This document shows positions 1-64,000 of a DNA stretch of 64,000 nucleotides, one piece after another. The notes below the pieces were generated by a model, which saw only the letters and a list, made by a program, of their open reading frames with translations, was not told where the DNA came from and made no database searches. The number at the start of each line of letters is the position of its first letter. Positions within the stretch are counted from its first letter, which is position 1. The translations under genes and the position numbers were made by a program. The stretch is from Euglena gracilis (Eukaryota), in assembly GCA_039621445.1 (NCBI GenBank), contig CP154954.1, forward strand, positions 26,486,954-26,550,953. The letters are read 5' to 3'.

Positions 1-371
1 CAGCGGGTTGCTGGTGGGGGGTAGGGGGAAAGGGGGGGATTTGGAGGGGCAGGGGGAAGGGGGGGTAGGGGGGGTAGGAGGGATAGGGTTACTGGGTTCG
101 TGCCATGTCTCTGGATACATCTGTCCCGTTCAGTCGTTGAACACAACTGAAACAGATGCTCATTTTCAGCGATCAACAACAGAATACAAACAACTCTCCA
201 ACTGTGTATGTTTATGTGCCTGTGCACTCATGTTCGGGAGTGTTCTGCGGCGTTTCAAAAATGTTCTGCAGTACTTAACGGCATTCAAGCATGATTAGTG
301 GCGGGGCAGGCAAGCTACCAAAAGATTGTCATTGTTGCGAGGAACCAGGAGAGGATGGATCTGTCCTGGGC

Positions 372-743
372 AGCTGAAGGGGTGGCCGTGGGCGTGGCGG
401 ATGGCGTGGCGGATGGCGTGGAGGTGGGCGTTGCCGACGGCGTGACGGTCGGCGTGGCGGATGGTGTGGCCGAGGGCGTGGCGGTCGGGGTTGCCGACGG
501 CGTGACAGTCGGCGTGCCGGACGGTGTGGCGGAGGGGGTGGCCGTGGGAGTGGCGGACGGCGTTGCCGACGGCGTGGCGGTGGGCGTGGCCGATGGTGTG
601 GCAGTGGGCGTACTGGAGGGTGTGGCGGAGGGGGTGGCTGTTGGGGTGGCAGAAGGCGTGGCGGTTGGGGTGCCAGACGGTGTGGCAGATGGGGTGGCTG
701 TCGGAGTGGCCGAGGGCGTGGCAGAGGGTGTGCCGGTGGGGGT
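372..743 (-). CDS. Mucin-like gene exon 23 (372 nt); the next intron runs out of the window
   Basis: GCTCTGCTTCTGacccc|ACC ... TCA GCT|gccCAGGACAGA. Confidence 0.85.
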
Positions 744-3700
744 GGGGTCAGAAGCAGAGCTTCAGGAGTCCAATGCGTTATTTTTCTGGCTCTGAAAAAA
801 ATATTCCGTTCCTTCTCCTCCTCTAACCCTTTCCTTTGGGAAGGTGTCTCTTGGCTTGACAGGATACCAAAACAGGTTCTTTCTAGGAATTTTACAGGAT
901 AAGGGTAGTGATCCACCTGGTCCTCTTCTGGGTAGAGAGCATTTGGTTCCTTTCCACTCGAAAATTACAAAACTATCAGCTTTGAACTCCCCAACAAAAA
1001 CGATGACGAACAAGAGACTTCGCACATGGATTGCACTGACAGAATTGTGTGTTCCCTGATCGCTCTGCCCCCGGATATTCACTGGGATGTCTGCACCAGC
1101 CCCCAACCCACCCCAGAGGCAAAACATTAAAGAGATGGGTGTGTGTGTGCTCCAGTGTGGCAAAAAAAAACTAAACTAGGAGAGGTGGCTCCGTCCTGGG
1201 CGGCTGAAGGAGTGGCCGTGGGCGTGGCAGATGGCGTGGCGGATGGTGTGGCGGTGGGCGTCGCCGACGGCGTGCTAGTGGGCGTTGCTGACGGTGTGGC
1301 CGAGGGCGTGCCTGTTGGGGTTGCCGACGGCGTGACGGTCGGCGTGCCGGTGGGGGTGGATGCAGAAACAGACCCCCGAATAAGCACAACTGGTGACCCA
1401 GTGTGGCGAAGTGTTCTGGGCGGGACAGAGTTCTTTTGGCCACCCAATTTTCTCAGTTGCGTCAAAGTCTTGCTGGACATTTGGCAATGTCAAGCACCTC
1501 GAGGACGTTGCGACCAACTCCCCTGCCCTTGGCAACCGGTACAACCATGAAGCTTGGAATGAGGCCCCGTTCAGCCCCGTCTTCGCCCCCAAAGCATTCC
1601 CTGCGAAAGGGAAACCCAGGTGAGTCAGACGAAATCTCAACTGAGGGGCGGAATGGGGGTGGGGGTGGGAGAGGTTAGGGGAAGGGAGGGTCAAAATGCA
1701 AAAAGAAGTGTTGCACTTTGAAGGTATGCAGATTTCTTTAAGGAGTCCCCAGCCCGGCCAGGGTGCTGCCTCATCGCAGGGGGGGGGGTCTTGCCCTCAG
1801 TGCCTTGCTGACTTGGAACACCTCGTTGGGTTCGCCGAAAGCCACCTTCACAAGAAGTCCACAGGGAGTGAAACATAACCTAACTATAAAATGAGAATAC
1901 CCCCCCCGGGGGGGGCACCTGACAGGTTGGCCAGTACCGGAGACCCTGACAACTTCCAATCATGACAGGTTGGCCAGTACCAAGAACCCTGGCAGTTTCC
2001 CGGGTTGGAGATTTGAAGAGAAAGAGAAAGTTAATGAAAATGACCCTTGCAGGTTGGCTGGTACCTGGGGCATGACAGTTTCCCGGGGGGGGGGGGGGGG
2101 AGAACGGGAAGGCTTGGTGGGTGGGGGTCGACCCCCACTCACCACAGCATTTTCACCAGTTTTGGGAAAATGGGGACGTTGCCGGGGCGATTTTAATTTT
2201 TTTGAAAAAATGAACCCAAAATGCATTATTTTTTGATGGAAACCCACATTTTTTCCGCAAAAAAAATCTCAAAAATTTCAGGTTTAAAAATTGGTACTTT
2301 GGGGGGGGGGTGAAAAAAAAAACGAAGGTAAAAAAAATTGTACCAAATTTTGGCACAGTCAAATCTTACTGACATTTTTCTCGTTGAAATTTTTTGGACT
2401 TTCAATTGCATTTTTTTCTTCAAAAACCTCTCAAAATCAAAATTTTGAGAAAATGTTGAAATTTTGGAAGGCTGAAAAAATGGTTTTAGGGGGGTGTTGG
2501 GGGGGACCCCCCGTATGGGTCCCAAAATGGGTGAAAAAACCCCTGGCGCCGAAGGCGGTGGGAAATTTTTTTTCGGGTCCAAAAATTGGTGCTCCCGGAA
2601 ATACGGGAAGAGGTGGCGGGGGGGTCGACCCCCCCACCACCTGGCAGTTCGGCCGATTCCCGTTCTGCTCTGCAGAGAGGGGGGTTAGGTTTAACAGGAG
2701 AGACATGGACACAAACTGGGAACCTGCCTTGACAGTCCAAACCCTCCCCATCCAAAAAAAAATGCACATCGGGGGTGGGGGATGTGACATAGCAGTGGGG
2801 TTCCGTCCTGGGCAGCTGAAGGGGTGGCCGTGGGCGTGGCAGATGGCGTGGCGGATGGCGTGGCAGTTGGGGTCGCCGACGGCGTGCTGGTGGGCGTGGC
2901 AGACGGTGTGGCCGAGGGCGTGCCTGTTGGGGTTGCGGAGGGAGTGGTGGTGGGAGTGCCGGAGGGCGTCGCGGACGGCGTGGCGGTCGGGGTTGCCGAC
3001 GGCGTGGCCGACGGCGTGCCGGTGGGGGTGGCAGACTTGGGCGGCGCAAACCGCCGCCAGCGACCTCACCTGCCGTACCAGCTCACTGCCTTTCCCTCCG
3101 AGGAACTAATATCACCGGGAAACTGGACTCTCATACATTTTCCTGCCGCTGGAGACAACTAGGGGACCTGCTTACGGTGGGAGGTCAACTCCCCCGGGGC
3201 CAGATGCCAAAAACGGACGTGCGAACGCCTTTCTGTGAAAGGGTTTTGGAGGCAAACTCCTCCGCGGGGGATTGACCCTGCGACCTAGGGAGCGGACACT
3301 TCCGAGGTGGGTGGACGTATCTCCCTCTGCGCTTCCGTCTCTGCAGACTGTGTGGACAGTACTAAATGGCAATGACGTCGTGATGGTAATTGTGGTGGTG
3401 GTGATTATTGTGGGCAGGAATCTTTGAGGGAAAGCGATAGGCGTGGGGGGTCATCCCGGAGGATACTTCAATGCCCAAGGTTCAAAATGCCAGAGTCAGG
3501 CTAGGGTTAGGGTTGGGGGGGGGGGAGTGGGTCAATTCAGACAAAAAGACTTGGGACATCCTCACAATTTACAGTTAATCCCAAAAAAAATCAGTGGCTG
3601 GACCCATCAAAGGGGAGGGTTAGACCAGGCAGAATCCTAAAACAAAACCGCAAAAGGCAACTGGGGGAAGATTTTTTCCAGCACTTGCAGCAGGGGAAAA

Positions 3701-6700
3701 TGAAGGAAAGCCCATTGCCCCAAAAACCACATTACTTATATTTTTTCACAAATTTTCGCAAGTTTCTGCCTGTGTTTCTGCATTTCATTCCAAGGAAATA
3801 TCACCTCACCACAAGGTGCCAAAACCAGGCTTATGATACAAGAAGTTGACGGCTTCCCCCAATTTGTGTCCTCTCGCAAACCAGACAATAATTCCAGCAA
3901 TCTCAAGGAGGACCGGTCCCTTTTATTTTCAAAAGGTTTTGATTTAAAAAGAAAGAAAGCAAGAATTGGGAAAAATTACTCTGGCGGTTCTGTCCCAGGC
4001 CTTGTGTCTGCTACCCCAAACACAACCAAAAAAAAGCTGTTGGTAGTTTGCAACGCCCGAAACAGATGGCGTGGCAGTTGGGGTCCCACTTGGCGTGGCG
4101 GACGGTGTGCCGGTGGGCGTCGCCGACGGTGTGCTGGTGGGGGTGCCAGACGGCGTCGCGGAGGGCGTGCCTGTCGGAGTGGCCGAGGGCGTCGTTGTTG
4201 GTGTGCCGGAGGGCGTCGCGGACGGGGTGGCGGTGGGCGTGGCGGACGGTGTGGCGGAAGGCGTGCCGGTGGGCGTGGCGGATGGGGTGGTGGTGGGCGT
4301 GCCGGAAGGGGTGGCGGTTGGAGTGGAGGTTGGGGTGGTGGATGGGGTGGTGGTGGGGGTGCCGGACGGCGTGGCGGAGGGTGTGCCGGTTGGCGTCGCG
4401 GACGGTGTGGCGGAGGGCGTGCCAGTTGGGGTGGGGGCAGAAGCAGAGCTCTGAATGGAAATGGGTCCAAAACGCTTCAGATGATGAAAAAAAGCTCTCT
4501 CTGTTACCCCAAGGTACCAAGGCACGAAGAAAGTGGCAGAATCTTCCGCTCTCCAAATGCCCCACACATATGTCCTTTTGGCCATCTTCCAGCCCCAGCT
4601 CTCGGAGGTTTTAAGATGGTGTGACTTGAAAAGAACTCCAGGGAGGGTGAGAAATGATACAATCGTCACCAGGGAATACACGTCCCAAACATATGGCCCG
4701 TGAATATATGTGTATGTGTGTATGTGTGAATATACATAAACAGCAAAGTTGCGAAACACGCTGTGGGTTGAGTTGCATTTGTGGCAGCCTTAAACTCCTG
4801 CCCTTGGGGGGGGGGTCTCCAGTAAGTGAACGATCGGGGGGATTAGACCACCTGGCGTTTTTCACAACAGGGACCTTTGCTTTTACTTCCCCAAACAAAT
4901 GTGTGATACAGCATCCCTGCTCCTTAGGGTTTTGGTTAATTGTGAGGGATAGGATCATGTTTAGGGTTTGGACTGGGGTTTGGGCTAGAATTTAGGCCGG
5001 TGGGCCCAGATGTAGGCCAGTATTAGGCTTAACTTAATCCAAATTTTGGCCCAGTTTCGGCAGAACCCCCTAACCTCCCAACTTTGGCTGAACCCTAACC
5101 TGCATCGCTCTTAAAAGAAACCACAACCATGATCCTTTGCCTAAAAATACAGAATTCCTCAAAATATGCCGACGTTAGACAATGGACCCCCCCCCACATT
5201 AAACCACAGGGACCCCAGGGGTTTAGAACTCCCAGTTGCACATAGGGTTCTGGCCAGAAGGGTGACCAACCAACCAGGGGGTCGGTTGTTGGACCAGGGG
5301 TCTAGAAAAAAAATGTCGGAGGGCACCCAGGACCCCCAAATAAGGTCAAATTTTCCTTCCGCGCTTTGCGCTGAAAATATTGGACAATTTGATAATTTTG
5401 CTCTATACAATCGTCCCCAGGGAGTACACATCCCAAACATACGGCCTGTGAATATGTGTGTGAATATATATAACATATAATACTATATATAACATATAAT
5501 ACTAAATATAAACAGCGAAGAAACGAAACACGCCGTGGGTTGAGTTGCATGTGGGGGGTCTAAAAGGGTCTAAAAAAAAAGGGTGGAAGGGAACCCGGGA
5601 CCCAAATAAGGTCAATCTTTTCTTTACGCCCTGTGCTTTGCGCCAAAAATTTGGGAAATTTGGTATTGTTTTGCTCAAAAAAAAGTACCAAAATTGGCAT
5701 TTGGCCGATTTTTGGTCGATTTTGGGTACAAAATTTTTCGGTCCGGCGCTCAGCGCCAGGCCAAACCTCTGAAAAAAGTGTCATTCAACCGGGGGGGGGG
5801 GGTCGTTCGACATTGGGGGGTTGTTGGACATAGAGGGGGGAGGAGGGTAGTTTAAGGGTGCCGCTTATGTGTGGGGGTTTCCCAAAGCCTGACTGGTCGG
5901 CCCACCAAACAACCAAAATGATTATTCAACTTGCCATCTGCCCGAAGGGAAAAAGGCAGGCTTAAAACCAAGGGAAGTAAGTTGAGTGATTTCCCCAAAG
6001 AGGGAATTGGCAGGGAGCAGGGAGGGAATTGATATGAAAGGTCTTCGGAAGAACTGTGGGAAAATTGTGGAAAAACTGCGGGAGTTGCAGGTTTGGGGGT
6101 TGGCACACTTCCTCTGGAAGGGACTTCAAAAAATTGCACAAATTTGGCCATTTTGCAACATAGATGTAAATTTTGAGCCGTTATTCACATTCTTTCCAAC
6201 AAAAAGGTCCAAGAAAATGAGTTTTTGTAATTTTGGGAACATGCTGATTCTGGAAATATGGAATTCCTTGGATGAAGCATCCAAAAATGGCAAAAAAAAT
6301 GACAAAAACTTTGTTATCAGGTAGACTATGGTCAGGATGAAAAATTTTCTCAGTCCGAAATTATTTCCCAGCAGAACTCGGGGAAAACACTACAAACAGG
6401 CCAAAAATTTGCCAAAATTTGTTCAAAATTTGCAAATTTTGGCAAATTTTGGCAAGCATGCAACAAAATAAACACTCCCCCCAATAGCACCCCCCCAACC
6501 CCCCCTCGGGGTCCGATTTCGGGGACCGAATTAATACCCCCCCCCCCAATTTCGGGCCAACGACCCAAGAATCACAATCTCTGACAACAAATTACGAAAA
6601 AAAAATATTTTTCTGGATCGTCTGGCCGCCAAAAATGCCAAATTTCATGAAAAAGTGAAGAAAAAAAATACCCCAAAGGGGGTTTTGGGTACTATTTTGG

Positions 6701-9700
6701 GTCCTGCGGGGCTTCAAAGATTTGGAAAATTTTGGGGTGCCATTACCCCCCAAATAACACCCCCCCCTCGGGCCGGGACTTCGAGCGAAAAAAAAATAAT
6801 ACCCGGGGGGGGTATTATTTGAGGGAGGTAAGCAAAAAAAGCACCTGGATGCCCTTATGAAACGTTCGAGAAGTGACCGGAACTCATTTTACCTTTGCAT
6901 TTCAGGTTCAGTCGAAGAAAACTGCAGAAAGGGGGGAAAATGCGGGGAAATTGCAGAAAATTTGTGGAAATTGCGGGGAAATTGCGGAAATCGCGCAAAT
7001 TGCGGAAAATTGCAGAAATTGTGGGAAATTTGCGGATATCAATCCGCCGAGCGGGGGAGGATACGACACAGCAATGGGGCTCCGTCCTGGGCAGCTGAAG
7101 GGGTGGCAGTTGGGGTCCCACTTGGCGTGGCGGACGGTGTGCCGGTGGGCGTCGCCGACGGTGTGCTGGTGGGGGTGCCAGACGGCGTCGCGGAGGGCGT
7201 GCCTGTCGGAGTGGCCGAGGGCGTCGTTGTTGGTGTGCCGGAGGGCGTCACGGACGGGGTGGCGGTGGGCGTGGCGGACGGTGTGGCGGAAGGCGTGCCG
7301 GTGGGCGTGGCGGATGGGGTGGTGGTGGGCGTGCCGGAAGGGGTGGCGGTTGGAGTGGCGGTTGGGGTGGCGGATGGGGTGGTGGTGGGGGTGCCGGACG
7401 GCGTGGCGGAGGGTGTGCCGGTTGGCGTCGTGGACGGTGTGGCGGAGGGCGTGCCAGTTGGGGTGGGGGCAGAAGCAGAGCTCTGAATGGAAATGGGTTC
7501 CAGAAGATCATGAAAGGAAGCTGAGATAAGAATGTCCTCCAAACGAATATCTCCCCCCTTGTCTGCAATGTGGCTATTGGTTTGACGCCTGTTATCCCTT
7601 ATTCTGGCCTGGCGCTGCTTTTCGCCTCTGGCCCTTTTTGTCTGTGTGCGTGGAGGTGGCCGGAGCCTGGCGGGACTGACTTCCTTTACGACGCTGTCCA
7701 CCATGTCCACCAAGTGGCTGCCAGGCACATACTCCACTTTAGTTGGGTGGGGGGTCTTCTTCACCGTGACTACGCTCTGGTAACTCCAGTCCATGACCCC
7801 AGCAGGTGTGGTTCGGACGAGTCCCCTGAGTTGGGAAGGAACTTGTGGGTGGGTCTGTCCTAGGCCCGAAGGCACCTCATGGGGCAGCCCTGTCCCGCGA
7901 GTACACCCACTTGGAATCTGGTCAAGAACCCCCCTCCTGGGGACAAAGGCAAACCTAATTTCACCTACCCCCCCCCCCCCGGAAGCTGTCACCTGAGAGG
8001 TCGGTACGAGACCAGAACAGGGCGTCGCTAAACCATCCAGGGGGGTCCAGCTGAGAGGCTGGAACATATGGGCTGGTTGGGAAAAGGCTGCTAGCTGACC
8101 CCCCCCCCCCACAGGGCTGAAACGAGCCCCGACCCGGGGACGACGACATGGGTGGCAAAAATCGAAACTGCAAAAATGTCCCCCAAAAACAGCCAATTAA
8201 GCAAGAAGTCGATTGTTTGACCGAAAATTATCCTGGCCCGCCCATTTCCGACCCATCTCCTCCCCATTTTTATCCCATTGATTACACCCCAAAAGTAAAA
8301 AAAAAATGGCAGCTGGAAAATAGCTAAAACTCGTCAATGGGGGGGAGGGCGGTTCGACGCTGGAAAAAGCCCCCCCTCCATCCTGGTGGGGGATGGGATG
8401 TCCTCCAGCTAAAGTGATGCATGGCACCGGAAATCCTGACAACTTCCTGCTGTGACAGATTGGCTGGTACCAGGGACCTTGACAATTTCCCAGATGGGAA
8501 ACTGCCAGGTTCCCTTCAGGCTCACTCTGGGAAAACGTTGAACACAAGCATTTTGAAACACTAAAAAAAAGGCCTTAAACTATGGCAACAGAAATTGTGT
8601 GTTTGGGGTCCTTTTCATGCAGACCTTTGTGTTGTTGGTCAGACATGTAAATCAGGTGTTCGACGAAGGGGTTGCCATAACTCTTTTTTAGCAGTGGGCA
8701 AACAATACTCTTTTATTTGATGGATGGATGCAGGATGTGCAATAAGTTATAAAAAGAATGAAACGTAAATGTTGTCACCCGATTATGCGATGTATTTCCG
8801 AGAAGCGAAAAATCGACTCACAAGAATGACGAGGATGTATGAACGCCGAGATGACTGGTGCACTGGTGCAATTCCGCAAAGAAAATTGTGTAAATGACTT
8901 CCAATTCTTTCTCTTCTGAGTCCCCAGAGTTTCATGGGATGGGAATGTTCCCCCTTGTTACCCCAAGGTTCCAAGGCACACAAAAAAAAGTGGCAGAATC
9001 TTCCGCTCTCCAAATGCCCCACACAAATGTCCTTTTGGCCATCTGCCACCCCCAGCGCTCAGAGCTCTTAAGGTGGTGTGACTTGAAAAGAACTGCAGGG
9101 AGGGTAAGAAATGATACAATCCTCCCCAGGGAATACACATCCCAAACATATGGCCTGTGAATATGTGTGTGTGAATATATATAACATAAAAATACTATAT
9201 ATAACATATAATACTAAATATAAACAGCGAAGAAACGAAACACACCGTGGGTTGAGTTGCACGTGGGGGGTCTAAAAGGGTCTAAAAAAAAAGGTTGGAG
9301 GGCACCCGGGACCCAAATAAGGTCAATCTTTTCTTTACGCCCTGTGCTTTGCGCCAAAAATTTGGGCAATTTGATATTGTTTTGCTCAAAAAAAGTACCA
9401 AAATTGGCATTTGGCCGATTTTTGGCCGATTTTGGGTAAAAAATTCTTCGGCCCGGCGCTCAGCACCAGGCCAAACCTCCGAAAAAAGTGTCCTTCGACC
9501 GGGGGGGGGGGTCGTTCGACATTGGGGGGGTTGTTGGACATAGAGGGGGGAGGAGGGTAGTTTAAGGGTGCCACTTATGTTTGGGGGTTTCCCAAAGCCT
9601 GACTGGTCGGCCCACCAAACAACCAAAATGATTATTCAACTTGCCATCTGCCCAAAGGGAAAAAGGCAGGCTTAAAACCAAGGGAAGTAAGTTGAGTGAT

Positions 9701-12700
9701 TTCCCCAACGGAGGAATTGGCATGGAGCAGGGCAGGCTTCTTTTTAAGACCCCCGGGGGGGAGGGGGGGGGGCCCCCCACCCACCCAGGGTGGCGCAGGA
9801 CCCCCCCCCCCGGGGGGGGGGGGGCCAGGGACCCCCCCCAAAATCGGGCCCGTTAAAGGCAATTTTCAAAAATTTTCGGCGCTTTGCGCCGAAAAGGTAT
9901 ACCCAGCGCCTCCGGCGCGGGACCCCCCCCCCCCGGGGGGGGGGGGGGCCGGCCCGGACCCACCCCCCCCCCCCCCCCCCCCCCCCCGGGGGGGGGGGGT
10001 CAGGTGACTTAAAAAGAAGCCTGGAGCAGGGAGGGAATTGATATGAAAGGTCTTCGGAAGAACTGTGGGAAAATTGTGGAAAAACTGCGGGAGTTGCAGG
10101 TTTGGGGGTTGGCACACTTCCTCTGGAAGGGACTTCAAAAAATTGCACAAATTTGGCCATTTTGCAACATAGATGTAAATTTTGAGCCGTTATTCACATT
10201 CTTTCCAACAAAAAGGTCCAAGAAAAGGAATTTTTGTAATTTTGGGAACATGCTGATTCTGGAAATATGGAATTCCTTGGATGAAGCATCCAAAAATGGC
10301 AAAAAAAAATGACAAGAACTTTGTTATCAGGTTGAATATGGTCAGGATTTAAAATTTTCTCAGTCCGAAATTATTTCCCAGCAGAACTCGGGGAAAACAC
10401 TACAAACAGGCCAAAAATTTGCCAAAATTTGTTCAAAATTTGCAAAATTTGGCAAATTTTGGCAAGCATGCAACAAAATAAACACTCCCCCCAACAGCAC
10501 CACCCCCCCAACCCCCCCTCGGGGTCCGATTTCGGGGACCGAATTAATACCCCCCCCCCAATTTCGGGCCAACGACCCAAGAATCACAATCTCTGAAAAC
10601 AAATTACGAAAAAAAATTATTTTTCTGGATCGTCTCGCCGCCAAAAATGCCAAATTTCATGAAAAAGCGAAGAAGAAAAAAAAAGACCCCAAAGGGGGTT
10701 TTGGGTACTATTTTGGGTCCTGCGGGGCTTCAAAGATTTGGAAAATTTTGGGGTGCCATTACCCCCCAAATAATACCCCCCTCGGGCCGGGACTTCGGGC
10801 GAAAAAAAATAATACCCGGGAGGGTATTATTTGAGGGAGGTAAGCAAAAAAAGCACCTGGATGCCCTTATGAAACGTTCGAGAAGTGACCGGAACTCATT
10901 TTACCTTTGCATTTCAGGTTCATGCAAAGAAAACTGCAGAAAGGGGGGAAAATGCGGGGAAATTGCAGAAAATTTGTGGAAATTGCGGGGAAATTGCGGA
11001 AATCGCGCAAATTGCGGAAAATTGCAGAAATTGTGGGAAATTTGCGGATATCAATCCGCCGAGCGGGGGAGGATACGACACAGCAATGGGGCTCCGTCCT
11101 GGGCAGCTGAAGGGGTGGCAGTTGGGGTCCCACTTGGCGTGGCGGACGGTGTGCCGGTGGGCGTCGCCGACGGTGTGCTGGTGGGGGTGCCAGACGGCGT
11201 CGCGGAGGGCGTGCCTGTCGGAGTGGCCGAGGGCGTCGTTGTTGGTGTGCCGGAGGGCGTCACGGACGGGGTGGCGGTGGGCGTGGCGGACGGTGTGGCG
11301 GAAGGCGTGCCGGTGGGCGTGGCGGATGGGGTGGTGGTGGGCGTGCCGGAAGGGGTGGCGGTTGGAGTGGCGGTTGGGGTGGCGGATGGGGTGGTGGTGG
11401 GGGTGCCGGACGGCGTGGCGGAGGGTGTGCCGGTTGGCGTCGCGGACGGTGTGGCGGAGGGCGTGCCAGTTGGGGTGGGGGCAGAAGCAGAGCTCTGAAT
11501 GGAAATGAAGATGATGAAAGGAAGCTGAGATAAGAATGTCCTCCAAACGAATATCTCCCCCCTTGTCTGCAATGTGGCTATTGGTTTGACGCCTGTTATC
11601 CCTTATTCTGGCCTGGCGCTGCTTTTCGCCTCTGGCCCTTTTTGTCTGTGTGCGTGGAGGTGGCCGGAGCCTGGCGGGACTGACTTCGTTTACGACGCTG
11701 TCCACCATGTCCACCAAGTGGCTGCCAGGCACATACTCCACTTTAGTTGGGTGGGGGGTCTTCTTCACCGTGACTACGCTCTGGTAACTCCAGTCCATGA
11801 CCCCAGCAGGTGTGGTTCCCAAGTCAGTGAACGAGTCCCCTGAGTTGGGAAGGAACTTGTGGGTGGGTCTGTCCTAGGCCCGAAGGCACCTCATGGGGCA
11901 GCCCTGTCCCGCGAGTACACCCACTTGGAATCTGGTCAAGAACCCCCCTCCTGGGGACAAAGGCAAACCTAATTTCACCTACCCCCCCCCCGGAAGCTGT
12001 CACCTGAGAGGTCGGTACGAGACCAGAACAGGGCGTCGCTAAACCATCCAGGGGGGTCCAGCTGAGAGGCTGGAACATATGGGCTGGTTGGGAAAAGGCT
12101 GCTAGCTGACCCCCCCCCACAGGGCTGAAACGAGCCCCGACCCGGGGACGACGACATGGGTGGCAAAAATCGAAACTGCAAAAATGTCCCCCAAAAACAG
12201 CCAATTAAGCAAGAAGTCGATTGTTTGACCGAAAATTATCCTGGCCCGCCCATTTCCGACCCATCTCCTCCCCATTTTTATCCCATTGATTACACCCCAA
12301 AAATAAAAAAAATGGCAGCTGGAAAATAGCTAAAACTCGTCAATGGGGGGAGGGCGGTTCGACGCTGGAAAAAGCCCCCCCCTCCATCCTGGTGGGGGAT
12401 GGGATGTCCTCCAGCTAAAGTGATGCATGGCACCGGAAATCCTGACAACTTCCTGCTGTGACAGATTGGCTGGTACCAGGGACCTTGACAATTTCCCAGA
12501 TGGGAAACTGCCAGGTTCCCTTCAGGCTCACTCTGGGAAAACGTTGAACACAAGCATTTTGAAACACTAAAAAAAAGGCCTTAAACTATGGCAACAGAAA
12601 TTGTGTGTTTGGGGTCCTTTTCATGCAGACCTTTGTGTTGTTGGTCAGACATGTAAATCAGGTGTTCGACGAAGGGGTTGCCATAACTCTTTTTTAGCAG

Positions 12701-15700
12701 TGGGCAAACAATACTCTTTTATTTGATGGATGGATGCAGGATGTGCAATAAGTTATAAAAAGAATGAAACGTAAATGTTGTCACCCGATTATGCGATGTA
12801 TTTCCGAGAAGCGAAAAATCGACTCACAAGAATGACGAGGATGTATGAACGCCGAGATGACTGGTGCACTGGTGCAATTCCGCAAAGAAAATTGTGTAAA
12901 TGACTTCCAATTCTTTCTCTTCTGAGTCCCCAGAGTTTCATGGGATGGGAATGTTCCCCCTTGTTACCCCAAGGTTCCAAGGCACACAAAAAAAAGTGGC
13001 AGAATCTTCCGCTCTCCAAATGCCCCACACAAATGTCCTTTTGGCCATCTGCCACCCCCAGCGCTCAGAGCTCTTAAGGTGGTGTGACTTGAAAAGAACT
13101 GCAGGGAGGGTAAGAAATGATACAATCCTCCCCAGGGAATACACATCCCAAACATATGGCCTGTGAATATGTGTGTGTGAATATATATAACATAAAAATA
13201 CTATATATAACATATAATACTAAATATAAACAGCGAAGAAACGAAACACACCGTGGGTTGAGTTGCACGTGGGGGGTCTAAAAGGGTCTATAAAAAAAAA
13301 GGTTGGAGGGCACCCGGGACCCAAATAAGGTCAATCTTTTCTTTACGCCCTGTGCTTTGCGCCAAAAATTTGGGCAATTTGATATTGTTTTGCTCAAAAA
13401 AAAAGTACAAAAATTGGCATTTGGTCGATTTTTGGCCGATTTTGGGTACAAAATTTTTCGGCCCAGCGCTCAGCACCAGGCCAAACCTCCGAAGAAAGTG
13501 TCCTTCAACCGGGGGGGGGGGTCGTTCGACATTGGGGGGTTGTTGGACATAGAGGGGGGAGGAGGGTAGTTTAAGGGTGCCGCTTATGTTTGGGGGTTTC
13601 CCAAAGCCTGACTGGTCGGCCCACCAAACAACCAAAATGATTATTCAACTTGCCATCTGCCCAAAGGGAAAAAGGCAGGCTTAAAACCAAGGGAAGTAAG
13701 TTGAGTGATTTCCCCAACGGAGGAATTGGCAGGGAGCAGGGAGGGAATTGATATGAAAGGTCTTCGGAAGAACTGTGGGAAAATTGTGGAAAAACTGCGG
13801 GAGTTGCAGGTTTGGGGGTTGGCACACTTCCTCTGGAAGGGACTTCAAAAATTGCACAAATTTGGCCATTTTGCAACATAGATGTAAATTTTGAGCCGTT
13901 ATTCACATTCTTTCCAACAAAAAGGTCCAAGAAAAGGAATTTTTGTAATTTTGGGAACATGCTGATTCTGGAAATATGGAATTCCTTGGATGAAGCATCC
14001 AAAAATGGCAAAAAAAAATGACAAGAACTTTGTTATCAGGTAGAATATGGTCAGGATTTAAAATTTTCTCAGTCCGAAATTATTTCCCAGCAGAACTCGG
14101 GGAAAACACTACAAACAGGCCAAAAATTTGCCAAAATTTGTTCAAAATTTGCAAAATTTGGCAAATTTTGGCAAGCATGCAACAAAATAAACACTCCCCC
14201 CAATAGCACCCCCCCCCCAACCCCCCCTCGGGGTCCGATTTCGGGGACCGAATTTATACCCCCCCCCCAATTTCGGGCCAACGACCCAAGAATCACAATC
14301 TCTGAAAACAAATTACGAAAAAAAATATTTTTCTGGATCGTCTCGCCGCCAAAAATGCCAAATTTCATGAAAAAGTGAAGAAGGAAAAAAAAAGACCCCA
14401 AAGGGGGTTTTGGGTACTATTTTGGGTCCTGTGGGGCTTCAAAGATTTGGAAAATTTTGGGGTGCCATTACCCCCCAAATAATACCCCCCCCTCGGGCCG
14501 GGACTTCGAGCGAAAAAAAATAATACCCGGGGGGGGGGGTATTATTTGAGGGAGGTAAGCAAAAAAAGCACCTGGATACCCTTATGAAACGTTCGAGAAG
14601 TGACCGGAACTCATTTTACCTTTGCATTTCAGGTTCATGCAAAGAAAACTGCAGAAAGGGGGGAAAATGCGGGGAAATTGCAGAAAATTTGTGGAAATTG
14701 CGGGGAAATTGCGGAAATCGCGCAAATTGCGGAAAATTGCAGAAATTGTGGGAAATTTGCGGATATCAATCCGCCGAGCGGGGGAGGATACGACACAGCA
14801 ATGGGGCTCCGTCCTGGGCAGCTGAAGGGGTGGCAGTTGGGGTCCCACTTGGCGTGGCGGACGGTGTGCCGGTGGGCGTCGCCGACGGTGTGCTGGTGGG
14901 GGTGCCAGACGGCGTCGCGGAGGGCGTGCCTGTCGGAGTGGCCGAGGGCGTCGTTGTTGGTGTGCCGGAGGGCGTCACGGACGGGGTGGCGGTGGGCGTG
15001 GCGGACGGTGTGGCGGAAGGCGTGCCGGTGGGCGTGGCGGATGGGGTGGTGGTGGGCGTGCCGGAAGGGGTGGCGGTTGGAGTGGCGGTTGGGGTGGCGG
15101 ATGGGGTGGTGGTGGGGGTGCCGGACGGCGTGGCGGAGGGTGTGCCGGTTGGCGTCGTGGACGGTGTGGCGGAGGGCGTGCCAGTTGGGGTGGGGGCAGA
15201 AGCAGAGCTCTGAATGGAAATGGGTTCCAGAAGATCATGAAAGGAAGCTGAGATAAGAATGTCATCCAAATGAATATCTCCCCCCTTGTCTGCAATGTGG
15301 CTATTGGTTTGACGCCTGTTATCCTGTATTCTGGCCTGGCGCTGCTTTTCGCCTCTGGCCCTTTTTGTCTATGTGCGTGGAGGTGGCCGGAGCCTGGCGG
15401 GACTGACTTTGTTTACGACGCTGTCCACCGTGTCCACCAAGTGGCTGCCAGGCACACACTCCACTTTAGTTGGGTGGGGGGTCTTCTTCACCGTGACTAC
15501 GCTCTGGTTACTCCAGTCCATGACCCCAGCAGGTGTGGTTCCCAAGTCAGTGGACGAGTCCCCTGAGTTGGAAAGGAACTTGTGGGTGGGTCTGTCCTAG
15601 GCCCGAAGGCACCTCATGGGGCAGCCCTGTCCCGCGAGTACACCCACTTGGAATCTGGTCAAGAACCCCCCTCCTGGGGACAAAGGCAAACCTAATTTCA

Positions 15701-18700
15701 CCTACCCCCCCCCCCCCCCGGAAGCTGTCACCTGAGAGGTCGGTACGAGACCAGAACAGGGCGTCGCTAAACCATCCAGGGGGGTCCAGCTGAGAGGCTG
15801 GAACATATGGGCTGGTTGGGAAAAGGCTGCTAGCTGACCCCCCCCCCACAGGGCTGAAACGAGCCCCGACCCGGGGACGACGACATGGGTGGCAAAAATC
15901 GAAACTGCAAAAATGTCCCCCAAAAACAGCCAATTATGCAAGAAGTCGTTTGTTTGACCGAAAATTATCCTGGCCCGCCCATTTCCGACCCATCTCCTCC
16001 CCATTTTTATCCCATTGATTACACCCCAAAAATAAAAATAAAATGGCAGCTGGAAAATAGCTAAAACTCGTCAATGGGGGGGAGGGCGGTTCGACGCTGG
16101 AAAAAGCCCCCCCCCTCCATCCTGGTGGGGGATGGGATGTCCTCCAGCTAAAGTGATGCGTGGCACCGGAAATCCTGACAACTTCCTGCTGTGACAGATT
16201 GGCTGGTACCAGGGACCTTGACAATTTCCCAGATGGGAAACTGCCAGGTTCCCTTCAGGCTCACTCTGGGAAAACGTTGAACACAAGCATTTTGAAACAC
16301 TAAAAAAAAAGGCCTTAAACTATGGCAACAGAAATTGTGTGTTTGGGGTCCGTTTTCATGCAGACCTTTGTGTTGTTGGTCAGACATGTAAATCAGGTGT
16401 TCGACGAAGGGGTTGCCATAACTCTTTTTTAGCAGTGGGCAAACAATACTCTTTTATTTGATGGATGGATGCAGGGTGTGCAATAAGTTATAAAAAGAAT
16501 GAAACGTAAATGTTGTCACCCGATTATGCGATGTATTTCCGAGAAGCGAAAAATCGACTCACAAGAATGACGAGGATGTGTGAACGCCGAGATGACTGGT
16601 GCACTGGTGCAATTCCGTAAAGAAAATTGTGTAAATGAGTTCCAATTCTTTCTTTTCTGAGTCCCCAGAGTTTCATGGGATGGGAATGTTCCCCCTTGTT
16701 ACCCCAAGGTTCCAAGGCACACAAAAAAAAAGTGGCAGAATCTTCCGCTCTCCAAATGCCCCACACAAATGTCCTTTTGGCCATCTGCCACCCCCAGCGC
16801 TCAGAGCTCTTAAGGTGGTGTGACTTGAAAAGAACTGCAGGGAGGGTGACAAATGATACAATCGTCCCCAGGGAATACACATCCCAAACATACGGCCTGT
16901 GAATATGTGTGTGTGAATATATATAACATATAATACTATATATAACATATAATACTAAATATAAACAGCAAAGAAACGAAACACATCTGGGGGGTCTAAA
17001 AGGGTCTAAAAAAAAAAGGTTGGAGGGCACCCGGGACCCAAATAAGGTCAATCTTTTCTTTACGCCCTGTGCTTTGCGCCAAAAATTTGGGCAATTTGAT
17101 ATTGTTTTGCTCAAAAAAAAGTACCAAAATTGGCATTTGGCCGATTTTTGGCCGATTTTGGGTACAAAATTTTTCGGCCCGGCGCTCAGCACCAGGCCAA
17201 ACCTCCGAAGAAAGTGTCCTTCAACCGGGGGGGGGGGTCGTTCGACATTGGGGGGTTGTTGGACATAGAGGGGGGAGGAGGGTAATTTAAGGGTGCCGCT
17301 TATGTTTGGGGGTTTCCCAAAGCCTGACTGGTCGGCCCACCAAACAACCAAAATGATTATTCAACTTGCCATCTGCCCGAAGGGAAAAAGGCAGGCTTAA
17401 AACCAAGGGAAGTAAGTTGAGTGATTTCCCCAACGGAGGAATTGGCAGGGAGCAGGGAGGGAATTGATATGAAAGGTCTTTGGAAGAACTGTGGGAAAAT
17501 TGTGGAAAAACTGCGGGAGTTGCAGGTTTGGGGGTTGGCACACTTCCTCTGGAAGGGACTTCAAAAATTGCACAAATTTGGCCATTTTGCAACATAGATG
17601 TAAACTTTGAGCCGTTATTCACATTCTACCAACAAAAAGGTCCAAGAAAATGGATTTTTGTACACCCCCCCCCTATGTCCAATGACCGGTAACCTCTGTC
17701 CTCCGACCGGGGGGGGGGTCGTTGGACATAGGGTAGTGACCAAAAAGGTGTCCTCTGACCGGGGGGGGGGGGGTTGTTGGACACAGGGTCAAAAGAAATT
17801 TCGGTGGGTACCCGGGTCCCTACCCACCCAAAAATGCCCAAATTTTCCCTTCCGGCGCTTCGCGCCGAAAATTTTGGGCAATTTTGACAAATTTTTGTCC
17901 AAAAAGTGTCAAAAATGGCATTTTGGCCAAATTTTTGGCCAATTTTTGGGCAAAATTTTTCGTCCCGGCGCTTCACGCTGGGACCAAAAAAAATGGTCAA
18001 ACCTCCGAAAAGGTGTCCTCTGACGGGGGGGTGGTCATTGGACATAGGGGGGTCGTGGACATAGGGGGGGGGGTAATTTTGGGAACATGGTGATTCTGGA
18101 AATATGGAACTCCTTGGATGAAGCATCCAAAAATGGCAAAAAAAATGACAAGAACTTTGTTATCAAGTAAAATATGGTCAGGATGTAAAATTTTCTCAGT
18201 CCGAAATTATTTCCCAGCAGAACTCGGGGAAAACACTACAAACAGGCCAAAAATTTGTCAAAATTTGTTCAAAATTTGCAAAATTTCGCAAATTTTGGTA
18301 AACAGGCCAGAAATTTGCCGAAATTTGTTCAAAATTTGCAAAATTTGGCAAATTTTGGCAAGCATGCAACAAAATAAACACTCCCCCCAATAGCACCGCA
18401 CAACCCCACCAATAAAAACACATCTGGGGGTCCGATTTTTCGGGGAAACAGTATCGCCGAATTAATACCATAGGCCCCCCCCCCCCCCCCCAATTTCGGG
18501 CCAACGACCCAAAAATCACAATCTCTGACAACAAATTACGAAAAAAAATATTTTTCTGGATCGTCTGGCCGCCAAAAATGCCAAATTTCATGAAAAAGTG
18601 AAGAAGAAAAAAAAAGACCCCAAAGGGGGTTTTGGGTACTATTTTGGGTCCTGCGGGGCTTCAAAGATTTGGAAAATTTTGGGGTGCCATTACCCCCCAA

Positions 18701-21700
18701 ATAATACCCCCCCCTCGGGCCGGGACTTCGGGCGAAAAAAAATAATACCCGGGGGGGGGTATTATTTGAGGGAGGTAAGCAAAAAAAGCACCTGGATGCC
18801 CTTATGAAACGTTCGAGAAGTGACCGGAACTCATTTTACCTTTGCATTTCAGGTTCATGCAAAGAAAACTGCAGAAAGGGGGGAAAATGCGGGGAAATTG
18901 CAGAAAATTTGTGGAAATTGCAGGGAAATTGCGGAAAATCACGCAAATTGCGGAAAATTGCAGAAATTGTGGGAAATTTGCGGATATCAATCCGCCGAGC
19001 GGGGGAGGATACGACACAGCAATGGGGCTCCATCCTGGGCAGCTGAAGGGGTGGCAGTTGGGGTCCCACTTGGCGTGGCGGACGGTGTGCCGGTGGGCGT
19101 CGCCGACGGTGTGCTGGTGGGGGTGCCAGACGGCGTCGCGGAGGGCGTGCCTGTCGGAGTGGCCGAGGGCGTCGTTGTTGGTGTGCCGGAGGGCGTCGCG
19201 GACGGTGTGGCGGTGGGCGTGGCGGACGGTGTGGCGGAAGGCGTGCCGGTGGGCGTGGCGGATGGGGTGGTGGTGGGCGTGCCGGAAGGGGTGGCGGTTG
19301 GAGTGGCGGTTGGGGTGGCGGATGGGGTGGTGGTGGGGGTGCCGGACGGCGTGGCGGAGGGTGTGCCAGTTGGCGTCGCGGACGGTGTGGCGGAGGGCGT
19401 GCCAGTTGGGGTGGGGGCAGAAGCAGAGCCATAACGGCTGACAGGTTTGCTGGTATTGGCGGGGGAAAAATCCAAGAATTCTGTGAATCCAGTGGAAATG
19501 CACGGTGTGCGCTATTTTCCGCTGTTGTTGCTTGGGTAGAATTTCTCGACCCATTTCAGCGCTCGAAGTGGAGTTTAAGGCCAGGGGGAAAATTACCATT
19601 TTGGAATTGCTTTAGGGGAGGGGGGGGGTAGCGAACGGGTAACTGGTGAGTTCTTCTTTGGGTACCCTCCAGGTCCAACCTCTCATCCTCCTCCCAGATC
19701 CCTTTTCCCAGGTCCCTCCCATTAGGCTCCCAGGATTTTCTTCATTTATTTGAAATATTTGGTGAACTGCATGTGCTCGACCATCTATCATTTTTTCTTC
19801 TCCCACTGATCAGCTTCCAGTGCTCCCGCTGTTCCATTCTGCTAAATTGATGTGAGGTTAGCACTGCCTACTCTAACAGTTCTGTGTACTTTACCTTCAA
19901 CACTTTCTTGTTTATGATTCCAAAACCCTCGGGGGAGGGTCCTGTGTAACCTTGTATGAGATATTATTTATCACAGATTTTGAAGCTTTGCTGGAGTAAA
20001 TTTCTACCGATTCCAAATCAGACCAAATGGAATATGTAATATGTTCGAAAAATTCACCAAATCTATAAAAAAAATTTGGCCGCCTCTGACACACTCTTGG
20101 GGGGGGGGGTCTGTATGGTTGCACTGGAGTGGTGTGACCTGCGGCCGGGACCACAGGTGTGTATCCAGGCTAAGTCGTCAGCTGGCTGCAGGGTGCGATC
20201 CATGAGAGACCGAAACGCTGAGAAACTGAAATCTGCGAGAAACCCTTTGCAAAAGAAAACAACCGCCGAGGTCCGCATATTTAGCCCCCCCCCCCCCCCG
20301 AAACTGTCATATAACTGGTCAACGGCTCCCCCATCCCCCAACCGAAACCTATTTCTTGGTAAACCATTACCAGTGGGGGGGGTGCATGAGATTGTGACCT
20401 CTTCAAAGAACAATTTCTTCCACATTCATACGCCACAGAAACAGAAAAAATTCATATGACCCTAAGAGGGGGTGAAAAATATCGTTTTTTTTTAACGAAA
20501 TACCACTGTACAGCTATATACCAATATAGATAGAACCCCCGAACCACGAAATACCAATATGGATAGAACCCCCCCTGAAGTGGACCCCCCCACCCTAAAC
20601 ACCGGCTCCTTTCTGGGCGGCCGAAGGGGTATCCGTGGGTGTCCCGGATGGGGTGGTGGATGGGGTGCCAGTGGGTGTTGCGGAAGGTGTGCTAGTGGGC
20701 GTGTTGGATGGCGTTGCGGAGGGGGTGCCGGTTGGTGTTGCCGACGGGGTGGCGGTGGGAGTGCCGGAGGGTGTCGCCGAGGGGGTGCTGGTGGGGGTGC
20801 CAGAGGGTGTGCTGGTGGGCGTTCCAGTTGGGGTGGGGGCAGAAGCAGAGCGCGGGATTGGAAACAAAACCCCACGCAAAATATAAATAAATAAATACCT
20901 GGGAATACTATTTGGGTATCCGATGTCAGGGGCTGGAGGGGAATATTACTTGGGCATATTTTTCACACTGGAAAATACACCCCTCCCCCAAAACGTACAT
21001 TTAAACATAATTTCTGTGCTTTGTGCGGGCAGCCGAAGCAAGGGGGGGTATGGCATTTTTTAGGAGTGGACTCCTTCGGGGGTAGGATGCAGCGCCTTGT
21101 GCACTGTGGCTTTACCCCCTTGTTTCAAGGCTGCGCCGTTGGCACCAGGCTTTTGCTCAAGGACCCCGGGGGGGTCCACTGGCTGGAATTTGGACTAGCT
21201 AGAAAAAGTGGACTAGCTAGACCCCCCTCCCCCCCGGGGGGGGGGGTCCGGGGTCCCCCAACTGGAAATAAAATTTCCTCCGGCGCTGTGCGCCGAGGTG
21301 GAAATGAGGCTTTTAATAGGTTTTTGGCTGATTTTGTTCCAAAAATTCCCAAAAATGGCCAAAAAGGGGCATTTTTTGGCCATTTTTGGGGGGTCCCAAA
21401 AAAAATCCGGCGCTTTGCGCCGGTCACTGGCAGACTGGAAAAGAATTTCACTTGCTAGGGGGGGGGGTCTGCTAGAAATCCCATTAGCCAAATTTGGACT
21501 AGCTGCAGTCCAGCCCCCCCGGGGGAGTACTGCAATCCCTTAAGCAGAAGCCTGGTTGGCACAGAGAACGTGTCAAAAATGTTCTCGTCACAGCACTTCG
21601 ACGGGGAAAAACCTCCAACTGGAATGTGCTGTTGACATGGGGCAGGTGAATGCGCTCAGCAGGGGGATCTGGAACCAGAACCCCTGGCCGCTACTGCTTG

Positions 21701-24700
21701 GGCTTTGACGGGACAGACTTGACGGGACAGAGGATTTTGGGAATCAAAAAAAAATTACAGCGCACATCGATGGGGCTCCGTCCTGGCCGGCTGAAGGGGT
21801 GGCTGTGGGCGTGCCTGATGGCGTGGCAGTTGGGGTTCCGGTGGGCGTCGCCGACGGTGTGGTGGTGGGCGTGCCAGTGGGAGTTGCTGAGGGCGTGCCC
21901 GTTGGTGTCGCCGATGGCGTGCCAGTGGGGGTGCCGGAGGGGGTCGCCGAGGGGGTACCGGTGGGGGTGCCGGACGGTGTGGCGGACGGTGTGTCGGTGG
22001 GCGTGCCGGAATTTGGGTGCTGCAAACTGCCTAAGTTTTGGCCACAATGGTCGTTGATGTGCACCGATAGAGCGCTTTGATTTGTGTAATTTGTTCCGCT
22101 CAAACTCACACTGGTACAAATGAGTAGATCTTTGACAGGGTAGCATGAATTTTGACATGCACACCCAAATTGCAAGTGATGATGGGGGCCACTTTTTGAA
22201 AGTCCTAGAAGGTGGCGCCCATGCCCGTAAAACGTTGTTGGGATGTGGTCAGGTAACCCAGGACCGCAGGGGAAATGCAAGGACTTTGAACATTAGGGTA
22301 CCTTGGAGCAGGTGTCCCCACAGAATACAGGGCATGAACACCTTGCATGTGTGTTCGGGAACCTTCGAACGGCTGCCTCATCAACTCAGGATGCTCTGGA
22401 ACGATTTGGGGAGGTGAGACCAGGCCTTCACAATGCATACACTTTGACTTCCGAGAAAAAATTGTTGGTTACTTTGCAAACAAAAGAACCACTTGCGCAA
22501 ATGCGCACAGGAACCACTGTAACTGCCACAACGGTTTGTGCAGCTGCTGGAAGGCCGGAACGGACAGTTTCTGCACTTGAGCAAATGCTTCCTTTTCGCA
22601 TTTGTGCAAAAGAATATTGTGCGACACCAGTTTGGAATAGGAATCAGAATATTGTGTGATATAATTTTCTGCAATTATGCGAATACATCAACACGTTGAT
22701 TTAATGGAAATTGAATATGGCAAAGGACCTACCTGTCTTCTGGGACCAAATTTGGGCTTCTGCAGTTGAGCCTGTGAAAAACCATTTCTGACCCTGAAGC
22801 GTCAAAATAAACGGAACCTGAGGTTTTACTCTCGAAAAAATGAGTTGAAAGGTGCCCTTTATCCCTGGTAGTTTTTCGAAAAGTGAGGTGCAGTACATTG
22901 CCTGCGAATGGGATCTTTTGCTGACTGAAAAAAAAAATTGCGCTTAGGGGGGCATATGATGCAATATGTTGGCATGCTTTTTTGGCAAACACAGATATGC
23001 TGTGCAAACATCTCCATTTTGTGGACGCGGTGTTTCCACTGTCCTCCTGTCTCAGAAGTCCACCCTGTTAAGGATTGAAAACAATGAAATTAACTTTGGA
23101 ACACTTGCCCCAAGAAAATTCACAAATGAACTGCTCCTATGCGCAATTGCACACAAAGGAAGCATTTGGGGAACACAGCAATGTTCATGGGGAAGGGGCC
23201 CAGCACCATCGGAACACAGGAGAGGGAATTATTTTACAGCTCCAAAAGGCAGGCATAGGAGGTTGTTGTTGGTTTTGAAACGGTTCCTTTGTGCATTTGT
23301 GCAAAAGAACCCTGTTTATTGCTGCTGTGTGAGTCTCACAGAGTCTCAGTGTAAATGGGTCGATGTGGCTGACCTGCACAGAGCTGAACTGGTAACCAGA
23401 ATTTTTAGAGTTCTCTAACATTCTGCTTCAACCTGCAAAACAAACTCCTCTCATAACAAACTTCAAAAAACCCCCCACACTGTGCTGCATGGCAAACAAA
23501 AAGCAAGCAAAAGGGTGGACCTTTCACTCGGCCTCCATACCACCTGGCACTGGTAGTTGTCAGACAGGCAATGGAATCAGGGGTTTGGGGGTAATTTTGC
23601 GGAATCCATTGTTTCCCAGATATCAACTTCAGGAAACAAGAACTCTGCACCATGTTTCGGAGGGTCAAAAACATCAAATTTCGGCCTTTCCCCTGGGCCT
23701 GACCCCCGAAAAATTGTACAAATCCACATGAAACGTGAAACAGGAATTCCTTTGCGCAAAAGGGCACAGGAACACAACAAATTTTAAATGCTGGCAAGGG
23801 TCAAAAACTTGCTCCATTCACTCAATGGACGTGACTTGTAAAATGAACAAAAATTAAAAGTTTCCCCAAAGACTTTTACTCACCCCCACACAAATCATGG
23901 AGATGCGCAAATGGCTCACACAGATAGGCCAGGCCGTTGATTTCATACGGCGTGGTGATCCGAGATCCACTGCCTAAGGCTGGTTCAGGGGTGAGGTCCA
24001 TTCCGACTGAAGGGACGACCTGATTTTTCTTCCGACACAATGCATCCGACACCTGAGGCAAGGTCGACACTTATTTGGAGGGGGCAAAAGACGAACACCA
24101 TTTTCTTCAGTCCTGGTACCACGAGAAGGAGATGGGCATGTGCATTAAGCGCCGCAAGGTGAATTAGAGATGTTCATTTGGAGACCCATAGTACCCATCG
24201 CAGGGAAGTGGGATTCGAAATGGCGTTGACGTTCTTTCACTTAACTGGCGCAACAGGACAACGGAAGGATTTGCAGCGCCCGAAACAGATGGTGTGGCAG
24301 TCGGGGTCCCACTTGGCGTGGCAGTTGGGGTTCCGGTGGGCGTCGCAGACGGTGTGGTGGTGGGCGTGCCAGTGGGAGTTGCCGAGGGCGTGCCCGTGGG
24401 TGTCGCCGACGGCGTGCCAGTGGGGGTGCCGGAGGGGGTCGCCGAGGGGGTACCGGTGGGGGTGCCGGACGGTGTGGCAGACGGTGTGTCGGTGGGCGTG
24501 CCGGAAGGCGTGGCCGTGGGCGTGCCCGAGGGTGTGGCGGAGGGCGTAGACGTCGCTGTGGCGGATGGGGTGGCGGTGGGGGTGCCGGACGGTGTGGCGG
24601 ACGGTGTGCCGGTGGGCGTAGCAGACGGCGTGGCGGATGGCGTCCCAGTTGGGGTGGGGGCAGGGGCGGAGCTTCATAGAACACACCATCATTATCCCAG

Positions 24701-27700
24701 CGCATAATGTGCAACCGCACTCACCTCTGTTAAATCTTTAATGCTCTCCCCCCCCCGAAATCCTTGTGCAAGCTGATTTGCTGCACGATGATTGCATGGG
24801 TGTACTCATGTCTGTCCATTTGCAAGAAACTCACGTTTGTTGCCAGTGGTCATTTTTTCCCGTTTTGAAAATACCCCTGATAAATGCCCCCAGTTTGAAA
24901 CTCGCTGTCTGGGGCATCATCCCCTTCCATCACCCCTTGGGCCTTGGGTCCTACAATACACAAGGAACAGGGCAAAAAATTGGGCAAAGCTGAGGAGGGG
25001 ATGACAATTATCCACTTGGATAAATGGAAAATAAAATCTCTATTTACATTGAAATACACTTTGAGTGCTTTGAAACCCAAAGTCATGTGTAAACCCAAAG
25101 AGAAAGTCGTGTATATGGAATTAATTAACTTTTTTTGTTCGTTGCAGAATTAACAGGGCAGGGGGCGAAAATTAGCACAGAGAGAGGAGTGACGTTTTCG
25201 GCAGGTGACAAATCAGCTGGAATAGAGGGAAACTGCAGGGGGGGGGGGCTGAAAAAAAGAACTTGAGGAAATGAGGTCCTTTTTCTGAGGTGGGCATTTG
25301 TTACGTCCGTGCGAGTTGCAATGCATTTTGGGACTTTGGGACTCCCCCTCCACCTGTTCCACGAGGAGTCTCTGGAGCAGCTGGAGAGAGTTCATCCCCG
25401 AGTTTTGATTGGTTTTTGTTGGGTTTTGAGGAAATCCAGAAAGCTGGGCCCCACACCCCAATCGCAGTGGTCTGCCCTGGAGCTTCAGCAGATGTTTCGA
25501 AAGGACTTGAATCTATTCAGAGATCAATCTCAACCCCTGAACCGTCCTACCCCGACTCGGAAACCAAGGATCCTCCTACGGTCATGGGAGTGCCAATAAC
25601 AAGACAAACAAGATCAGCGTATGACAAAGGCAGGGCTTCGTTTCCTTCAACCACTTCACCCACTCCATGGTGGCATTCTGGGTAGGGGAAAATAAGGAAC
25701 ATGGAAAGAAGTTGCCGGCTCTCCTTTGAATTGCCAATCCAATCAAGGTTTTAAAAGGGGGGGGGGGCAAATGCGGCAGATGGCTCTGCCCTGGGAGGCG
25801 GACGGTGTGGAGGTTGGCGTGCCGGTTGGGGTTGAAGAAGGGGTGCCGGTCGGGGTCCCGGATGGGGTGGAAGTGGGGGTGCCGGACGGTGTGGCCGATG
25901 GGGTTCCTGTTTGCGTGGCAGAAGGGGTGGCGGTTGGTGTCCCAGTCGGGGTGGCTGCAGTGGCAGGGCCCGCAGGGCCATGCAATTTTTTTCCCGACCC
26001 CTGGGGGGATCACTTCCACTCTTCCAAAAACCAGTCAATCACTTTTTTTCTTCTTCGAAAAACCAGTCAGTCACCGCCCCCCCTCCCCCGGGGTGGTCGG
26101 TCACTCTGAAATCCAAGGGAAGTTTGACCACAAAAGGAGGAAAAAGGCCCAAAAATTGCTGGTCGCTAGGTCACTTTAGTGTATTTTCGACCCCCCTGGG
26201 GCAGGGGATCTGGGCCAAAAACCAGTCAGTCATTCTGAAAAACCCATTCACCCACCCTGGGGGGGGGGGGTCGGCCAGTGACTAGTGATTGTATGTGCAG
26301 GGCCCTGTTTGGTGGAAAAGTCCAACCCTCCCCACCAGAAGTTGTCACAGCGAGTATAACTAGTTTAAGCCTGGGGCAACGAAGCCTGGGGAAGCCCTGC
26401 AGCGGACTTCCCATGGCAGTTGTACGAGGCCCAAAGTGGCAGCTTCCCGGGGGAAAGCAACATTCTCATGGAAATAATAAATTCCCCGGGGAGTGGGAGG
26501 GACGGAGATGACATGACAGATGAGAGATGAACGAAAATAAATAATAAAAAAAGGCAGCACAAAGGCGTGGCAGAAAGGCTCTGCACTGGACAGCGGAGGG
26601 TGTGGTCGTGGGCGTGCCGGTTGGCGTGGTGGAGGGGGTGCTGGTGGGGGTTGCGGACGGCGTGCCGGTGGGGGTGCCGGACGGCGTCGCGGAGGGCGTG
26701 TGCGTCGCCGTGGCGGACGGCGTGGAGGAGGGGGTGCCGGTGGGGGTCGCGGAAGGTGTGCCAGTGGGTGTGCCGGTGGGCGTACTGGACGGTGTGCCGG
26801 TGGGCGTGCCGGAGGGCAGGGCCAGAGTTGCATTCAAAGCCTGGGGATCTCCAGTCAACCTGAATGTGACCAACCCCTGGGGGGGGGGGGCTGTCTGCCT
26901 GGGTTGACTGCCCCTCCCCCCCCCCCCTGTGGTGGGGTCCACCATGTCTCAAAATTCAGCCTGCCTCCAGTGCCTGTTGGAGAGAACAATGCTGAAACCC
27001 AGGGGGAAATGCAGGAAATGGCGTTCGCATTCAGCAAATTGCAAAGATTTTGGTTTGGGGAATCAAAAAATCCTCTTCCTCAAAAATTTCACCGCAGAAA
27101 GAAAAACCGAGAAAAAATATCCTCAAGAAATGGGACTTCTTGGAAGGTGGCCAAAAACAGAGGGGAAGGGGTGGTCCCAGACCCCTCCCCTTGGAGGGGG
27201 GGGGGGTAAGGGGCCGACCACCCCGGGAATTACCCTGGCGCGAAGCGCCGGAAATTTCAAAAGGAGCTTCAAAAAGCTAAAAATTTGTTTTCAGGTGAAT
27301 TTCTTAACCAAATTGTCAAAAAAAAAGGATATAAAAGCATAAGATTTTTCAGCCAAAGTGCCAGGAAGAATGTTTTTTTGGCTCCAAGGAGGACCCCGAA
27401 CCCCCCCCTCAGCCCGGGGGGGGGGGGGAGCTCCCTCTCCTCTCCACCTGTGCCTCCCCCTTTTTTCAAACGATTGTCAGGAAGTGTTCAACTGCCTTCC
27501 CCAGAATTTTTGGGAAAAATAATTGGGGGTGGCATCTATGAAGAACCTAAGTTAGCCAGTCCGGGCCCGAAGGCAGGGTATCAAGTGAGCGTTGGTTTTG
27601 TACCTCCCGCCCCCCTTGCCCAACGACCAAGTTTGTCCAACGACCCCGCTCCCGGTCAGATGAGATCTCTTTGTATGCGATGTTGGTTCAATCCTTGTGA

Positions 27701-30700
27701 AAATAATTTTTATGATTTAATATCGCTTTTTTTGCATTTGCGTGTTTCAGAGAAGCTTTTTTTGCAATTTGTTGCGATGATTACCATAAATTGGCTGAAA
27801 ATACCCAAAATGGCATTAAAAAGGCCAATAACTCCAAAAAAATGGTTCCAAATTACCCAGAATGACTCAAATTGATGTAAGTGTGTGAGAGTGTGACAAA
27901 CGAAAAAAAGCTGTTTAAAGTTAGTTTAAAAAATTCCCAAAATGGCCAAAAGCGGCCAAAAAAAATGTAAAAAAAAGGCCAAAACAGCCCAAAATGGCCA
28001 TATACCTCCATGTGTGGCCAATTTTTTTGGCGGACCTGTCCCCCCCCCCAATCTGATGACCACCCCCCCCCCAGGTCAGAGACAGACATTGGCTTTTTTA
28101 GCGACCGCCGGGGAGCGTTCGATGGCCAAAGTAATCTCAGCAACCATTGTGCTCAAATAATGCTCAATTAGCTCAATTGAAACCAACCAAACTTGGGTCG
28201 CAAGTGTTCCCTGTTGCAAGGAATGGTACATCCTGCCCTCTGTCCTTGACACGCCAAAATACGGGGGAAATGCGGTTGACAGGGGGGGTGTCATGGACAC
28301 GCTGTGTTATGTGCAATGGACAAGAAAGAAAATGGCATGTTGGGTACGGGAAAACTGTAGTGCGGGGGAGGGGGGGAATCAACCAAGCACCTTCCAACAT
28401 AACGACACACCACGCTGCTGCTGGATCGATGGGGTCACAACAGGGGGGGCAGCCCTGGACGTATCGGTGGGCGTGCCGGTTGGCGTGGTGGAGGGGGTGC
28501 CGGTGGGGGTTGCGGACGGCGTGCCGGTGGGGGTGCCGGACGGCGTGGCGGAGGGCGTGTGCGTCGCCGTGGCGGACGGCGTGGAGGAGGGGGTGCTGGT
28601 GGGGGTGGGGGCAGGGGCTGAGCTTGCACGACCATGACGGCAGCCTCACACTTGTGGGCCCCCGGGGGGGGGGCACCAGTATGATGGGAGGTTGTCCATC
28701 CATGGTCCAGAAAGCGTGATGTGTGTACTCCGGGAACGTCTGCCCAATTGGAGTGGTTTTTTTTGAATTTTCCGCCAGGTGTGAGAATTAACGCCTAATT
28801 CAAGCCCAGTCTTATGCCTAAATGCCCAACCCCAACTTTTTCCTCCGAATATGAAATGCAAGGTGCGGGATCCATCGCGTGCCTGACCACCTCCACGCTT
28901 GAAAAACGTCCAAGGTTCCTCAAGGGGGATACAAGGGGACCATTAAGATGAGGCTGCCAGCATTTCTTCCAATCAGCCCATCGGTGCAAGTGTCGGTGGA
29001 TGTGTCTCATTTGTTATTAGTTGCCATCAAGGGTGGGGGTTGTATGGGAAGGCCATGAGGGGGGGAGGGTCGACCTCCACCGACAATGTCACCGCGCAAA
29101 AAAAAATATGATGAATCCAAAAAAATCCAAAAAAAATATGGGAAGGTGGTCGCTCAAGCTCCTGGAAAAATGGGAAGCTGGTCGTGGGGTGGGGGCAGAC
29201 CTCACCAAACAAACCCGTCAGTGATGTGGGGGGCTTGCCGCCCATCCCAGCCCCCCAGAGGGCTTCCGGGATTCCCATCCGGCCACAGTTCAGGGGGCAA
29301 GTGTTTGGGAAGTGTTTGGGCTTCAGCTCCCGGTGCAGACACAAATTTGAGTAGCAGGCAGAGATGTCTGTACCGTGCACGACCAGGGCTGTATGGGAAG
29401 ACCTGGTGGGCAGAGGTCGACCCCCCCCCACCACCCACCATCCATAGGCTTTCAAGGATTTTTGCAGCGCCGCCTGTTGTGCCTGAGCGAGGACATCCGC
29501 CGACGGCGGGCCTCGCTCGGCCAGCGGCTAGGCCAACAGTTGGGAAGCCAGCCAGCCAGGTGTGTGCACACGACGGACAAGCCGGCGTGTGCGTGGGCCG
29601 AGATTAGGGTGTCGGCCCTAATTTTTTTTAAGACCGGGGGCCCCCCCCCCCCCCCACCCACCCACCCCCTGGGCCCACCCCCAGGGGGTCCCAGGGGACC
29701 CACTCCATTTTCCCTGAAAATGGCCCAAAAATCGCGAAAAGTGCCAAAAATAGCACCTTTTTCAAAAAATTTGGTGCCTTCGACACCCAAAAGTATAACT
29801 CACCAGCCCCTGGGGGGGACCCCGGGGGGGGGGGGCTCGGCCGGACCCACCCACCCTACCCTCTCCCTCCCTGAGGGTCCACAATTAAAAAAAACCCCTG
29901 GCCGAGATGGAAAACCACAAGGTGCAAAAAAAAAGGCAGAGGCAGAAAACATGAGGGGCAGCAGCGGCAATTTCAATGCAGGTTCACCCTCGGTCCCTCC
30001 TTCCTTCAGGAGGATTGAGGCGCACTTTCTTGTGGGCCATTTTTGGAGGAAAAAAAATTCAACCGGCGCTCACCGTCACACACGGCTCAGCCCTGAGCAG
30101 CAGAGGGCGTGGCCGTGGAGGTGGCAGTGGGAGTCGCGGATGGCGTGCCCGAAGGGGTGGCCGACGGCGTCGCGGTGGGTGTTCCGGTTGGTGTGGCGGA
30201 CGGTGTGCTGGTGGCCGTCGCGGACGGCGTGCCGGTGGGGGTGCTGGACGGCGTGGCGGAGGGCGTGTGCGTGGTCGTGGCGGAGGGCGTGGCAGGATTT
30301 AGACGGTGGGGAGGGCGGCCGGCAATATGAACGAATGTGAGAAACATATCTGCCCCCCCCCTCGGGACATTGACCTGACAACTCAGCGAGTACGGGCGTA
30401 CATGACAACTTTCCAGTGCGGTTACGTGGCATGGTTGTGGACTTTCTAATGTATCACGTCAGCCATTACGCCACGTCAGTCAGTATGCACTCCAAGGTGA
30501 CAACTGCACGAGGGGGGGGGGGTAGGGGGGGGGGGCGAAATGAATTAAACGCCAGAACAATTTTTGGGGGGTTGATCACTCAGTCGAGAGCCAGGAAAGG
30601 CAGATCGGATAGGTTTGCGGTTGCTCAAAAAAAAAACACAAAAAAAAACACAAAAAGACGCAAATTGCAAGGGAAAACCTTGTCAGGCTTCTTTTTAAGA

Positions 30701-33700
30701 CCCCCGGGGGGGGAGGGGGGGGGTCCCCCCCCCCACCCACCCAGGGTGGCGCGGCCCCCCCCGGGGGGGGGGGGGGGCGGGGACCCCCCCAAAATCGGGC
30801 CCGTAAAAGGCAATTTTCAAAAATTTTCGGCGCTTCGCGCCGAAAAGGTATACCCAGCGCCTCCGGCGCGGGCCCCCCCCCCCCCCCGGGGGGGGGGGGG
30901 GGTCCGGCCCGGACCCACCCACCCACCCCCCCCCTCCCCCGGGGGGGGGGGGGTCTGCTGACTTAAAAAGAAGCCTGAACCTTGAGGTCCGAGATGCACA
31001 TCTTTCCATTGGAGAGGACTTAAAAAAAATTTTAGCTCCGATGGGGAAAATTTTCCATTTTCCATAAAAAAAAAAGCATTTGTTGACCAAAAAATGCAAC
31101 AATGACTAAAAAATGCCAAAAATTTTGGTCTCAGGGGAAAATCGAGGCCAAAACGAGAAATTTTCCAGAGTCAAAAATATTTTCATGGAAAAATCCAAAA
31201 AACGTTTGGGGGGGAAACAAAAAATGCAAAATAAATAGGAAGAGGCTCGGGAGTCTCTTGAAACGCCGTTCGAGGTCGTTGGAGGAGGCTCGATAGCCTC
31301 CTCGAATGCTGTTCGAGGTTGTTCGAGGGGGACCCCCAAAAAATTCAATTTTTTACTTCCTAAACTTCAGTCCAATATTTTTTGTACTTCGGACAAATTT
31401 TCGCCCAAAAAAAGTGCCAAGAATGGCATTTGGGCCGATTGGGGGAAACTTTTCCAGCCCGGCTCTTCGCGCCTGAAAAAGAAGGTCCGCTGGTCCCACC
31501 TGCCCTTCGTTGAACCCTGCCCCCCCCCCTTCCCCCAGGGAAATCGACCGCCTGCCCACCCAACACCCACCTAAAATCAACCGGCCGTGCTGGACTGATC
31601 CATGGGGTCCCCCAAAGCCTGGGGAGGGGGGCTTCCAACCCACCCACCCACTCTTGAAAACTCAACCTCCCATGGGAGGGGTCACACAAAGCGTTAAATG
31701 AATGAACCTAATATCACACGCTCTTGATGTCTATGTTCTGGGATTGTGCCGTTCACGCGGGTAGGTGTCATGGACGGGGAGGGAGGGAGGGCGGGCAGCA
31801 ATCCAGCAAATTGGACGGTGGCAAACTATCCGTTTCCATCGAACAAGTTGGCTGGAGGCGGGGACCTTGATTGTTTTGACTACTCAAATAGTACCAGAGG
31901 CCAGACAATTTCCCCGGCATGGAGGTATCCAAACCAGTGGAAGGAAAGGATGCCAATGAAACAAATGCAAAGTTGGGGAACGTTGGGGTACTCATGAGCA
32001 AATATACATTATCATATCTTAAATTGAAATTGGGGGCAAGGTGTATCTGTTTCGAGCGGGAAGAAATGTTGGCTGCAAAAAAAAGGGTGTTGAGGCAGTG
32101 TGCGCTCGAGTGGCTGGCCCTCTGCGCCGCCTAAAACAGAAGGGGTGCCTGAAGGCGTGGCTGTTGGAGTTGCGGTGGAGGTACCAGATGAAGTGGTGGT
32201 GGGTGTGCTGCTGGGGGTGGGCGCAGGGGCAAAGCAGAAAATACCACGCCACACGGCGCTTTTGCGGGCTGGACCTATTCGCGCCACTGCAGAACCTCGA
32301 AGAGCATGGAGCAAGGTCGGACGCACAGACAGGAGTGGTCGTGACACCGCCCCATTCTGATCCCGAAGAAGAACCCCTCCCCAAGGTTTTGGCTCCTTGG
32401 GGGGTCTTAAACAGGTGGGACATAGAAGTCTGAGTGCCGTTTGTGTGTGAGGCTACTGTCTGAACAAATTGCCCGTGGCATTACATTTTTCCAATTGTCC
32501 TTAGGGGTTAAAGCTGACGGACTCAATGCGAAGCTTGTTGATGCCTGTTGATGTTGATGCGATGTGGTGCAGGCTTGTTTTAAGAACACAGGGGGAAGTG
32601 GGATGATACCTTCTGCTGTGTGGTGCCCACCACAATCCCTGGGGGGGGGGGTCGATGAGCTCTAATCCTTTGATGGGTAAGAGCGAAACCCACCACCAAG
32701 AAAAACCCTCCTCTGACCCCCCATGCAAAAATGGCTGATGAGAACGATGGGAAGTCAGTCATTTTATTGGGATGAAGATTTTTCGTAGAATTTTCCTTTG
32801 TGATGAAAAGCAATATGCGACCCTTTGCCAATATGCGACACCTGGCCAAAAAAAAGATAACCACCTTTAAGACGAATTTGCAGGGTCGCACCTATTCAGG
32901 ATGCAAATCTGACCCCCCCCTCCCCATGACCCAGTAGCCCATTCCAGGAACTTTGTTTCAATGAAAAATGGCCATTGAGTTCCAGGATTCCAGGAGAGTT
33001 GCGCTTCTGATTTACCTAATTTGCACCAAGTTCGAGTATGTCTGTTTGACTTGGTCTAGCACCAAAAAGGACTGCAAAAAAACACACAATTTCTGCAAAA
33101 AACGTGCATTTTGGAAATAAATACATTGCCCCAGGAAACTGCCACCTGACAAGTACAATACCAGGACCCTAATAACTCTCTCTAATGACGGGTTGGCGAG
33201 TACCGGGGACCCTGACAGTTTCCGAGGCAGGAACCTAACACACAGAGGGGGTAATGGCCGCACAGCATACTTATGACCCCACCTGCTGCACCCAGCATGG
33301 GCTCGCAGGTCCATTGTTTCCCTGCTGCGGGGACCCCAAGAGTCCTGCCTGCTCATAGCACCCCTTTGGGGGGAGGATCCTTCCTTTAAAAAAAAATGTG
33401 CACACACACACACATACTCACTCACTCATCACTCACTCACTCACTCACTCACTCACTCACTCACTCACTCACTCACTCACTCACTCACTCACTCACTCAC
33501 TCACTCACTCACTCACTCACGCACGCACGCACGCACTCACTCACTCACTTGCATGCATGTACACTTGTATGAGTGAGTGAGTGAACACGTGCATGCACAC
33601 TCACCATTCACTCATTCATACACACGTATGCACAGGCGCAATCATACAGACACATGCAGAAACGCACACAGCATTGCCCTGGGCGGCGGACGGCGTCCCC

Positions 33701-36700
33701 GTGGGTGTTCCGGTTGGCGTGCCAGAGGGGGTACTGGTGGCCGTTACAGACGGCGTGCCGGAGGGGGTGCCGGACGGCGTGGAGGTAGGGGTCGCCGTGG
33801 AGGAGGCGGTGGGCGTGCTGCTCGGCGTGGGGGAGGCTGGGGCCTGGCGCAGGAGTCTGGTGCCGCTGTGCCCCGGGGGTTGCTATTAGGCTCCTTTTTA
33901 AGGCCCCACGGCGCAGGGGGGGGGGGGCACACACCTGGCCTGGACCCACGCCGGGGAGGGGGAGGGGGGTGGCGGAGGCCCCAGAAAATCTGGCTGCCTA
34001 AAATCATTTCGAAAAAAAAATTCGGTTCTTTGCGCCGAAATCCAGACGCGGGCCTCTGGCCCAGGACCCCCTTGGGGGGGGGTCTGGCCCCAGACCCACC
34101 CCCCTCCCCCGGAGGGGGGGTCTTCTGAGTTGAAAAAAATCCTGGTTGGAATACCCCAGGGGGAGGGAACAATGAAATTATTATTATTATATATTATTTT
34201 TCTTAAAATATGCACGATTGCACGGTAATTATACGGGATCATGCGGGGGGGAGGGGGAAGCGGTGGTGAAGACATGTGGGTTGATGGGAAACGATGTGAA
34301 AGAATGGGGGTGAACTGCATGATACTACCCGCGCTTTAAGAACACATGTTTTGCCTCTCTTCCCAGGTGGAACCCCCCCCCAACAAATAATGAAGCCCCT
34401 GAGGACCGACTTTGACAGCCTAAATAATAGCCCTCCCTTTGAGTCAAATGAAAAAGAATCACCGAGATCACCAGAGACATGGAAAATCACAAAAATCAAA
34501 AATTGGGTGGGAATAACAAAAAGAAAGGCACCCATTGCACAAAAAAAAGTATGAAGAACCAAAGAAAGAGGGGACTAGGCCGAGTGCATCTTTTTTGGGT
34601 CAATTCTCGATCTCAAAAATTACTCGACATCCTGAGGGATAATGCAGACCGCAGGGCTTGCACAGGATGGTGATCTTTCCCTCTCTGGACCCCACCAAAA
34701 AACATACCAGGGCATATTCAACTTGTCAAATGCTGTTCCTCAGAAAAATCTGAATAGGTGGGGCTTTCACAGGGATTTCAACCTCTCCTTTTGAACCCTT
34801 GAGTCCAAGCAACGCTGGGAACAAGAGCGGCAATCTCTGCAGAACGAGCGGCAGCCTGCAATCAATTCTCTTTTGCCCTTGCTGTTCCCTTTTGAATTTT
34901 GAGATTTTAAACTTCCAGGCGTTCTTGCAACCAAATCGTTTTTTTTACCCCAGCTGTGGAGAGGTGGTCCCTGGGGGGAGGGGGTGGTCCTTGGGAAAAC
35001 CAAAACATAACCTTAAAAAAACAAAAAACCTCAAAACAAAAAAATTTATTTATTTATTTATTATTTATTATTATTTATTTATTTATCCACATGCCAGGGT
35101 GTGGCAGTGGCGGTGTGGGTGGTGGTGCTGGTGGGGGTGGGGGTCGGGGTGCTGGACAGCGTGGCGGTAGGGGTCGCAGTGTCGGTTTCCGAGGCGGTGC
35201 CTGTGGTGGAGGGGGTGGCGGAGGGAGTGGCGGAGGGGGTAGCGGTAGGGGTGCTGGAGGCGGTGGCGGTGGGGGTGGAGCTGGTTGTCGGTGTCGCGGT
35301 GCCGGTTGAGAGCTGGAGCCCATTCAATGGTTTGCCCAGATGGAAGGGGTAATTGTGGGTGGGTCATTCTCAACCTGCACCTTGCAGGGTCGCACGCTAC
35401 ACCAGAAAAAACCCCACATATTCTGCTGCTGGTCGGAGCTTGCCAGAAGAGGTGGCCAGCAACTGAATCGTCTCAAACCATCAGAGAAAAATCAGGTGAT
35501 TATGAATAGGGCCCATGTCGAGGTTCTGGTCGTGGTCGGGGTGGAAGTATCGGTGGCGGTGCGGGTGGGGGTGGGGGTGGGGGTGGGGGTGGGCGACGGG
35601 GTGAAGGTGGGGATGACGGTCAGGGTGCCACTAGCGGTGGGGGTGTCCGTCTCCGTGACCGTGTCAGTCTCCGTGGGGCTGGCTGTGGAGGTCGCGGTCC
35701 GGGTCGGAGTACTGGTGGGCGTGGCGGTGGCCGTCGCTGTGCCTGTGGAGGTGATGGTGGCGCTGGGAGTTTGGGTCGGGATGACAGTGGCGGTTTGGGT
35801 GCTGGTGGATGTGCCCGTGAGAGAGGTCGTCCCCGTAAAAGTACGTGTTGTGGTTGGGGTTGCGGTCTCTGTGGCGGTTGCTTCTGCAACCCACCTTCTT
35901 CCCCCAGGGGGAGGGGGGTTCAGCCAGATATGGATGCAAACATTCAAGCCATTGAGAAAACAATGTAAATTTTCCGGGGACCACCCCAATGCTGTCCCCA
36001 GGGACCACCATTTCAGGATGGAACAATTTGATTTCTCCCTTTTTAATTAGTTTTGTACGCTATTGCACCATTTCACCACACAGAAAACAACCAATTTATT
36101 TATTATTATTTATTTATTTATGCCCAAAAATTAACGAAATCTGAAAACTGAAACACTTGCTTCTCCTATAGTTTGTTATGTTGGTTGCCAAATCACAATC
36201 CCAAGGGAGGTCTTTGAGTGAGTGGGGTGCACATTTACCTTTTCCATTGAAAAAAAAACTCGGCAATTCCATTTGAAGATATAACTTCCAAAATGTGATA
36301 AAAATTAAAAAACTATCTGTGTTTTAAGAGCAGCAATTTTTGATTTCCTCGATAAAATATACCCTTCCTGAATATTCACCCCATAGTCATTAGAATTCTG
36401 CCCAAAGAGAAAACATAACGCCGAACCTCCCCTCCTGTTTGACTTAAGGGCAAGAAGCAGGGGGTGCTGATTTGGCCAAAAATATAGACCCAAAACAGAA
36501 TAAACGGGGTGGTGGGTTGACAAGGGGGAACCTGAATTAAAAAAAATATATATTCTTCGCACTTTACTTTTCTTCCATTTTTGGTATCCATTTTGGGGGG
36601 AAATTGACAATATCTCACCGACAAAACATGTTGGCTTTGCTTTCAGTATAAATTTTTATTATTTGAATTTGTTAAATAAAATTATTAAATTTTGGGTTTT

Positions 36701-39700
36701 CGTTATTTAACTGTCCAAAGAGTGCAAAAGAGCCTAACCTCCCCACTCATGAACCCCCCACTTTTAACCATACATCTCTTTAAGGACCCCGGGGGGGGGG
36801 ATGCTGGGCTAGGGCTAGAAATTTGGGCTGGCTAGCCCGCCCCCCCCCCCCCCGGGGGGGGGGGGGGGCTGGGCCCCGGCTGGACCGAACCGGGGCGAGC
36901 TGGACTGAAATCGGAAAAATGCCCAAAAATGACCTGTAGAACACAGTTTTGAAAAAATGATGCATCTGAAACCCCCCAAAAATGCCCCAAACGCCCCCCA
37001 AACCCCATTTTTGGCCACTTTTGAACACAGTTTTTCAAAAAATTTCGGCGCTTCGCGCCGAAAAATGTTGGGCTGGACCCCCAAAAAAGGGGCTGGCTAG
37101 CTGGGCTAGCAGCACCCCCCCCCCCGGGGGGGGGTGCTGCTGCGGCTGGGCTGGGCCCAAATCGGGGCTGGCTGCAGCCGCCCCCCCCCGGGGGGGGGGG
37201 GGGTTCGCAAAACCTTAGAGAGATGTATGCTTTTAACCCTCCACTTATACCCTCCCTCGGGCCAACCAGCCAAACCTTGACTATAAACCCCCCTGGAGAA
37301 GAAAATGAAAGTTGCCAAGGACAATTTTTTCGGCTGCAAACCACCTAAAAACTGATATTTTGGCAATTTCTTGAGACTGACAAAATCAAAAATGCCATAT
37401 TTGCCGAAAATTGCCAATTTGGGGGGGTCATTTTGGTGGATCGGATTTTCACCAACAATTCCTTGACTTATAACCCCCTCTTCCGCCGACCAACCAAACC
37501 AGATCCTATAACCCGGGGGGTTTGTAGGTGGGGGGGGGGCATTTGTTAATATTTTGTGCTTCGTTTCCTTCCCTTTTACATTCCCATGTGCCTGGGGGCA
37601 ACATCTGCTTTCAGAGCTTTCAGAACTTTTGTGTTCCTTTTGTTGAGAGATAAATTATCAATTCCTTCCAGTCAAATTTTATGAAGGATTCCTGTAAATA
37701 TAGGTAAAAGTATATAAACATGTTGATACATGGATATAGATATAAAGCTACGTGTGATACACATGGCAGATGTACTTCGTGGCCACCCCTCCCGGTTAGA
37801 GGGGTGACCTGAGGTTCTGGCACTGAGCGTGGACGTTCTCTTTCAGTGTCACCTTTGCTGACTTCCCTGCAGTGACCACGCAATGTCCGTGGGTCGTGGT
37901 GCGCTTCTCCCTCCACGATCTGGCGCATGTTCTCTCTCACCCGCATGGCACCACCTCCCTGGAGGTGTCCTACAGGTTGATTCCATGTCCCCGTTGTTCG
38001 CGCCCGACCCTCCACCGTGTGGACGGGGCCCAGGACAGTGGCAGTCGGCTGCAGCTGGCTGCCGGAACATGAGCTGCATTCACACCAGGGGCTTGCGTGC
38101 CGCTTTCGCCCCAAGCGGCTGTGCAAATCAAAAGCTTGACTAGCAATGTGCGCGACACAACCTGGCGCCTGAACGATCTGCTACATCTGGCGTTCGTCCG
38201 GTCGCGCGGCCACAGCCCGGAGGAGATCGAGCAGTTGATCCAGTGCGGGCGGCGGCAGCTAATGCACCTCTGCATTTTGCTGCATAGTCCCCATCCCGGT
38301 GGAGCGGAACATCTCCCATGGCAGGGCGTAGGGGGGGGGGTGCCCTGGTGAAGGTGGAGGTGGACGAGATAGAGCTGGGCTGGCAGGCATCCACCGCCAT
38401 GGCCTGCTGACTGTCCAAGAGGGGCAGGGCACTTGCGCAAACTCTTCAGGGCCATCCTGGATGGCGGGGCGCTTCTGCCAACTTGCACGGTGCCACCACA
38501 TGGCAGGGCACGGCTGTGGGGTGTCCGCGCGCCACGAGGTGCTGTGCAGCCGCCGGTGCACAATCTCCATTAACTGAGTTGAGGGACTGTGGGGCCGCTG
38601 AAAACCTGGCTCCGCACCAAAGACAGCATTCCTGCGGGGGCACCGACCCGACTACGTTGGGGAATGCGAATCACTTGTGAACACCCATGGCGATGATCGC
38701 TTCCTCTTGGGGCTGGAGGCCATCCGCTGGGTCAGCCTGCAGGACTGACCTAACTACCACCACCACACTCACTAGCCGCACACCATACTGTTATCTCTCA
38801 GGGCTGCGAAGGCGACATATCCTGTTCACCAGTCAGCATCCACGGTCAGTGCTATAGGTTCAACCTTAGCAACCCCTGACCGGGGGGGGGGGGTAGCCAA
38901 AAGGTACCTATTGCATACAGGCAGGCAGGCAGGCAGGCAGATACAAGGCAGCCAGGTAGGCAGGTACGATGTAGGTAGGTGGGTGGGTAGGAAGGTGAAC
39001 CCCCCCACCCGAATATAAGAAACCCTCAAATATAAGCAAACCCTGACTGGACGATGTGAAGGAATTCTCATTAAAAACAGAGTAAAATGGCAGAAATCAG
39101 CGAATTCCAAATTTCAGCAACCCCAACATATGAGCCCATTTTCGGAATCCCAAATTCAAACATCCGGTTGCTTATATCTGGGGCCGACCCAAAATTGGCC
39201 AAAGGGTTGCTAATATTGGGGGGTTAGGTAGGTAGGTAGGTCGGTAGGTAGGTAGGTAGATAGATAGGTAGGTAGGTAGGTAGGTAGGTATGTAGGTAGG
39301 TGGGTAGGTAGGTTGGTAGGTAGGTAGGTAGGTAGGTAGGTAGGTAGGTAGGTAGGTAGGTAGGTAGGTAGGTAGGTAGGTAGGTAGGTAGGTAGGTAGG
39401 TAGGTAGGTAGGTAGGTAGGTAGGTAGGTAGGTAGGTAGGTAGGTGGGTGGGTGGGTGGGTAGGTAGGTAGGTAGGTAGGGTGGTAGGTAGGGTGGTAGG
39501 TAGGTAGGTAGGTAGGTAGGTAGGTAGGTAGGTAGGTAGGTAGGTAGGTAGGTAGGTCGGTAGGTAGGTAGGTAGGTAGGTAGGTAGGTAGGTAGGTAGG
39601 TAGGTAGGTAGGTAGGTAGGTAGGTAGGTAGGTAGGTAGGTAGGTAGGTAGGTAGGTAGGTAGGTAGGTAGGTAGGTAGGTAGGTAGGTAGGTAGGTAGG

Positions 39701-42700
39701 TAGGTAGGTAGGTAGTTAGGTAGGTAGGTAGGTAGGTAGGTAGGTAGATAGGTATGTAGGTAGGTAGGTAGGTAGGTAGTCAGGTAGGGTGGTAGGTAGG
39801 TAGCTAGGTAGCTAGGTAGGTAGGTAGGTAGGTAGGTAGGTAGGGAGGTAGGTAGGTAGGTAGGTAGGTAGGTAGGTAGGTAGGTAGGTAGGTAGGTAGG
39901 TAGGTAGGTAGGTAGGTAGGTAGGTAGGTAGGTAGGTAGGTAGGTAGGTAGGTAGGTAGGTAGGTAGGTAGGTAGGTAGGTAGGTAGGTAGGTAGGTAGG
40001 TAGGTAGGTAGGTAGGTAGGTAGGTAAATAGGTAAGTAGGTAGGCAGGTAGGTAGGTGGGTGGGCAGGCAGGCAGGTTGGCAAACAGGCAGGTAGGCAGG
40101 CAGGTAGGTGGGTGGGAAGGGAGGAAGGAAGGAAGGGAGGTAAAAACATAGGTGGGTATGTGGTGTGTTCCTCTGTTGCTTCCTTGCTGTTTTGTTCTTT
40201 TACACAAGGCATATTGCCATGTTCTGGGCTCCAAGGAAGAATGATTCCGACCTTCCTGAAGAATGCCAGCATGAAGATGAGAATTTATGTATGTTGCACC
40301 ATCAACACTTTACCTTCTGTTGAAATGCCCATTCGCTGCAACGTCATCCCATGCAAGGCCCCTTTTTACTGTATGGATTGGCTGCTGATGCTGACGAAGA
40401 ACTGTTCAGATAATTTGCAGCCACAACTGACAAAAAATAAAGTGCAAAAATGAAGTGTAACATGTTTACCGATTGGGATTAGGCAGACCCCTAATTTGCA
40501 ATTGAATATAACCCCCCTCTGGGGAAGCGCCCACAGGCACCGTTCGTGCGGCGCAAGACAAAAAAAATCTGAAAATGCAGCACGTTTTGGCTTTTGAGCT
40601 GGTCTGCGCTGGTGCCCAAAAGAGCAAAAGCAGGGTCAGCAATTCTCTCATCCAAAAAAATAACGAAGAAAACTGGCGGGAACCTTTGCTTGCCCTTGCA
40701 AGAGCAAAAAACAGTCACTCCCAAGTGCGACTGGGTTATCCCATGACTTCTCCAGGTGGCTGTGTTTTATTAGGCTCAACCCCCAAAAAATGCCATCAAG
40801 CAAAGCATTTGCGGAGGGGGGGGGGGGGCAATGCGCTCTGGAGCCGAACGTAGGCCGAATTTTGGGAAAATCCTGACAAAAGCGCACCATAAGAGTCTTC
40901 CGAAACAGGGACCTAATTTGCGACCTAACTCCTGTCCGAAATGCGGCCATTCTCGGCGCGCCAATCCTAATCCTAACCCTATTCCTAAAAATAATTTCCA
41001 ATCCTAACGGAATTAAACAAAATTAGCCCGGCTCCGGCGCGGTTCTGCGGGGCCACAGGACCGAAAAGTCGGAAAGTTAGACCCGGGTGCTGCCATACCC
41101 CTCCCCCACTGGAGAGTCTAAAGCCCCCCCCCAGCAGGGCCTTAAGAATCCTGCTGGCTCAGAAGTTCAGAAGGGTGTTGCTTGGATAATTTTTCAAACT
41201 CAAAATGCCCGCTAATATGCACTCTCTATATACAAAGAAATGCATAATTGGTACTTTGGCTTCCATCGCCACTGATTCACTTTCATTGAGCCACCATTTT
41301 TGGCAAAAAATATGGTACCTTCTGAGAAGTGAATGCCAAAAATCCTGAGTTTCACAAATTTTTTTTCCGCACAATACAAGTGAATTATTTGGGTGTCGTA
41401 AAAGTGGAAGGTTAGCTTTTGGGGGTTGTTGAGAGGGATACAAAAAAATGCCAAATCCCCATCTTCGCAATAACTCGCAGCCTCCAATAATGGCTCACTA
41501 TCCGAACAATGAAATCTTCACCTCTTATGAGGAATGCGTGACGTCAGGGGTATCACCCGAGACATCTGATTGCTGGGAGAATTCTGCCAGTCAAGGTGAG
41601 CAGCGGTCATGGAGGTGGTGGAGGTGATGGAGCTGCTCCGGGTGAACGTCCGGGTCGGGGTCGGGGTGGCCGTGGAGGAGCTCGTGATGCTGGTGGTCGT
41701 GGTGGGGCTGGCGGTGGCGGTGGTCGTGGACGTGATGGTGGCGCTGCGGGTGCGCGTGCCCGTGGAGGTCGCGGTGGTGGTGGGGGTGGCCGTCACCGTG
41801 GACGTGATGGTGGCGGTGCGGGTGCGGGTGGAGGTGCCGGTGGAGGTCGCGGTGGTGGTGGGGGTGGCAGTAGTTGTGGACGTGATGGTGGCGGTGCGGG
41901 TGCGGGTGGAGGTACGTGTAGGAGTCGCCGTGTCCGAGCTTGTTATGCTGGCACTGGGGGTGCTGGTGGTGGTGCTGGTAGGAGTTGTTGTCAGAGGTTT
42001 ATTCTTGAGACCCACAGGAGGGGGAGTTAGCACCCATCTGTCCACCCCCCTGGAGGGGGGGGTTGGGGGGGGGCAGTAGGGTCCAGGGATGTATGATAAA
42101 TCCTGGGGGGGTCCGGACCGCCTCCTAACACAGACTGGGGGGGGGGGGTCAGAAGCCCTCCCACCCAGGGCGTTGCTTAAAGATCCCCCTTGGGGGTCCA
42201 CCTCAAGCTCAGAGGCTGGAAAACTTGGGCTTTCTTTTAGAAGATTTTTCGTTTTTTATTTTTTTCTCGTATGAAAAATAAAAACGTCCAAAAAATGTGC
42301 TTAAAAGTGGGGGGAAAGCAAACTTCTGCAAAAGAAATTTTTTCTCCAATTTTAGACCAAGGAGGGGGATCCGGACACCCCCTCCCAACATCTGGGGGGG
42401 GACTGACGGGCTTCCCATGCATCGCTGGGGTACTCAGTGAGAGGGGGAGGAAGGGGTAGGGCCCAACCGGGAGTCCAAACGTCAAAAAGGCCTCTGGTCG
42501 CCGTATCTGAGGCCGTGAGTGTGGAACTGGGGGTGCTGGTGGAGGTTCGGGTGGGGGTTGCCGTCGTGGTGGGGGTGGCGGTTGACGTGGCACTTATGGT
42601 GGCACTGCGGGTGAACGTGCCGGTTCTGGTGAAGGTGGCCGTCGCGGTGGGGGACGCCGTTGCGGTGGCGGTGGTGGTGGAGCTCGGGGTGAGCGTGCTG

Positions 42701-45512
42701 GTTCGAGTGAGGGTTGCCGTTCTGGTGGGGGTTGCTGTGGAGCTGGGGGTGGCGGTTGCCGTGGAGGTTATGGTGGCGCTGCGGGTGAACGTGCCCGTCC
42801 TTGTGGGGGTGGCCGTGGCCGTGGCGGTGGCCGTTCTGGTTCTGGTGGTGGTGGAACTGAGGGTGGACGTCCTGGTTCGGGTGGAGGTTGCGGTTGCAGT
42901 TGGGGTGGCGGTGGTCGTGGCCGTTAGGGTGGCCGTCCGGCTGCGGGTGGAGGTGCTGGTCGGGGACGCCGTTCTTGGAGGCAGGGCCGGAACCGCACCT
43001 TTCCGCCACTCGGAAAGGAAAAGGCAACACATCCACTCCACTCCGCTTTTGTTTCATTGGGAGTGGGGTTAGAGTCTTCATCGCTTTCTCAATTGCCTTC
43101 ACGGTGACCACCCCAGCGGTGACAAAACCTGTGTATCATCCGCCACCAGCATTCCCATAACCACCACCCCCACAATGAAGAAAAAAAACCACACTTTTTC
43201 AGAAAAAAATGCAAAGCTGATGTTTTGGGTTCTGAGGTCATTTCGGGGAGCCCGACCCGAGTTTCACCAACAGTTCCTGGATTTATCCCCCTCACTGATA
43301 ACCCCCCCCCCTTCAGCTGACTCACCAAACCTAATCCTGCAAACTGAGGGTTGGGAAAGGGGGGGAGGGGGTTACAACAGCAGGGTCCAAAGAAAAGAGC
43401 GACTCCCCTCTGACAGAACGAGCATCCATTACATGAGCACCCCTCTACAATTCAAAATTCAGACAGCCATTCAACAGAGACGGACAATGTATGGTTGCAA
43501 TTGACCTAAAAAGGCAAACTCTAACATATAAAAAAAAACAAAGCAAAATGGCGCATTTTTCTCTCGACGCGTTTTGCTCAAAAAGCTCTGGCTCATGCTG
43601 AATGAAGCAGCAAAAAGAAAGGTACCCAATGTCCAGAACAGGGTCCCCCTGGCTAAAGCATAGATCCACAACAAGAGCATCCGACAAACGGGGAGGGGGG
43701 CAATCTCACACTCAACAGGTGGTGGGCTCAGGGGCATTTCTGCAACCATGCAATTGCTGTTTTTTGAAAGTCATGAGCGTGACATTCGTAGTCACACACA
43801 CGTAGCACATTCGTAAGCACCTTAGCAAGGTTCGTAAGCACCTAAGCAAGGGGACGGGCACCGCTGCACACAGGCAGCCTCCCGGCCCGACCCTGGCCGT
43901 CGGGGTCGCGGAGACAGTCGGCGAGAGGGTGGCCGTCTCCGATGCGGTGTCCGTTTCCGACGGGGTGCTGGTGGTGGTGGTGGTGGGCGTCGGAGTGGGG
44001 GCGGCTGCGACGGGATGGAGGGGCCGGCGGAAAGGAGGGTATTTGCTGACGGCTTCAACTGCCCCCCCGCCGCCTGCCCACTCCCCATCCCGTTCCCCGC
44101 GACCACCGACGCCCACCAGCGCTTTCCGCGTGAGTTCGCACCCCTGTGTGCAACGTTGGGGCTGTGGACGGGAGGCAGTGGCATTAGAAAGTGTTTGGGC
44201 CGCTCGGAGGCGCGCCGCCCAGTCAGCCCAATGCGGTCGCCAGCGACGTTTTGCAGACTTGCGCATTTTGCGTTCCATTTGTTCGAAATATTTCCCGAGA
44301 CACGTTCTCGACAGCAGTACAAACAAAAAGACCAAGTTCTGAGTCAGAATATACGTCGTAAGAATAAATTGCAACCAAATGTGTCCAAAAATACGAACTG
44401 TGTGACAGAACTGTGGATATCTCGTGATTTGAAGACGCGGTGCCCCTCAGGGTCAAAGCAAGCCATTTACTTTTTTGGACGGTGACGTTGACTTTCGCAC
44501 CTCACAATAACCTCCAAATTTGATCAAAATCTGAAATCAGATCTGTTCTCCACTGTGGTGAATGCCCATTCTTTTGTCCCAGCAGAATTGCTCCATGCCA
44601 GGATTGAACATAAGACAAGGTGGCCCAGGGGGCCAATATACGGCCATCAAGGCACAAAAAGTATTTTTTGAGAATTTGGCAATAAATATATAAACCCTTC
44701 AATGAATTTTGTCCTCCATGGTCGGAAGTATGAGGGTCAATGTGTTTTCTATTGCTATTTTGGGTAAGTTTTCTCTCAGATCGAGATGGGCACGAAGCGT
44801 GATGGGCTGTGTCCAAGCTTGTGTAGCCTTTCATCAAGATCTCTAGGTCTCTGGTGGGATTCCTCAAAGGCCCCACAGGGTTCAGCCAGCCAACCAGCCA
44901 ACTGGGGAGGTCGCGTGGCTGGACCCCTCCCCCCAGAGTCCAGTGTGCTCAGCCGCATGCCGGAAAGGACTGGCTGGCAGCAAAGAAAAGCCCAAATTCG
45001 ACTGGTTTGATCTTAAAGCAGCAAAAAAAAACAACCTCAAAACCCTGAAAAAAACCAATGTCAACCATTCTTCTAAATATATTTGTTATTAGTTAAATAT
45101 AATATCTAATATATCTAAATATATTTATTATAAATATAAATTTGTCCAGAGTTTATTTCGGGACCCCGGGGCCAGGGAAGGGGGGCCGCAGCCCCGTTGG
45201 CAGAGGCTGGCCTCCACCCCTTCCGGCGGCGGAAGGAAAATCCCTGACCCAGATCCAACAATTTTGGCTTGGATGCTGGGGGGGGGGGGCTGGTCACTTC
45301 TGTGGTTGCAGATTGACAATCCGATGGTTCAATGCGATTCATACAGATGCAAAGCAGATGGGCTTAGCATACGCGCATCCACGATGAAGCCAGCCACAGG
45401 AACGTGCGCCCCCCCCCGCCCCTCTCACGGCCATCGACGGAAGGGGCACACCTGCTTCGGGGCCTGGCATCAGCCACAGCAGCAGGAGGAGCCACAGACT
45501 CCACCGCGGCAT
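372..45512 (-). CDS. Gene span: predicted secreted Thr/Pro/Ser-rich mucin-like surface glycoprotein, 23 exons in window (5955 nt, 1985 codons), 3' end beyond window start
   Basis: Exons were joined using one GT-AG intron and 21 non-canonical stem-bounded introns. The result is one frame: [33 protein letters not shown]...(TATATPTRT)n...(TPSA/TPTG)n. Every junction continues the peptide repeat. The product name is inferred from composition only. Confidence 0.85.
1202..1357 (-). CDS. Mucin-like gene exon 22 (156 nt)
   Basis: GGGGTCTGTTTCTGcatcc|ACC ... TCA GCC|gccCAGGACGGAGC. Confidence 0.85.
2814..3032 (-). CDS. Mucin-like gene exon 21 (219 nt; upper boundary 3035 if the nearby AG is used)
   Basis: GTTTGCGCCGCCCAagtct|GCC ACC ... 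TCA GCT|gccCAGGACGGAACCCC. Confidence 0.8.
4064..4432 (-). CDS. Mucin-like gene exon 20 (369 nt)
   Basis: CTTCTGccccc|ACC ... CCA TCT|gttTCGGGCGTTGCAAAC. Confidence 0.85.
7093..7464 (-). CDS. Mucin-like gene exon 19 (372 nt)
   Basis: Same junction motifs as exon 16. Confidence 0.85.
9733..10023. mobile_element. MITE, hAT-like (16-bp TIR CAGGCTTCTTTTTAAG, 8-bp TSD GAGCAGGG)
   Basis: Perfect TIRs and TSD. Empty site in the paralogous copies near 6015, 13734 and 17450. Confidence 0.95.
11105..11476 (-). CDS. Mucin-like gene exon 18 (372 nt)
   Basis: Same junction motifs as exon 16. Confidence 0.85.
14820..15191 (-). CDS. Mucin-like gene exon 17 (372 nt, near-identical to exons 16, 18, 19)
   Basis: Same junction motifs as exon 16. 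Confidence 0.85.
17663..18073. mobile_element. TA-flanked MITE (Tc1/mariner-like target), TIR C(n)TATGTCC
   Basis: TA duplicated at 17661-17662 and 18074-18075. The other three repeat copies read TTTTG-TA-ATTTTGGG uninterrupted. Confidence 0.9.
19041..19412 (-). CDS. Mucin-like gene exon 16 (372 nt)
   Basis: CTTCTGccccc|ACC CCA ... TCA GCT|gccCAGGATGGAGC. (TPSA/TPTG)n. Confidence 0.85.
20619..20834 (-). CDS. Mucin-like gene exon 15 (216 nt)
   Basis: GCTCTGCTTCTGccccc|ACC ... TCG GCC|gccCAGAAAGGAGCC. Confidence 0.85.
21146..21554. mobile_element. MITE, hAT-like (TIR CAGGCTTTTGCTCAAGG / CCTTAAGCAGAAGCCTG, TSD GTTGGCAC)
   Basis: Perfect 8-bp TSD. Related partial copies near 52455-52679 and 56365-56710. 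Confidence 0.9.
21789..22007 (-). CDS. Mucin-like gene exon 14 (219 nt)
   Basis: TTTGCAGCACCCAAattcc|GGC ACG ... TCA GCC|ggcCAGGACGGAGC. Confidence 0.85.
24287..24655 (-). CDS. Mucin-like gene exon 13 (369 nt)
   Basis: GCTCCGCCCCTGccccc|ACC ... CCA TCT|gttTCGGGCGCTGCAAA. Confidence 0.85.
25797..25952 (-). CDS. Mucin-like gene exon 12 (156 nt)
   Basis: GGCCCTGCCACTGcagcc|ACC CCG ... TCC GCC|tccCAGGGCAGAGC. Confidence 0.85.
26592..26817 (-). CDS. Mucin-like gene exon 11 (226 nt)
   Basis: GCAACTCTGgccct|G CCC TCC ... TCC GCT|gtcCAGTGCAGAGCC. Confidence 0.85.
28461..28606 (-). CDS. Mucin-like gene exon 10 (146 nt)
   Basis: GCTCAGCCCCTGccccc|ACC ... GAT AC|gtcCAGGGCTGC. Confidence 0.85.
29605..29900. 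mobile_element. MITE, hAT-like (TAGGG...CCCTG termini, TSD GCCGAGAT)
   Basis: Perfect 8-bp direct repeat at 29597-29604 and 29901-29908. Poly-C/poly-G body. Confidence 0.85.
30099..30293 (-). CDS. Mucin-like gene exon 9 (195 nt)
   Basis: CCGTCTAAatcct|GCC ACG ... TCT GCT|gctCAGGGCTGAGC. Confidence 0.85.
30684..30977. mobile_element. MITE, same family as 9733-10023
   Basis: Identical TIRs and near-identical body. TSD AACCTTGT/AACCTTGA (7 of 8 match). Confidence 0.9.
32138..32218 (-). CDS. Mucin-like gene exon 8 (81 nt)
   Basis: GCTTTGCCCCTGcgccc|ACC CCC AGC ... CCT TCT|gttTTAGGCGG. Confidence 0.8.
33416..33549. repeat. (CACT)n microsatellite
   Basis: Direct reading. Confidence 0.95.
33685..33838 (-). 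CDS. Mucin-like gene exon 7 (154 nt)
   Basis: GCCAGgcccc|A GCC TCC ... TCC GCC|gccCAGGGCAATGC. Confidence 0.8.
33887..34144. mobile_element. Older MITE (TAGGCTCCTTTTTAA...TTGAAAAAAATCCTG)
   Basis: Degenerate TIR resembling the 9733 family. Flanks GTTGCTAT/GTTGGAAT (6 of 8 match). Confidence 0.7.
35101..35307 (-). CDS. Mucin-like gene exon 6 (207 nt)
   Basis: GGGCTCCAGctctc|A ACC GGC ... GCC AC|accCTGGC. Confidence 0.8.
35520..35879 (-). CDS. Mucin-like gene exon 5 (360 nt)
   Basis: AAGGTGGGTTGCagaagc|A ACC GCC ... ACC TC|gacaTGGGCCC. Confidence 0.8.
36769..37229. mobile_element. MITE, hAT-like (TIR CATACATCTCTYTAAGG, TSD CTTTTAAC)
   Basis: 17-bp TIR with one mismatch and a perfect 8-bp TSD. 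Confidence 0.9.
37830..38760 (+). pseudogene. Possible decayed non-LTR retrotransposon 3' fragment
   Basis: GC-rich coding-like island with broken frames, a [10 protein letters not shown]...C knuckle-like remnant and a [17 protein letters not shown] end. No RT motif seen. Confidence 0.3.
39225..40110. repeat. (TAGG)n microsatellite, ~0.9 kb
   Basis: Direct reading. It is the source of the LPTY ORFs. Confidence 0.97.
41609..41986 (-). CDS. Mucin-like gene exon 4 (378 nt)
   Basis: CCTCTGacaac|A ACT CCT ... TCC AT|gaccGCTGCTCACCTT. Confidence 0.8.
42500..42976 (-). CDS. Mucin-like gene exon 3 (477 nt)
   Basis: CGGTTCCGGCCCTGcctcc|A AGA ACG ... ACG GC|gacCAGAGG. Thr-rich TATATPTRT repeats. Confidence 0.85.
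43899..44004 (-). CDS. Mucin-like gene exon 2 (106 nt)
   Basis: Acceptor ...catcccgtcgcag|CC GCC CCC ACT. Ends CCG AC|ggcCAGGGTCGGGCCG. Confidence 0.85.
45452..45512 (-). CDS. Mucin-like gene exon 1 (signal peptide [20 protein letters not shown])
   Basis: ACCACCATG start context and a hydrophobic Leu/Trp core. Ends GCA G|GTGTGC (phase-1 GT donor), matching the phase-1 acceptor at 44005. Confidence 0.8.
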
Positions 45513-45540
45513 GGTGGTGGGCTGTGCAGGCAACAGATGG
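45513..45540 (-). promoter_or_regulatory. Candidate spliced-leader trans-splice (or 5' UTR intron) acceptor
   Basis: CCATCTGTTGCCTGCACAG|CCCACCACC-ATG: an AG 9 nt upstream of the start codon. Euglenozoan mRNAs are SL trans-spliced (established); use of this site is inference. Confidence 0.4.
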
Positions 45541-46952
45541 GTCCGCCAGTGTCACCGGGGGGAATCGAAGGGCGTGGCAAAAATGGTGGAGGGGGAGCAC
45601 CGAAGAGCACATTCATTTTGCTGGCTTTGCATTCTGTTCGCCGGGGGAGTAGAGCCCGGCTTGCTTGGCTTGGAAGGGAGGGGTGTATTGGAGGGAGGGG
45701 TGTCGGATTTGTAGTTTGGGAGTTGAGCTCGAAACTAAATCTGTAACTCCATAAAATGCAGTTAGTGACTGGCCGCCCACCACCTCAAGGTGGGTGATTG
45801 GGAGGTGGGTAGTGGTTTGCGGGTTGGGGGGGGGGACTTCATATGCCTGCCCTCATAACGACATAAAGGACATCACCTATGATCTAGATCGAAGTGAATT
45901 TTCGCAGTAAACCCCCCAAATAAATTTTGCAGTGCCCTGAAGCATTGCATACCCGAACAACTTTGCAGGGGGGAAGGCCGAAAAGGTCGGTCCAAATAAC
46001 TTTGCCTCCTTTTCACAAAAAAAAATTAAAAAAATGGTGCATCTTGATGTGCAAAATGATGTGAAAAATGATGCATCTTTTTGGGAAATGAGGAGGTGGT
46101 AAGCACAAAAAAAATCATCGGCCATAATGCTGAAAGAGAAAGCCAAAAGACTTTTTCAGGGCGAAAAGGAAAGCTTTGGAGATACACTGCACCCCTCCAC
46201 CCCCCTGTGTGTATCCCCCCAGTGGCCGAGGGTCCTCATCAGACATGCTGATCCTCCGGCACAGACACACATAGACGTACCATTGTTGCCATTGGCACCA
46301 CACTCATCCAACCCAGAGACAAACCAGGCTGCAAGCTGACAGAAGGACGCCATGGAAGGGATTCTGGCACTGCACCAATTACTGCCGTCGCATTAATATT
46401 GAAGATGGGCTTTGCCCATTTTCTAACCTCACTTTGGACACTTTCTGTGTGCACAGAAAGTGTCAGGATATGTATCAGTCAGGATACATACAATACATCG
46501 TCCTATTATCTGACGAATTGAGGCATTAAATTATGCTAAAATTATAAATAGACAGCTAACGATAACAAATTTGGTGAAACGTGAAACGTGGTCAATGGGT
46601 TCATCAATGGTTTTGGGTACTGCCCAAATAAATTGCAGCAGGGGGTCGGGACAAATGATGGGTCCACTAACTTTTTTGAAAGGGACGAAGTTATTACTGG
46701 GGGGATATCAAAAAGGCAGGAAACACAGGTGTGCAAATTCAATGCAATCCTGGTTGGACTCCATTTGCAGAAAAAAATGGCACCCTTTGGTTTCCATCAA
46801 GTTTCATCAAAATAAATGTTGGCACCGAACCAGGGAGTTGCCTTTGGACAAGTTGGCAAAACCAGAAGGCCAACTGCTTTCAAGGCCAGGAAATGAGTAC
46901 AGAAGGACAGCATGGATGCGGCGGGGTGAACTTGTGCCCCCCCCCAACCCTA

Positions 46953-47178
46953 AACCCCCCCAATAACCTGGCAGGGCCCTTGCTCCTGGTGGGGGCCAAA
47001 TAACTTGATGGGGGGAGGGACAAAAAAAGATGGTTCCAGTAACCTGGCACCCCCTTTTTCAGGTAAAATTCCTTTACGACGCCAAAAAAGGGGCCCGATT
47101 AACCTGGCGAGGGGGGCTGGGCCAAAAGTTGGTTCCAATAACCTGGCACCCCGCCAGGTTATTTGGGGGGGGGGGGGT
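46953..47178. mobile_element. TA-flanked MITE (TIR AAC(n)AATAACCTGG) nested in a CCCTAA tract
   Basis: Inverted termini and internal AACCTGGC repeats. Removing it restores CCCTAACCC. Confidence 0.75.
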
Positions 47179-47180
47179 TA

Positions 47181-47243
47181 ACCCTGGCCCTAACCTAACC
47201 CTAACCCTGACCCTAACCTTAGCCCTAACCCTAACCCTAACCC
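47181..47243. repeat. Interstitial telomere-like (CCCTAA)n tract
   Basis: About 10 perfect or degenerate CCCTAA units. Confidence 0.75.
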
Positions 47244-49663
47244 AAATCTAGTGGGGGGGGGGACAAATTCACCCTCGCCATGAATGTCTGCCCCAAACAT
47301 GAAACGTGTCTAATTTTACCTTCATCTGAAAATCCTGTGCAAAAGACGTTAGGAGAATCCTGTGGAGAAAAAATCCTGTGAACTCTGGGAAAAACAAAGC
47401 CAAACTGGTGGGTATGGCGTGAGGCCAAAATTTGTGTGAGGCAATCATCCAATAGGCCACCTTCCCAAGGGGCAAAATGCTAGAGCTGAAGCTGTAAAAC
47501 CTCAAAGTTCATTCATTTTTCTTCTTTCGATTTGCGGGGGGATCTGGCCAGGAGCAATTGCTGACGGGAAAAATTACGCCGGAAAAATATTGAACAGGAA
47601 AAATCTTGGATGCCTTCAACCTTGACACCCAGAAAATTTGACTTTTGGTGCCGATGTCGGGGTCAAATTGTATAGAAATTTCTGCAACTCACCATGTGCC
47701 TTTTTACCTTTATTTGGAGTTCAGGATTATACTTGTTTTTTTGTATCATTCCTTTTTCCGTTTCCCACAATTCTGGATTGTGGGAAACCTGAGATCTGCT
47801 GCTTATCCCAATGATTTCACTGAAGTATCAGTTCTGAGATTTCTTCGTCCAAGAATTTCCCCGGCCATTCTAAGCGGCAGGGAAGTGGCTACCTGCTTCC
47901 TTGTTTGGAAGAAGTGGGCCCTCCCCCCGATTGCGCAAATACCTAACTAAAAGTGCCCTTTGTTTTTCTTTTCTGCTTTAGCATTTGAGAAAGTAAGGTT
48001 CCGCTTCCTCTTAAAATTTTTGGTGAAAGTGGTTTTCCGCTTCCTCCTCTTCATATCCGCCTAAATCGTTCATTTTGAATGATTAATGCACATTTTTAAA
48101 CAGGTGATTGGAATAAAGCAAAACACATATCAAGAATTGTTGCGAAACGCAGAAGAAATTTTTGGCAGGAGCTCTGAGCAAATCCTTAAAAGTGGGGGGA
48201 AATCTTGGACAAAATTTCGTTTAGAGTTTCCCACAACATTTTTTTCCCGTTCAAGACCCCCCCAGTACTCAGTTCCTTCCGCACAATTGGATTTTTTGTG
48301 TGTTGATCCTTGGTGATTGAAAAAAAACCAACTTTGAGAACAATAAAACACACAAAAAAAAGCAAACTCCCAAACATAGGCATCCATTTCAAGCAGTGGT
48401 TTTCAATTAATTCGGGAGAGGACGTGTTGTGCCTACCTGAGCGAGTTGAGCCCTCCTTTTTTGTCAGTGGGAGGGGGGGTGTCCTTGTCACGTCTTCCTC
48501 ATTGGACAGAAAAGTATTCCATCTGTGGACCCTGCAAAAAGAATGCAGAATAAATGTTTCTCCTTTAATCCCTCGCACATTTTTCACCCATGTTCTTTCC
48601 TTTTTATAAAAAAAATCAGTTTTTGACCTCGTGACAAATTTTGGACCCTGTTCATCATTCTGACAAAAACAAAAATTGCGACATTTCATAGAAAGGCAGA
48701 CTTGAACTGCTGGGGACTTAAACGTCCTGTGGGAGGATTCAACCTCCATTGCGTTTAACAAGACCTAGTTTTAGAATAATTTAATTGTAATCCTTTCCCT
48801 GTCCTAACCCCATGACTCAATAACCCAAACCTTAACCTGAACCTTTGGCCTTGGGTCGGCTGTCTATATTACACCTGCGTTGAGGACATCGCCTCCTGGG
48901 AGAGTGAAAATAAAGGCAAATTAGGTTTGGGGCATCACCAAAAGGGTGGTGCGAGATGCAAACACGCATGTTAAATCCTCATCATCGGTTGAAGAACCAG
49001 AAGACAGGGATTGCTTCATAAAAACTCAGACATTTATTTTTGCCCTTTTCTCCTGGAATTGGAGGATAAATATCAGGAGAAAAGGTGAGGAAAACTTTGG
49101 CAAAATAATACAAAATTATCTTGGGAATCATTAGGGATCTCTTAAAGGGTGGGGGGGGACCTGTGTCGATTCCATGTTTCATCGCCACGAAACCAAAAAT
49201 CGTTAGAGCTAGCCTTCTTGGGTGTTTTCAAAAAAATCATCTCAAACTTTCTCTCATCCTGCACTTTTAATTGGCATTCTTTAATTACCCCCCCCCCCCC
49301 TAGAGGGTCAATGGCTTAGCAAAGGAGGACGACCCGATTCTCAAACGCACCCACTTTGTCAGCATTTTTATGAATTTTGCTTTTTTAGGTTTTTGCATAG
49401 GGTTCTCAACAATGGGGCAGCCAGGATTGGGGTTTGGTGGTTCTGCAAAAATCAGGCCGAAATTAGGCCTACCTTTACAGCAGCCTTTCGGGCCCACCAT
49501 TGAGCAGCCTTTCGGGCCCACCGTTGGAAGGAAGGGAGGGACGGCGACAACGCGTGCGGGGGAGGAGTGGGTGAATGCCCCGATCCCCGTCTGAGGGTTG
49601 CCGGGGAGGCAAAAGGGAGCCGGCCGGGCCCGGGCCGCCGCACACTTCCCCCCGCCGGGGTGG

Positions 49664-49900
49664 TCACTCGCTCTCCCACATGTATTTCCGCTTGCGGTCC
49701 CCACCGGGCCGGGCGTCCCGACCCGCCCGCCGGGGGCTGGGCCGGGCTGGGCCCCGCCCCCGGCTCCGCTCCCGCTCGCGGTCGCGGCTGCCGCCCCGCC
49801 GCGCCGGCCGGTCACCGGTGCTCGGGGACCGGTGCCGCACGGTTCCGGGGTCGATGTGCAGGGGGGAGCGGCTCGGGGCATGGGGAGGGCGGGGGCGGCG
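49664..49900 (-). CDS. Probable terminal exon of the RRM/RS gene (...RHRSPSTGDRPARRGGSRDRERERSRGRGPARPSPRR...RKRKYMWESE*)
   Basis: RS/RD/RE dipeptide-rich frame ending at a stop codon. Upper boundary is approximate. Confidence 0.5.
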   Translation of the reverse strand, partial: RRPRPPHAPSRSPLHIDPGTVRHRSPSTGDRPARRGGSRDRERERSRGRGPARPSPRRAGRDARPGGDRKRKYMWESE

Positions 49901-50739
49901 GGACGCGGGGAACAGCGTTGCGCGAAGGTCGCGTGCCACATCACAGGGGGAGAACGCAACGGAAAACGCGACATGGAAAGGTAACAAAGAAACACCAATT
50001 TTGCCAAAATTGAAAATAAAAAAAAACGGGTGAAACCGCATTTGCCACCCCCCCCCCACCCGACCCGATTCCTGCTCTGGGTCAGAAGCGCGCGAAGAGG
50101 GCAAAGACTACTTCTGCCGACGTTGCCCGGACAGCCCCTCGGGTGTTCATTGTCCCACTGGATGTGGGGATTGGCAGGAAACCCCCCAGCAATGCCATGG
50201 ATACAAATTTGTAAAGTCCCGCCCCGAAATTGAGCCTCTTTCAGAGCAGCCAGCCGCAACTGCTCAGCCTACGAAAGCAATGGACACAGCTGATCCACGC
50301 TTCCATTCCTGAGAAATCTGCGACCCTGCCTTCGGGCCTGTACGGGAAGGGTTGATGGAGGAAGTCGACACCCACCTGGGGGGGGGGATGGGACACCCAC
50401 CCCCACCACAGCACCGCAAAAGAAAAAATCTACCAGGTGGCACTTGGCTGCAACTTTTCAGCGGATCGCCGCAGCAGGGGTTGGCTGCCCAATAGGAACT
50501 GCTGGCTGGGGGGGGGGGGGACTGATGGGATCCCCTTTTTTGCCTTTGGCTGAAGAAATCACTGTTTTCGGTCCGACCCCCCCCACCCCCATCCTGGAGG
50601 ACGCAGAAGGAATGCTTCTTTGCGGTGGGGGTGGGAAAGTCCCACCCACCACCGGCCGGGTTTCCCGGGTATTCAGCCCTGCCCACGCTCCCACCGTTTG
50701 GAGACTGCGGGGCCCAAGGTGCGAAGACCCCAATGCAGT

Positions 50740-50938
50740 GACCGCTGCTATGGCGTCAGCGTATGTGGAAGACCCCCTGGCGTTCGAAGCGGGATGGCCG
50801 GTTGCCTGAGCCGCCCCCCCGGCAGGCGGCCGGCGCCCGGCGGACCCGGGGCTGCGGCGGGCTCGAGCCGGCGACCGCGACCGTGACCGTGACCGCGCCC
50901 AGGCGCCGAGGGCTTCCCACGCCTCGTGTCGCCGCTGC
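50740..50938 (-). CDS. Probable GC-rich exon of the RRM/RS gene; frame and boundaries unresolved
   Basis: GC-rich island. One frame reads RSRSRSRSPARARRSPR. Both a CTGaccct| end and a ctgcag| end are present at its 5' side. Confidence 0.4.
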
Positions 50939-51045
50939 AGGGTCAGAAGTTCAGTTCCCGGACGTTAGATCCGGAAAACCAAATCCAACGCTGTGAACGT
51001 CAGTCTGCCTGTGGATGAGGGTGGGGGGGGGGGGCTGCTCCTCGG

Positions 51046-51097
51046 TGCCTGAGAGGGACCGGGATGGGGACCGCCGTGAGCGAGGGGGGTGGCGCGC
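51046..51097 (-). CDS. RS-rich exon (ARHPPRSRRSPSRSLSG), lower boundary uncertain
   Basis: Pyrimidine tract ttttcgtgtcctccgcag|GCG, phase 0, matching the donor at 54349. Confidence 0.55.
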
Positions 51098-54000
51098 CTG
51101 CGGAGGACACGAAAACAGGAGGCGGTGACATTGGAATGCAGCTCTGATCAAAATCAAACCAAAATCCCAGCAACACCGAGCCATGCCATAAAGAATACCA
51201 ATCATCCCATCGTCTGCTAATACAAGCAGTGGCGTGTGCACAAAACTGCAAGAGGCAGCGTTGCACTTTTTTGAAGAAAAGATGGCGAAAATACACAAAA
51301 TTAACTGCTGGCAGATTGCCATTTGCACATTCAGACAGTCATCTTTCTGAACGGTTCGGCGGTTGGCAATGAAGCTTTCAACAAGGAACTGTTCCCCCTG
51401 AATTTCTGGATACTCAAATCTTTCAATCATGCCCAGCCATGCCCAGTGATTGATTGGATTGGAGACTTTCATTCATTTGACCTGCAATATGGCCAAAAAA
51501 GTGGTTGACAATGGCCCAAAATGGGCAAAATATGCCCAACGGTGACCAAGACGGAAAACGGCCCAAAAAGGAAGGCAAAGCCCCAAATAGTATGAAACGG
51601 CCCAAATTGACACCAAAGAAAAATGCGCAATGTGCGGAAATGGTGGAATATGCGGTAGAAAACTCCTGCAAAACCTCAAAATATGCACAAAACATGCGAA
51701 ATGTGAGCGCCCCCCCCCCTTTTTCCCACCAACCACCTTGTGTACCGACCAACCCCTGGTCAGGGGTTGTAACCAGGGGGGGGGATTATGCAACAAGGAT
51801 CCTCAAAATGTGCAATGCAAAAAATGCAAAAAATGCAAAAAAAAGTGCAAAGAAAATGTCAAAAATGCAAGCCACCTGTAAATTCCTTTGAGGGCTCCCC
51901 AGGGCTGTACACATTTTTGCTGGAGAGGACTTCGAAAAAATTCACCTGCCCCAAAATGAAACACCAAAGGAACATATGCTGCAAACCTGCGAAGTGATAC
52001 GGTTCGTTCACCTAGTTGCATCATCCACATATATTTCGGTATACAACTACTGGTAATGTGAAATTGGTCAAAAAAAGTGAGGTATGCAACTACCAGTTGT
52101 CCGAAAGTGGAGAAAGTTTGTCTTTACAAACACCCCCAAAAAAATGGAAAGGCAAAATATTCAAAAAAAATGCAAAAATGAGCCTTTTCACAAATTTTTC
52201 ACTATGCATAAAAATGCAAATTATGCACCTTGCACATTCCTCCCTTGCTGTAACCCCCCAAATTTAAGCAACCCATCCAAAATTAAGTGCCCCCCACCAC
52301 TGGGGTCTTCAAGCAATAGCCCGGAAGTCAGCGATGAAAGAAAGGGGTGTGATTTCTAAAACAACTGATATTATAAGAACCCCGGCCAAATAAAAATAGT
52401 GAAATGTGCGCTATATATGCGGAAACGTAGGCAAAATATGCACTCCCATATATCCCCGGGGGTCCACTGGCTAGCCAATTTGCTAGACACTGGAAAAAAT
52501 GGACCAGCTGGTCCCCCCCCCCAGGGTCACCTCGACTGGAAAAAATATTTTTGCTAGCTAGCCCTGCTGGTGGACCCCCCCCGGGGGGTACACAAAAATT
52601 TCCAGTTGTCAAATTTGGAATAGTTGCAGTCCAGCCCCCCAGGGGGGGGGGGTACTGCGAATCCTTGAGCAATAGACTGCAGTTCAAAATCTTCACAGGG
52701 TGCTGCAGGCAATCAGAAAGCAAAGGGGTGGGCCTGTCACTGGACCTCCAGAACACTGCTTGGCACTGGCAGTTGCCATGCAGGAAATGTGGCGGACAAG
52801 ACCAGGGGTTTGTGTATTTTGGGTAACATCTTATTTTTCCCGGGGGGTCAACCGGGGAGGAATCGCAACTTGGCGACATGTTTCGGAGGGCCAGAAACAC
52901 TAAATTTTGACCCCCAGGTTTCAACACCGACAACAACTGGAAAATGGGGAAGATCCACAGACGTAGGGCCGGCGTATCCCCCAACGCGTTCCAGGCGTCA
53001 TCATAAAAATCCGATGTTGTTGGGGGACCCAGACACCTTCAAGGGCAGGTCACTTGGATGTGTTTTTAGAAACTTGCCGTAAAAACGCGATGGCATTTTT
53101 TGAGCCCCAAGTCGTCAAAATTTTCTGAACCTTTTCTGAACCGTTCGATTTCCCATCCTAAATTTTGTCCACCCAATTTTCTACAGCTTACCCCCAATAT
53201 CCCCAGGGCTTTCCCTCTGACCGGTCCAAACCTGAAATCAACAGCCTGCTTCAGAAGCAGGCTGGACGGGGAACATGGAAATTATATGGTGGGGGTGGGG
53301 GTGGAGTGGGGTGGGGAGCCCCCCCAACACCTCCCCCACTCATAACTCGCGGAGTATTATAGAATCTGGTTTGGTGGTTGTCTCTTGGGGGTGTAAGTCG
53401 AGGCTCAGTGGAGCCACAAAAAAACGCCCTCTTTGCCCAGGGTTGCTGTGGGAGGGGGCAGTGCGTTTGGTTGCTGCCACAGCCGGCCGCGGCTGGCTAT
53501 GGCTGTATCAACCGCCATTTGGTGGCCGGCTACAGCTGGCCGCGGCTGCTCGCCGTTCCGACCAACGCATTTCTGGGGCGGATGGATTTGGCCCCGCCGC
53601 GCTGTTCGCGGCCAGCTTGCCGTCGGCTGCGGTCAACTGCGGGTCAGCTGCAGCTACCCGCGGCGAGGAAAACTCCAACCAGCCTGGTTGCAACGGGTCG
53701 TCTGCTTTCCAGCCAGTCAAAAATCCGTCCCTGGCCTCGTTGGGTTTTGTACAACTGCAGCTGACTACAGCCGGGCCAAGGTTTCGACCAGGCCTGACCA
53801 TCAATGGCCGTGGTGTTGCCGCGGACGGCAGTTGGCAAACAGAGAACTTCAAACAAATGACAACAATTCGAAATATTTGCAAACATATTCTGCATTCTTT
53901 CCTGACCTCATGCGATAATTTGTGGGTGCGCGTGTGTGTGTGGGCATGTGTGTCCAGTTTGCAATCTAAATGACTTGGATTGCTTATCAACGGAGGCAAC

Positions 54001-54349
54001 CAAACTCGAATTTTGGATGATTCTTTGTTCCTTTGCACAAATTGAGCAAATTAAGTCAAGGTCCAGGTTTTTGGGGCCCAGACCCGCCCACCCACCCACC
54101 CTTGGGGAGCCCCGGGAGGGGGGATGGAGGGACCCCCGCTTCGAAGGGTCAATTTTGGACTCCAAAAAAAATGTTTGGCGCTTCTGCCAAAAATAGAGGC
54201 CACCCTCCAGGGGGTACCCAATCGGCCAACCCCCACCCTCCTCCCCCAGGTCCCAAACCTTTAAAAAAAAAATCTGGTGGTCGGAGCCACAAACTTCTCG
54301 CTGCACTGTGGGGGGGGGGGGGTGCCCGGGTAACACCATGGCGGCACAC

Positions 54350-54462
54350 CTCCCGGTCGGGCCGGGCACTGGTGGGCTGGACCGTCGGGTTCCGGGCGGC
54401 TGCGCTCATGGAGACAGAGACAGTCAGGGTGAAGCGGCCGACGCCGACGTGCCCATCCAGCT
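54350..54462 (-). CDS. RRM C-terminal exon (ELDGHVGVGRFTLTVSVSMSAAARNPTVQPTSARPDRE)
   Basis: Acceptor acgtccag|AG CTG (phase 1) completes an LxG...GR.L.V RRM end. Donor GAG|GTGTGC. Confidence 0.75.
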
Positions 54463-55061
54463 CTGGACGTGTGCGTGGGACGGGGGGTTGGCAGACCCCG
54501 GCAAAAAGCGTGGAACAGCGTGGACTGACCCTCCCAGAGCGGAGAGGAGGGTTTCATAGATAACGATGAATGATCTTTGTTTCTCTTGTTTGACTTCTAA
54601 ACGAATTCTCCTCTGAACGAGACAAACGTGGGCCAGAGAATTCTCCTGAGTTGCATCCTTTGTTTCATTCTATCCGGGCCCATCGGCGCCTTCGGCGTTT
54701 TAACACATCATGAGAAGCGTACCGAACATGAGCCGTGGCGTCAGGAGGTGTGCGCACATGCACGAGCGCGTAAATGCGTGCGTGCACCTGCGTGTGCACA
54801 TCCACGTGCGTGTAAATGCGGCTCCGGTAGCGTAAATTACCCAATTAATATCTAAGGAAATGACTCGAACACCCTGAAAATGGCCACCTACGACGAGTTC
54901 ACAAGGTCCAGGTGGGTGGATGTAGGCGGGTGTGTGGGTAGGTGGGTAGGTGGGTGGGTGGGTGGGTGGGTGGATGGGTGGCCGGTGGGTGTTGGTGTGG
55001 ATGGGTGGCATGATGTCATATGCAAATCTGGCAGCCTGCTGTCGATCATTGTCACCCACAC

Positions 55062-55234
55062 CTAGGCACTTCCGAAAGCTATCCCAGGCGTGGAAGGTGA
55101 AGAAGCCGTAGTGCTTGGTGTGCAACGTATCCCGGATGACCTTCTGGTGCATCAGTGGACCACACTGGGTGGTGAGGAACGACATGATGTCCTCATCCGA
55201 CAGCAATGTGTCCAGCCCTAAAGGGTGGTAGCAC
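55062..55234 (-). CDS. RRM exon (VCYHPLGLDTLLSDEDIMSFLTTQCGPLMHQKVIRDTLHTKHYGFFTFHAWDSFRKCL)
   Basis: RNP1-like KHYGFFTF and helix-1-like SDEDIMSFL. Ends CTA G|GTGTGG (GT donor, phase 1). An alternative AG acceptor exists at 55218. Confidence 0.75.
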
Positions 55235-56019
55235 ACCCTGTGACCGGGGGGGGGGGGTCGTAAATGAGGGGGCGGTCGTAGGTAAGGTGGTGTTAAAATT
55301 TTCGCAACCTGCAACCTGTGACCGGGGGAGTGAGGCCAAACTCAGGCTGGCCAGTCTTAACCCTAACTTTACGCCCTCACTAACCCCAAGGCAATTCCCC
55401 AATGGCATACCTGGTGTCAAGTTTAATGACCCCCCCAGGGGCGGTACTAAACTTAACACTTGCCATATATCTTTACCCTTATCTGTGTCTATCTCTCCAC
55501 TTCTCAACTTCTCCGACATCTCCATCTCCAAATATTAGTTTCCCCTCTCAAAATGGTCATTTTGAGGTTGATAGCTCGTGGAATATTCATCAAAACTTGC
55601 CAAAAATGGTATTTTTGGCCATCTTCGGTCAAGTGCCCTTGTGGTGAACTGGTTTGGGCTTGGTAGAGGGGCTCCCTGGTGAAGGTTCAAACGGGGGTCC
55701 AAAAATGATCGAAGTCTGCTGTCTGATCTCACCACATGCATTTTAATGCTATTCCTGGGAATTCATGCTATTGCAGGCTTCATTTGGTTTCATTGAAGAA
55801 CAACCTTGTAAAAAAAATAGGCGCAAGAAGGAGCCTTTTTTGGATGCCGAGGCTGCACGTGTGCCCAAATGAGTCCCACTGCAGGGGGGCTCGAACCAGA
55901 CAGGTAATGGCTGGACCCCCAGGTGGGGTCCGAGGGGGGCGGGGGGCACGGCCAGCTGGCAGCTGGACCTGGTTGGCGCACAAAAAAAAGTACAAACCCA
56001 GCTGGATTGGAAATGTTTA

Positions 56020-56354
56020 AACCCCCCCACCTATAAGAAAACCCCCTCTATAAGAAACCCCCACCTATAAGAAACCCTTTGGGCATTTTCGGACCGCGCC
56101 CACCTATAAGAAACCCCCACCTCTCAGAAACCCCTGGGGAGCTTTGAACCCAACCACCCCCTTTTTTCTTCGGCGCCAAAGGCGCCGAAGGAAAATTTTG
56201 ACCGTTTTTGGCCACTTTTGGCTTTTTGTCGGCTCAAAACTTTTTCGGACATTGAAACCCACCTATAAGAAACCCCCACCTATAAGAAACCCCTCGGGCC
56301 ATTTTTTGGAAACCCACCTATAGAAACGGGTTTCTTATAGGTGGGGGGGGGGGT
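56020..56354. mobile_element. TA-flanked MITE with CCCACCTATAAGAAAC subterminal repeats
   Basis: About 8 direct copies of the motif and one inverted terminal copy (GTTTCTTATAGGTGGG). TA on both sides. Confidence 0.75.
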
Positions 56355-57889
56355 TAGCCCTCAAACGGGCCCTTGCTTAAGGACCCCCCCCCGGGGGGGG
56401 GGGTACTGGCTAGCCAATCGGCTACACACTGGAAAAAATGGACTAGCTAGACCCCCCCCCCCCCCCCGGGGGGGGGGGGGGTCCGGGGGTCCCCCCGACT
56501 GGAAAAAATTTTCCTCCGGCGCTGTGCGCCGAGGTGGAAATGAGGTTTTCAATAGGTTTTGGGCTGATTTTGTTCCAAAAATTCCCAAAAATGGCCAAAA
56601 ACGGGCATTTTTGGGCCATTTTGGGGGGTCAAAGAAAATTCCGGCGCTTCGCGCCGGTCACTGGAAAAAAAAATTCCACCAGCTAGCCCTGTTAGTAGAC
56701 CCCCCGGGGGGGGGCAGGGTTCGATATAAGGAGAGGAGGGGGGGGGGTGGTCCGGACCCCCCCTGCGGGCCAGGAGGGGGGGGGGGTGGGGGGGCCACCC
56801 CCCCACCTAAACAGGTGCGCGGTCAGGGTGGCCGAAAATTTTTTGACCCCCCAAAACGACCAAACGTGCCATTTTGGGCACTTTTTGGGCAAAAATGTGC
56901 CAAAAATGCAAAAAATTTTCGGCGCGAAGCGCCGGAGGAAAAAATTGACCCTTTTTGGGGGGGTCCCGGGAACCCCCCCGAGGGTCGGTCCGGACCCCCC
57001 TTGCAGGTGGGGATTTTGGATTTGGATTTGTAGTGCCCCGCATTGCTGCGCAGTGCCTCCAGCCGTGGGCGTACACAAGCACCACTCAGGAGGGCACCCC
57101 CGGAGCCCGGGCATTAAGATTTGATGTAGGATTTTGGGATTTGTTGGGGTTCGCCTGTGGGGGGGTGGGGGGTTTAGTGTCCAGGGGGCAAATAGAGTGA
57201 GTTGCGAAAACTAGAGAGTACCGTAAAAATACGGGGTGGGGGATAGGGAAAAAAAAAGTGTGGGTGAACAGTGGGAGGGAATGACACAGGAGGCGCAGAG
57301 AGGAGTCCAAAGTACAGGGTGTCCAAAGGAAAGGGCGAGCATGGTGGCTGTGGTTATCCGGAGCCTTTGGGGGGTCTGGGCAGTCGGTGTGAAGAACAGC
57401 ACAGGGGGGGGGGGCTGTTCAGAAGTGCGGCGCGTAGCACACCTTGGAAGTTCGGAGGGTTGGACACACTGGGGTGGTTGGAGGTGAAACAAAAGTCGGT
57501 GAGTAAGACATCATTGGTGGGTCCACAAATTGGGTGGGTTGAACACCACGGGGTTTAGTGGGTAAAACAACATGGGATGGGGTAATTGGTGTAGTCCAGA
57601 AATTTGATGGGTCTGAAACCAGGGATGAGGGTGTCCAGAAGTTCGTGGGAGAAACACCATGGGTTTTTGCAGAATAAATATATCATGGTGGGCAAGACAG
57701 GGCGGAATATATTGGGTACCCGGAAGTTCGCGGTTAAACACTGAGGGGTGGAAGAAATTCAGTGGGTGAGATAGATGGGGTGGTTGGGGTTATCCAGAAG
57801 CTCGATGGGCCAGGTAACACGGGTTGATTTGGGTAGTCCTGAAGAGGGGAAACAACGGGGTGATTGTGTTATAAATGGAACAAGATGGG

Positions 57890-59900
57890 GGAGGTTGTAA
57901 ATTTTGGTGAGGCAGCAGAAGAAACTATGCATTGGTTGGTGCTCGTAAAAAATATGCTTGCATGCTGATGCAGGCTGTGAAATAAATCGGCACAAATTCA
58001 ACAAACCGCGGAAAGAGCTGTGTCTCACCGTGGTCTGGAGGGGGCACGGGGCGGGGAGGTGAACTGCACACGGTGGTGCATGTAAGAATGGATGGGAGAC
58101 TGGTGTCATAAAAATAGGGAGGCTGGGAATGCGAGGGGCTGATAAAAAAACTGTTTCCCCTGGGTGCCTTTCCATGAAATTTGGGGATGTTAATCTTACT
58201 AACTCAGTGGGGTTTCATTTAGAAATTGGGGGTTCGCAGCGAAGACTATTTGGGCTGTCCCACAGGTTTTTCAGTGTGTACTGACTTAGATGGGCCGCAA
58301 GAGAGATTTGTGGATGATAATTAAGAAAAAGGTTAAAGCGGCGGATGCAGGTAAATGGTTGCACTTAAGCAGGCTTGAGCCACGCTCAGACAAAACGGAG
58401 GGAAGAAGAGGTTCCCAAATTCTTAAAGATTAGGGTGCTCCTGGTGTGTGGGGGGTGGGTATGGTGGGTAGTGGGTGGAGGCAGGGCCGGGGCAGGGTTC
58501 CCGGGTGCCGGACGGAGGGTGCCGGCGGGGGGGGGGAGGGAGTCGGCGTCCACCATTTCCGGCGGAGAGCTGGTGGGTGAGCTGGGGGGGGGGGGGGGGC
58601 GGGGGGGGCTGGCAGAAACACGGTGCCAGGCCCAAGGTTCAAAGTCCAAGAGGCAGCAAAAGAAATCATAAAATGGTTGGTGCGCACAATATGTGCATGC
58701 TGATGTAATGCAATGAGATACATCAGCACAAAATCAACAAACCGTGGAGAGAGCTGTGTCTCACCCCGGTCTGGAGGGGATGGGGCGTGCACTGCTGCCA
58801 CATATGAATGTATGGAAAAGAAAATGGGCCTGGTGTCATGAAAGCGGGGAGGGGGCAGGGGGTGCCGGAAGCGCCGATGTAAATTTATTTCTCCCAGGTG
58901 ATCCCCCGCCTTTCTGTATTTCCTGAAATTCACAAATGCAATTGTTTTTATTTCCTTTATGTGTATTTCCTCCACAGTGCGCGCTATTTCGGAAAGTTGG
59001 GGGTCCGCTGCGAAGACCATTTGAGCTGCCTCACGTGTTTGTCAATGTGTACTGACTGAAATGAGCTGCAAGAGAAATTTGTGCATGAGAATTAAGCGAG
59101 GGTAAAAGCAGCTGATGCAGATAAATGGTTGCACTTCAGCAGCTTGAACAAAGTTTAGACAAAGCGGAGGGAAGAGGTCCCCAAATTCTTGAAGACTAGG
59201 GTGGGGTGGGTGTGGGGTGGGTGTGATGGGATGTGGGTGGAGGCACAGCTGGGGCAGGGTTCCCGGGTGCTGGACGGTGGGTGCCGGCGGGAGGGGGAGT
59301 CAGCGTTCACCATTCTCGGTGGAGAGCTGGTGGGTGAGCTGGGGGGGGGGGGGGGGGGGGGGGGCTGGCAGAAACATGGTGTCAGGCCCATTGTGACCGG
59401 TCCAAGGTTAAAAGTCCAAAAGAAATCAGAAAATGGTTGGTGCACACCAATGAGATACATCAGCACAAATTCAACAGACCGTGGAGAGAGCTGTGTCTCA
59501 CCCCGGTCTGGAGGGGGATGGGGCGTGCACTGCTTCCACATTTAAATGCATGGGAAAAGAAAATGGGCCTGGTGTCATGAAAGCGGGGAGGGGGCTGGGG
59601 GTGCCGGAAGCGCCGATGTAAATTTATTTCTCCCAGGTGTTTCCCCGCCTTCCATTATTTCCTGCAATTTAGAAATGTATTTTATGTGGATATCTACCAC
59701 AATGGGTGTTATTTCGGAAATTTGGGGGTTTGCTGCGAAGAGCATTTGAGCTGTCCCACGTGTGAGTCAGTGTTTACTGGTTAAAATGAGCTGCAAGGGA
59801 AATTTGAGGATGAGAATTAAGTGAGGGGTAAAAGCAGCGGTTGCAAATAAGTGGTCGCACTTGAGCAGCTTGAACAGAATTTCAAAGCGGAGGGAAAGGG
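57890..59900. repeat. Diverged tandem triplication, ~736-bp unit
   Basis: Anchor GAGCTGTGTCTCACC at ~58015, 58751 and 59488. Flanking blocks also recur. Confidence 0.85.
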
Positions 59901-60049
59901 AGGGTACGGGGGGGGCAGGGGGTAGGCGGGGGGTGGGGGGGGGAGGGGTCCCGGGTTTTTCTTTTCCCAGCAGGACCGTCCGATACCACAATGTACTCAT
60001 GTGACAGAACCAGTGCCAATTCACCGCCGCCACCCTAAGCCACTGCCCG

Positions 60050-62635
60050 CTGGGGCTGCCAGCTGGCATAGGTAGGGGGCGGGGCCGGGGCTGCCGGCTG
60101 GCATAGGTAGGGGGCGCGGCCGGGGGTGATGGCTGGCATAGGTCGGGGGCGGGGCCGGGGGTGCCGGCTGGCATAGGTAGGGGGCGGGGCCGGGGGTACC
60201 AGCTGGCATAGGTAGGGGGCGGGCCCGGGGGGGCTGGCTGGCATGGGTGGGGGGGGGGGCCGGGGGTGCCGGCTGGCATAGGTAGTGGGCGGGGCCGGGG
60301 TTTCTGGCTGTCATAGGTACGGGGCGGGGCCGGGGTTGCCGGCTGGCATAGATAGGGGGCGGGGCGGGGTTTGCGGCTGGCATAGGTAGGGGGCGGGGCC
60401 GGGGGTGCCAGGCTGGCATAGGTAGGGGGCGGGACCGGGGGTGCCGGCTGGCATAGATAGGGGGCGGGGCGGGGTTTGCGGCTGGCATAGGTAGGGGGCG
60501 GGGCCGGGGTTGCCGGCTGGCATAGGTAGGGGGCGGGGCCGGGGGTGCCGGCTGGCATAGGTAGGGGGCGGGAGCGGGGGTGCCGGCTGGCATAGGTAGG
60601 GGGCGGGAGCGGGGGTACCGGCTGGCATAGGTAGGGGGTGGGGCCGGGGTGGCATAGGTAGGGGGCGGGACCGGTGGTGCTTGCTGGCATAGGTAGGGGG
60701 CGGGGCCCGGGGAGCCGGCTGGCATACGTAGGGGGCGGGGCCGGGGGTGCCGGCTGGCATACGTAGGGGGCGGGGCCGGGGGTGCTGGCTGGCATAGGTA
60801 GGGGGCGGGGCCGGGGGTGACGGCTGGCATAGGTAGGGGGCGGGGCCGGGGGTGCCGGCTGGCATAGGTAGGGGGCGGGACCGGGGGTGCCGGCTGGCAT
60901 AGGTAGGGGGCGGGGCGGGGTTTGCGGCTGGCATAGGTAGGGGGCGGGGCCGGGGTTGCCGGCTGGCATAGGTAGGGGACGGGGCCGGGGTGCCGGCTGG
61001 CATAGGTAGGGGGTGGGGCCGGGGTTGCCGGCTGGCATAGGTAGGGGGCGGGAGCGGGGTTGCCGGCTGGCATAGGTAGGGGGTGGGGCCAGGGGTGCCG
61101 GCTGGCATAGGTAGGGGGCGGGGCCGGGGGTGCCGGCTGGCATAGGTAGGGGGTGGGGTCGGGGTTGCCGGCTGGCATAGGTGGGGGGCGGGACCGGTGG
61201 TGCTGGCTGGCATAGGTAGGGGGCGGGACCGGGGGTGACGGCTGGCATAGGTAGGGGGCGGGGCCGGGGGTGCCGGCTGGCATAGGTAGGGGGTGGGGCT
61301 GGGGTTTCCGGCTGGCATAGGTAGGGGGTGGGGCCGGGGTTGCCGGCTGGCATAGGTAGGGGGTGGGGCCGGGGTTGCCGTCTGGCATAGGTAGGGGGCG
61401 GGGCCGGGGTTTCCGGCTGGCATAGGTAGGGGGCGGGGCCAGGTGTGCCGGCTGGCATATGTAGGGGGTGGGGCCGGGGTTTCCGGCTGGCATGGGTAGG
61501 GGGCGGGACCGGTGGTGCTGGCTGGCATAGGTAGGGGGCGGGGGTGAGGGTGCCGGCTGGCATAGGTAGGGGCGGGGGGGGGGCGGGGCTTCCGGCTGGC
61601 AGAGGGAGGGGGTGGGGTCGGGTTTCCGGCTGGCACAGGTAGGGGGTGGGGCCGGGGGTGACGGCTGGCATAGGTAGGGGGCGGGACCGGTGGTGCTGGC
61701 TGGCAGAGGTAGGGGGCGGGGCCCGGGGGGCCGGCTGGCATAGGTAGGGGGTGGGGGCCGGGGGTTGCCGGCTGGCATAGGTAGGGGGCGGGGCCGGGGG
61801 GGCCGGCTGGGATAGGTAGGGGGCGGGGCCGGGGGGGCCGGCTGGCATAGTTAGGGGGCGGGGCCGGGGTTGCCGGCTGGCATAGATAGGGGGCGGGCCG
61901 GGGGTGCCGGCTGGCATAGGTAGGGGGCGGGCCGGGGTGCCGGCTGGCATAGGTAGGGGGTGGGGCCGGGGTGCCGGCTGGCATAGGTAGGTAGGGGTGG
62001 GGCCGGGGTTTCCGGCTGGCATAGGTAGGGGGTGGGGCCGGGGTTGCCGGCTGGCATAGGTAGGGGGGGGCGGGCCCGGTGTTTCCGGCTGGCATAGGTG
62101 GGGGGGGGGGCCGGGGTTGCCGGCTGGCATAGGTAGGGGCAGGGCCTTTTGTTGCCGCTGGCATAATAAGGGGGCCGGCACCCCCACCCTCCAACCCGGG
62201 CCCCGCCCCCTACCTTGCCCGCGGCGCCGGAACCCCGAACCACACCCCCTACCTTGCAGCCGGCAACCCCATCCCGCCCCTCTATGCCAGACCAGGGGGG
62301 ACCGGTGGGCTTGATTGGCATAGGTAGTGGGGCGGGGACCGGCGGCCTGGCCGGCTGGGCACAGGGGGTGGGGTGTCGGGGTTGACGCTGTCATAGGTAG
62401 GGGGCTGGGGCCGGCGGTGCCGGCTGGCAGCAGGTAGGGGGCGGGTGGCCGAGGGTGCCAGGCTGGCATAGGTAGAGGGCGGGGCCGGGGGTGCCGGCTG
62501 GCATAGGTAGGGGGCGGGGCCGGGGTGCCGGCTGGCATAGGTAGGGGCGGGGGCCGGGGTGCCGGCTGGCATAGGTAGGGGGCGGGGCCGGGGTGTGCCG
62601 GCTGGCATAGGTAGGGGGTGGGGCGGCCGGGGTCA
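60050..62635. repeat. G-rich minisatellite, ~34-35 bp unit (GCCGGCTGGCATAGGTAGGGGGCGGGGCCGGGGGT), roughly 70 copies
   Basis: Direct reading. GGCATA recurs every ~35 nt. Confidence 0.97.
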
Positions 62636-63336
62636 TTATCCTATTTTCTTTGGTTCTTCGCTCATTTCCTCAACTTGCAGCAAAAAACCTCTGGCAGTTT
62701 TTAAACAATAACCTGGCACGTAAAATCACGCAAAATTACGTACGACCTTGCAAATTAATTTTTTCCATGTAAAAGTCATGTGGAAAAAAAAGTAAAAATT
62801 TGTTCAAGTAATTCTTCCAGTAAAATCAAACTAAATTCTGCAAAATCACACCAAAACCACATTGAATCACACACATTGTCATATGCCTCCTCTGTTGTCA
62901 AGTTTTTTTAAAGCAATGCATTGCTTAAGGTTGGGGTCACGTTCTCAGTGTATACACGTGCCCATACCAACCAACCCATCCACACTCCCTCTTGACGGAA
63001 ATGCAACTAAGGACTAAAACACATCACCGACGTGCAACGTTTCCAATGCAAAGCTTAGGAGCTGTGTGTTCAAATCAAATTCAAAGCAGGGCTGTTGAAT
63101 TACCAAACATGTATAGAATTCTTTTTGAGATTTGTTCCCAGATCTATTCTTTTCAGTGCAATTTTTTTTAGGGCAAATAAATCCGTGGACAAATATAACA
63201 CAGAAAAGTTGAGTTCGTCATTTCCAAAAATGATTCAAATTGAAACGGCCACAGGTTCGAGGTTGGGCCTGGCGCACTGTTTCAAATGGCCACTTTCTTA
63301 AATGAGTCCTCGGTGGTGCGCGACCCCCGTCACACC

Positions 63337-63458
63337 ACATCGATGCCTGGGGCCCCATCGTCCTTCTTCAGTTTCCCCGCGGCCTTCTTGGGCTGCAGCT
63401 GGCCCTGCAGGAACCGCTCCATGAAGCTGCCGTCCGTCGGGACCACTGCCTTCCCGGC
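63337..63458 (-). CDS. RRM/RS-rich protein gene, upstream exon (AGKAVVPTDGSFMERFLQGQLQPKKAAGKLKKDDGAPGID)
   Basis: Acceptor cccccgctcag|GCC and GC3-rich codons. Ends GAT GT|ggtGTGACGGGGGTCG, which is complementary to the intron end at 55235-55260. Confidence 0.65.
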
Positions 63459-64000
63459 CTGAGCGGGGGTGGCAGCAACGCGGCGCCGAGAACGGTGGTG
63501 TGGCCCCGGCACCGTCTGGAGGTCCCCCGGCCAATGTGAGGACTGCAGTGGGGAAAACGGGGCGTTCTTTTTGAATCAATTAAGGAGGCCTGTTAGAAGA
63601 AGAAAGATCCCCAATGCCATTCCGCAAAAAAAAATGCATCCTTGCAAGTGAGCAGGGTTTCCATGTTTCGTGGCAGGGACCACGGTTTCACATTCATGCT
63701 CACGCGTGATTATTCGGGATCGTTCGTTAGGCCAAAAACCTGCCGTTTTGTGCTAAACGATGGAGTGATGAGATTGAGTCCATACAGAAGCATTGGAAAT
63801 GCGCAGAATTCAAAAATTGCAGGTATTCACCATCATTCGTTGTGGATTCCATTGTCCAAACAAACACCTCCTTGACTTGAAATGAGAGGCATCACAAAAG
63901 CAGGAAGAAAATGGCAAGGAAGCTGTGTTTGCTCAATAAGAGGGCGGCACTCAACATCATCGTTCCAAAACAGAAGGATAATGGTCTGTTGGAATGCCAA

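Follow-up and report, generated by a model that had tools for sequence, protein, structure and literature searches.

The minus strand of a 64,000-nt stretch of Euglena gracilis DNA (contig CP154954.1, positions 26,486,954 to 26,550,953; hereafter the window) very probably carries, from about 44.0 to 0.3 kb, a gene for a mucin-like Thr/Pro/Ser/Ala repeat protein of at least about 2000 residues, broken by 21 nonconventional (NC) introns of the Euglena kind and tandemly expanded. Three observations underlie this reading: a sequence pattern at the borders of the putative introns, a complementarity of the two ends of each intron that is specific to cognate ends, and the conservation of these ends. 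From about 0.3 to 44 kb of the window, a persistent excess of G over C is found on the plus strand, together with about 22 G+C-rich blocks that carry a periodic repeat of 9/12/36/60 nt. Translation of the blocks on the minus strand yields (T/S)P(S/T)(A/G/...) repeats, the four 5'-most blocks on that strand consisting of less regular Thr-rich repeats. The repeat blocks lie in differing frames and are separated by stop-rich spacers of 0.2-5.7 kb, so that a single product requires splicing.

An earlier note on this DNA had proposed 21 consecutive introns that follow a rule of terminal pairing and Y|R junctions. Its junction set was rebuilt from the anchors it gave (743/1202, 26817/28461, 35307/35520, 3033-4063, the 'tcc' at 25796, the lengths 212 and 5729, and the protein junction SDTA|TPTST), using frame continuity, absence of stops and pairing in the +4:-6 register as criteria. 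Every anchor fits one self-consistent minus-strand set that comprises 21 introns and, at 372|371, a further donor-like site, the 22nd (Table 1), with intron lengths of 212 to 5729 nt as originally given. The minus strand would be transcribed, and the transcript spliced at exactly these model junctions. By summing the modelled lengths, the introns account for 37,739 nt and the 20 internal exons for 5,416 nt, and the length of an internal exon is a multiple of 3 nt in 16 of the 20. The spliced frame is open through all 21 junctions, running for 2112 codons from a stop upstream of 44446 down to 372. The single frame of the earlier note therefore stands, but its exact length of 1985 codons was not reproduced, because the start of its 5' exon is not given; a start near 44065 would match.

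Table 1. Modelled features of the putative repeat-protein gene (positions of the window; motifs are those at +4..6 and -8..-6 of the intron; end families are described in the text)
Feature	Position	Strand	Description
3' part of exon upstream of i02	43899..44010	-	frame open up to 44446
i02	42977..43898	-	922 nt, CAG/CTG; N3-CAG...CTG-N5|A, 10-bp stem from +4:-6, phase 2
i03	41987..42499	-	513 nt, CAG/CTG; SDTA|TPTST junction
i04	35880..41608	-	5729 nt, without CDG/CHG, 11 pairs in +4:-6 register; contains (TAGG)n array
i05	35308..35519	-	212 nt, ATG/CAG, one mismatch to the code
i06	33839..35100	-	1262 nt, inverted CTG/CAG motif
i07	32219..33684	-	1466 nt, CAG/CTG
i08	30294..32137	-	1844 nt, GT start, CT end, without CDG/CHG; strong stem, -30.9 kcal/mol, z -4.5
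i09	28607..30098	-	1492 nt, CAG/CTG, stem -31.9 kcal/mol; in-frame GT-AG alternative absent at motif thresholds
i10	26818..28460	-	1643 nt, GT start, CAG/CTG
i11	25953..26591	-	639 nt, GT start, CAG/CTG; second code-compliant acceptor 6 nt upstream (25959)
i12	24656..25796	-	1141 nt, CAG/CTG; sole non-Y|R donor (C|T, 'tcc')
i13	22008..24286	-	2279 nt, GT start, without CDG/CHG, 12 pairs in register (z -4.2); i20 paralog
i14	20835..21788	-	954 nt, family A ends
i15	19413..20618	-	1206 nt, family A ends
i16	15192..19040	-	3849 nt, family A, tandem copy
i17	11477..14819	-	3343 nt, family A, tandem copy
i18	7465..11104	-	3640 nt, family A, tandem copy
i19	4433..7092	-	2660 nt, family A, tandem copy
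i20	3033..4063	-	1031 nt, GT start, CT end; stem one base off register (19 pairs, -32.6 kcal/mol)
i21	1358..2813	-	1456 nt, family A ends
i22	744..1201	-	458 nt, family A ends
Exons 42500-42976, 41609-41986, 35520-35879, 35101-35307	35101..42976	-	Thr-rich, less regular repeats
Exons 33685-33838, 32138-32218, 30099-30293, 28461-28606, 26592-26817, 25797-25952, 24287-24655, 21789-22007, 20619-20834	20619..33838	-	(T/S)P(S/T)(A/G) repeats
Exons 19041-19412, 14820-15191, 11105-11476, 7093-7464 (each 372 nt), then 4064-4432, 2814-3032, 1202-1357	1202..19412	-	
Putative last exon in window	315..743	-	decayed donor-like site 372|371; read-through stop at 315-317
Tandem exon+intron array	5405..19429	-	found by self-comparison

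The borders of the model introns agree with what the earlier note had described. GT-AG or GC-AG ends occur in none of the 21 introns, GT being found at the intron start in 5/21 and AG at the intron end in 0/21. All 21 acceptors are Y|R, as are 20 of the 21 donors (21/22 if 372|371 is counted), the exception being C|T at 25796, and CAG at +4..6 is combined with CTG at -8..-6 in 15/21 introns. The background frequency of YR dinucleotides is 0.27 in the exons and 0.21 in the introns. Euglenid NC introns on the minus strand, as the earlier note proposed, are the best reading of these borders, and the machinery that excises such introns is indeed unsettled, its trans-acting factors being described as still unknown and excision as a circle being cited (Nomura 2025, PMC12501133). 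Among the 55 introns of Milanowski 2016 (PMC4770533), the pairing of +4-6 with -8--6 is reported as the most conserved element, with CAG/CTG in 33/55, compared with 15/21 here. The same source gives a purine at intron +1 in 51/55 and at the start of the downstream exon in 55/55, and a pyrimidine at the end of the upstream exon and at the intron end in 49/55 each. Read on the minus strand, the present introns follow the same border classes, with a pyrimidine at exon -1 in 21/21, a purine at intron +1 in 20/21, a pyrimidine at intron -1 in 21/21 and a purine at exon +1 in 21/21 cases. Positions +7/-9 are often G/C, and compensatory changes between homologous introns are found here as they are in that dataset; however, the homologs here are paralogs within one gene that arose by unit duplication, and not orthologs across strains. 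Another difference is that the downstream exons mostly begin with ACC/GCC, whereas the published tendency is R-A-C, AAC being found only after i03-i05. Finally, i08, i10, i11, i13, and i20 resemble the intermediate introns of Milanowski 2016, with a GT start, a CT/CC end and terminal stems; according to that source, the GT start of intermediate introns reflects only the purine preference at +1 and does not set apart a separate class.

A splicing code for NC introns was reported more recently on the basis of knock-in mutagenesis and fully synthetic introns, in the form 5'-N3-CDG.../...CH'G-N5-6|R with pairing behind the motif (Nomura 2025, PNAS, PMC12501133). As reported there, the code covers 61.2% of NC introns and leaves 38.8% outside, places no nucleotide requirement on the last exon base at the donor, and, of the swapped motifs, allows splicing with the CTG/CAG inversion only. 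In the window, 16/21 introns follow the strict code N3-CDG / CH'G-N5 | R, comprising 15 with CAG/CTG and one, i06, with that very CTG/CAG inversion; these share with the published code the exact motif, the N3/N5 spacers and the downstream purine, and their pairing continues behind the motif. Thirteen of the 21 introns are slidable by 1-4 nt and eight are not, compared with 84% slidable junctions in E. agilis (Nomura 2025, PMC12501133). As a difference from the published code, i04, i05, i08, i13, and i20 lack CDG/CH'G. Four of these five have long stems of -20 to -33 kcal/mol (z -4.2 to -4.8 for i08, i13, and i20), and all five would belong among the 38.8% of NC introns outside the code.

The statement of the earlier note that the introns are "defined" by the stem and the junction rule is too strong. 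When the code and the duplex energy were used without the frame, the model junction ranked first in only 3/21 introns. Between 2 and 42 code-compliant candidates per intron lie within +/-45 nt of the model junctions, and de novo prediction from the code by itself returns candidates in the hundreds for each interval. As a junction predictor, the longest uninterrupted stem within +/-70 nt was also tried, and rejected as noisy because low-complexity G/U pairing dominated.

The pairing of the intron ends from +4 with -6 was upheld. In 19/21 introns, register pairs are present in the best duplex formed between the first 30 and the last 30 nt. One of the two exceptions is i20 (3033-4063), described in the earlier note as one base off the register, in which all 19 pairs are indeed offset by one; the other is i16 (19040..15192), whose best duplex prefers another register. 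The co-folding check that had been suggested was run, and cognate ends gave a mean of -20.4 kcal/mol versus -16.5 +/- 0.7 kcal/mol for permuted ends, with 0/20000 permutations as low. Control duplexes gave -11.0 kcal/mol for internal intron segments and -9.4 kcal/mol for exon flanks. Among the 19 distinct end pairs, 89/95 of the cells +4..+8:-6..-10 are paired versus 70.3 +/- 2.6 after permutation (0/5000) and 29-56 in slid registers. Covariation is seen at +8:-10, which is G-C, A-T, C-G or G-T in 18/19 distinct end pairs, and at +7:-9, which is G-C, G-T, A-T or T-A in 18/19. The terminal pairing energies lie within or beyond the range reported by Gao 2024 (PMC11170887) for NC introns, and not in the range given there for GT-AG introns. 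Compared with dinucleotide shuffles, the mean z of the end duplexes is only -1.6, with values no stronger than about -1 for the tandem copies i16-i19. In whole-intron MFE folds of i05, i22, and i03 (212, 458, and 513 nt), the terminal +4:-6 helix was absent in 3/3; two of these three folds are no better than shuffles (z -0.41 and +1.63), and in that of i03 the 3' CUCUG pairs with CAGA of the exon instead.

Many of the 21 introns are related to each other. By self-comparison, exon+intron units were seen to recur three to four times in tandem, each about 3.7-4.0 kb long and 94-98% identical to one another. Taken together, the first 17 and last 18 nt of the introns form 13, 9, and 7 clusters at 80, 70, and 60% identity, random 35-mers having an average identity of 25% and a 99.9th percentile of 51%. 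Three end families were recognised by eye. Family A (gcccaggacggagcccc / gctctgcttctgccccc) comprises i14-i19, i21, and i22 as well as site 372, family B comprises i09 and i12 and more loosely i02, i07, i10, and i11, and family C comprises i13 and i20. Intron interiors are akin only among the four tandem copies i16-i19 and otherwise unrelated, bar one shared repeat, a 300-nt dispersed repeat common to i08 and i18. In the acceptors of family A, two sites comply with the code (ctgcttct|G and ctgccccc|A, at a distance of 6 nt), and use of an alternative acceptor adding Ala-Pro is therefore possible. The description of the locus as "internally replicated" is thus true but amounts to paralogy: with ends that fall into 7-13 lineages and four introns that are tandem copies at 94-98% identity, the number of independent observations is below 21. 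Among the family-A paralogs, positions +1..+17 have a consensus fraction of 0.85-0.97 and positions -18..-1 one of 0.90-0.93, compared with 0.88-0.89 in the exons; deeper into the intron the fraction falls to 0.50-0.55, the random level being 0.47-0.50. Constraint on about 17-18 nt at each intron end is evident. A coding role of these 17-18 nt could be another explanation of the conserved ends.

NC introns are common in Euglena. Gao 2024 (PMC11170887) lists 28,337 introns of E. gracilis, of which 4,498 + 11,653 are nonconventional, i.e. 57% (16,151/28,337, calculated from Table 1 of that paper), and gives the NC consensus as CCAGG at +3..+7 and CCTG at -9..-6. In E. agilis, 71.8% of 649,158 junctions are reported to be nonconventional (Nomura 2025, PMC12501133). 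With NC introns amounting to 57-72% of Euglena introns and the elements of the rule published in 2016 and 2025, neither the description of the locus as "unusually dense" nor its worth as a new dataset is supported; given the consensus of Milanowski 2016 and the code of Nomura 2025, each element of the proposed rule is already in print. From the same 57-72% and the 7-13 lineages, the chance of a run made up entirely of NC introns is calculated as about 0.0007 to 0.10, a value that does not stand out in a set of tens of thousands of genes. The pattern, though real, is what a genome of this type ordinarily shows, and the locus is a further example of an already described kind of intron. The present introns may themselves be included in Datasets S5-S8 of Nomura 2025.

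Conventional introns of E. gracilis are described as having a GTGTG 5' splice site, a C-rich pyrimidine tract and a terminal AG (Gao 2024, PMC11170887), and the introns of the window have lengths within the published range for this class. The spliceosome could cut some of the intervals at nearby GT-AG sites, in which case the conserved "intron ends" would really be coding, an explanation that is improbable but would apply most clearly to i16-i19. There, an alternative donor GCT|gtgtcg lies 23 nt inside the model intron (first intron base 19017, 14796, 11081, and 7069) and an alternative acceptor ...cattcagag| lies 16 nt before the model end (last intron base 15208, 11493, 7481, and 4449). This GTGTC...AG option is in frame and inserts 13 residues between the repeat blocks, its donor matches the E. 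gracilis GTGTG consensus at 4/5 positions, its acceptor tract has 9/12 pyrimidines, and i16-i19 have the weakest NC stems of the set (-12.5 to -14.4 kcal/mol, rank 13-14 of 21). A coding role would likewise account for the conserved +1..+17 and -18..-1. An attempt to exclude GT-AG splicing by ORF logic failed, because in-frame, stop-free GT/GC-AG pairs exist in 21/21 intervals if motif quality is ignored. If a decent option is taken as a donor with at least 4/5 matches to GTGTG and a tract with at least 8/12 pyrimidines, 12/21 intervals have an in-frame alternative, and only in i16-i19 does it adjoin the repeat blocks; the other 9/21 intervals lack one, and for i05 and i09 the motif-filtered search returned no option whatever its quality. 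Moreover, i14, i15, i21, and i22 keep the NC elements without exception but do not conserve the alternative GT donor and AG acceptor, and the 5' and 3' elements covary with pairing kept, which coding constraint does not predict. The model junction pairs themselves differ from conventional introns in having GT/GC-AG in 0/21.

The remaining alternatives accept the repeats but not the minus-strand gene. A gene on the plus strand would encode a Gly/Val/Ala/Asp-Glu repeat and use the same stems, its NC introns being read oppositely with both junctions shifted by 2 nt. An open frame is present on the plus strand in each exon as well, and the antisense frame that is coupled to the minus frame is open for 2076 codons; as the introns have equal lengths in both readings, either one preserves the frame, and the CAG/CTG motif is strand-symmetric. 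Choosing the strand by ORFs accordingly failed: the length of the ORF does not favour either strand and is weak evidence that the sequence is coding. With the helix fixed, however, the four border classes are found in the plus reading in just 2/21 (Y at exon -1), 18/21 (R at intron +1), 5/21 (Y at intron -1) and 7/21 (R at exon +1) introns. The purine at the downstream exon start, present in 21/21 on the minus strand, is thus reduced to 7/21, and to 2/16 among code-type introns, while it is found in 55/55 published introns (Milanowski 2016, PMC4770533) and C at this position was not tolerated in knock-in tests (Nomura 2025, PMC12501133). The strand is decided only by this asymmetry of the NC consensus, which points to the minus strand and makes a plus-strand gene very improbable indeed. 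Hardly more probable is that the array is a decaying or silent repeat locus with no functional gene, whose "introns" are never excised. Both strands of the repeat have several frames free of stops, so that a long ORF says little, and a search upstream of 44010 for a start codon with a signal peptide identified none. A Pfam search of 10 ORFs, of which one was exon-bearing, gave no match. Protein searches agree with this alternative in returning low-complexity matches only: with exon 35522-35878, none was obtained among 8000 candidates of near-length proteins, and exon 42502-42975 gave, among longer proteins, 50 matches, all partial or low-identity Thr-rich low-complexity sequences (32-73% identity; 10 without a reported alignment) and none a copy of this gene. 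Against it stand intron-terminal elements that match the exons in conservation, with interiors diverged to the random level, a complementarity specific to cognate ends, and a frame kept at all 21 junctions.

For the minus-strand gene with NC introns, the most likely course of events is the following. The two intron ends would base-pair in the pre-mRNA in a helix starting at +4 and -6, which would leave 3 nt unpaired on the 5' side and 5 nt on the 3' side and bring the two Y|R junctions next to each other. A machinery independent of U1 and the spliceosome would then cut both junctions and join the exons, a chemistry taken from the literature, and the intron would probably be released as a circle, as also described there. 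The gene itself would have grown by tandem duplication of exon-plus-intron units, with the terminal elements of about 17-18 nt inherited together with the exon; most introns would therefore be paralogs, and such copying would be the reason why i14-i19, i21, and i22 carry near-identical stem-forming ends. Since the NC class has been catalogued genome-wide and its cis code dissected by genome editing, the locus does not open the question of mechanism. Its residual value is narrow, namely that paralogous NC introns within one gene show purifying selection on about 17-18 nt per end together with covariation. A tandem array with interchangeable ends could also be a natural test of how 5' and 3' ends are matched. 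Within family A, a donor pairs with a downstream non-cognate 3' end at least as well as with its own in 17/28 combinations. If end pairing governed the choice of partner, in-frame exon-skipped isoforms and a mucin-like protein of variable length would be expected; otherwise, a rule such as nearest partner or co-transcriptional folding would have to enforce cognate pairing. This idea is speculative and rather unlikely to hold, but either outcome would reveal how the machinery picks the partner end, which single-intron synthetic assays cannot do.

At the 3' end of the gene, the 22nd donor-like element at 372|371 has diverged from family A at stem positions. Within 1-371, the search for a matching acceptor found 8 CTG-N5/6|R sites, the best at -14.3 kcal/mol, and none of them continues the repeat. 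We infer that 315..743 is the last exon and that the donor at 372|371 is a relic. An Rfam search of the window gave no match and no marker RNA. Read-through past 372|371 adds a tail of 19 residues with a hydrophobic end before the stop at 315-317, and this short tail could be a membrane or GPI-type anchor signal.

Over the whole spliced model, the plus strand also has, in antisense, a frame that runs without stops for 2076 codons (372-44446), would give a Gly/Val/Ala/Asp-Glu repeat, and shares its third codon positions with the minus-strand frame predicted for the mucin-like protein. Since even the antisense frame remains open over this length, long ORFs in the repeat of this gene carry little weight as coding evidence.

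The introns with near-identical ends (family A) share the acceptor motif ctgcttctgccccc, in which two acceptors, 6 nt apart and both in frame, fit the published rule for nonconventional introns (N3-CDG / CH'G-N5-6|R, the purine opening the downstream exon). Switching between them, as alternative 3' splice sites, would gain or lose Ala-Pro. In the last donor element of the family, the stem positions are decayed, and read-through past it (region 315-372) leads into a hydrophobic tail and then a stop at 315-317; this tail could anchor the mucin-like protein, as a membrane or GPI-type signal.

The table below lists the family-A acceptor examples together with the repeats found inside the introns and between 47 and 63 kb. 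Tandem intron copies (i16-i19) aside, the 300-nt dispersed repeat is the sole similarity between the interiors of different introns, and may be a mobile-element fragment. Read on the minus strand, the (TAGG)n tract of intron i04 gives an LPTY repeat that is open in several frames.

The 35-nt array lies in a bin (60-62 kb) with a G+C of 0.76 and contains, on the minus strand, a Pro-rich open frame of 957 residues; it may represent either a satellite or a second gene for a repeat protein. The minus strand of the direct duplication also has open frames, rich in Pro/Ser.

Acceptor motifs and repeats, in window positions
Feature	Position	Location	Details
Family-A acceptor motif ctgcttctgccccc, examples	15192-15205, 11477-11490, 7465-7478, 4433-4446		
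300-nt dispersed repeat	9733-10023; 30684-30977	introns i18; i08	90.7% identity between copies
(ACTC)n microsatellite	33416-33549	intron i07	~34 copies
(TAGG)n microsatellite	39225-40142	intron i04 (5.7 kb)	~230 copies, 92% matches
TAACCC repeat	47179-47243	interstitial	11 copies; complement of TTAGGG-type telomere repeat
Direct duplication, ~0.95 kb	58222-59899		81.5% identity
35-nt tandem array	60052-62624		~60 copies, 105-nt higher order

Follow-up and report, generated by a model that had tools for sequence, protein, structure and literature searches.

The window, i.e., the whole 64-kb stretch of Euglena gracilis DNA that was analyzed, carries on its minus strand a TPSA/TPTG repeat gene with a family of 12 introns, all of which interrupt it at the same PSA|TP point (Table 1). 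This common position had been noted for five introns in a preliminary description and was recovered throughout the larger family. Seven exons bordered by family introns on both sides are 156, 216 or 372 nt long (each length divisible by 12), are all stop-free, and have TPTG as their first and TPSA as their last residues. The gene expanded via tandem duplication of exon plus intron units, and one ancestral PSA|TP intron is now present in at least 12 paralogous copies. I10 is 89–94% identical to I11, I12 and I13 across 61–98% of its length. A protein search with exon 24290-24655 as query, aimed at a junction-spanning transcript-derived protein among longer proteins, gave no near-identical match among 164 matches at E ≤ 1e-10; all 164 fell, at 31–82% identity, in low-complexity Thr/Pro linkers that belong to unrelated proteins of bacteria and diatoms. 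Rfam returned 0 matches for the whole window, and the open reading frames of positions 35500-64000, judged by eye, contained no recognizable conserved gene.

Table 1. Repeat exon array and predicted nonconventional introns in the window, listed in the order of the minus strand. Half-stems are given as 5' side; 3' side.
Feature	Position	Strand	Half-stems	Pairing and sequence	Remarks
Upstream intron	42977..43898	(-)		N3 GGC, CAG, CTG, N5 CCTCC, next exon begins A; pair 5 not followed by a bulge; duplex -24.0 kcal/mol	fits code, not of the paralogous family; in-frame join SATPT|RTASPT
Exon array	318..35363	(-)		TPSA TPTG ..., period 4 aa	Thr/Pro/Ser/Ala repeat, mucin-like; ~18 exons
I1	32219..33684	(-)	33671-33681; 32224-32235	10/11 pairs, T.T at position 9; N3 GCC, CAG, CTG, N5 CGCCC, next exon begins A	in-frame join PSA|TPSS; earlier pair 5
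I3	28607..30098	(-)	30085-30095; 28612-28623	11/11 Watson-Crick; 22-nt-end duplex -26.6 kcal/mol	earlier pair 4
I4	26818..28460	(-)		N3-CAG...CTG-N5|G; weak stem, -11.4 kcal/mol	probable nonconventional intron at other codon position; in-frame join PTDT|PSG
I5	25953..26591	(-)	26578-26588; 25958-25969	10/11 pairs; A.C at position 9, T-A at position 4; starts GT, ends CC	join PSA|TPTG; earlier pair 3
I6	24656..25796	(-)	25783-25793; 24661-24672	10/11 pairs, A.C at position 7	join PSA|TPTG; earlier pair 2
I8	20835..21788	(-)		11/11 pairs, 2 G.U	join PSA|TPTG; absent from preliminary description
I9	19413..20618	(-)		10/11 pairs; A.G at position 6, A-U at position 4	PSA|TP family
I10	15192..19040	(-)		11/11 pairs, U.G at position 6	recent tandem copy (one of four)
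I11	11477..14819	(-)		stem same as I8, I12, I13, I16	tandem copy
I12	7465..11104	(-)			tandem copy; assigned by pairing and sequence comparison
I13	4433..7092	(-)			tandem copy; assigned by pairing and sequence comparison
I15	1358..2813	(-)		10/11 pairs, A.G at position 10; bulged base T; four extra C-G pairs past common stem	PSA|TP family
I16	744..1201	(-)	1188-1198; 749-760	11/11 pairs, 2 of them G.U	join PSA|TPTG; earlier pair 1

Intron Borders and Reading Frame

The code reported for nonconventional introns of E. agilis and E. gracilis is 5'-N3CDG-/-CH'GN5-6|R (PMC12501133); for E. gracilis, CCAGG at +3..+7 and CCTG at -9..-6 are given in the available part of a further study (PMC11170887), and the introns of the family match both descriptions. 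All 12 introns of the family have the layout 5'-N3-CAG + 8 nt ... 8 nt + 1 bulged nt + CTG-N5-3', followed by an exon that begins with A. CAG lies at +4..+6 and CTG at -8..-6 in 12/12 introns, so that, in correction of the preliminary description, the two motifs do not form the intron termini but are inset from them by 3 nt and 5 nt. The 3' spacer measured 5 nt in 12/12 introns, although the borders were fixed by the published rule together with the reading frame and the test of the 3/5-nt spacers is thus partly circular. The five sequence pairs listed previously do occur on the minus strand, and their coordinates coincide with the exact borders that the rule N3-CAG...CTG-N5|R defines. Four of these introns also emerged from a frame-aware search, and the fifth, 28607-30098, was checked directly.

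According to border rules stated in the accessible sections of PMC4770533, each junction reads pyrimidine|purine and the third base of the downstream exon is C. Here, the upstream exon ends with C or T (12/12), the intron begins with a purine, namely G, in 11 cases and ends with C in all 12, and the downstream exon invariably starts with ACC. CAG, CTG, the pyrimidine before the intron and the A after it do not vary among the 12 copies. By contrast, conventional borders are missing: none of the introns ends with AG, a single one starts with GT and none combines GT or GC with AG, i.e., the PSA|TP introns do not have the borders of U2-type spliceosomal introns. Every tested sequence feature of euglenid nonconventional introns (borders, CAG/CTG, spacers, downstream purine, complementarity and pyrimidine|purine junctions) is present. 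The intron lengths leave a remainder of 0, 1 or 2 when divided by 3, and joining the exons by the rule preserves both the frame and the 4-aa repeat (PSA|TP) in 12/12 introns, which amounts to approximately one independent test because the copies are paralogues. No target-site duplication was seen at the borders (e.g., N3 GCC vs. N5 CCCCC).

Two introns outside the PSA|TP family, I4 and the upstream intron, also fit the code. The introns 30267-32140, 22005-24289 and 3030-4066, which also belong to this gene, do not have CAG/CTG where the code places them; their sole in-frame solutions fitting the rule were rejected as they lead to implausible joins, and cofolding paired the ends of only one of the three.

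Terminal Helix and Covariation

The pairing register was fixed as pairs 1–5, one unpaired base on the 3' side and pairs 6–11. In this register, 10–11 of the 11 positions are paired in 12/12 introns: the five described before have 11, 10, 10, 11 and 10 standard pairs (I16, I6, I5, I3 and I1, respectively), and the seven further members have 10–11. Without the bulge just 7–8 of 11 positions pair in all 12 introns, in agreement with the constant 1-nt 3' bulge proposed earlier; the bulged base is C in 11/12 and T in 1/12 introns. The listed pairs are thus real as pairings, but three of the five (I1, I5 and I6) contain one non-pair each, and the several G-U pairs said to be tolerated reduce to one of the five introns, I16, which has two.

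Duplex energies of the intron ends range from -11.2 to -26.6 kcal/mol. The stem was present in 6/10 family members when 45+45 nt of the ends were cofolded, whereas in folds of whole introns with 15-nt flanks it appeared in the minimum-energy structure of 0/8 introns, with pair probabilities ≤0.2. We take the latter result as a limit of minimum-energy folding of long RNAs, yet count it as contrary evidence.

For covariation analysis, the 12 introns collapse into eight distinct end-pair rows, in which 83/88 cells (94.3%) are paired and five uncompensated non-pairs remain. Four of the 11 pairs (positions 4, 5, 7 and 8) have changed on both sides. Only 18/40,320 whole-partner permutations reached the observed percentage of pairing, and six of these equal the true assignment, as three rows have a common 3' half; the mean over permuted partners was 86.5%. 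Column shuffles reached the observed value in 0/2000 cases, and registers slid by 1–3 positions gave 33–44% pairing. Since the sequences are paralogues, these shuffle counts overstate independence, and about four independent double-sided events are represented. The earlier observation that the two ends vary in concert is borne out by these values.

Within the introns, conservation is limited to stems and spacers. Identity amounts to 0.77–0.79 for the half-stems, 0.71–0.76 for the spacers and 0.71–0.80 for the exons, and to 0.25–0.31 just inside the stems (from 11 nt further in); on both sides it falls to the random level exactly where the helix ends. Moreover, blastn linked no pair among the five introns described first at E<1e-5, and their interiors are indeed unrelated, as had been stated.

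Discussion

Taken together, the PSA|TP introns are very probably euglenid-type nonconventional introns in a minus-strand Thr/Pro/Ser/Ala repeat gene, with their ends paired in the pre-mRNA. Against this reading stand the whole-intron folds, the five uncompensated non-pairs and the three introns of the gene that do not have the CAG/CTG motifs in place. From its sequence, the locus is predicted to be transcribed and spliced at the borders given in Table 1. In the pre-mRNA, CAG (+4..+6) and the next 8 nt would pair with CTG (-8..-6) and the preceding 9 nt, one of which would be bulged, and this terminal helix would draw both intron borders together. A machinery that is probably not the U1-dependent spliceosome may then cut at two sites, one 3 nt upstream of CAG and the other 5 nt downstream of CTG and followed by a purine, which would join TCN GCY to ACC; by analogy with published cases, in which such introns show no U1 complementarity and leave as circular RNA, the intron might be released as a circle. 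As the helix would be needed, substitutions in it would survive as G.U intermediates or be compensated, and the interiors could drift freely or be replaced.

Constraint on the paired ends at the RNA level and their relevance to splicing are supported by three lines of evidence, i.e., conservation confined to stems and spacers, compensation above the level of partner shuffling and published knock-in work, in which removal of the complementarity of the post-CAG segment to the pre-CTG one abolished function (PMC12501133). The RNA-level selection proposed before stands on these grounds and not on G.U pairs: an asymmetry between G.U and A.C was discarded as proof, three versus two events being too weak. 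Likewise, the proposal that structure rather than sequence defines the splice sites is right in that pairing matters, but CAG/CTG sequence and spacer lengths matter too. Splicing was blocked by single substitutions within either trinucleotide and also when the 5' spacer was altered by 1 nt, and after complementary swaps of the middle positions only CTG-CAG was functional (PMC12501133).

The same stems bear on how the ends of one intron find each other. It had been suggested that they are partner-specific, each 5' end recognizing only its own 3' end, which would prevent skipping among near-identical exons. The diverged upstream part of the gene fits this suggestion in that the 5' end of I3 forms 11 pairs with its own 3' end vs. 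eight with that of I5, and the 5' end of I1 forms ten vs. eight with that of I3. Additionally, I15 has a private 4-bp extension, its 5' end reaching -15.9 kcal/mol when paired with the cognate 3' end vs. -7.7 kcal/mol with that of I16, and the true assignment lies near the top of all permutations. However, I8, I11, I12, I13 and I16 have identical stems, I9 and I10 share their 3' half with each other and with this group, and at least six consecutive introns therefore show no discrimination. Furthermore, the 5' end of I6 pairs at 11/11 positions with several foreign 3' ends vs. 10/11 with its own, and permuted partners still pair well on average. Partner specificity as a safeguard against exon skipping is thus improbable and not supported as a general explanation.

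At least seven successive introns are phase-0, with exons in multiples of 12 nt and with half-stems that are identical or interchangeable, so that a 5' end could pair with the 3' end of a downstream intron. It is a slightly better, though still distinctly unlikely, prospect that this promiscuity gives rise to exon-skipped mRNAs that keep frame and repeat phase and hence to a mucin-like protein of variable length, in which case only I1, I3 and I5 (diverged upstream) and I15 would be partner-specific. If true, this would reverse the original idea, the stems permitting combinatorial skipping instead of preventing it.

The concerted variation could also reflect DNA rather than RNA, with the ends being terminal inverted repeats of independently inserted MITE-like transposons and their variants representing element subfamilies. 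A MITE-like origin of nonconventional introns has been proposed (PMC12501133; also in the available part of PMC11282704), and unrelated interiors would agree with it. We consider this reading very unlikely for the present family, in which all 12 introns have like spacers and bulge and interrupt a duplicated exon unit at one and the same codon, which points to descent by duplication and not repeated insertion. The borders show no target-site duplication, and G.U at positions 4 and 7, which would be mismatches in DNA repeats, has been retained in all eight introns of the downstream group, four of them with unrelated interiors.

Just as unlikely is that the pairing is unselected and that gene conversion between exons keeps the ends alike by spilling a few bases into the introns. 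The stems do adjoin the exons and equal them in identity. However, matched changes across introns of 0.5–3.8 kb, with double-sided change at four pairs and so few equivalent permutations, would be left unexplained: conversion cannot match both ends because the stem halves flank different exons and each end is converted separately. The drop of identity, which on either side coincides exactly with the helix end, argues against it as well. That the array is an unexpressed pseudogene or satellite-like repeat with spacers for introns is hardly credible, the missing close protein relative being no evidence of silence and the stop-free exons in multiples of 12 nt, the sharply bounded exon-level conservation and the intact splicing-code elements all contradicting it.

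Taking the PSA|TP introns as nonconventional introns with paired ends, the locus adds little new biology: helix, CAG/CTG, 3/5-nt spacers and compensatory evolution of euglenid nonconventional introns have been published and genetically tested, and the paired ends correspond to the signature that has been described before for Euglena-type nonconventional introns, of which the locus is a clear further instance. As a natural experiment, it combines 12 paralogous introns in one predicted transcript, interiors at the random level and an 11-bp bulged helix that is as conserved as the exons, by which the cis-element is delimited to some 14 nt of 5'-end and some 17 nt of 3'-end sequence, and it offers natural stem variants (A.C, T.T, G.U and a stem extension). 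It also raises the question of how ends are matched correctly when several introns of one pre-mRNA have identical stems.

Among known systems, introners, e.g., those of Amoebophrya, resemble the family in their inverted repeats at the ends and, in some lineages, non-canonical borders; as far as the available part of PMC11282704 describes them, they have target-site duplications, whereas here none was seen and the codon position is common via duplication of the host exon and not via insertion. The noncanonical introns of hemistasiid diplonemids likewise lack GT-AG and have extensively pairing ends, but show no strong 3'-end sequence bias according to the accessible text of PMC12621601, whereas the euglenid CAG/CTG and spacing are exact here. 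The Euglena introns of PMC12501133 share with the PSA|TP introns the CAG/CTG positions, 3- and 5-nt spacers, the downstream purine and the post-CAG/pre-CTG complementarity, as well as missing GT-AG borders and highly variable length and content; no tested feature differs, splicing at PSA|TP being a sequence-based prediction. The constant single bulge that follows pair 5 does not come up in the part of PMC12501133 available and is missing from the unrelated upstream intron, and for these reasons it looks like a family heirloom and not a rule; supplementary intron lists or structure figures of the cited papers may already show bulged stems or similar tandem-repeat genes. Compensatory changes between homologous introns have been published, and in the strain comparison of tubB intron 9 of E. 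agilis they preserve the terminal helix as they do here, mutations giving rise to bulges or internal loops being found among its homologues as well (available sections of PMC4770533). In the introns described there, CAG(G)/(C)CTG is most conserved and the remaining stem positions are conserved within homologous groups only. Those introns are orthologues across strains in the sections of PMC4770533 at hand, whereas the introns described here are paralogues within one gene that arose via exon-intron duplication.

Introns of the repeat gene

On the minus strand, from about 35363 down to 318, some 18 stop-free blocks translate into a Thr/Pro/Ser/Ala repeat with a four-residue period; all exon blocks start ...TPTG and most end ...TPSA. 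The blocks are scattered over different genomic frames, so that a single reading frame is possible only if the intervening DNA is removed. The gaps between them were scanned for the published signature of Euglena nonconventional introns, 5'-N3CDG-/-CH'GN5-6|R, which was derived from genome-wide data and knock-in mutagenesis (Nomura et al., PMC12501133), and an intact reading frame was kept as a condition. The five pairs of intron ends quoted in the preliminary description were all present on the minus strand at the positions proposed for them; four of these introns were the exact output of the search, the fifth was confirmed by direct inspection, and the search added seven introns built in the same way (Table).

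All 12 introns of this family begin with three nucleotides followed by CAG and end with CTG followed by five nucleotides, a pyrimidine closing the upstream exon, C closing the intron and ACC opening the downstream exon. The first intron base is G in 11 of them, and none carries AG at the 3' end. Their lengths correspond to 0, 1 or 2 modulo 3, yet every predicted join is in frame and leaves the repeat unbroken (PSA|TP); since the copies are paralogous, the 12 frame-keeping joins confirm the border offsets independently about once rather than twelve times. The seven exons with family introns on both sides measure 156, 216 or 372 nt; each length is divisible by 12, and every one of these exons is stop-free. 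Four tandem units within the repeat gene, each a 372-nt exon plus an intron of 2.7-3.8 kb, are 89-98% identical, the shortest covering just 53-61% of the others in the alignment, a similarity that indicates recent tandem duplication within the gene. A protein search for a transcript-derived protein with one exon as query matched only low-complexity look-alikes, an Rfam search of the window found nothing, and no conserved marker gene was seen in the remainder of the window outside the repeat gene.

Table. Introns, candidate introns and repeats, in window positions
Feature	Positions	Strand	Remarks
Family intron I1	32219-33684	minus	quoted earlier; rule and frame search
Family intron I3	28607-30098	minus	quoted earlier; direct inspection
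Family intron I5	25953-26591	minus	quoted earlier; rule and frame search
Family intron I6	24656-25796	minus	quoted earlier; rule and frame search
Family intron I8	20835-21788	minus	added; rule and frame search
Family intron I9	19413-20618	minus	added; rule and frame search
Family intron I10	15192-19040	minus	added; rule and frame search
Family intron I11	11477-14819	minus	added; rule and frame search
Family intron I12	7465-11104	minus	added; rule and frame search
Family intron I13	4433-7092	minus	added; rule and frame search
Family intron I15	1358-2813	minus	added; rule and frame search
Family intron I16	744-1201	minus	quoted earlier; rule and frame search
Code-fitting intron outside family	26818-28460	minus	other codon position, weak stem
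Code-fitting intron outside family	42977-43898	minus	N3-CAG...CTG-N5|A; upstream Thr-rich exons; duplex -24.0 kcal/mol; in-frame join SATPT|RTASPT
Candidate intron, repeat gene	30267-32140	minus	
Candidate intron, repeat gene	22005-24289	minus	
Candidate intron, repeat gene	3030-4066	minus	
Uncertain candidate intron	33839-35100	minus	inverted motif pair CTG...CAG; in-frame join
Four tandem exon-intron units	4433-19040		
12-nt repeat	39172-40284	minus	long, perfect-looking
957-codon open frame	59767-62640	minus	Pro-rich, repeating unit of about 16 residues (…PLPMPAGTPGPAPYLCQPA…)

Three further candidate introns in this gene begin GTTT(C/T)(G/A)GGCG after exons that end ...CC(A/T) TCT; they show no CAG/CTG at the code positions and no 3' AG. 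Visual inspection shows 9-15 nt of complementarity between their ends; in cofolds of 57+57 nt the ends pair in 22005-24289 only, and the 3' end of 3030-4066 favours a local GC hairpin. The candidate at 33839-35100 is uncertain because of its weak stem (-10.7 kcal/mol). The 12-nt repeat, which reads (TYLP)n in one frame with all three frames open, resembles a minisatellite and is not clearly genic. Around the long Pro-rich frame, where two more frames are open, the DNA has 76% G+C and a strong GC skew. Introns and intergenic DNA often contain homopolymers of 8-11 C or G (e.g., 24748-24756, 25243-25252, 25760-25768 and 26268-26277), which read as PPPPGGGG strings in translation.

Terminal helix and covariation

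Pairing was scored in a fixed register of five pairs inward from CAG/CTG, a single unpaired 3'-side base and six further pairs. In this register all 12 family introns form standard pairs at 10-11 of 11 positions, as compared to 7-8 when the bulge is removed, which bears out the constant 1-nt 3' bulge first noticed in five of them; C bulges out in 11 introns, T in the remaining one. ViennaRNA duplexes of the 22-nt ends recovered the same helix at -11.2 to -26.6 kcal/mol. With 45 nt per end, cofolds contained the helix in six of ten family members, local hairpins outcompeting the weaker stems that contain two G.U pairs, and in whole-intron folds it was predicted for none of eight introns (probabilities ≤0.2). 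The bulge looks inherited within this family rather than a general rule, since the code-fitting stem at 42977-43898 lacks it after pair 5.

Mean ungapped pairwise identity among nine introns, three near-copies being left out, was 0.71-0.80 in the flanking exons, 0.71 and 0.76 in the spacers and 0.77 and 0.79 in the two half-stems, 0.31 in the 11 nt just inward on either side and 0.25-0.31 farther inward. This profile delimits a constrained element that takes up about 14 nt of the 5' end and about 17 nt of the 3' end and ceases together with the helix. The interiors, described earlier as unrelated, indeed gave no blastn match at E<1e-5 among the five introns.

As one stem recurs unchanged in five introns, the 12 introns represent eight distinct end pairs, in which 83 of 88 cells are paired. 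The concerted variation at both ends that had been proposed was recovered as double-sided change in four of the 11 pairs: position 4 (G-C, U-A, A-U, G.U), position 5 (G-C, A-U), position 7 (A-U, U-A, G.U, plus one A.C) and position 8 (G-C, A-U). When whole 3' halves were redistributed over the eight rows in all 40,320 arrangements, 18 matched the observed pairing, six of them being the true arrangement because one 3' half is common to three rows; 0 of 2000 column shuffles reached it, and sliding the register by 1-3 bases left 33-44% paired. The G-C/A-U split at position 5 separates the upstream from the downstream half of the gene and the copies are paralogous, so that independent double-sided events are few, about four as compared to five non-pairs left uncompensated. 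The covariation signal is real but modest. As a sign of RNA-level selection, tolerance of G-U pairs is weak when counted by events (three G.U versus two A.C), although all eight members of the downstream group keep their two G.U pairs.

Partner choice

The preliminary description also held that stems are partner-specific and may thereby prevent exon skipping. Family introns I3, I1, I5 and I15 clearly prefer their own 3' ends; the rest of the gene does not follow. Besides the five introns with identical stems, two more carry an identical 3' half, the I6 5' end forms 11 pairs with foreign 3' ends as compared to ten with its own, and permuted partners are on average 86.5% paired. Stem identity therefore cannot order exons across at least six consecutive introns, where the proposed guard against skipping fails for lack of discrimination. 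The exons there are all multiples of 12 nt, so the frame would survive skipping. That interchangeable stems instead let the number of repeats vary in the mRNA, the opposite of the original idea, seems quite improbable.

Comparison with Euglena nonconventional introns

Judged by their sequence, the family introns are very probably nonconventional introns of the Euglena type, which they match in build feature by feature. They carry the motifs that Gao et al. (PMC11170887) give for E. gracilis introns, CCAGG at +3 to +7 and CCTG at -9 to -6, the upstream group showing GC-CCAGG... and ...CCCTG-CCCCC. The border rules of Milanowski et al. (PMC4770533), pyrimidine|purine and C as the third exon base, are all followed as well.

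From this anatomy and the literature, the two intron ends would pair within the pre-mRNA, and the helix with CAG/CTG at its base would position a machinery that cuts 3 nt ahead of CAG and 5 nt past CTG; as in published cases, the intron is probably freed as a circle. The view that structure rather than sequence defines the splice sites holds in so far as complementarity is needed: replacing the complement before CTG by a non-complementary run abolished function (Nomura et al., PMC12501133). However, one substitution in CAG or CTG, or a change of the 5' spacer by 1 nt, likewise blocked splicing, and among complementary middle-base swaps CTG-CAG was the only working combination (PMC12501133). 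Sequence, spacing and structure thus all matter.

The helix requirement has already been shown genetically (PMC12501133), and for homologous nonconventional introns, compensation within the terminal helix has already been published (PMC4770533); a full-text literature search joining such introns with compensatory change yielded this paper and its 2013 predecessor, both on euglenids, plus one unrelated paper. Specific to the window are a dozen paralogous copies within one repeat gene and their conserved single-base bulge, although supplements of the cited papers may hold comparable cases. Taken together, these introns add to a known kind and do not constitute a new one.

Follow-up and report, generated by a model that had tools for sequence, protein, structure and literature searches.

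Positions 9725-10031 of the 64-kb stretch of Euglena gracilis DNA analyzed here (the window) hold a young DNA transposon of non-autonomous type (MITE), flanked by its 8-bp target-site duplication (TSD). The element is a passenger in non-coding DNA, most likely inside a long intron predicted for a Thr/Pro/Ser-rich gene on the minus strand, and it is not an intron itself. Together with its relatives in the window it leads us to the reading, held with moderate confidence, that such elements, although a non-coding passenger in this instance, are likely progenitors of the nonconventional introns, as a copy residing within an exon would be cut out scarlessly. The MITE hypothesis on how euglenid nonconventional introns arose has so far been built only on what the introns themselves look like; elements that are free and were recently mobile, and the ends and TSD length of which reproduce the experimentally defined splicing code, would make this hypothesis directly testable.

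Young MITEs of the window and an insertion with empty sites

The element in question (A1) resides in a tandem array of ~3.7-kb units that are 97-98% identical, and interrupts one of them. Its left TIR, CAGGCTTCTTTTTAAG at 9733-9748, recurs as an exact reverse complement at 10008-10023, and C/G runs, as well as a hairpin, CGGCGCTTTGCGCCG at 9877-9891, are found inside. Both the insertion and the accompanying 8-bp duplication are directly demonstrated by three other tandem units, in which the site GGCAGG-GAGCAGGG-AGGGAATTG is uninterrupted (starting at 6009, 13728 and 17444), each holding GAGCAGGG only once:

9725-9732, unstranded: left TSD copy GAGCAGGG, 8 bp
9733-10023, unstranded: MITE A1, 291 bp, perfect 16-bp TIRs
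10024-10031, unstranded: right TSD copy GAGCAGGG, 8 bp
6015-6022, unstranded: paralogous empty site, single GAGCAGGG
13734-13741, unstranded: paralogous empty site, single GAGCAGGG
17450-17457, unstranded: paralogous empty site, single GAGCAGGG

The perfect TIRs and TSD, and paralogous units that are empty despite their high identity, are signs of youth, and the insertion postdates the multiplication of the 3.7-kb unit. The initial annotation had named five young MITEs with CAG, TAG or CAT at one end and CTG or ATG at the other, each within an 8-bp TSD, and all five were confirmed, four of the TSDs being identical at 8/8 positions and that of the copy starting at 30684 at 7/8. The four other young copies, and a decayed one, are as follows:

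30684-30977 (30676-30985 with the TSD), unstranded: MITE A2, 294 bp, ends CAG...CTG, TSD AACCTTGT/AACCTTGA (7/8)
21146-21554 (21138-21562 with the TSD), unstranded: MITE B1, 409 bp, ends CAGGCTTTTGCTCAAGG...CCTTAAGCAGAAGCCTG (CAG...CTG), TSD GTTGGCAC (8/8)
29605-29900 (29597-29908 with the TSD), unstranded: MITE A4, ends TAGGG...CCCTG, TSD GCCGAGAT (8/8)
36769-37229 (36761-37237 with the TSD), unstranded: MITE B2, 461 bp, ends CATACATC...GATGTATG (CAT...ATG), TSD CTTTTAAC (8/8)
33887-34144 (33879-34152 with the flanks), unstranded: decayed family-A copy, ends TAGGCTCCTTTTTAAGG...TCCTG, flanks GTTGCTAT/GTTGGAAT (6/8)

A2 belongs to the same family as A1 (272 matches, 13 mismatches and 15 gap columns; 95.4% identical), while their flanks differ, and the TIRs match at 16/16 positions in both, at 12/14 in B1 and at 13/14 in B2. 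At 291-461 bp, the elements are too small to hold a transposase gene, related copies occupy unrelated sites, and the target 8-mers of the five young insertions show no clear consensus. A scan of the whole window for exact 8-bp direct repeats flanking a TIR of at least 11/14 returned five hits (three of the MITEs and two tandem-repeat artefacts at 58-59.5 kb) versus a mean of 0.07 in 30 shuffles, and the same scan gave one hit at a repeat length of 7 bp and none at 9 or 10 bp. A relaxed scan (TSD of at least 6/8) was rejected because of the predominance of low-complexity matches. The exact 22-nt MITE end had no matches in metagenome contigs, its degenerate version hit 28 loci in metagenomes and 27 in prokaryote genomes, always as a single match lacking an inverted partner, which was taken as chance, and scans for Rfam families and tRNAs yielded no matches in the window.

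Fit of the elements to the intron removal rule

The code for nonconventional introns of E. gracilis, as derived from knock-ins (Nomura 2025), is described as 5'-N3CDG-/-CH'GN5-6|R, where only 3 nt will do as the 5' spacer, the 3' spacer measures 5 nt but may be 6, and a stem is required; even rule-built, fully synthetic 50-bp introns are reported to splice in E. gracilis, and CAG-to-TAG and CTG-to-CTA mutants are reported not to (PMC12501133). One transcript-verified intron of this kind is present in the window:

50895-51054, minus strand: nonconventional intron of an RRM-protein gene, 160 nt, verified by a protein match

It reads TCT-CAG-GCACCGAGG ... CCTCGGCGC-CTG-GGCGC, followed by an exon G, that is, it has the exact 3+5 geometry, 11 of 12 stem pairs and a purine on the acceptor side. 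That it is removed can be seen from the transcript-derived protein P0001 (eukprot EG_transcript_16583, a name of the type used in the transcriptome paper on E. gracilis, PMC6366073), 167 of the 370 residues of which match exactly (100%) in five minus-strand exon segments, residues 130-244 having no placement found within the window. The intron geometry put forward in the initial annotation (3 nt, an inverted-repeat-bounded body, then 5 nt) is that of both the published code (PMC12501133) and this transcript-verified intron. The ends of the latter, CAGGC...GCCTG, equal the outermost 5 nt on either side of MITE families A and B, while its body matches nothing else in the window except C-runs, and its flanking 8-mers are identical at 4/8 positions.

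Were A1 to be transcribed, the RNA would present CAG...CTG ends with 16 paired bases, preceded by 3 nt from one TSD copy and followed by 5 nt from the other, which would be exactly the substrate of nonconventional intron removal in E. gracilis (N3-CAG-stem-CTG-N5, then a purine), and an exonic copy would leave the mRNA without a scar, since 3 and 5 add up to the length of the TSD. In predicted RNA folds (both MFE and centroid), the terminal stem begins exactly at CAG/CTG in A1 (z -4.7) and starts at CAG/CTG in B1 (z -8.7), with the TSD bases mostly unpaired in both. Excision of the element along with 3 nt of the TSD copy on its left and 5 nt of that on its right leaves, for each of the four perfect TSDs and on either strand, a site with a single TSD, and at 9733 it reproduces the real empty sites, bar one nearby G/T difference. 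The proposal that precise restoration works on either strand, therefore, stands as arithmetic, but it fails for the predicted efficiency, because the acceptor purine is present on only one strand per copy: the first acceptor-side exon base is a purine on the plus strand for A1 and on the minus strand for A2 and B1, the opposite strand having a pyrimidine in each case. The corresponding prediction is that only insertions with a purine at TSD position 6, in the orientation of the transcript, would be well tolerated. When each MITE and its TSD are treated as a would-be intron, the CAG...CTG motif with 3-nt and 5-nt spacers is present in A1, A2 and B1, but not in A4 (TAG...CTG) and B2 (CAT...ATG), two of the five young MITEs, and elements with either of these end pairs should not splice, to judge from the mutants in the literature.

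This base-for-base fit of a young MITE to the intron removal rule favors, without proving, the seeding of introns by transposons: a CAG...CTG copy situated within an exon would presumably be spliced, and existing introns may descend from such copies.

Predicted introns, their flanks and rival explanations

Two predicted introns are relevant to the placement of the MITE copies and to the search for remnants of TSDs:

7471-11104, minus strand: predicted nonconventional intron of the Thr/Pro/Ser-rich gene, holding A1; a prediction not above chance
33839-35100, minus strand: predicted intron of CTG-CAG configuration, in frame; a prediction only

The former is delimited by 5' GCC-CAG-GACGG ... GAGCT-CTG-CTTCT 3', with a second in-frame acceptor 6 nt further, and the latter, within which the decayed family-A copy is nested, by ACC-CTG-GCATG ... 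GCGC-CAG-GCCCC, a conventional GT(35090)...AG(33839) reading being equally in frame. Code-compliant in-frame candidates are available for all 18 of the 18 adjacent exon pairs (2.72 per pair, with 3.58 when out of frame and 1.60 for randomly chosen places), and they were discarded as evidence for introns of the Thr/Pro/Ser-rich gene, since they were judged no commoner than candidates out of frame or at random places, i.e., not above chance. Searches for transcripts of this gene returned none at 1e-10 among proteins of near lengths, and only low-complexity bacterial hits among longer ones; the introns of the gene, 33839-35100 among them, stand as predictions.

As for intron flanks being decayed TSDs, those of 33839-35100 (GCCACACC/GCCCCAGC) are indeed identical at 6/8 positions, as had been quoted, but the idea is not borne out at significance across 11 predicted introns (four tandem paralogs collapsed to one), where flank identity is 4.64/8 versus 4.05/8 for mismatched pairs (p=0.062). 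The outcome for the tandem-unit intron varies with the acceptor, being 6/8 with one and 4/8 with the other, 6 nt apart. Of the six MITE copies in the window, not one falls within a predicted exon or coincides with an intron, as introner copies would; they are found inside long predicted introns or in other non-coding DNA. The absence of exonic copies is uninformative rather than contrary, as exons make up only ~15% of the region. The broader suggestion that these MITEs are self-neutralizing and a source of introns, thus, keeps its foundation (the MITEs, their 8-bp TSDs, the 3+5=8 sum and the match to the splicing code are all real), but it gains nothing from exonic or intron-coincident copies (0/6) or from flank identity (p=0.06), and the motif is found in only three of the five young elements.

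In a rival explanation, which we consider unlikely, the elements would be ordinary MITEs with no causal tie to introns, their YAG...CTR ends and 8-bp TSDs being generic to a large transposon superfamily, the spacers reflecting the geometry of an unknown RNA-cutting enzyme and the 3+5=8 sum being coincidental. It can point to no copy in the window lying within an exon or forming an intron, to two of the five MITEs not having the CAG/CTG motif, to the non-significant flank identity (with 4/8 in the verified intron) and to intron bodies that do not resemble MITEs. It requires, however, three joint coincidences (shared terminal trinucleotides, a terminal stem that starts right there, and two spacers that add up to the length of the TSD), and it sits uneasily with what has been reported on intron junctions: the recently gained, strain-specific nonconventional intron in gapC of E. 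agilis is bordered at its junctions by direct repeats of eight nucleotides (PMC4770533), which is how an intact 8-bp TSD would appear, and junction repeats are described as common among nonconventional introns (PMC11170887, PMC11282704), making the borders of 11,656 of the 16,151 such introns of E. gracilis ambiguous (PMC11170887). The authors of the gapC study read their 8-nt repeats as a trace of double-strand-break repair (PMC4770533), whereby filler DNA is captured, the repeats stem from the fill-in of staggered breaks, and MITEs would merely accumulate in introns; the bodies of old introns in the window, devoid of MITE features, would agree with that. Such capture, however, does not account for the position of the CAG...CTG inverted ends, exactly 3 nt from one junction and 5 nt from the other, and mobile elements with CAG...CTG ends and exactly 8-bp duplications are present in the same genome, and we therefore consider it improbable. 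The reverse direction, in which MITEs derive from excised circular intron RNAs copied back into DNA, could draw on the full-length circular release of nonconventional introns covered in a review (PMC11282704), but re-inserted introns would keep their old 3-nt and 5-nt spacers, whereas each MITE copy is flanked by its own 8-mer and the empty sites of A1 contain exactly one copy of it; as a different 8-mer per copy and single-copy empty sites amount to target duplication by DNA transposition, this direction is disfavored and seems highly improbable.

Seeding of introns by MITEs, consequently, is the reading we retain. A more far-reaching version of it can be offered only tentatively, with its chances a little short of even: the 3- and 5-nt spacers would be matched to the 8-bp TSD of still-active CAG...CTG (hAT-like) MITEs, exonic insertions would be erased scarlessly, and tolerance at the RNA level would have let MITEs become the majority of Euglena introns (nonconventional introns are reported to constitute 71.8% of those of E. 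agilis, PMC12501133), with families A and B being living members of the source.

Comparison with known systems

The enzyme mobilizing these MITEs is plausibly hAT-like. The hallmarks given for hAT transposons are an 8-bp TSD and YAR ends with a terminal YARNG motif (PMC3014272), and non-autonomous hAT elements (e.g., those of Anolis, PMC3014272) resemble the MITEs described here in their 8-bp TSDs, short TIRs beginning with CAG or TAG and length of a few hundred bp. All of the young MITEs have the 8-bp TSD, while CAGGC (A1, A2 and B1) and TAGGG (A4) fit YAR, which makes hAT membership plausible as far as termini and TSDs can tell. Unlike in the hAT description (PMC3014272), one family begins with CAT (the CATAC of B2 does not fit), the fifth terminal base of CAGGC is C and not the G of YARNG, which TAGGG does have, and no transposase partner is seen in the window, where none of 20 ORFs has a transposase domain and no Pfam family exceeds the cut-off. 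Mobilization by a Merlin transposase instead, a question of family only, has in its favor that the draft genome of E. gracilis is reported to contain two Merlin families, their DDE motif intact and their TSDs 8 bp long (PMC8101967); these families share with the present elements the species, the 8-bp TSD (the Merlin criterion being 8 or 9 bp) and near-perfect TIRs. The conserved terminal 5'-GG of Merlin TIRs (PMC8101967) is, however, absent from the MITE ends, which begin with CAGG, TAGG or CATA, their initial two bases being part of the inverted repeat and not of the TSD; given also that YAR ends and 8-bp TSDs are stated as hallmarks of hAT (PMC3014272), Merlin seems an unlikely source of the mobilizing enzyme.

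The introners of Micromonas, dinoflagellates and others, as reviewed in PMC11282704, are likewise DNA transposons of MITE-like build, with TIRs and TSDs, and turn into introns, the insertion being neutralized because the TSD supplies a part of the splice signal. They are, however, removed by the spliceosome and known as many near-identical intron copies (PMC11282704), whereas the MITE copies in the window are not introns, removal in Euglena would be non-spliceosomal and the whole TSD would be consumed as the two spacers.

Closest of all are the euglenid nonconventional introns themselves, which share with the MITEs the CAG at +4 to +6, the CTG at -8 to -6, the terminal stem, the 3- and 5-nt spacers and direct repeats at the junctions (PMC3935182, PMC4770533, PMC11282704, PMC12501133). 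A MITE origin was proposed for them in 2014 (Milanowski, PMC3935182), when those authors noted that transposable elements were yet to be identified in the genomes of euglenids, and a review (PMC11282704) already labels the CAG/CTG arms "TIR" and presents the junction repeats as TSD-like. The available text of the euglenid intron papers (PMC3935182, PMC4770533, PMC11282704, PMC12501133) yielded no named MITE family, no TSD length of an element and no equation of the spacer sum with the TSD, and our literature searches found neither named young MITE families nor the 3+5=8 fit. While those papers (PMC3935182, PMC4770533, PMC11282704, PMC12501133), as far as their available parts go, deduce a MITE-like ancestry from the introns, the window shows the elements in their free state, together with empty sites.

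MITE A1 and the other repeats of the window

The 291-bp MITE A1 (9733-10023) and its TSD copies (9725-9732 and 10024-10031) are laid out as GAGCAGGG/CAGGCTTCTTTTTAAG...CTTAAAAAGAAGCCTG/GAGCAGGG (TSD/TIR...TIR/TSD; 9725-10031), and the window self-comparison showed the element to interrupt a ~3.7-kb tandem repeat, whose units at 6014-9736, 10023-13744 and 13733-17662 share 97-98% identity and whose alignment breaks exactly at 9736/10023. As the element-free GGCAGG-GAGCAGGG-AGGGAATTG is present at three other unit junctions (6009, 13728 and 17444), there is direct evidence that the A1 insertion duplicated 8 bp; this insertion is more recent than the ~2% unit divergence, and A1 is a young MITE and, at this locus, a passenger, not an intron. 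The array itself (5405-17662; ~3.7-kb units, 97-98% identical) holds one Thr/Pro/Ser/Ala-rich coding stretch per unit (minus strand, ~140 aa, with repeats), a more diverged fourth unit lies at 18300-19429, and the whole represents either a single giant mucin-like gene of exon-plus-intron units or a gene array.

The exact 16-nt A1 end occurs four times in the window, at both ends of A1 and both ends of 30684-30977 (A2; 95.4% identical to A1 over aligned columns, the differences being mostly in homopolymer runs), and six times with up to three mismatches, versus 0.68 expected (six were reached in 0/100 shuffles). The MITE/TSD observation is confirmed far above chance, and the four further MITEs that the initial annotation had reported within 8-bp TSDs were likewise borne out:

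MITEs of the window other than A1
21146-21554, B1: ends CAG...CTG, TSD GTTGGCAC (8/8)
29605-29900, A4: ends TAG...CTG, TSD GCCGAGAT (8/8)
30684-30977, A2: ends CAG...CTG, TSD 7/8
36769-37229, B2: ends CAT...ATG, TSD CTTTTAAC (8/8)
33887-34144, decayed sixth copy: flank match 6/8

The elements have in common a subterminal TTAAG(G/A)CCCC, runs of C/G and, internally, the hairpin CGGCGCTTNGCGCCG (26 matches at up to two mismatches vs 0.27 expected). A blind window scan for exact 8-bp direct repeats flanking an inverted repeat of at least 11/14 gave five matches, that is, three of the named MITEs and two tandem-repeat artefacts at 58-59.5 kb (mean of 0.07 in 30 shuffles), and the same scan with 7, 9 and 10 bp repeats gave 1, 0 and 0. 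The two artefacts (58016-59496; AGCTGTGT) have one right end in common and lie inside a direct repeat (58222-59177 vs 58992-59899, 81% identical); they are most likely a repeat product rather than a transposon.

Several related or unrelated repeats were also seen. At 56340-56990, a family-B-like MITE, internally 91% identical to B1 but with a left end that either differs or has decayed, is followed by a second MITE-like piece with the same CGGCGCTTCGCGCCG hairpin, which recurs in further fragments (e.g., 17853, 27236, 3042). An 884-bp candidate element (43493-44376) has Merlin-like 11/12 inverted ends starting with GG (GGTTGCAATTGA), a 6/8 flank match and an internal ORF without a Pfam match; ~2.1 kb of a ~35-bp tandem repeat (60049-62175, 75% G+C) holds an open frame of 957 aa without a Pfam family; and long (TAGG) and (ACTC) microsatellites of ~230 and ~34 copies occupy 39225-40142 and 33416-33549, in this order.

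Splicing code and the verified intron of the RRM gene

According to the accessible portion of the 2025 code paper (PMC12501133), knock-ins into an E. gracilis gene demonstrate that removal requires both the CAG and the CTG motif (CAG-to-TAG and CTG-to-CTA mutants are not spliced), as well as pairing 3' of CAG and 5' of CTG, that the donor-side spacer is an obligatory 3 nt, that the acceptor-side one is 5 nt with 6 tolerated, that a purine is preferred as the next exon base, and that fully synthetic 50-bp sequences made to this code are spliced. A1, A2 and B1 carry these motifs and stems (terminal Watson-Crick pairing over 16, 16 and 7 bp, in this order), with the next-base purine on the plus strand in A1 and on the minus strand in the other two. 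When A1 and B1 are folded as RNA together with their flanks, the minimum-energy and the centroid structure alike begin the terminal stem precisely at CAG/CTG; A4 and B2, taken with their TSDs, lack the motifs demanded by the code. The base-level fit proposed in the initial annotation, namely that an excision reaching 3 nt into the left and 5 nt into the right TSD restores the insertion site, is correct, since wherever the TSD is perfect such removal leaves the one-TSD sequence on both strands, with the qualification that the predicted removal efficiency depends on the sixth TSD base, read in transcript orientation.

This geometry is realised in a non-repetitive gene. The RRM-like ORF 54988-55224 (minus strand) has a single protein match, the 370-aa P0001 (PF00076; 100% identity over the matched part), labelled eukprot:EG_transcript_16583, a naming used in the E. 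gracilis transcriptome paper (PMC6366073, as far as its accessible text goes). Exact word mapping located 167/370 of its residues in the window, as five minus-strand segments:

P0001 segments (exact words) and the nonconventional intron, all on the minus strand
63458-63336: residues 89-129
55218-55063: residues 245-296
54463-54350: residues 297-334
51097-51056: residues 335-348
50895-50830: residues 349-370
51054 to 50895: nonconventional intron, 160 nt, P0001-defined

Residues 1-88 would be expected past the window end, and no part of the window encodes residues 130-244, though the flanking exons match at 100%; possible reasons are that the assembly collapsed here, that this is a paralog carrying a deletion, or that the transcript is chimeric. 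Tandem repeats and MITE-like DNA occupy this interval (55219-63335).

P0001 defines three complete introns, two conventional (GTGTGG...TCCAG and GTGTGC...CCGCAG) and one nonconventional, ...GGTCCC / TCT CAG GCACCGAGG ... CCTCGGCGC CTG GGCGC / GGTCACGG, which consists of 3 nt, CAG, a stem of 11/12 pairs, CTG and 5 nt, and is followed by a purine; the exon join yields ...S-R-S-R..., in agreement with P0001, so that the window has one verified instance of the 3+5 geometry around CAG...CTG. Its ends (CAGGC...GCCTG) have five bases in common with those of MITE families A and B, its flanking 8-mers (GTCCCTCT vs GGCGCGGT) match at 4/8, and its body has no match elsewhere in the window except for C-runs.

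Predicted introns of the Thr/Pro/Ser/Ala-rich stretches

Between 357 and 35734, the minus strand holds nineteen such coding stretches, with N3-CAG at the end of 14 (by eye; e.g., CCTTCAGCT/GCC CAG GACGG) and CTG-N5 plus a purine before ~13 (by eye; e.g., GAGCT CTG CTTCT/GCC). The introns between them are predictions: the exons are paralogs, for which a transcript search found none, and code-compliant in-frame candidates were not above controls (2.72 per exon pair; out-of-frame candidates, 3.58; random places, 1.60). The intron put forward initially at 33839-35100 does have the flanks as quoted and an in-frame CTG-CAG configuration, still as a prediction, and a conventional GT(35090)...AG(33839) reading is likewise in frame. 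Flank identity over 11 predicted introns was 4.64/8 vs 4.05/8 for mismatched pairs (p=0.062), and the suspicion that repeat context inflates such matches proved justified, as it produces most of them. At 7465-7485, 11477-11497 and 15192-15212, a pair of CTG motifs at a 6-nt distance (CTG CTT CTG CCCCC) provides the predicted tandem-unit intron with two alternative in-frame acceptors, and use of the second restores a perfect TPSA-TPTG repeat. A1, B1, A4, A2 and the decayed copy are within long predicted introns and B2 is outside; 0/6 copies fall in predicted exons within the window, which is uninformative either way, because exons make up ~15% of the region and there are only six copies.

Intron origin and transposon affiliation

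In the accessible part of PMC4770533, a recently gained E. agilis gapC nonconventional intron has eight-nucleotide junction direct repeats, longer than in other introns examined, for which its authors propose the repair of double-strand breaks; exactly such repeats are expected of a CAG...CTG element within an intact 8-bp TSD. Junction repeats also render the borders of 11,656/16,151 E. gracilis nonconventional introns ambiguous (PMC11170887, accessible text). The proposed MITE-intron link is coherent at the base level with a same-species experimental rule and with the 8-nt repeat published for a newly gained intron. The window contains no direct case of a MITE-derived intron; we lean towards MITEs of the A1 kind being a main source of nonconventional introns.

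The general idea is already known: as far as the accessible portions of these sources go, a MITE-like origin was proposed in 2014, when, according to its authors, transposable elements were yet to be identified in euglenid genomes (PMC3935182), a 2024 review labelled the CAG/CTG arms TIRs and the junction repeats TSD-like (PMC11282704), and the suggestion was repeated, with TSDs unmentioned in its available text, in the 2025 code paper (PMC12501133), as well as, with TSDs unmentioned, in a diplonemid paper (PMC12621601). Full-text searches, which covered few subscription journals and main texts only, found neither named Euglena MITE families of such kind, nor their TSD length, nor spacers summing to the TSD; novelty appears to lie in the elements themselves and in the 3+5=8 argument.

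As to the superfamily, a Pfam search found no transposase domain in 20 window ORFs. The hallmarks of hAT elements are 8-bp TSDs and YARNG ends (PMC3014272, accessible text), and of the MITE ends, CAGGC and TAGGG match YAR and CATAC deviates from it. For E. gracilis, Merlin elements with 8-bp TSDs have been reported, but Merlin ends start with GG (PMC8101967, accessible text), unlike those of the present MITEs. For these, hAT-like is a better, albeit unproven, guess than Merlin.
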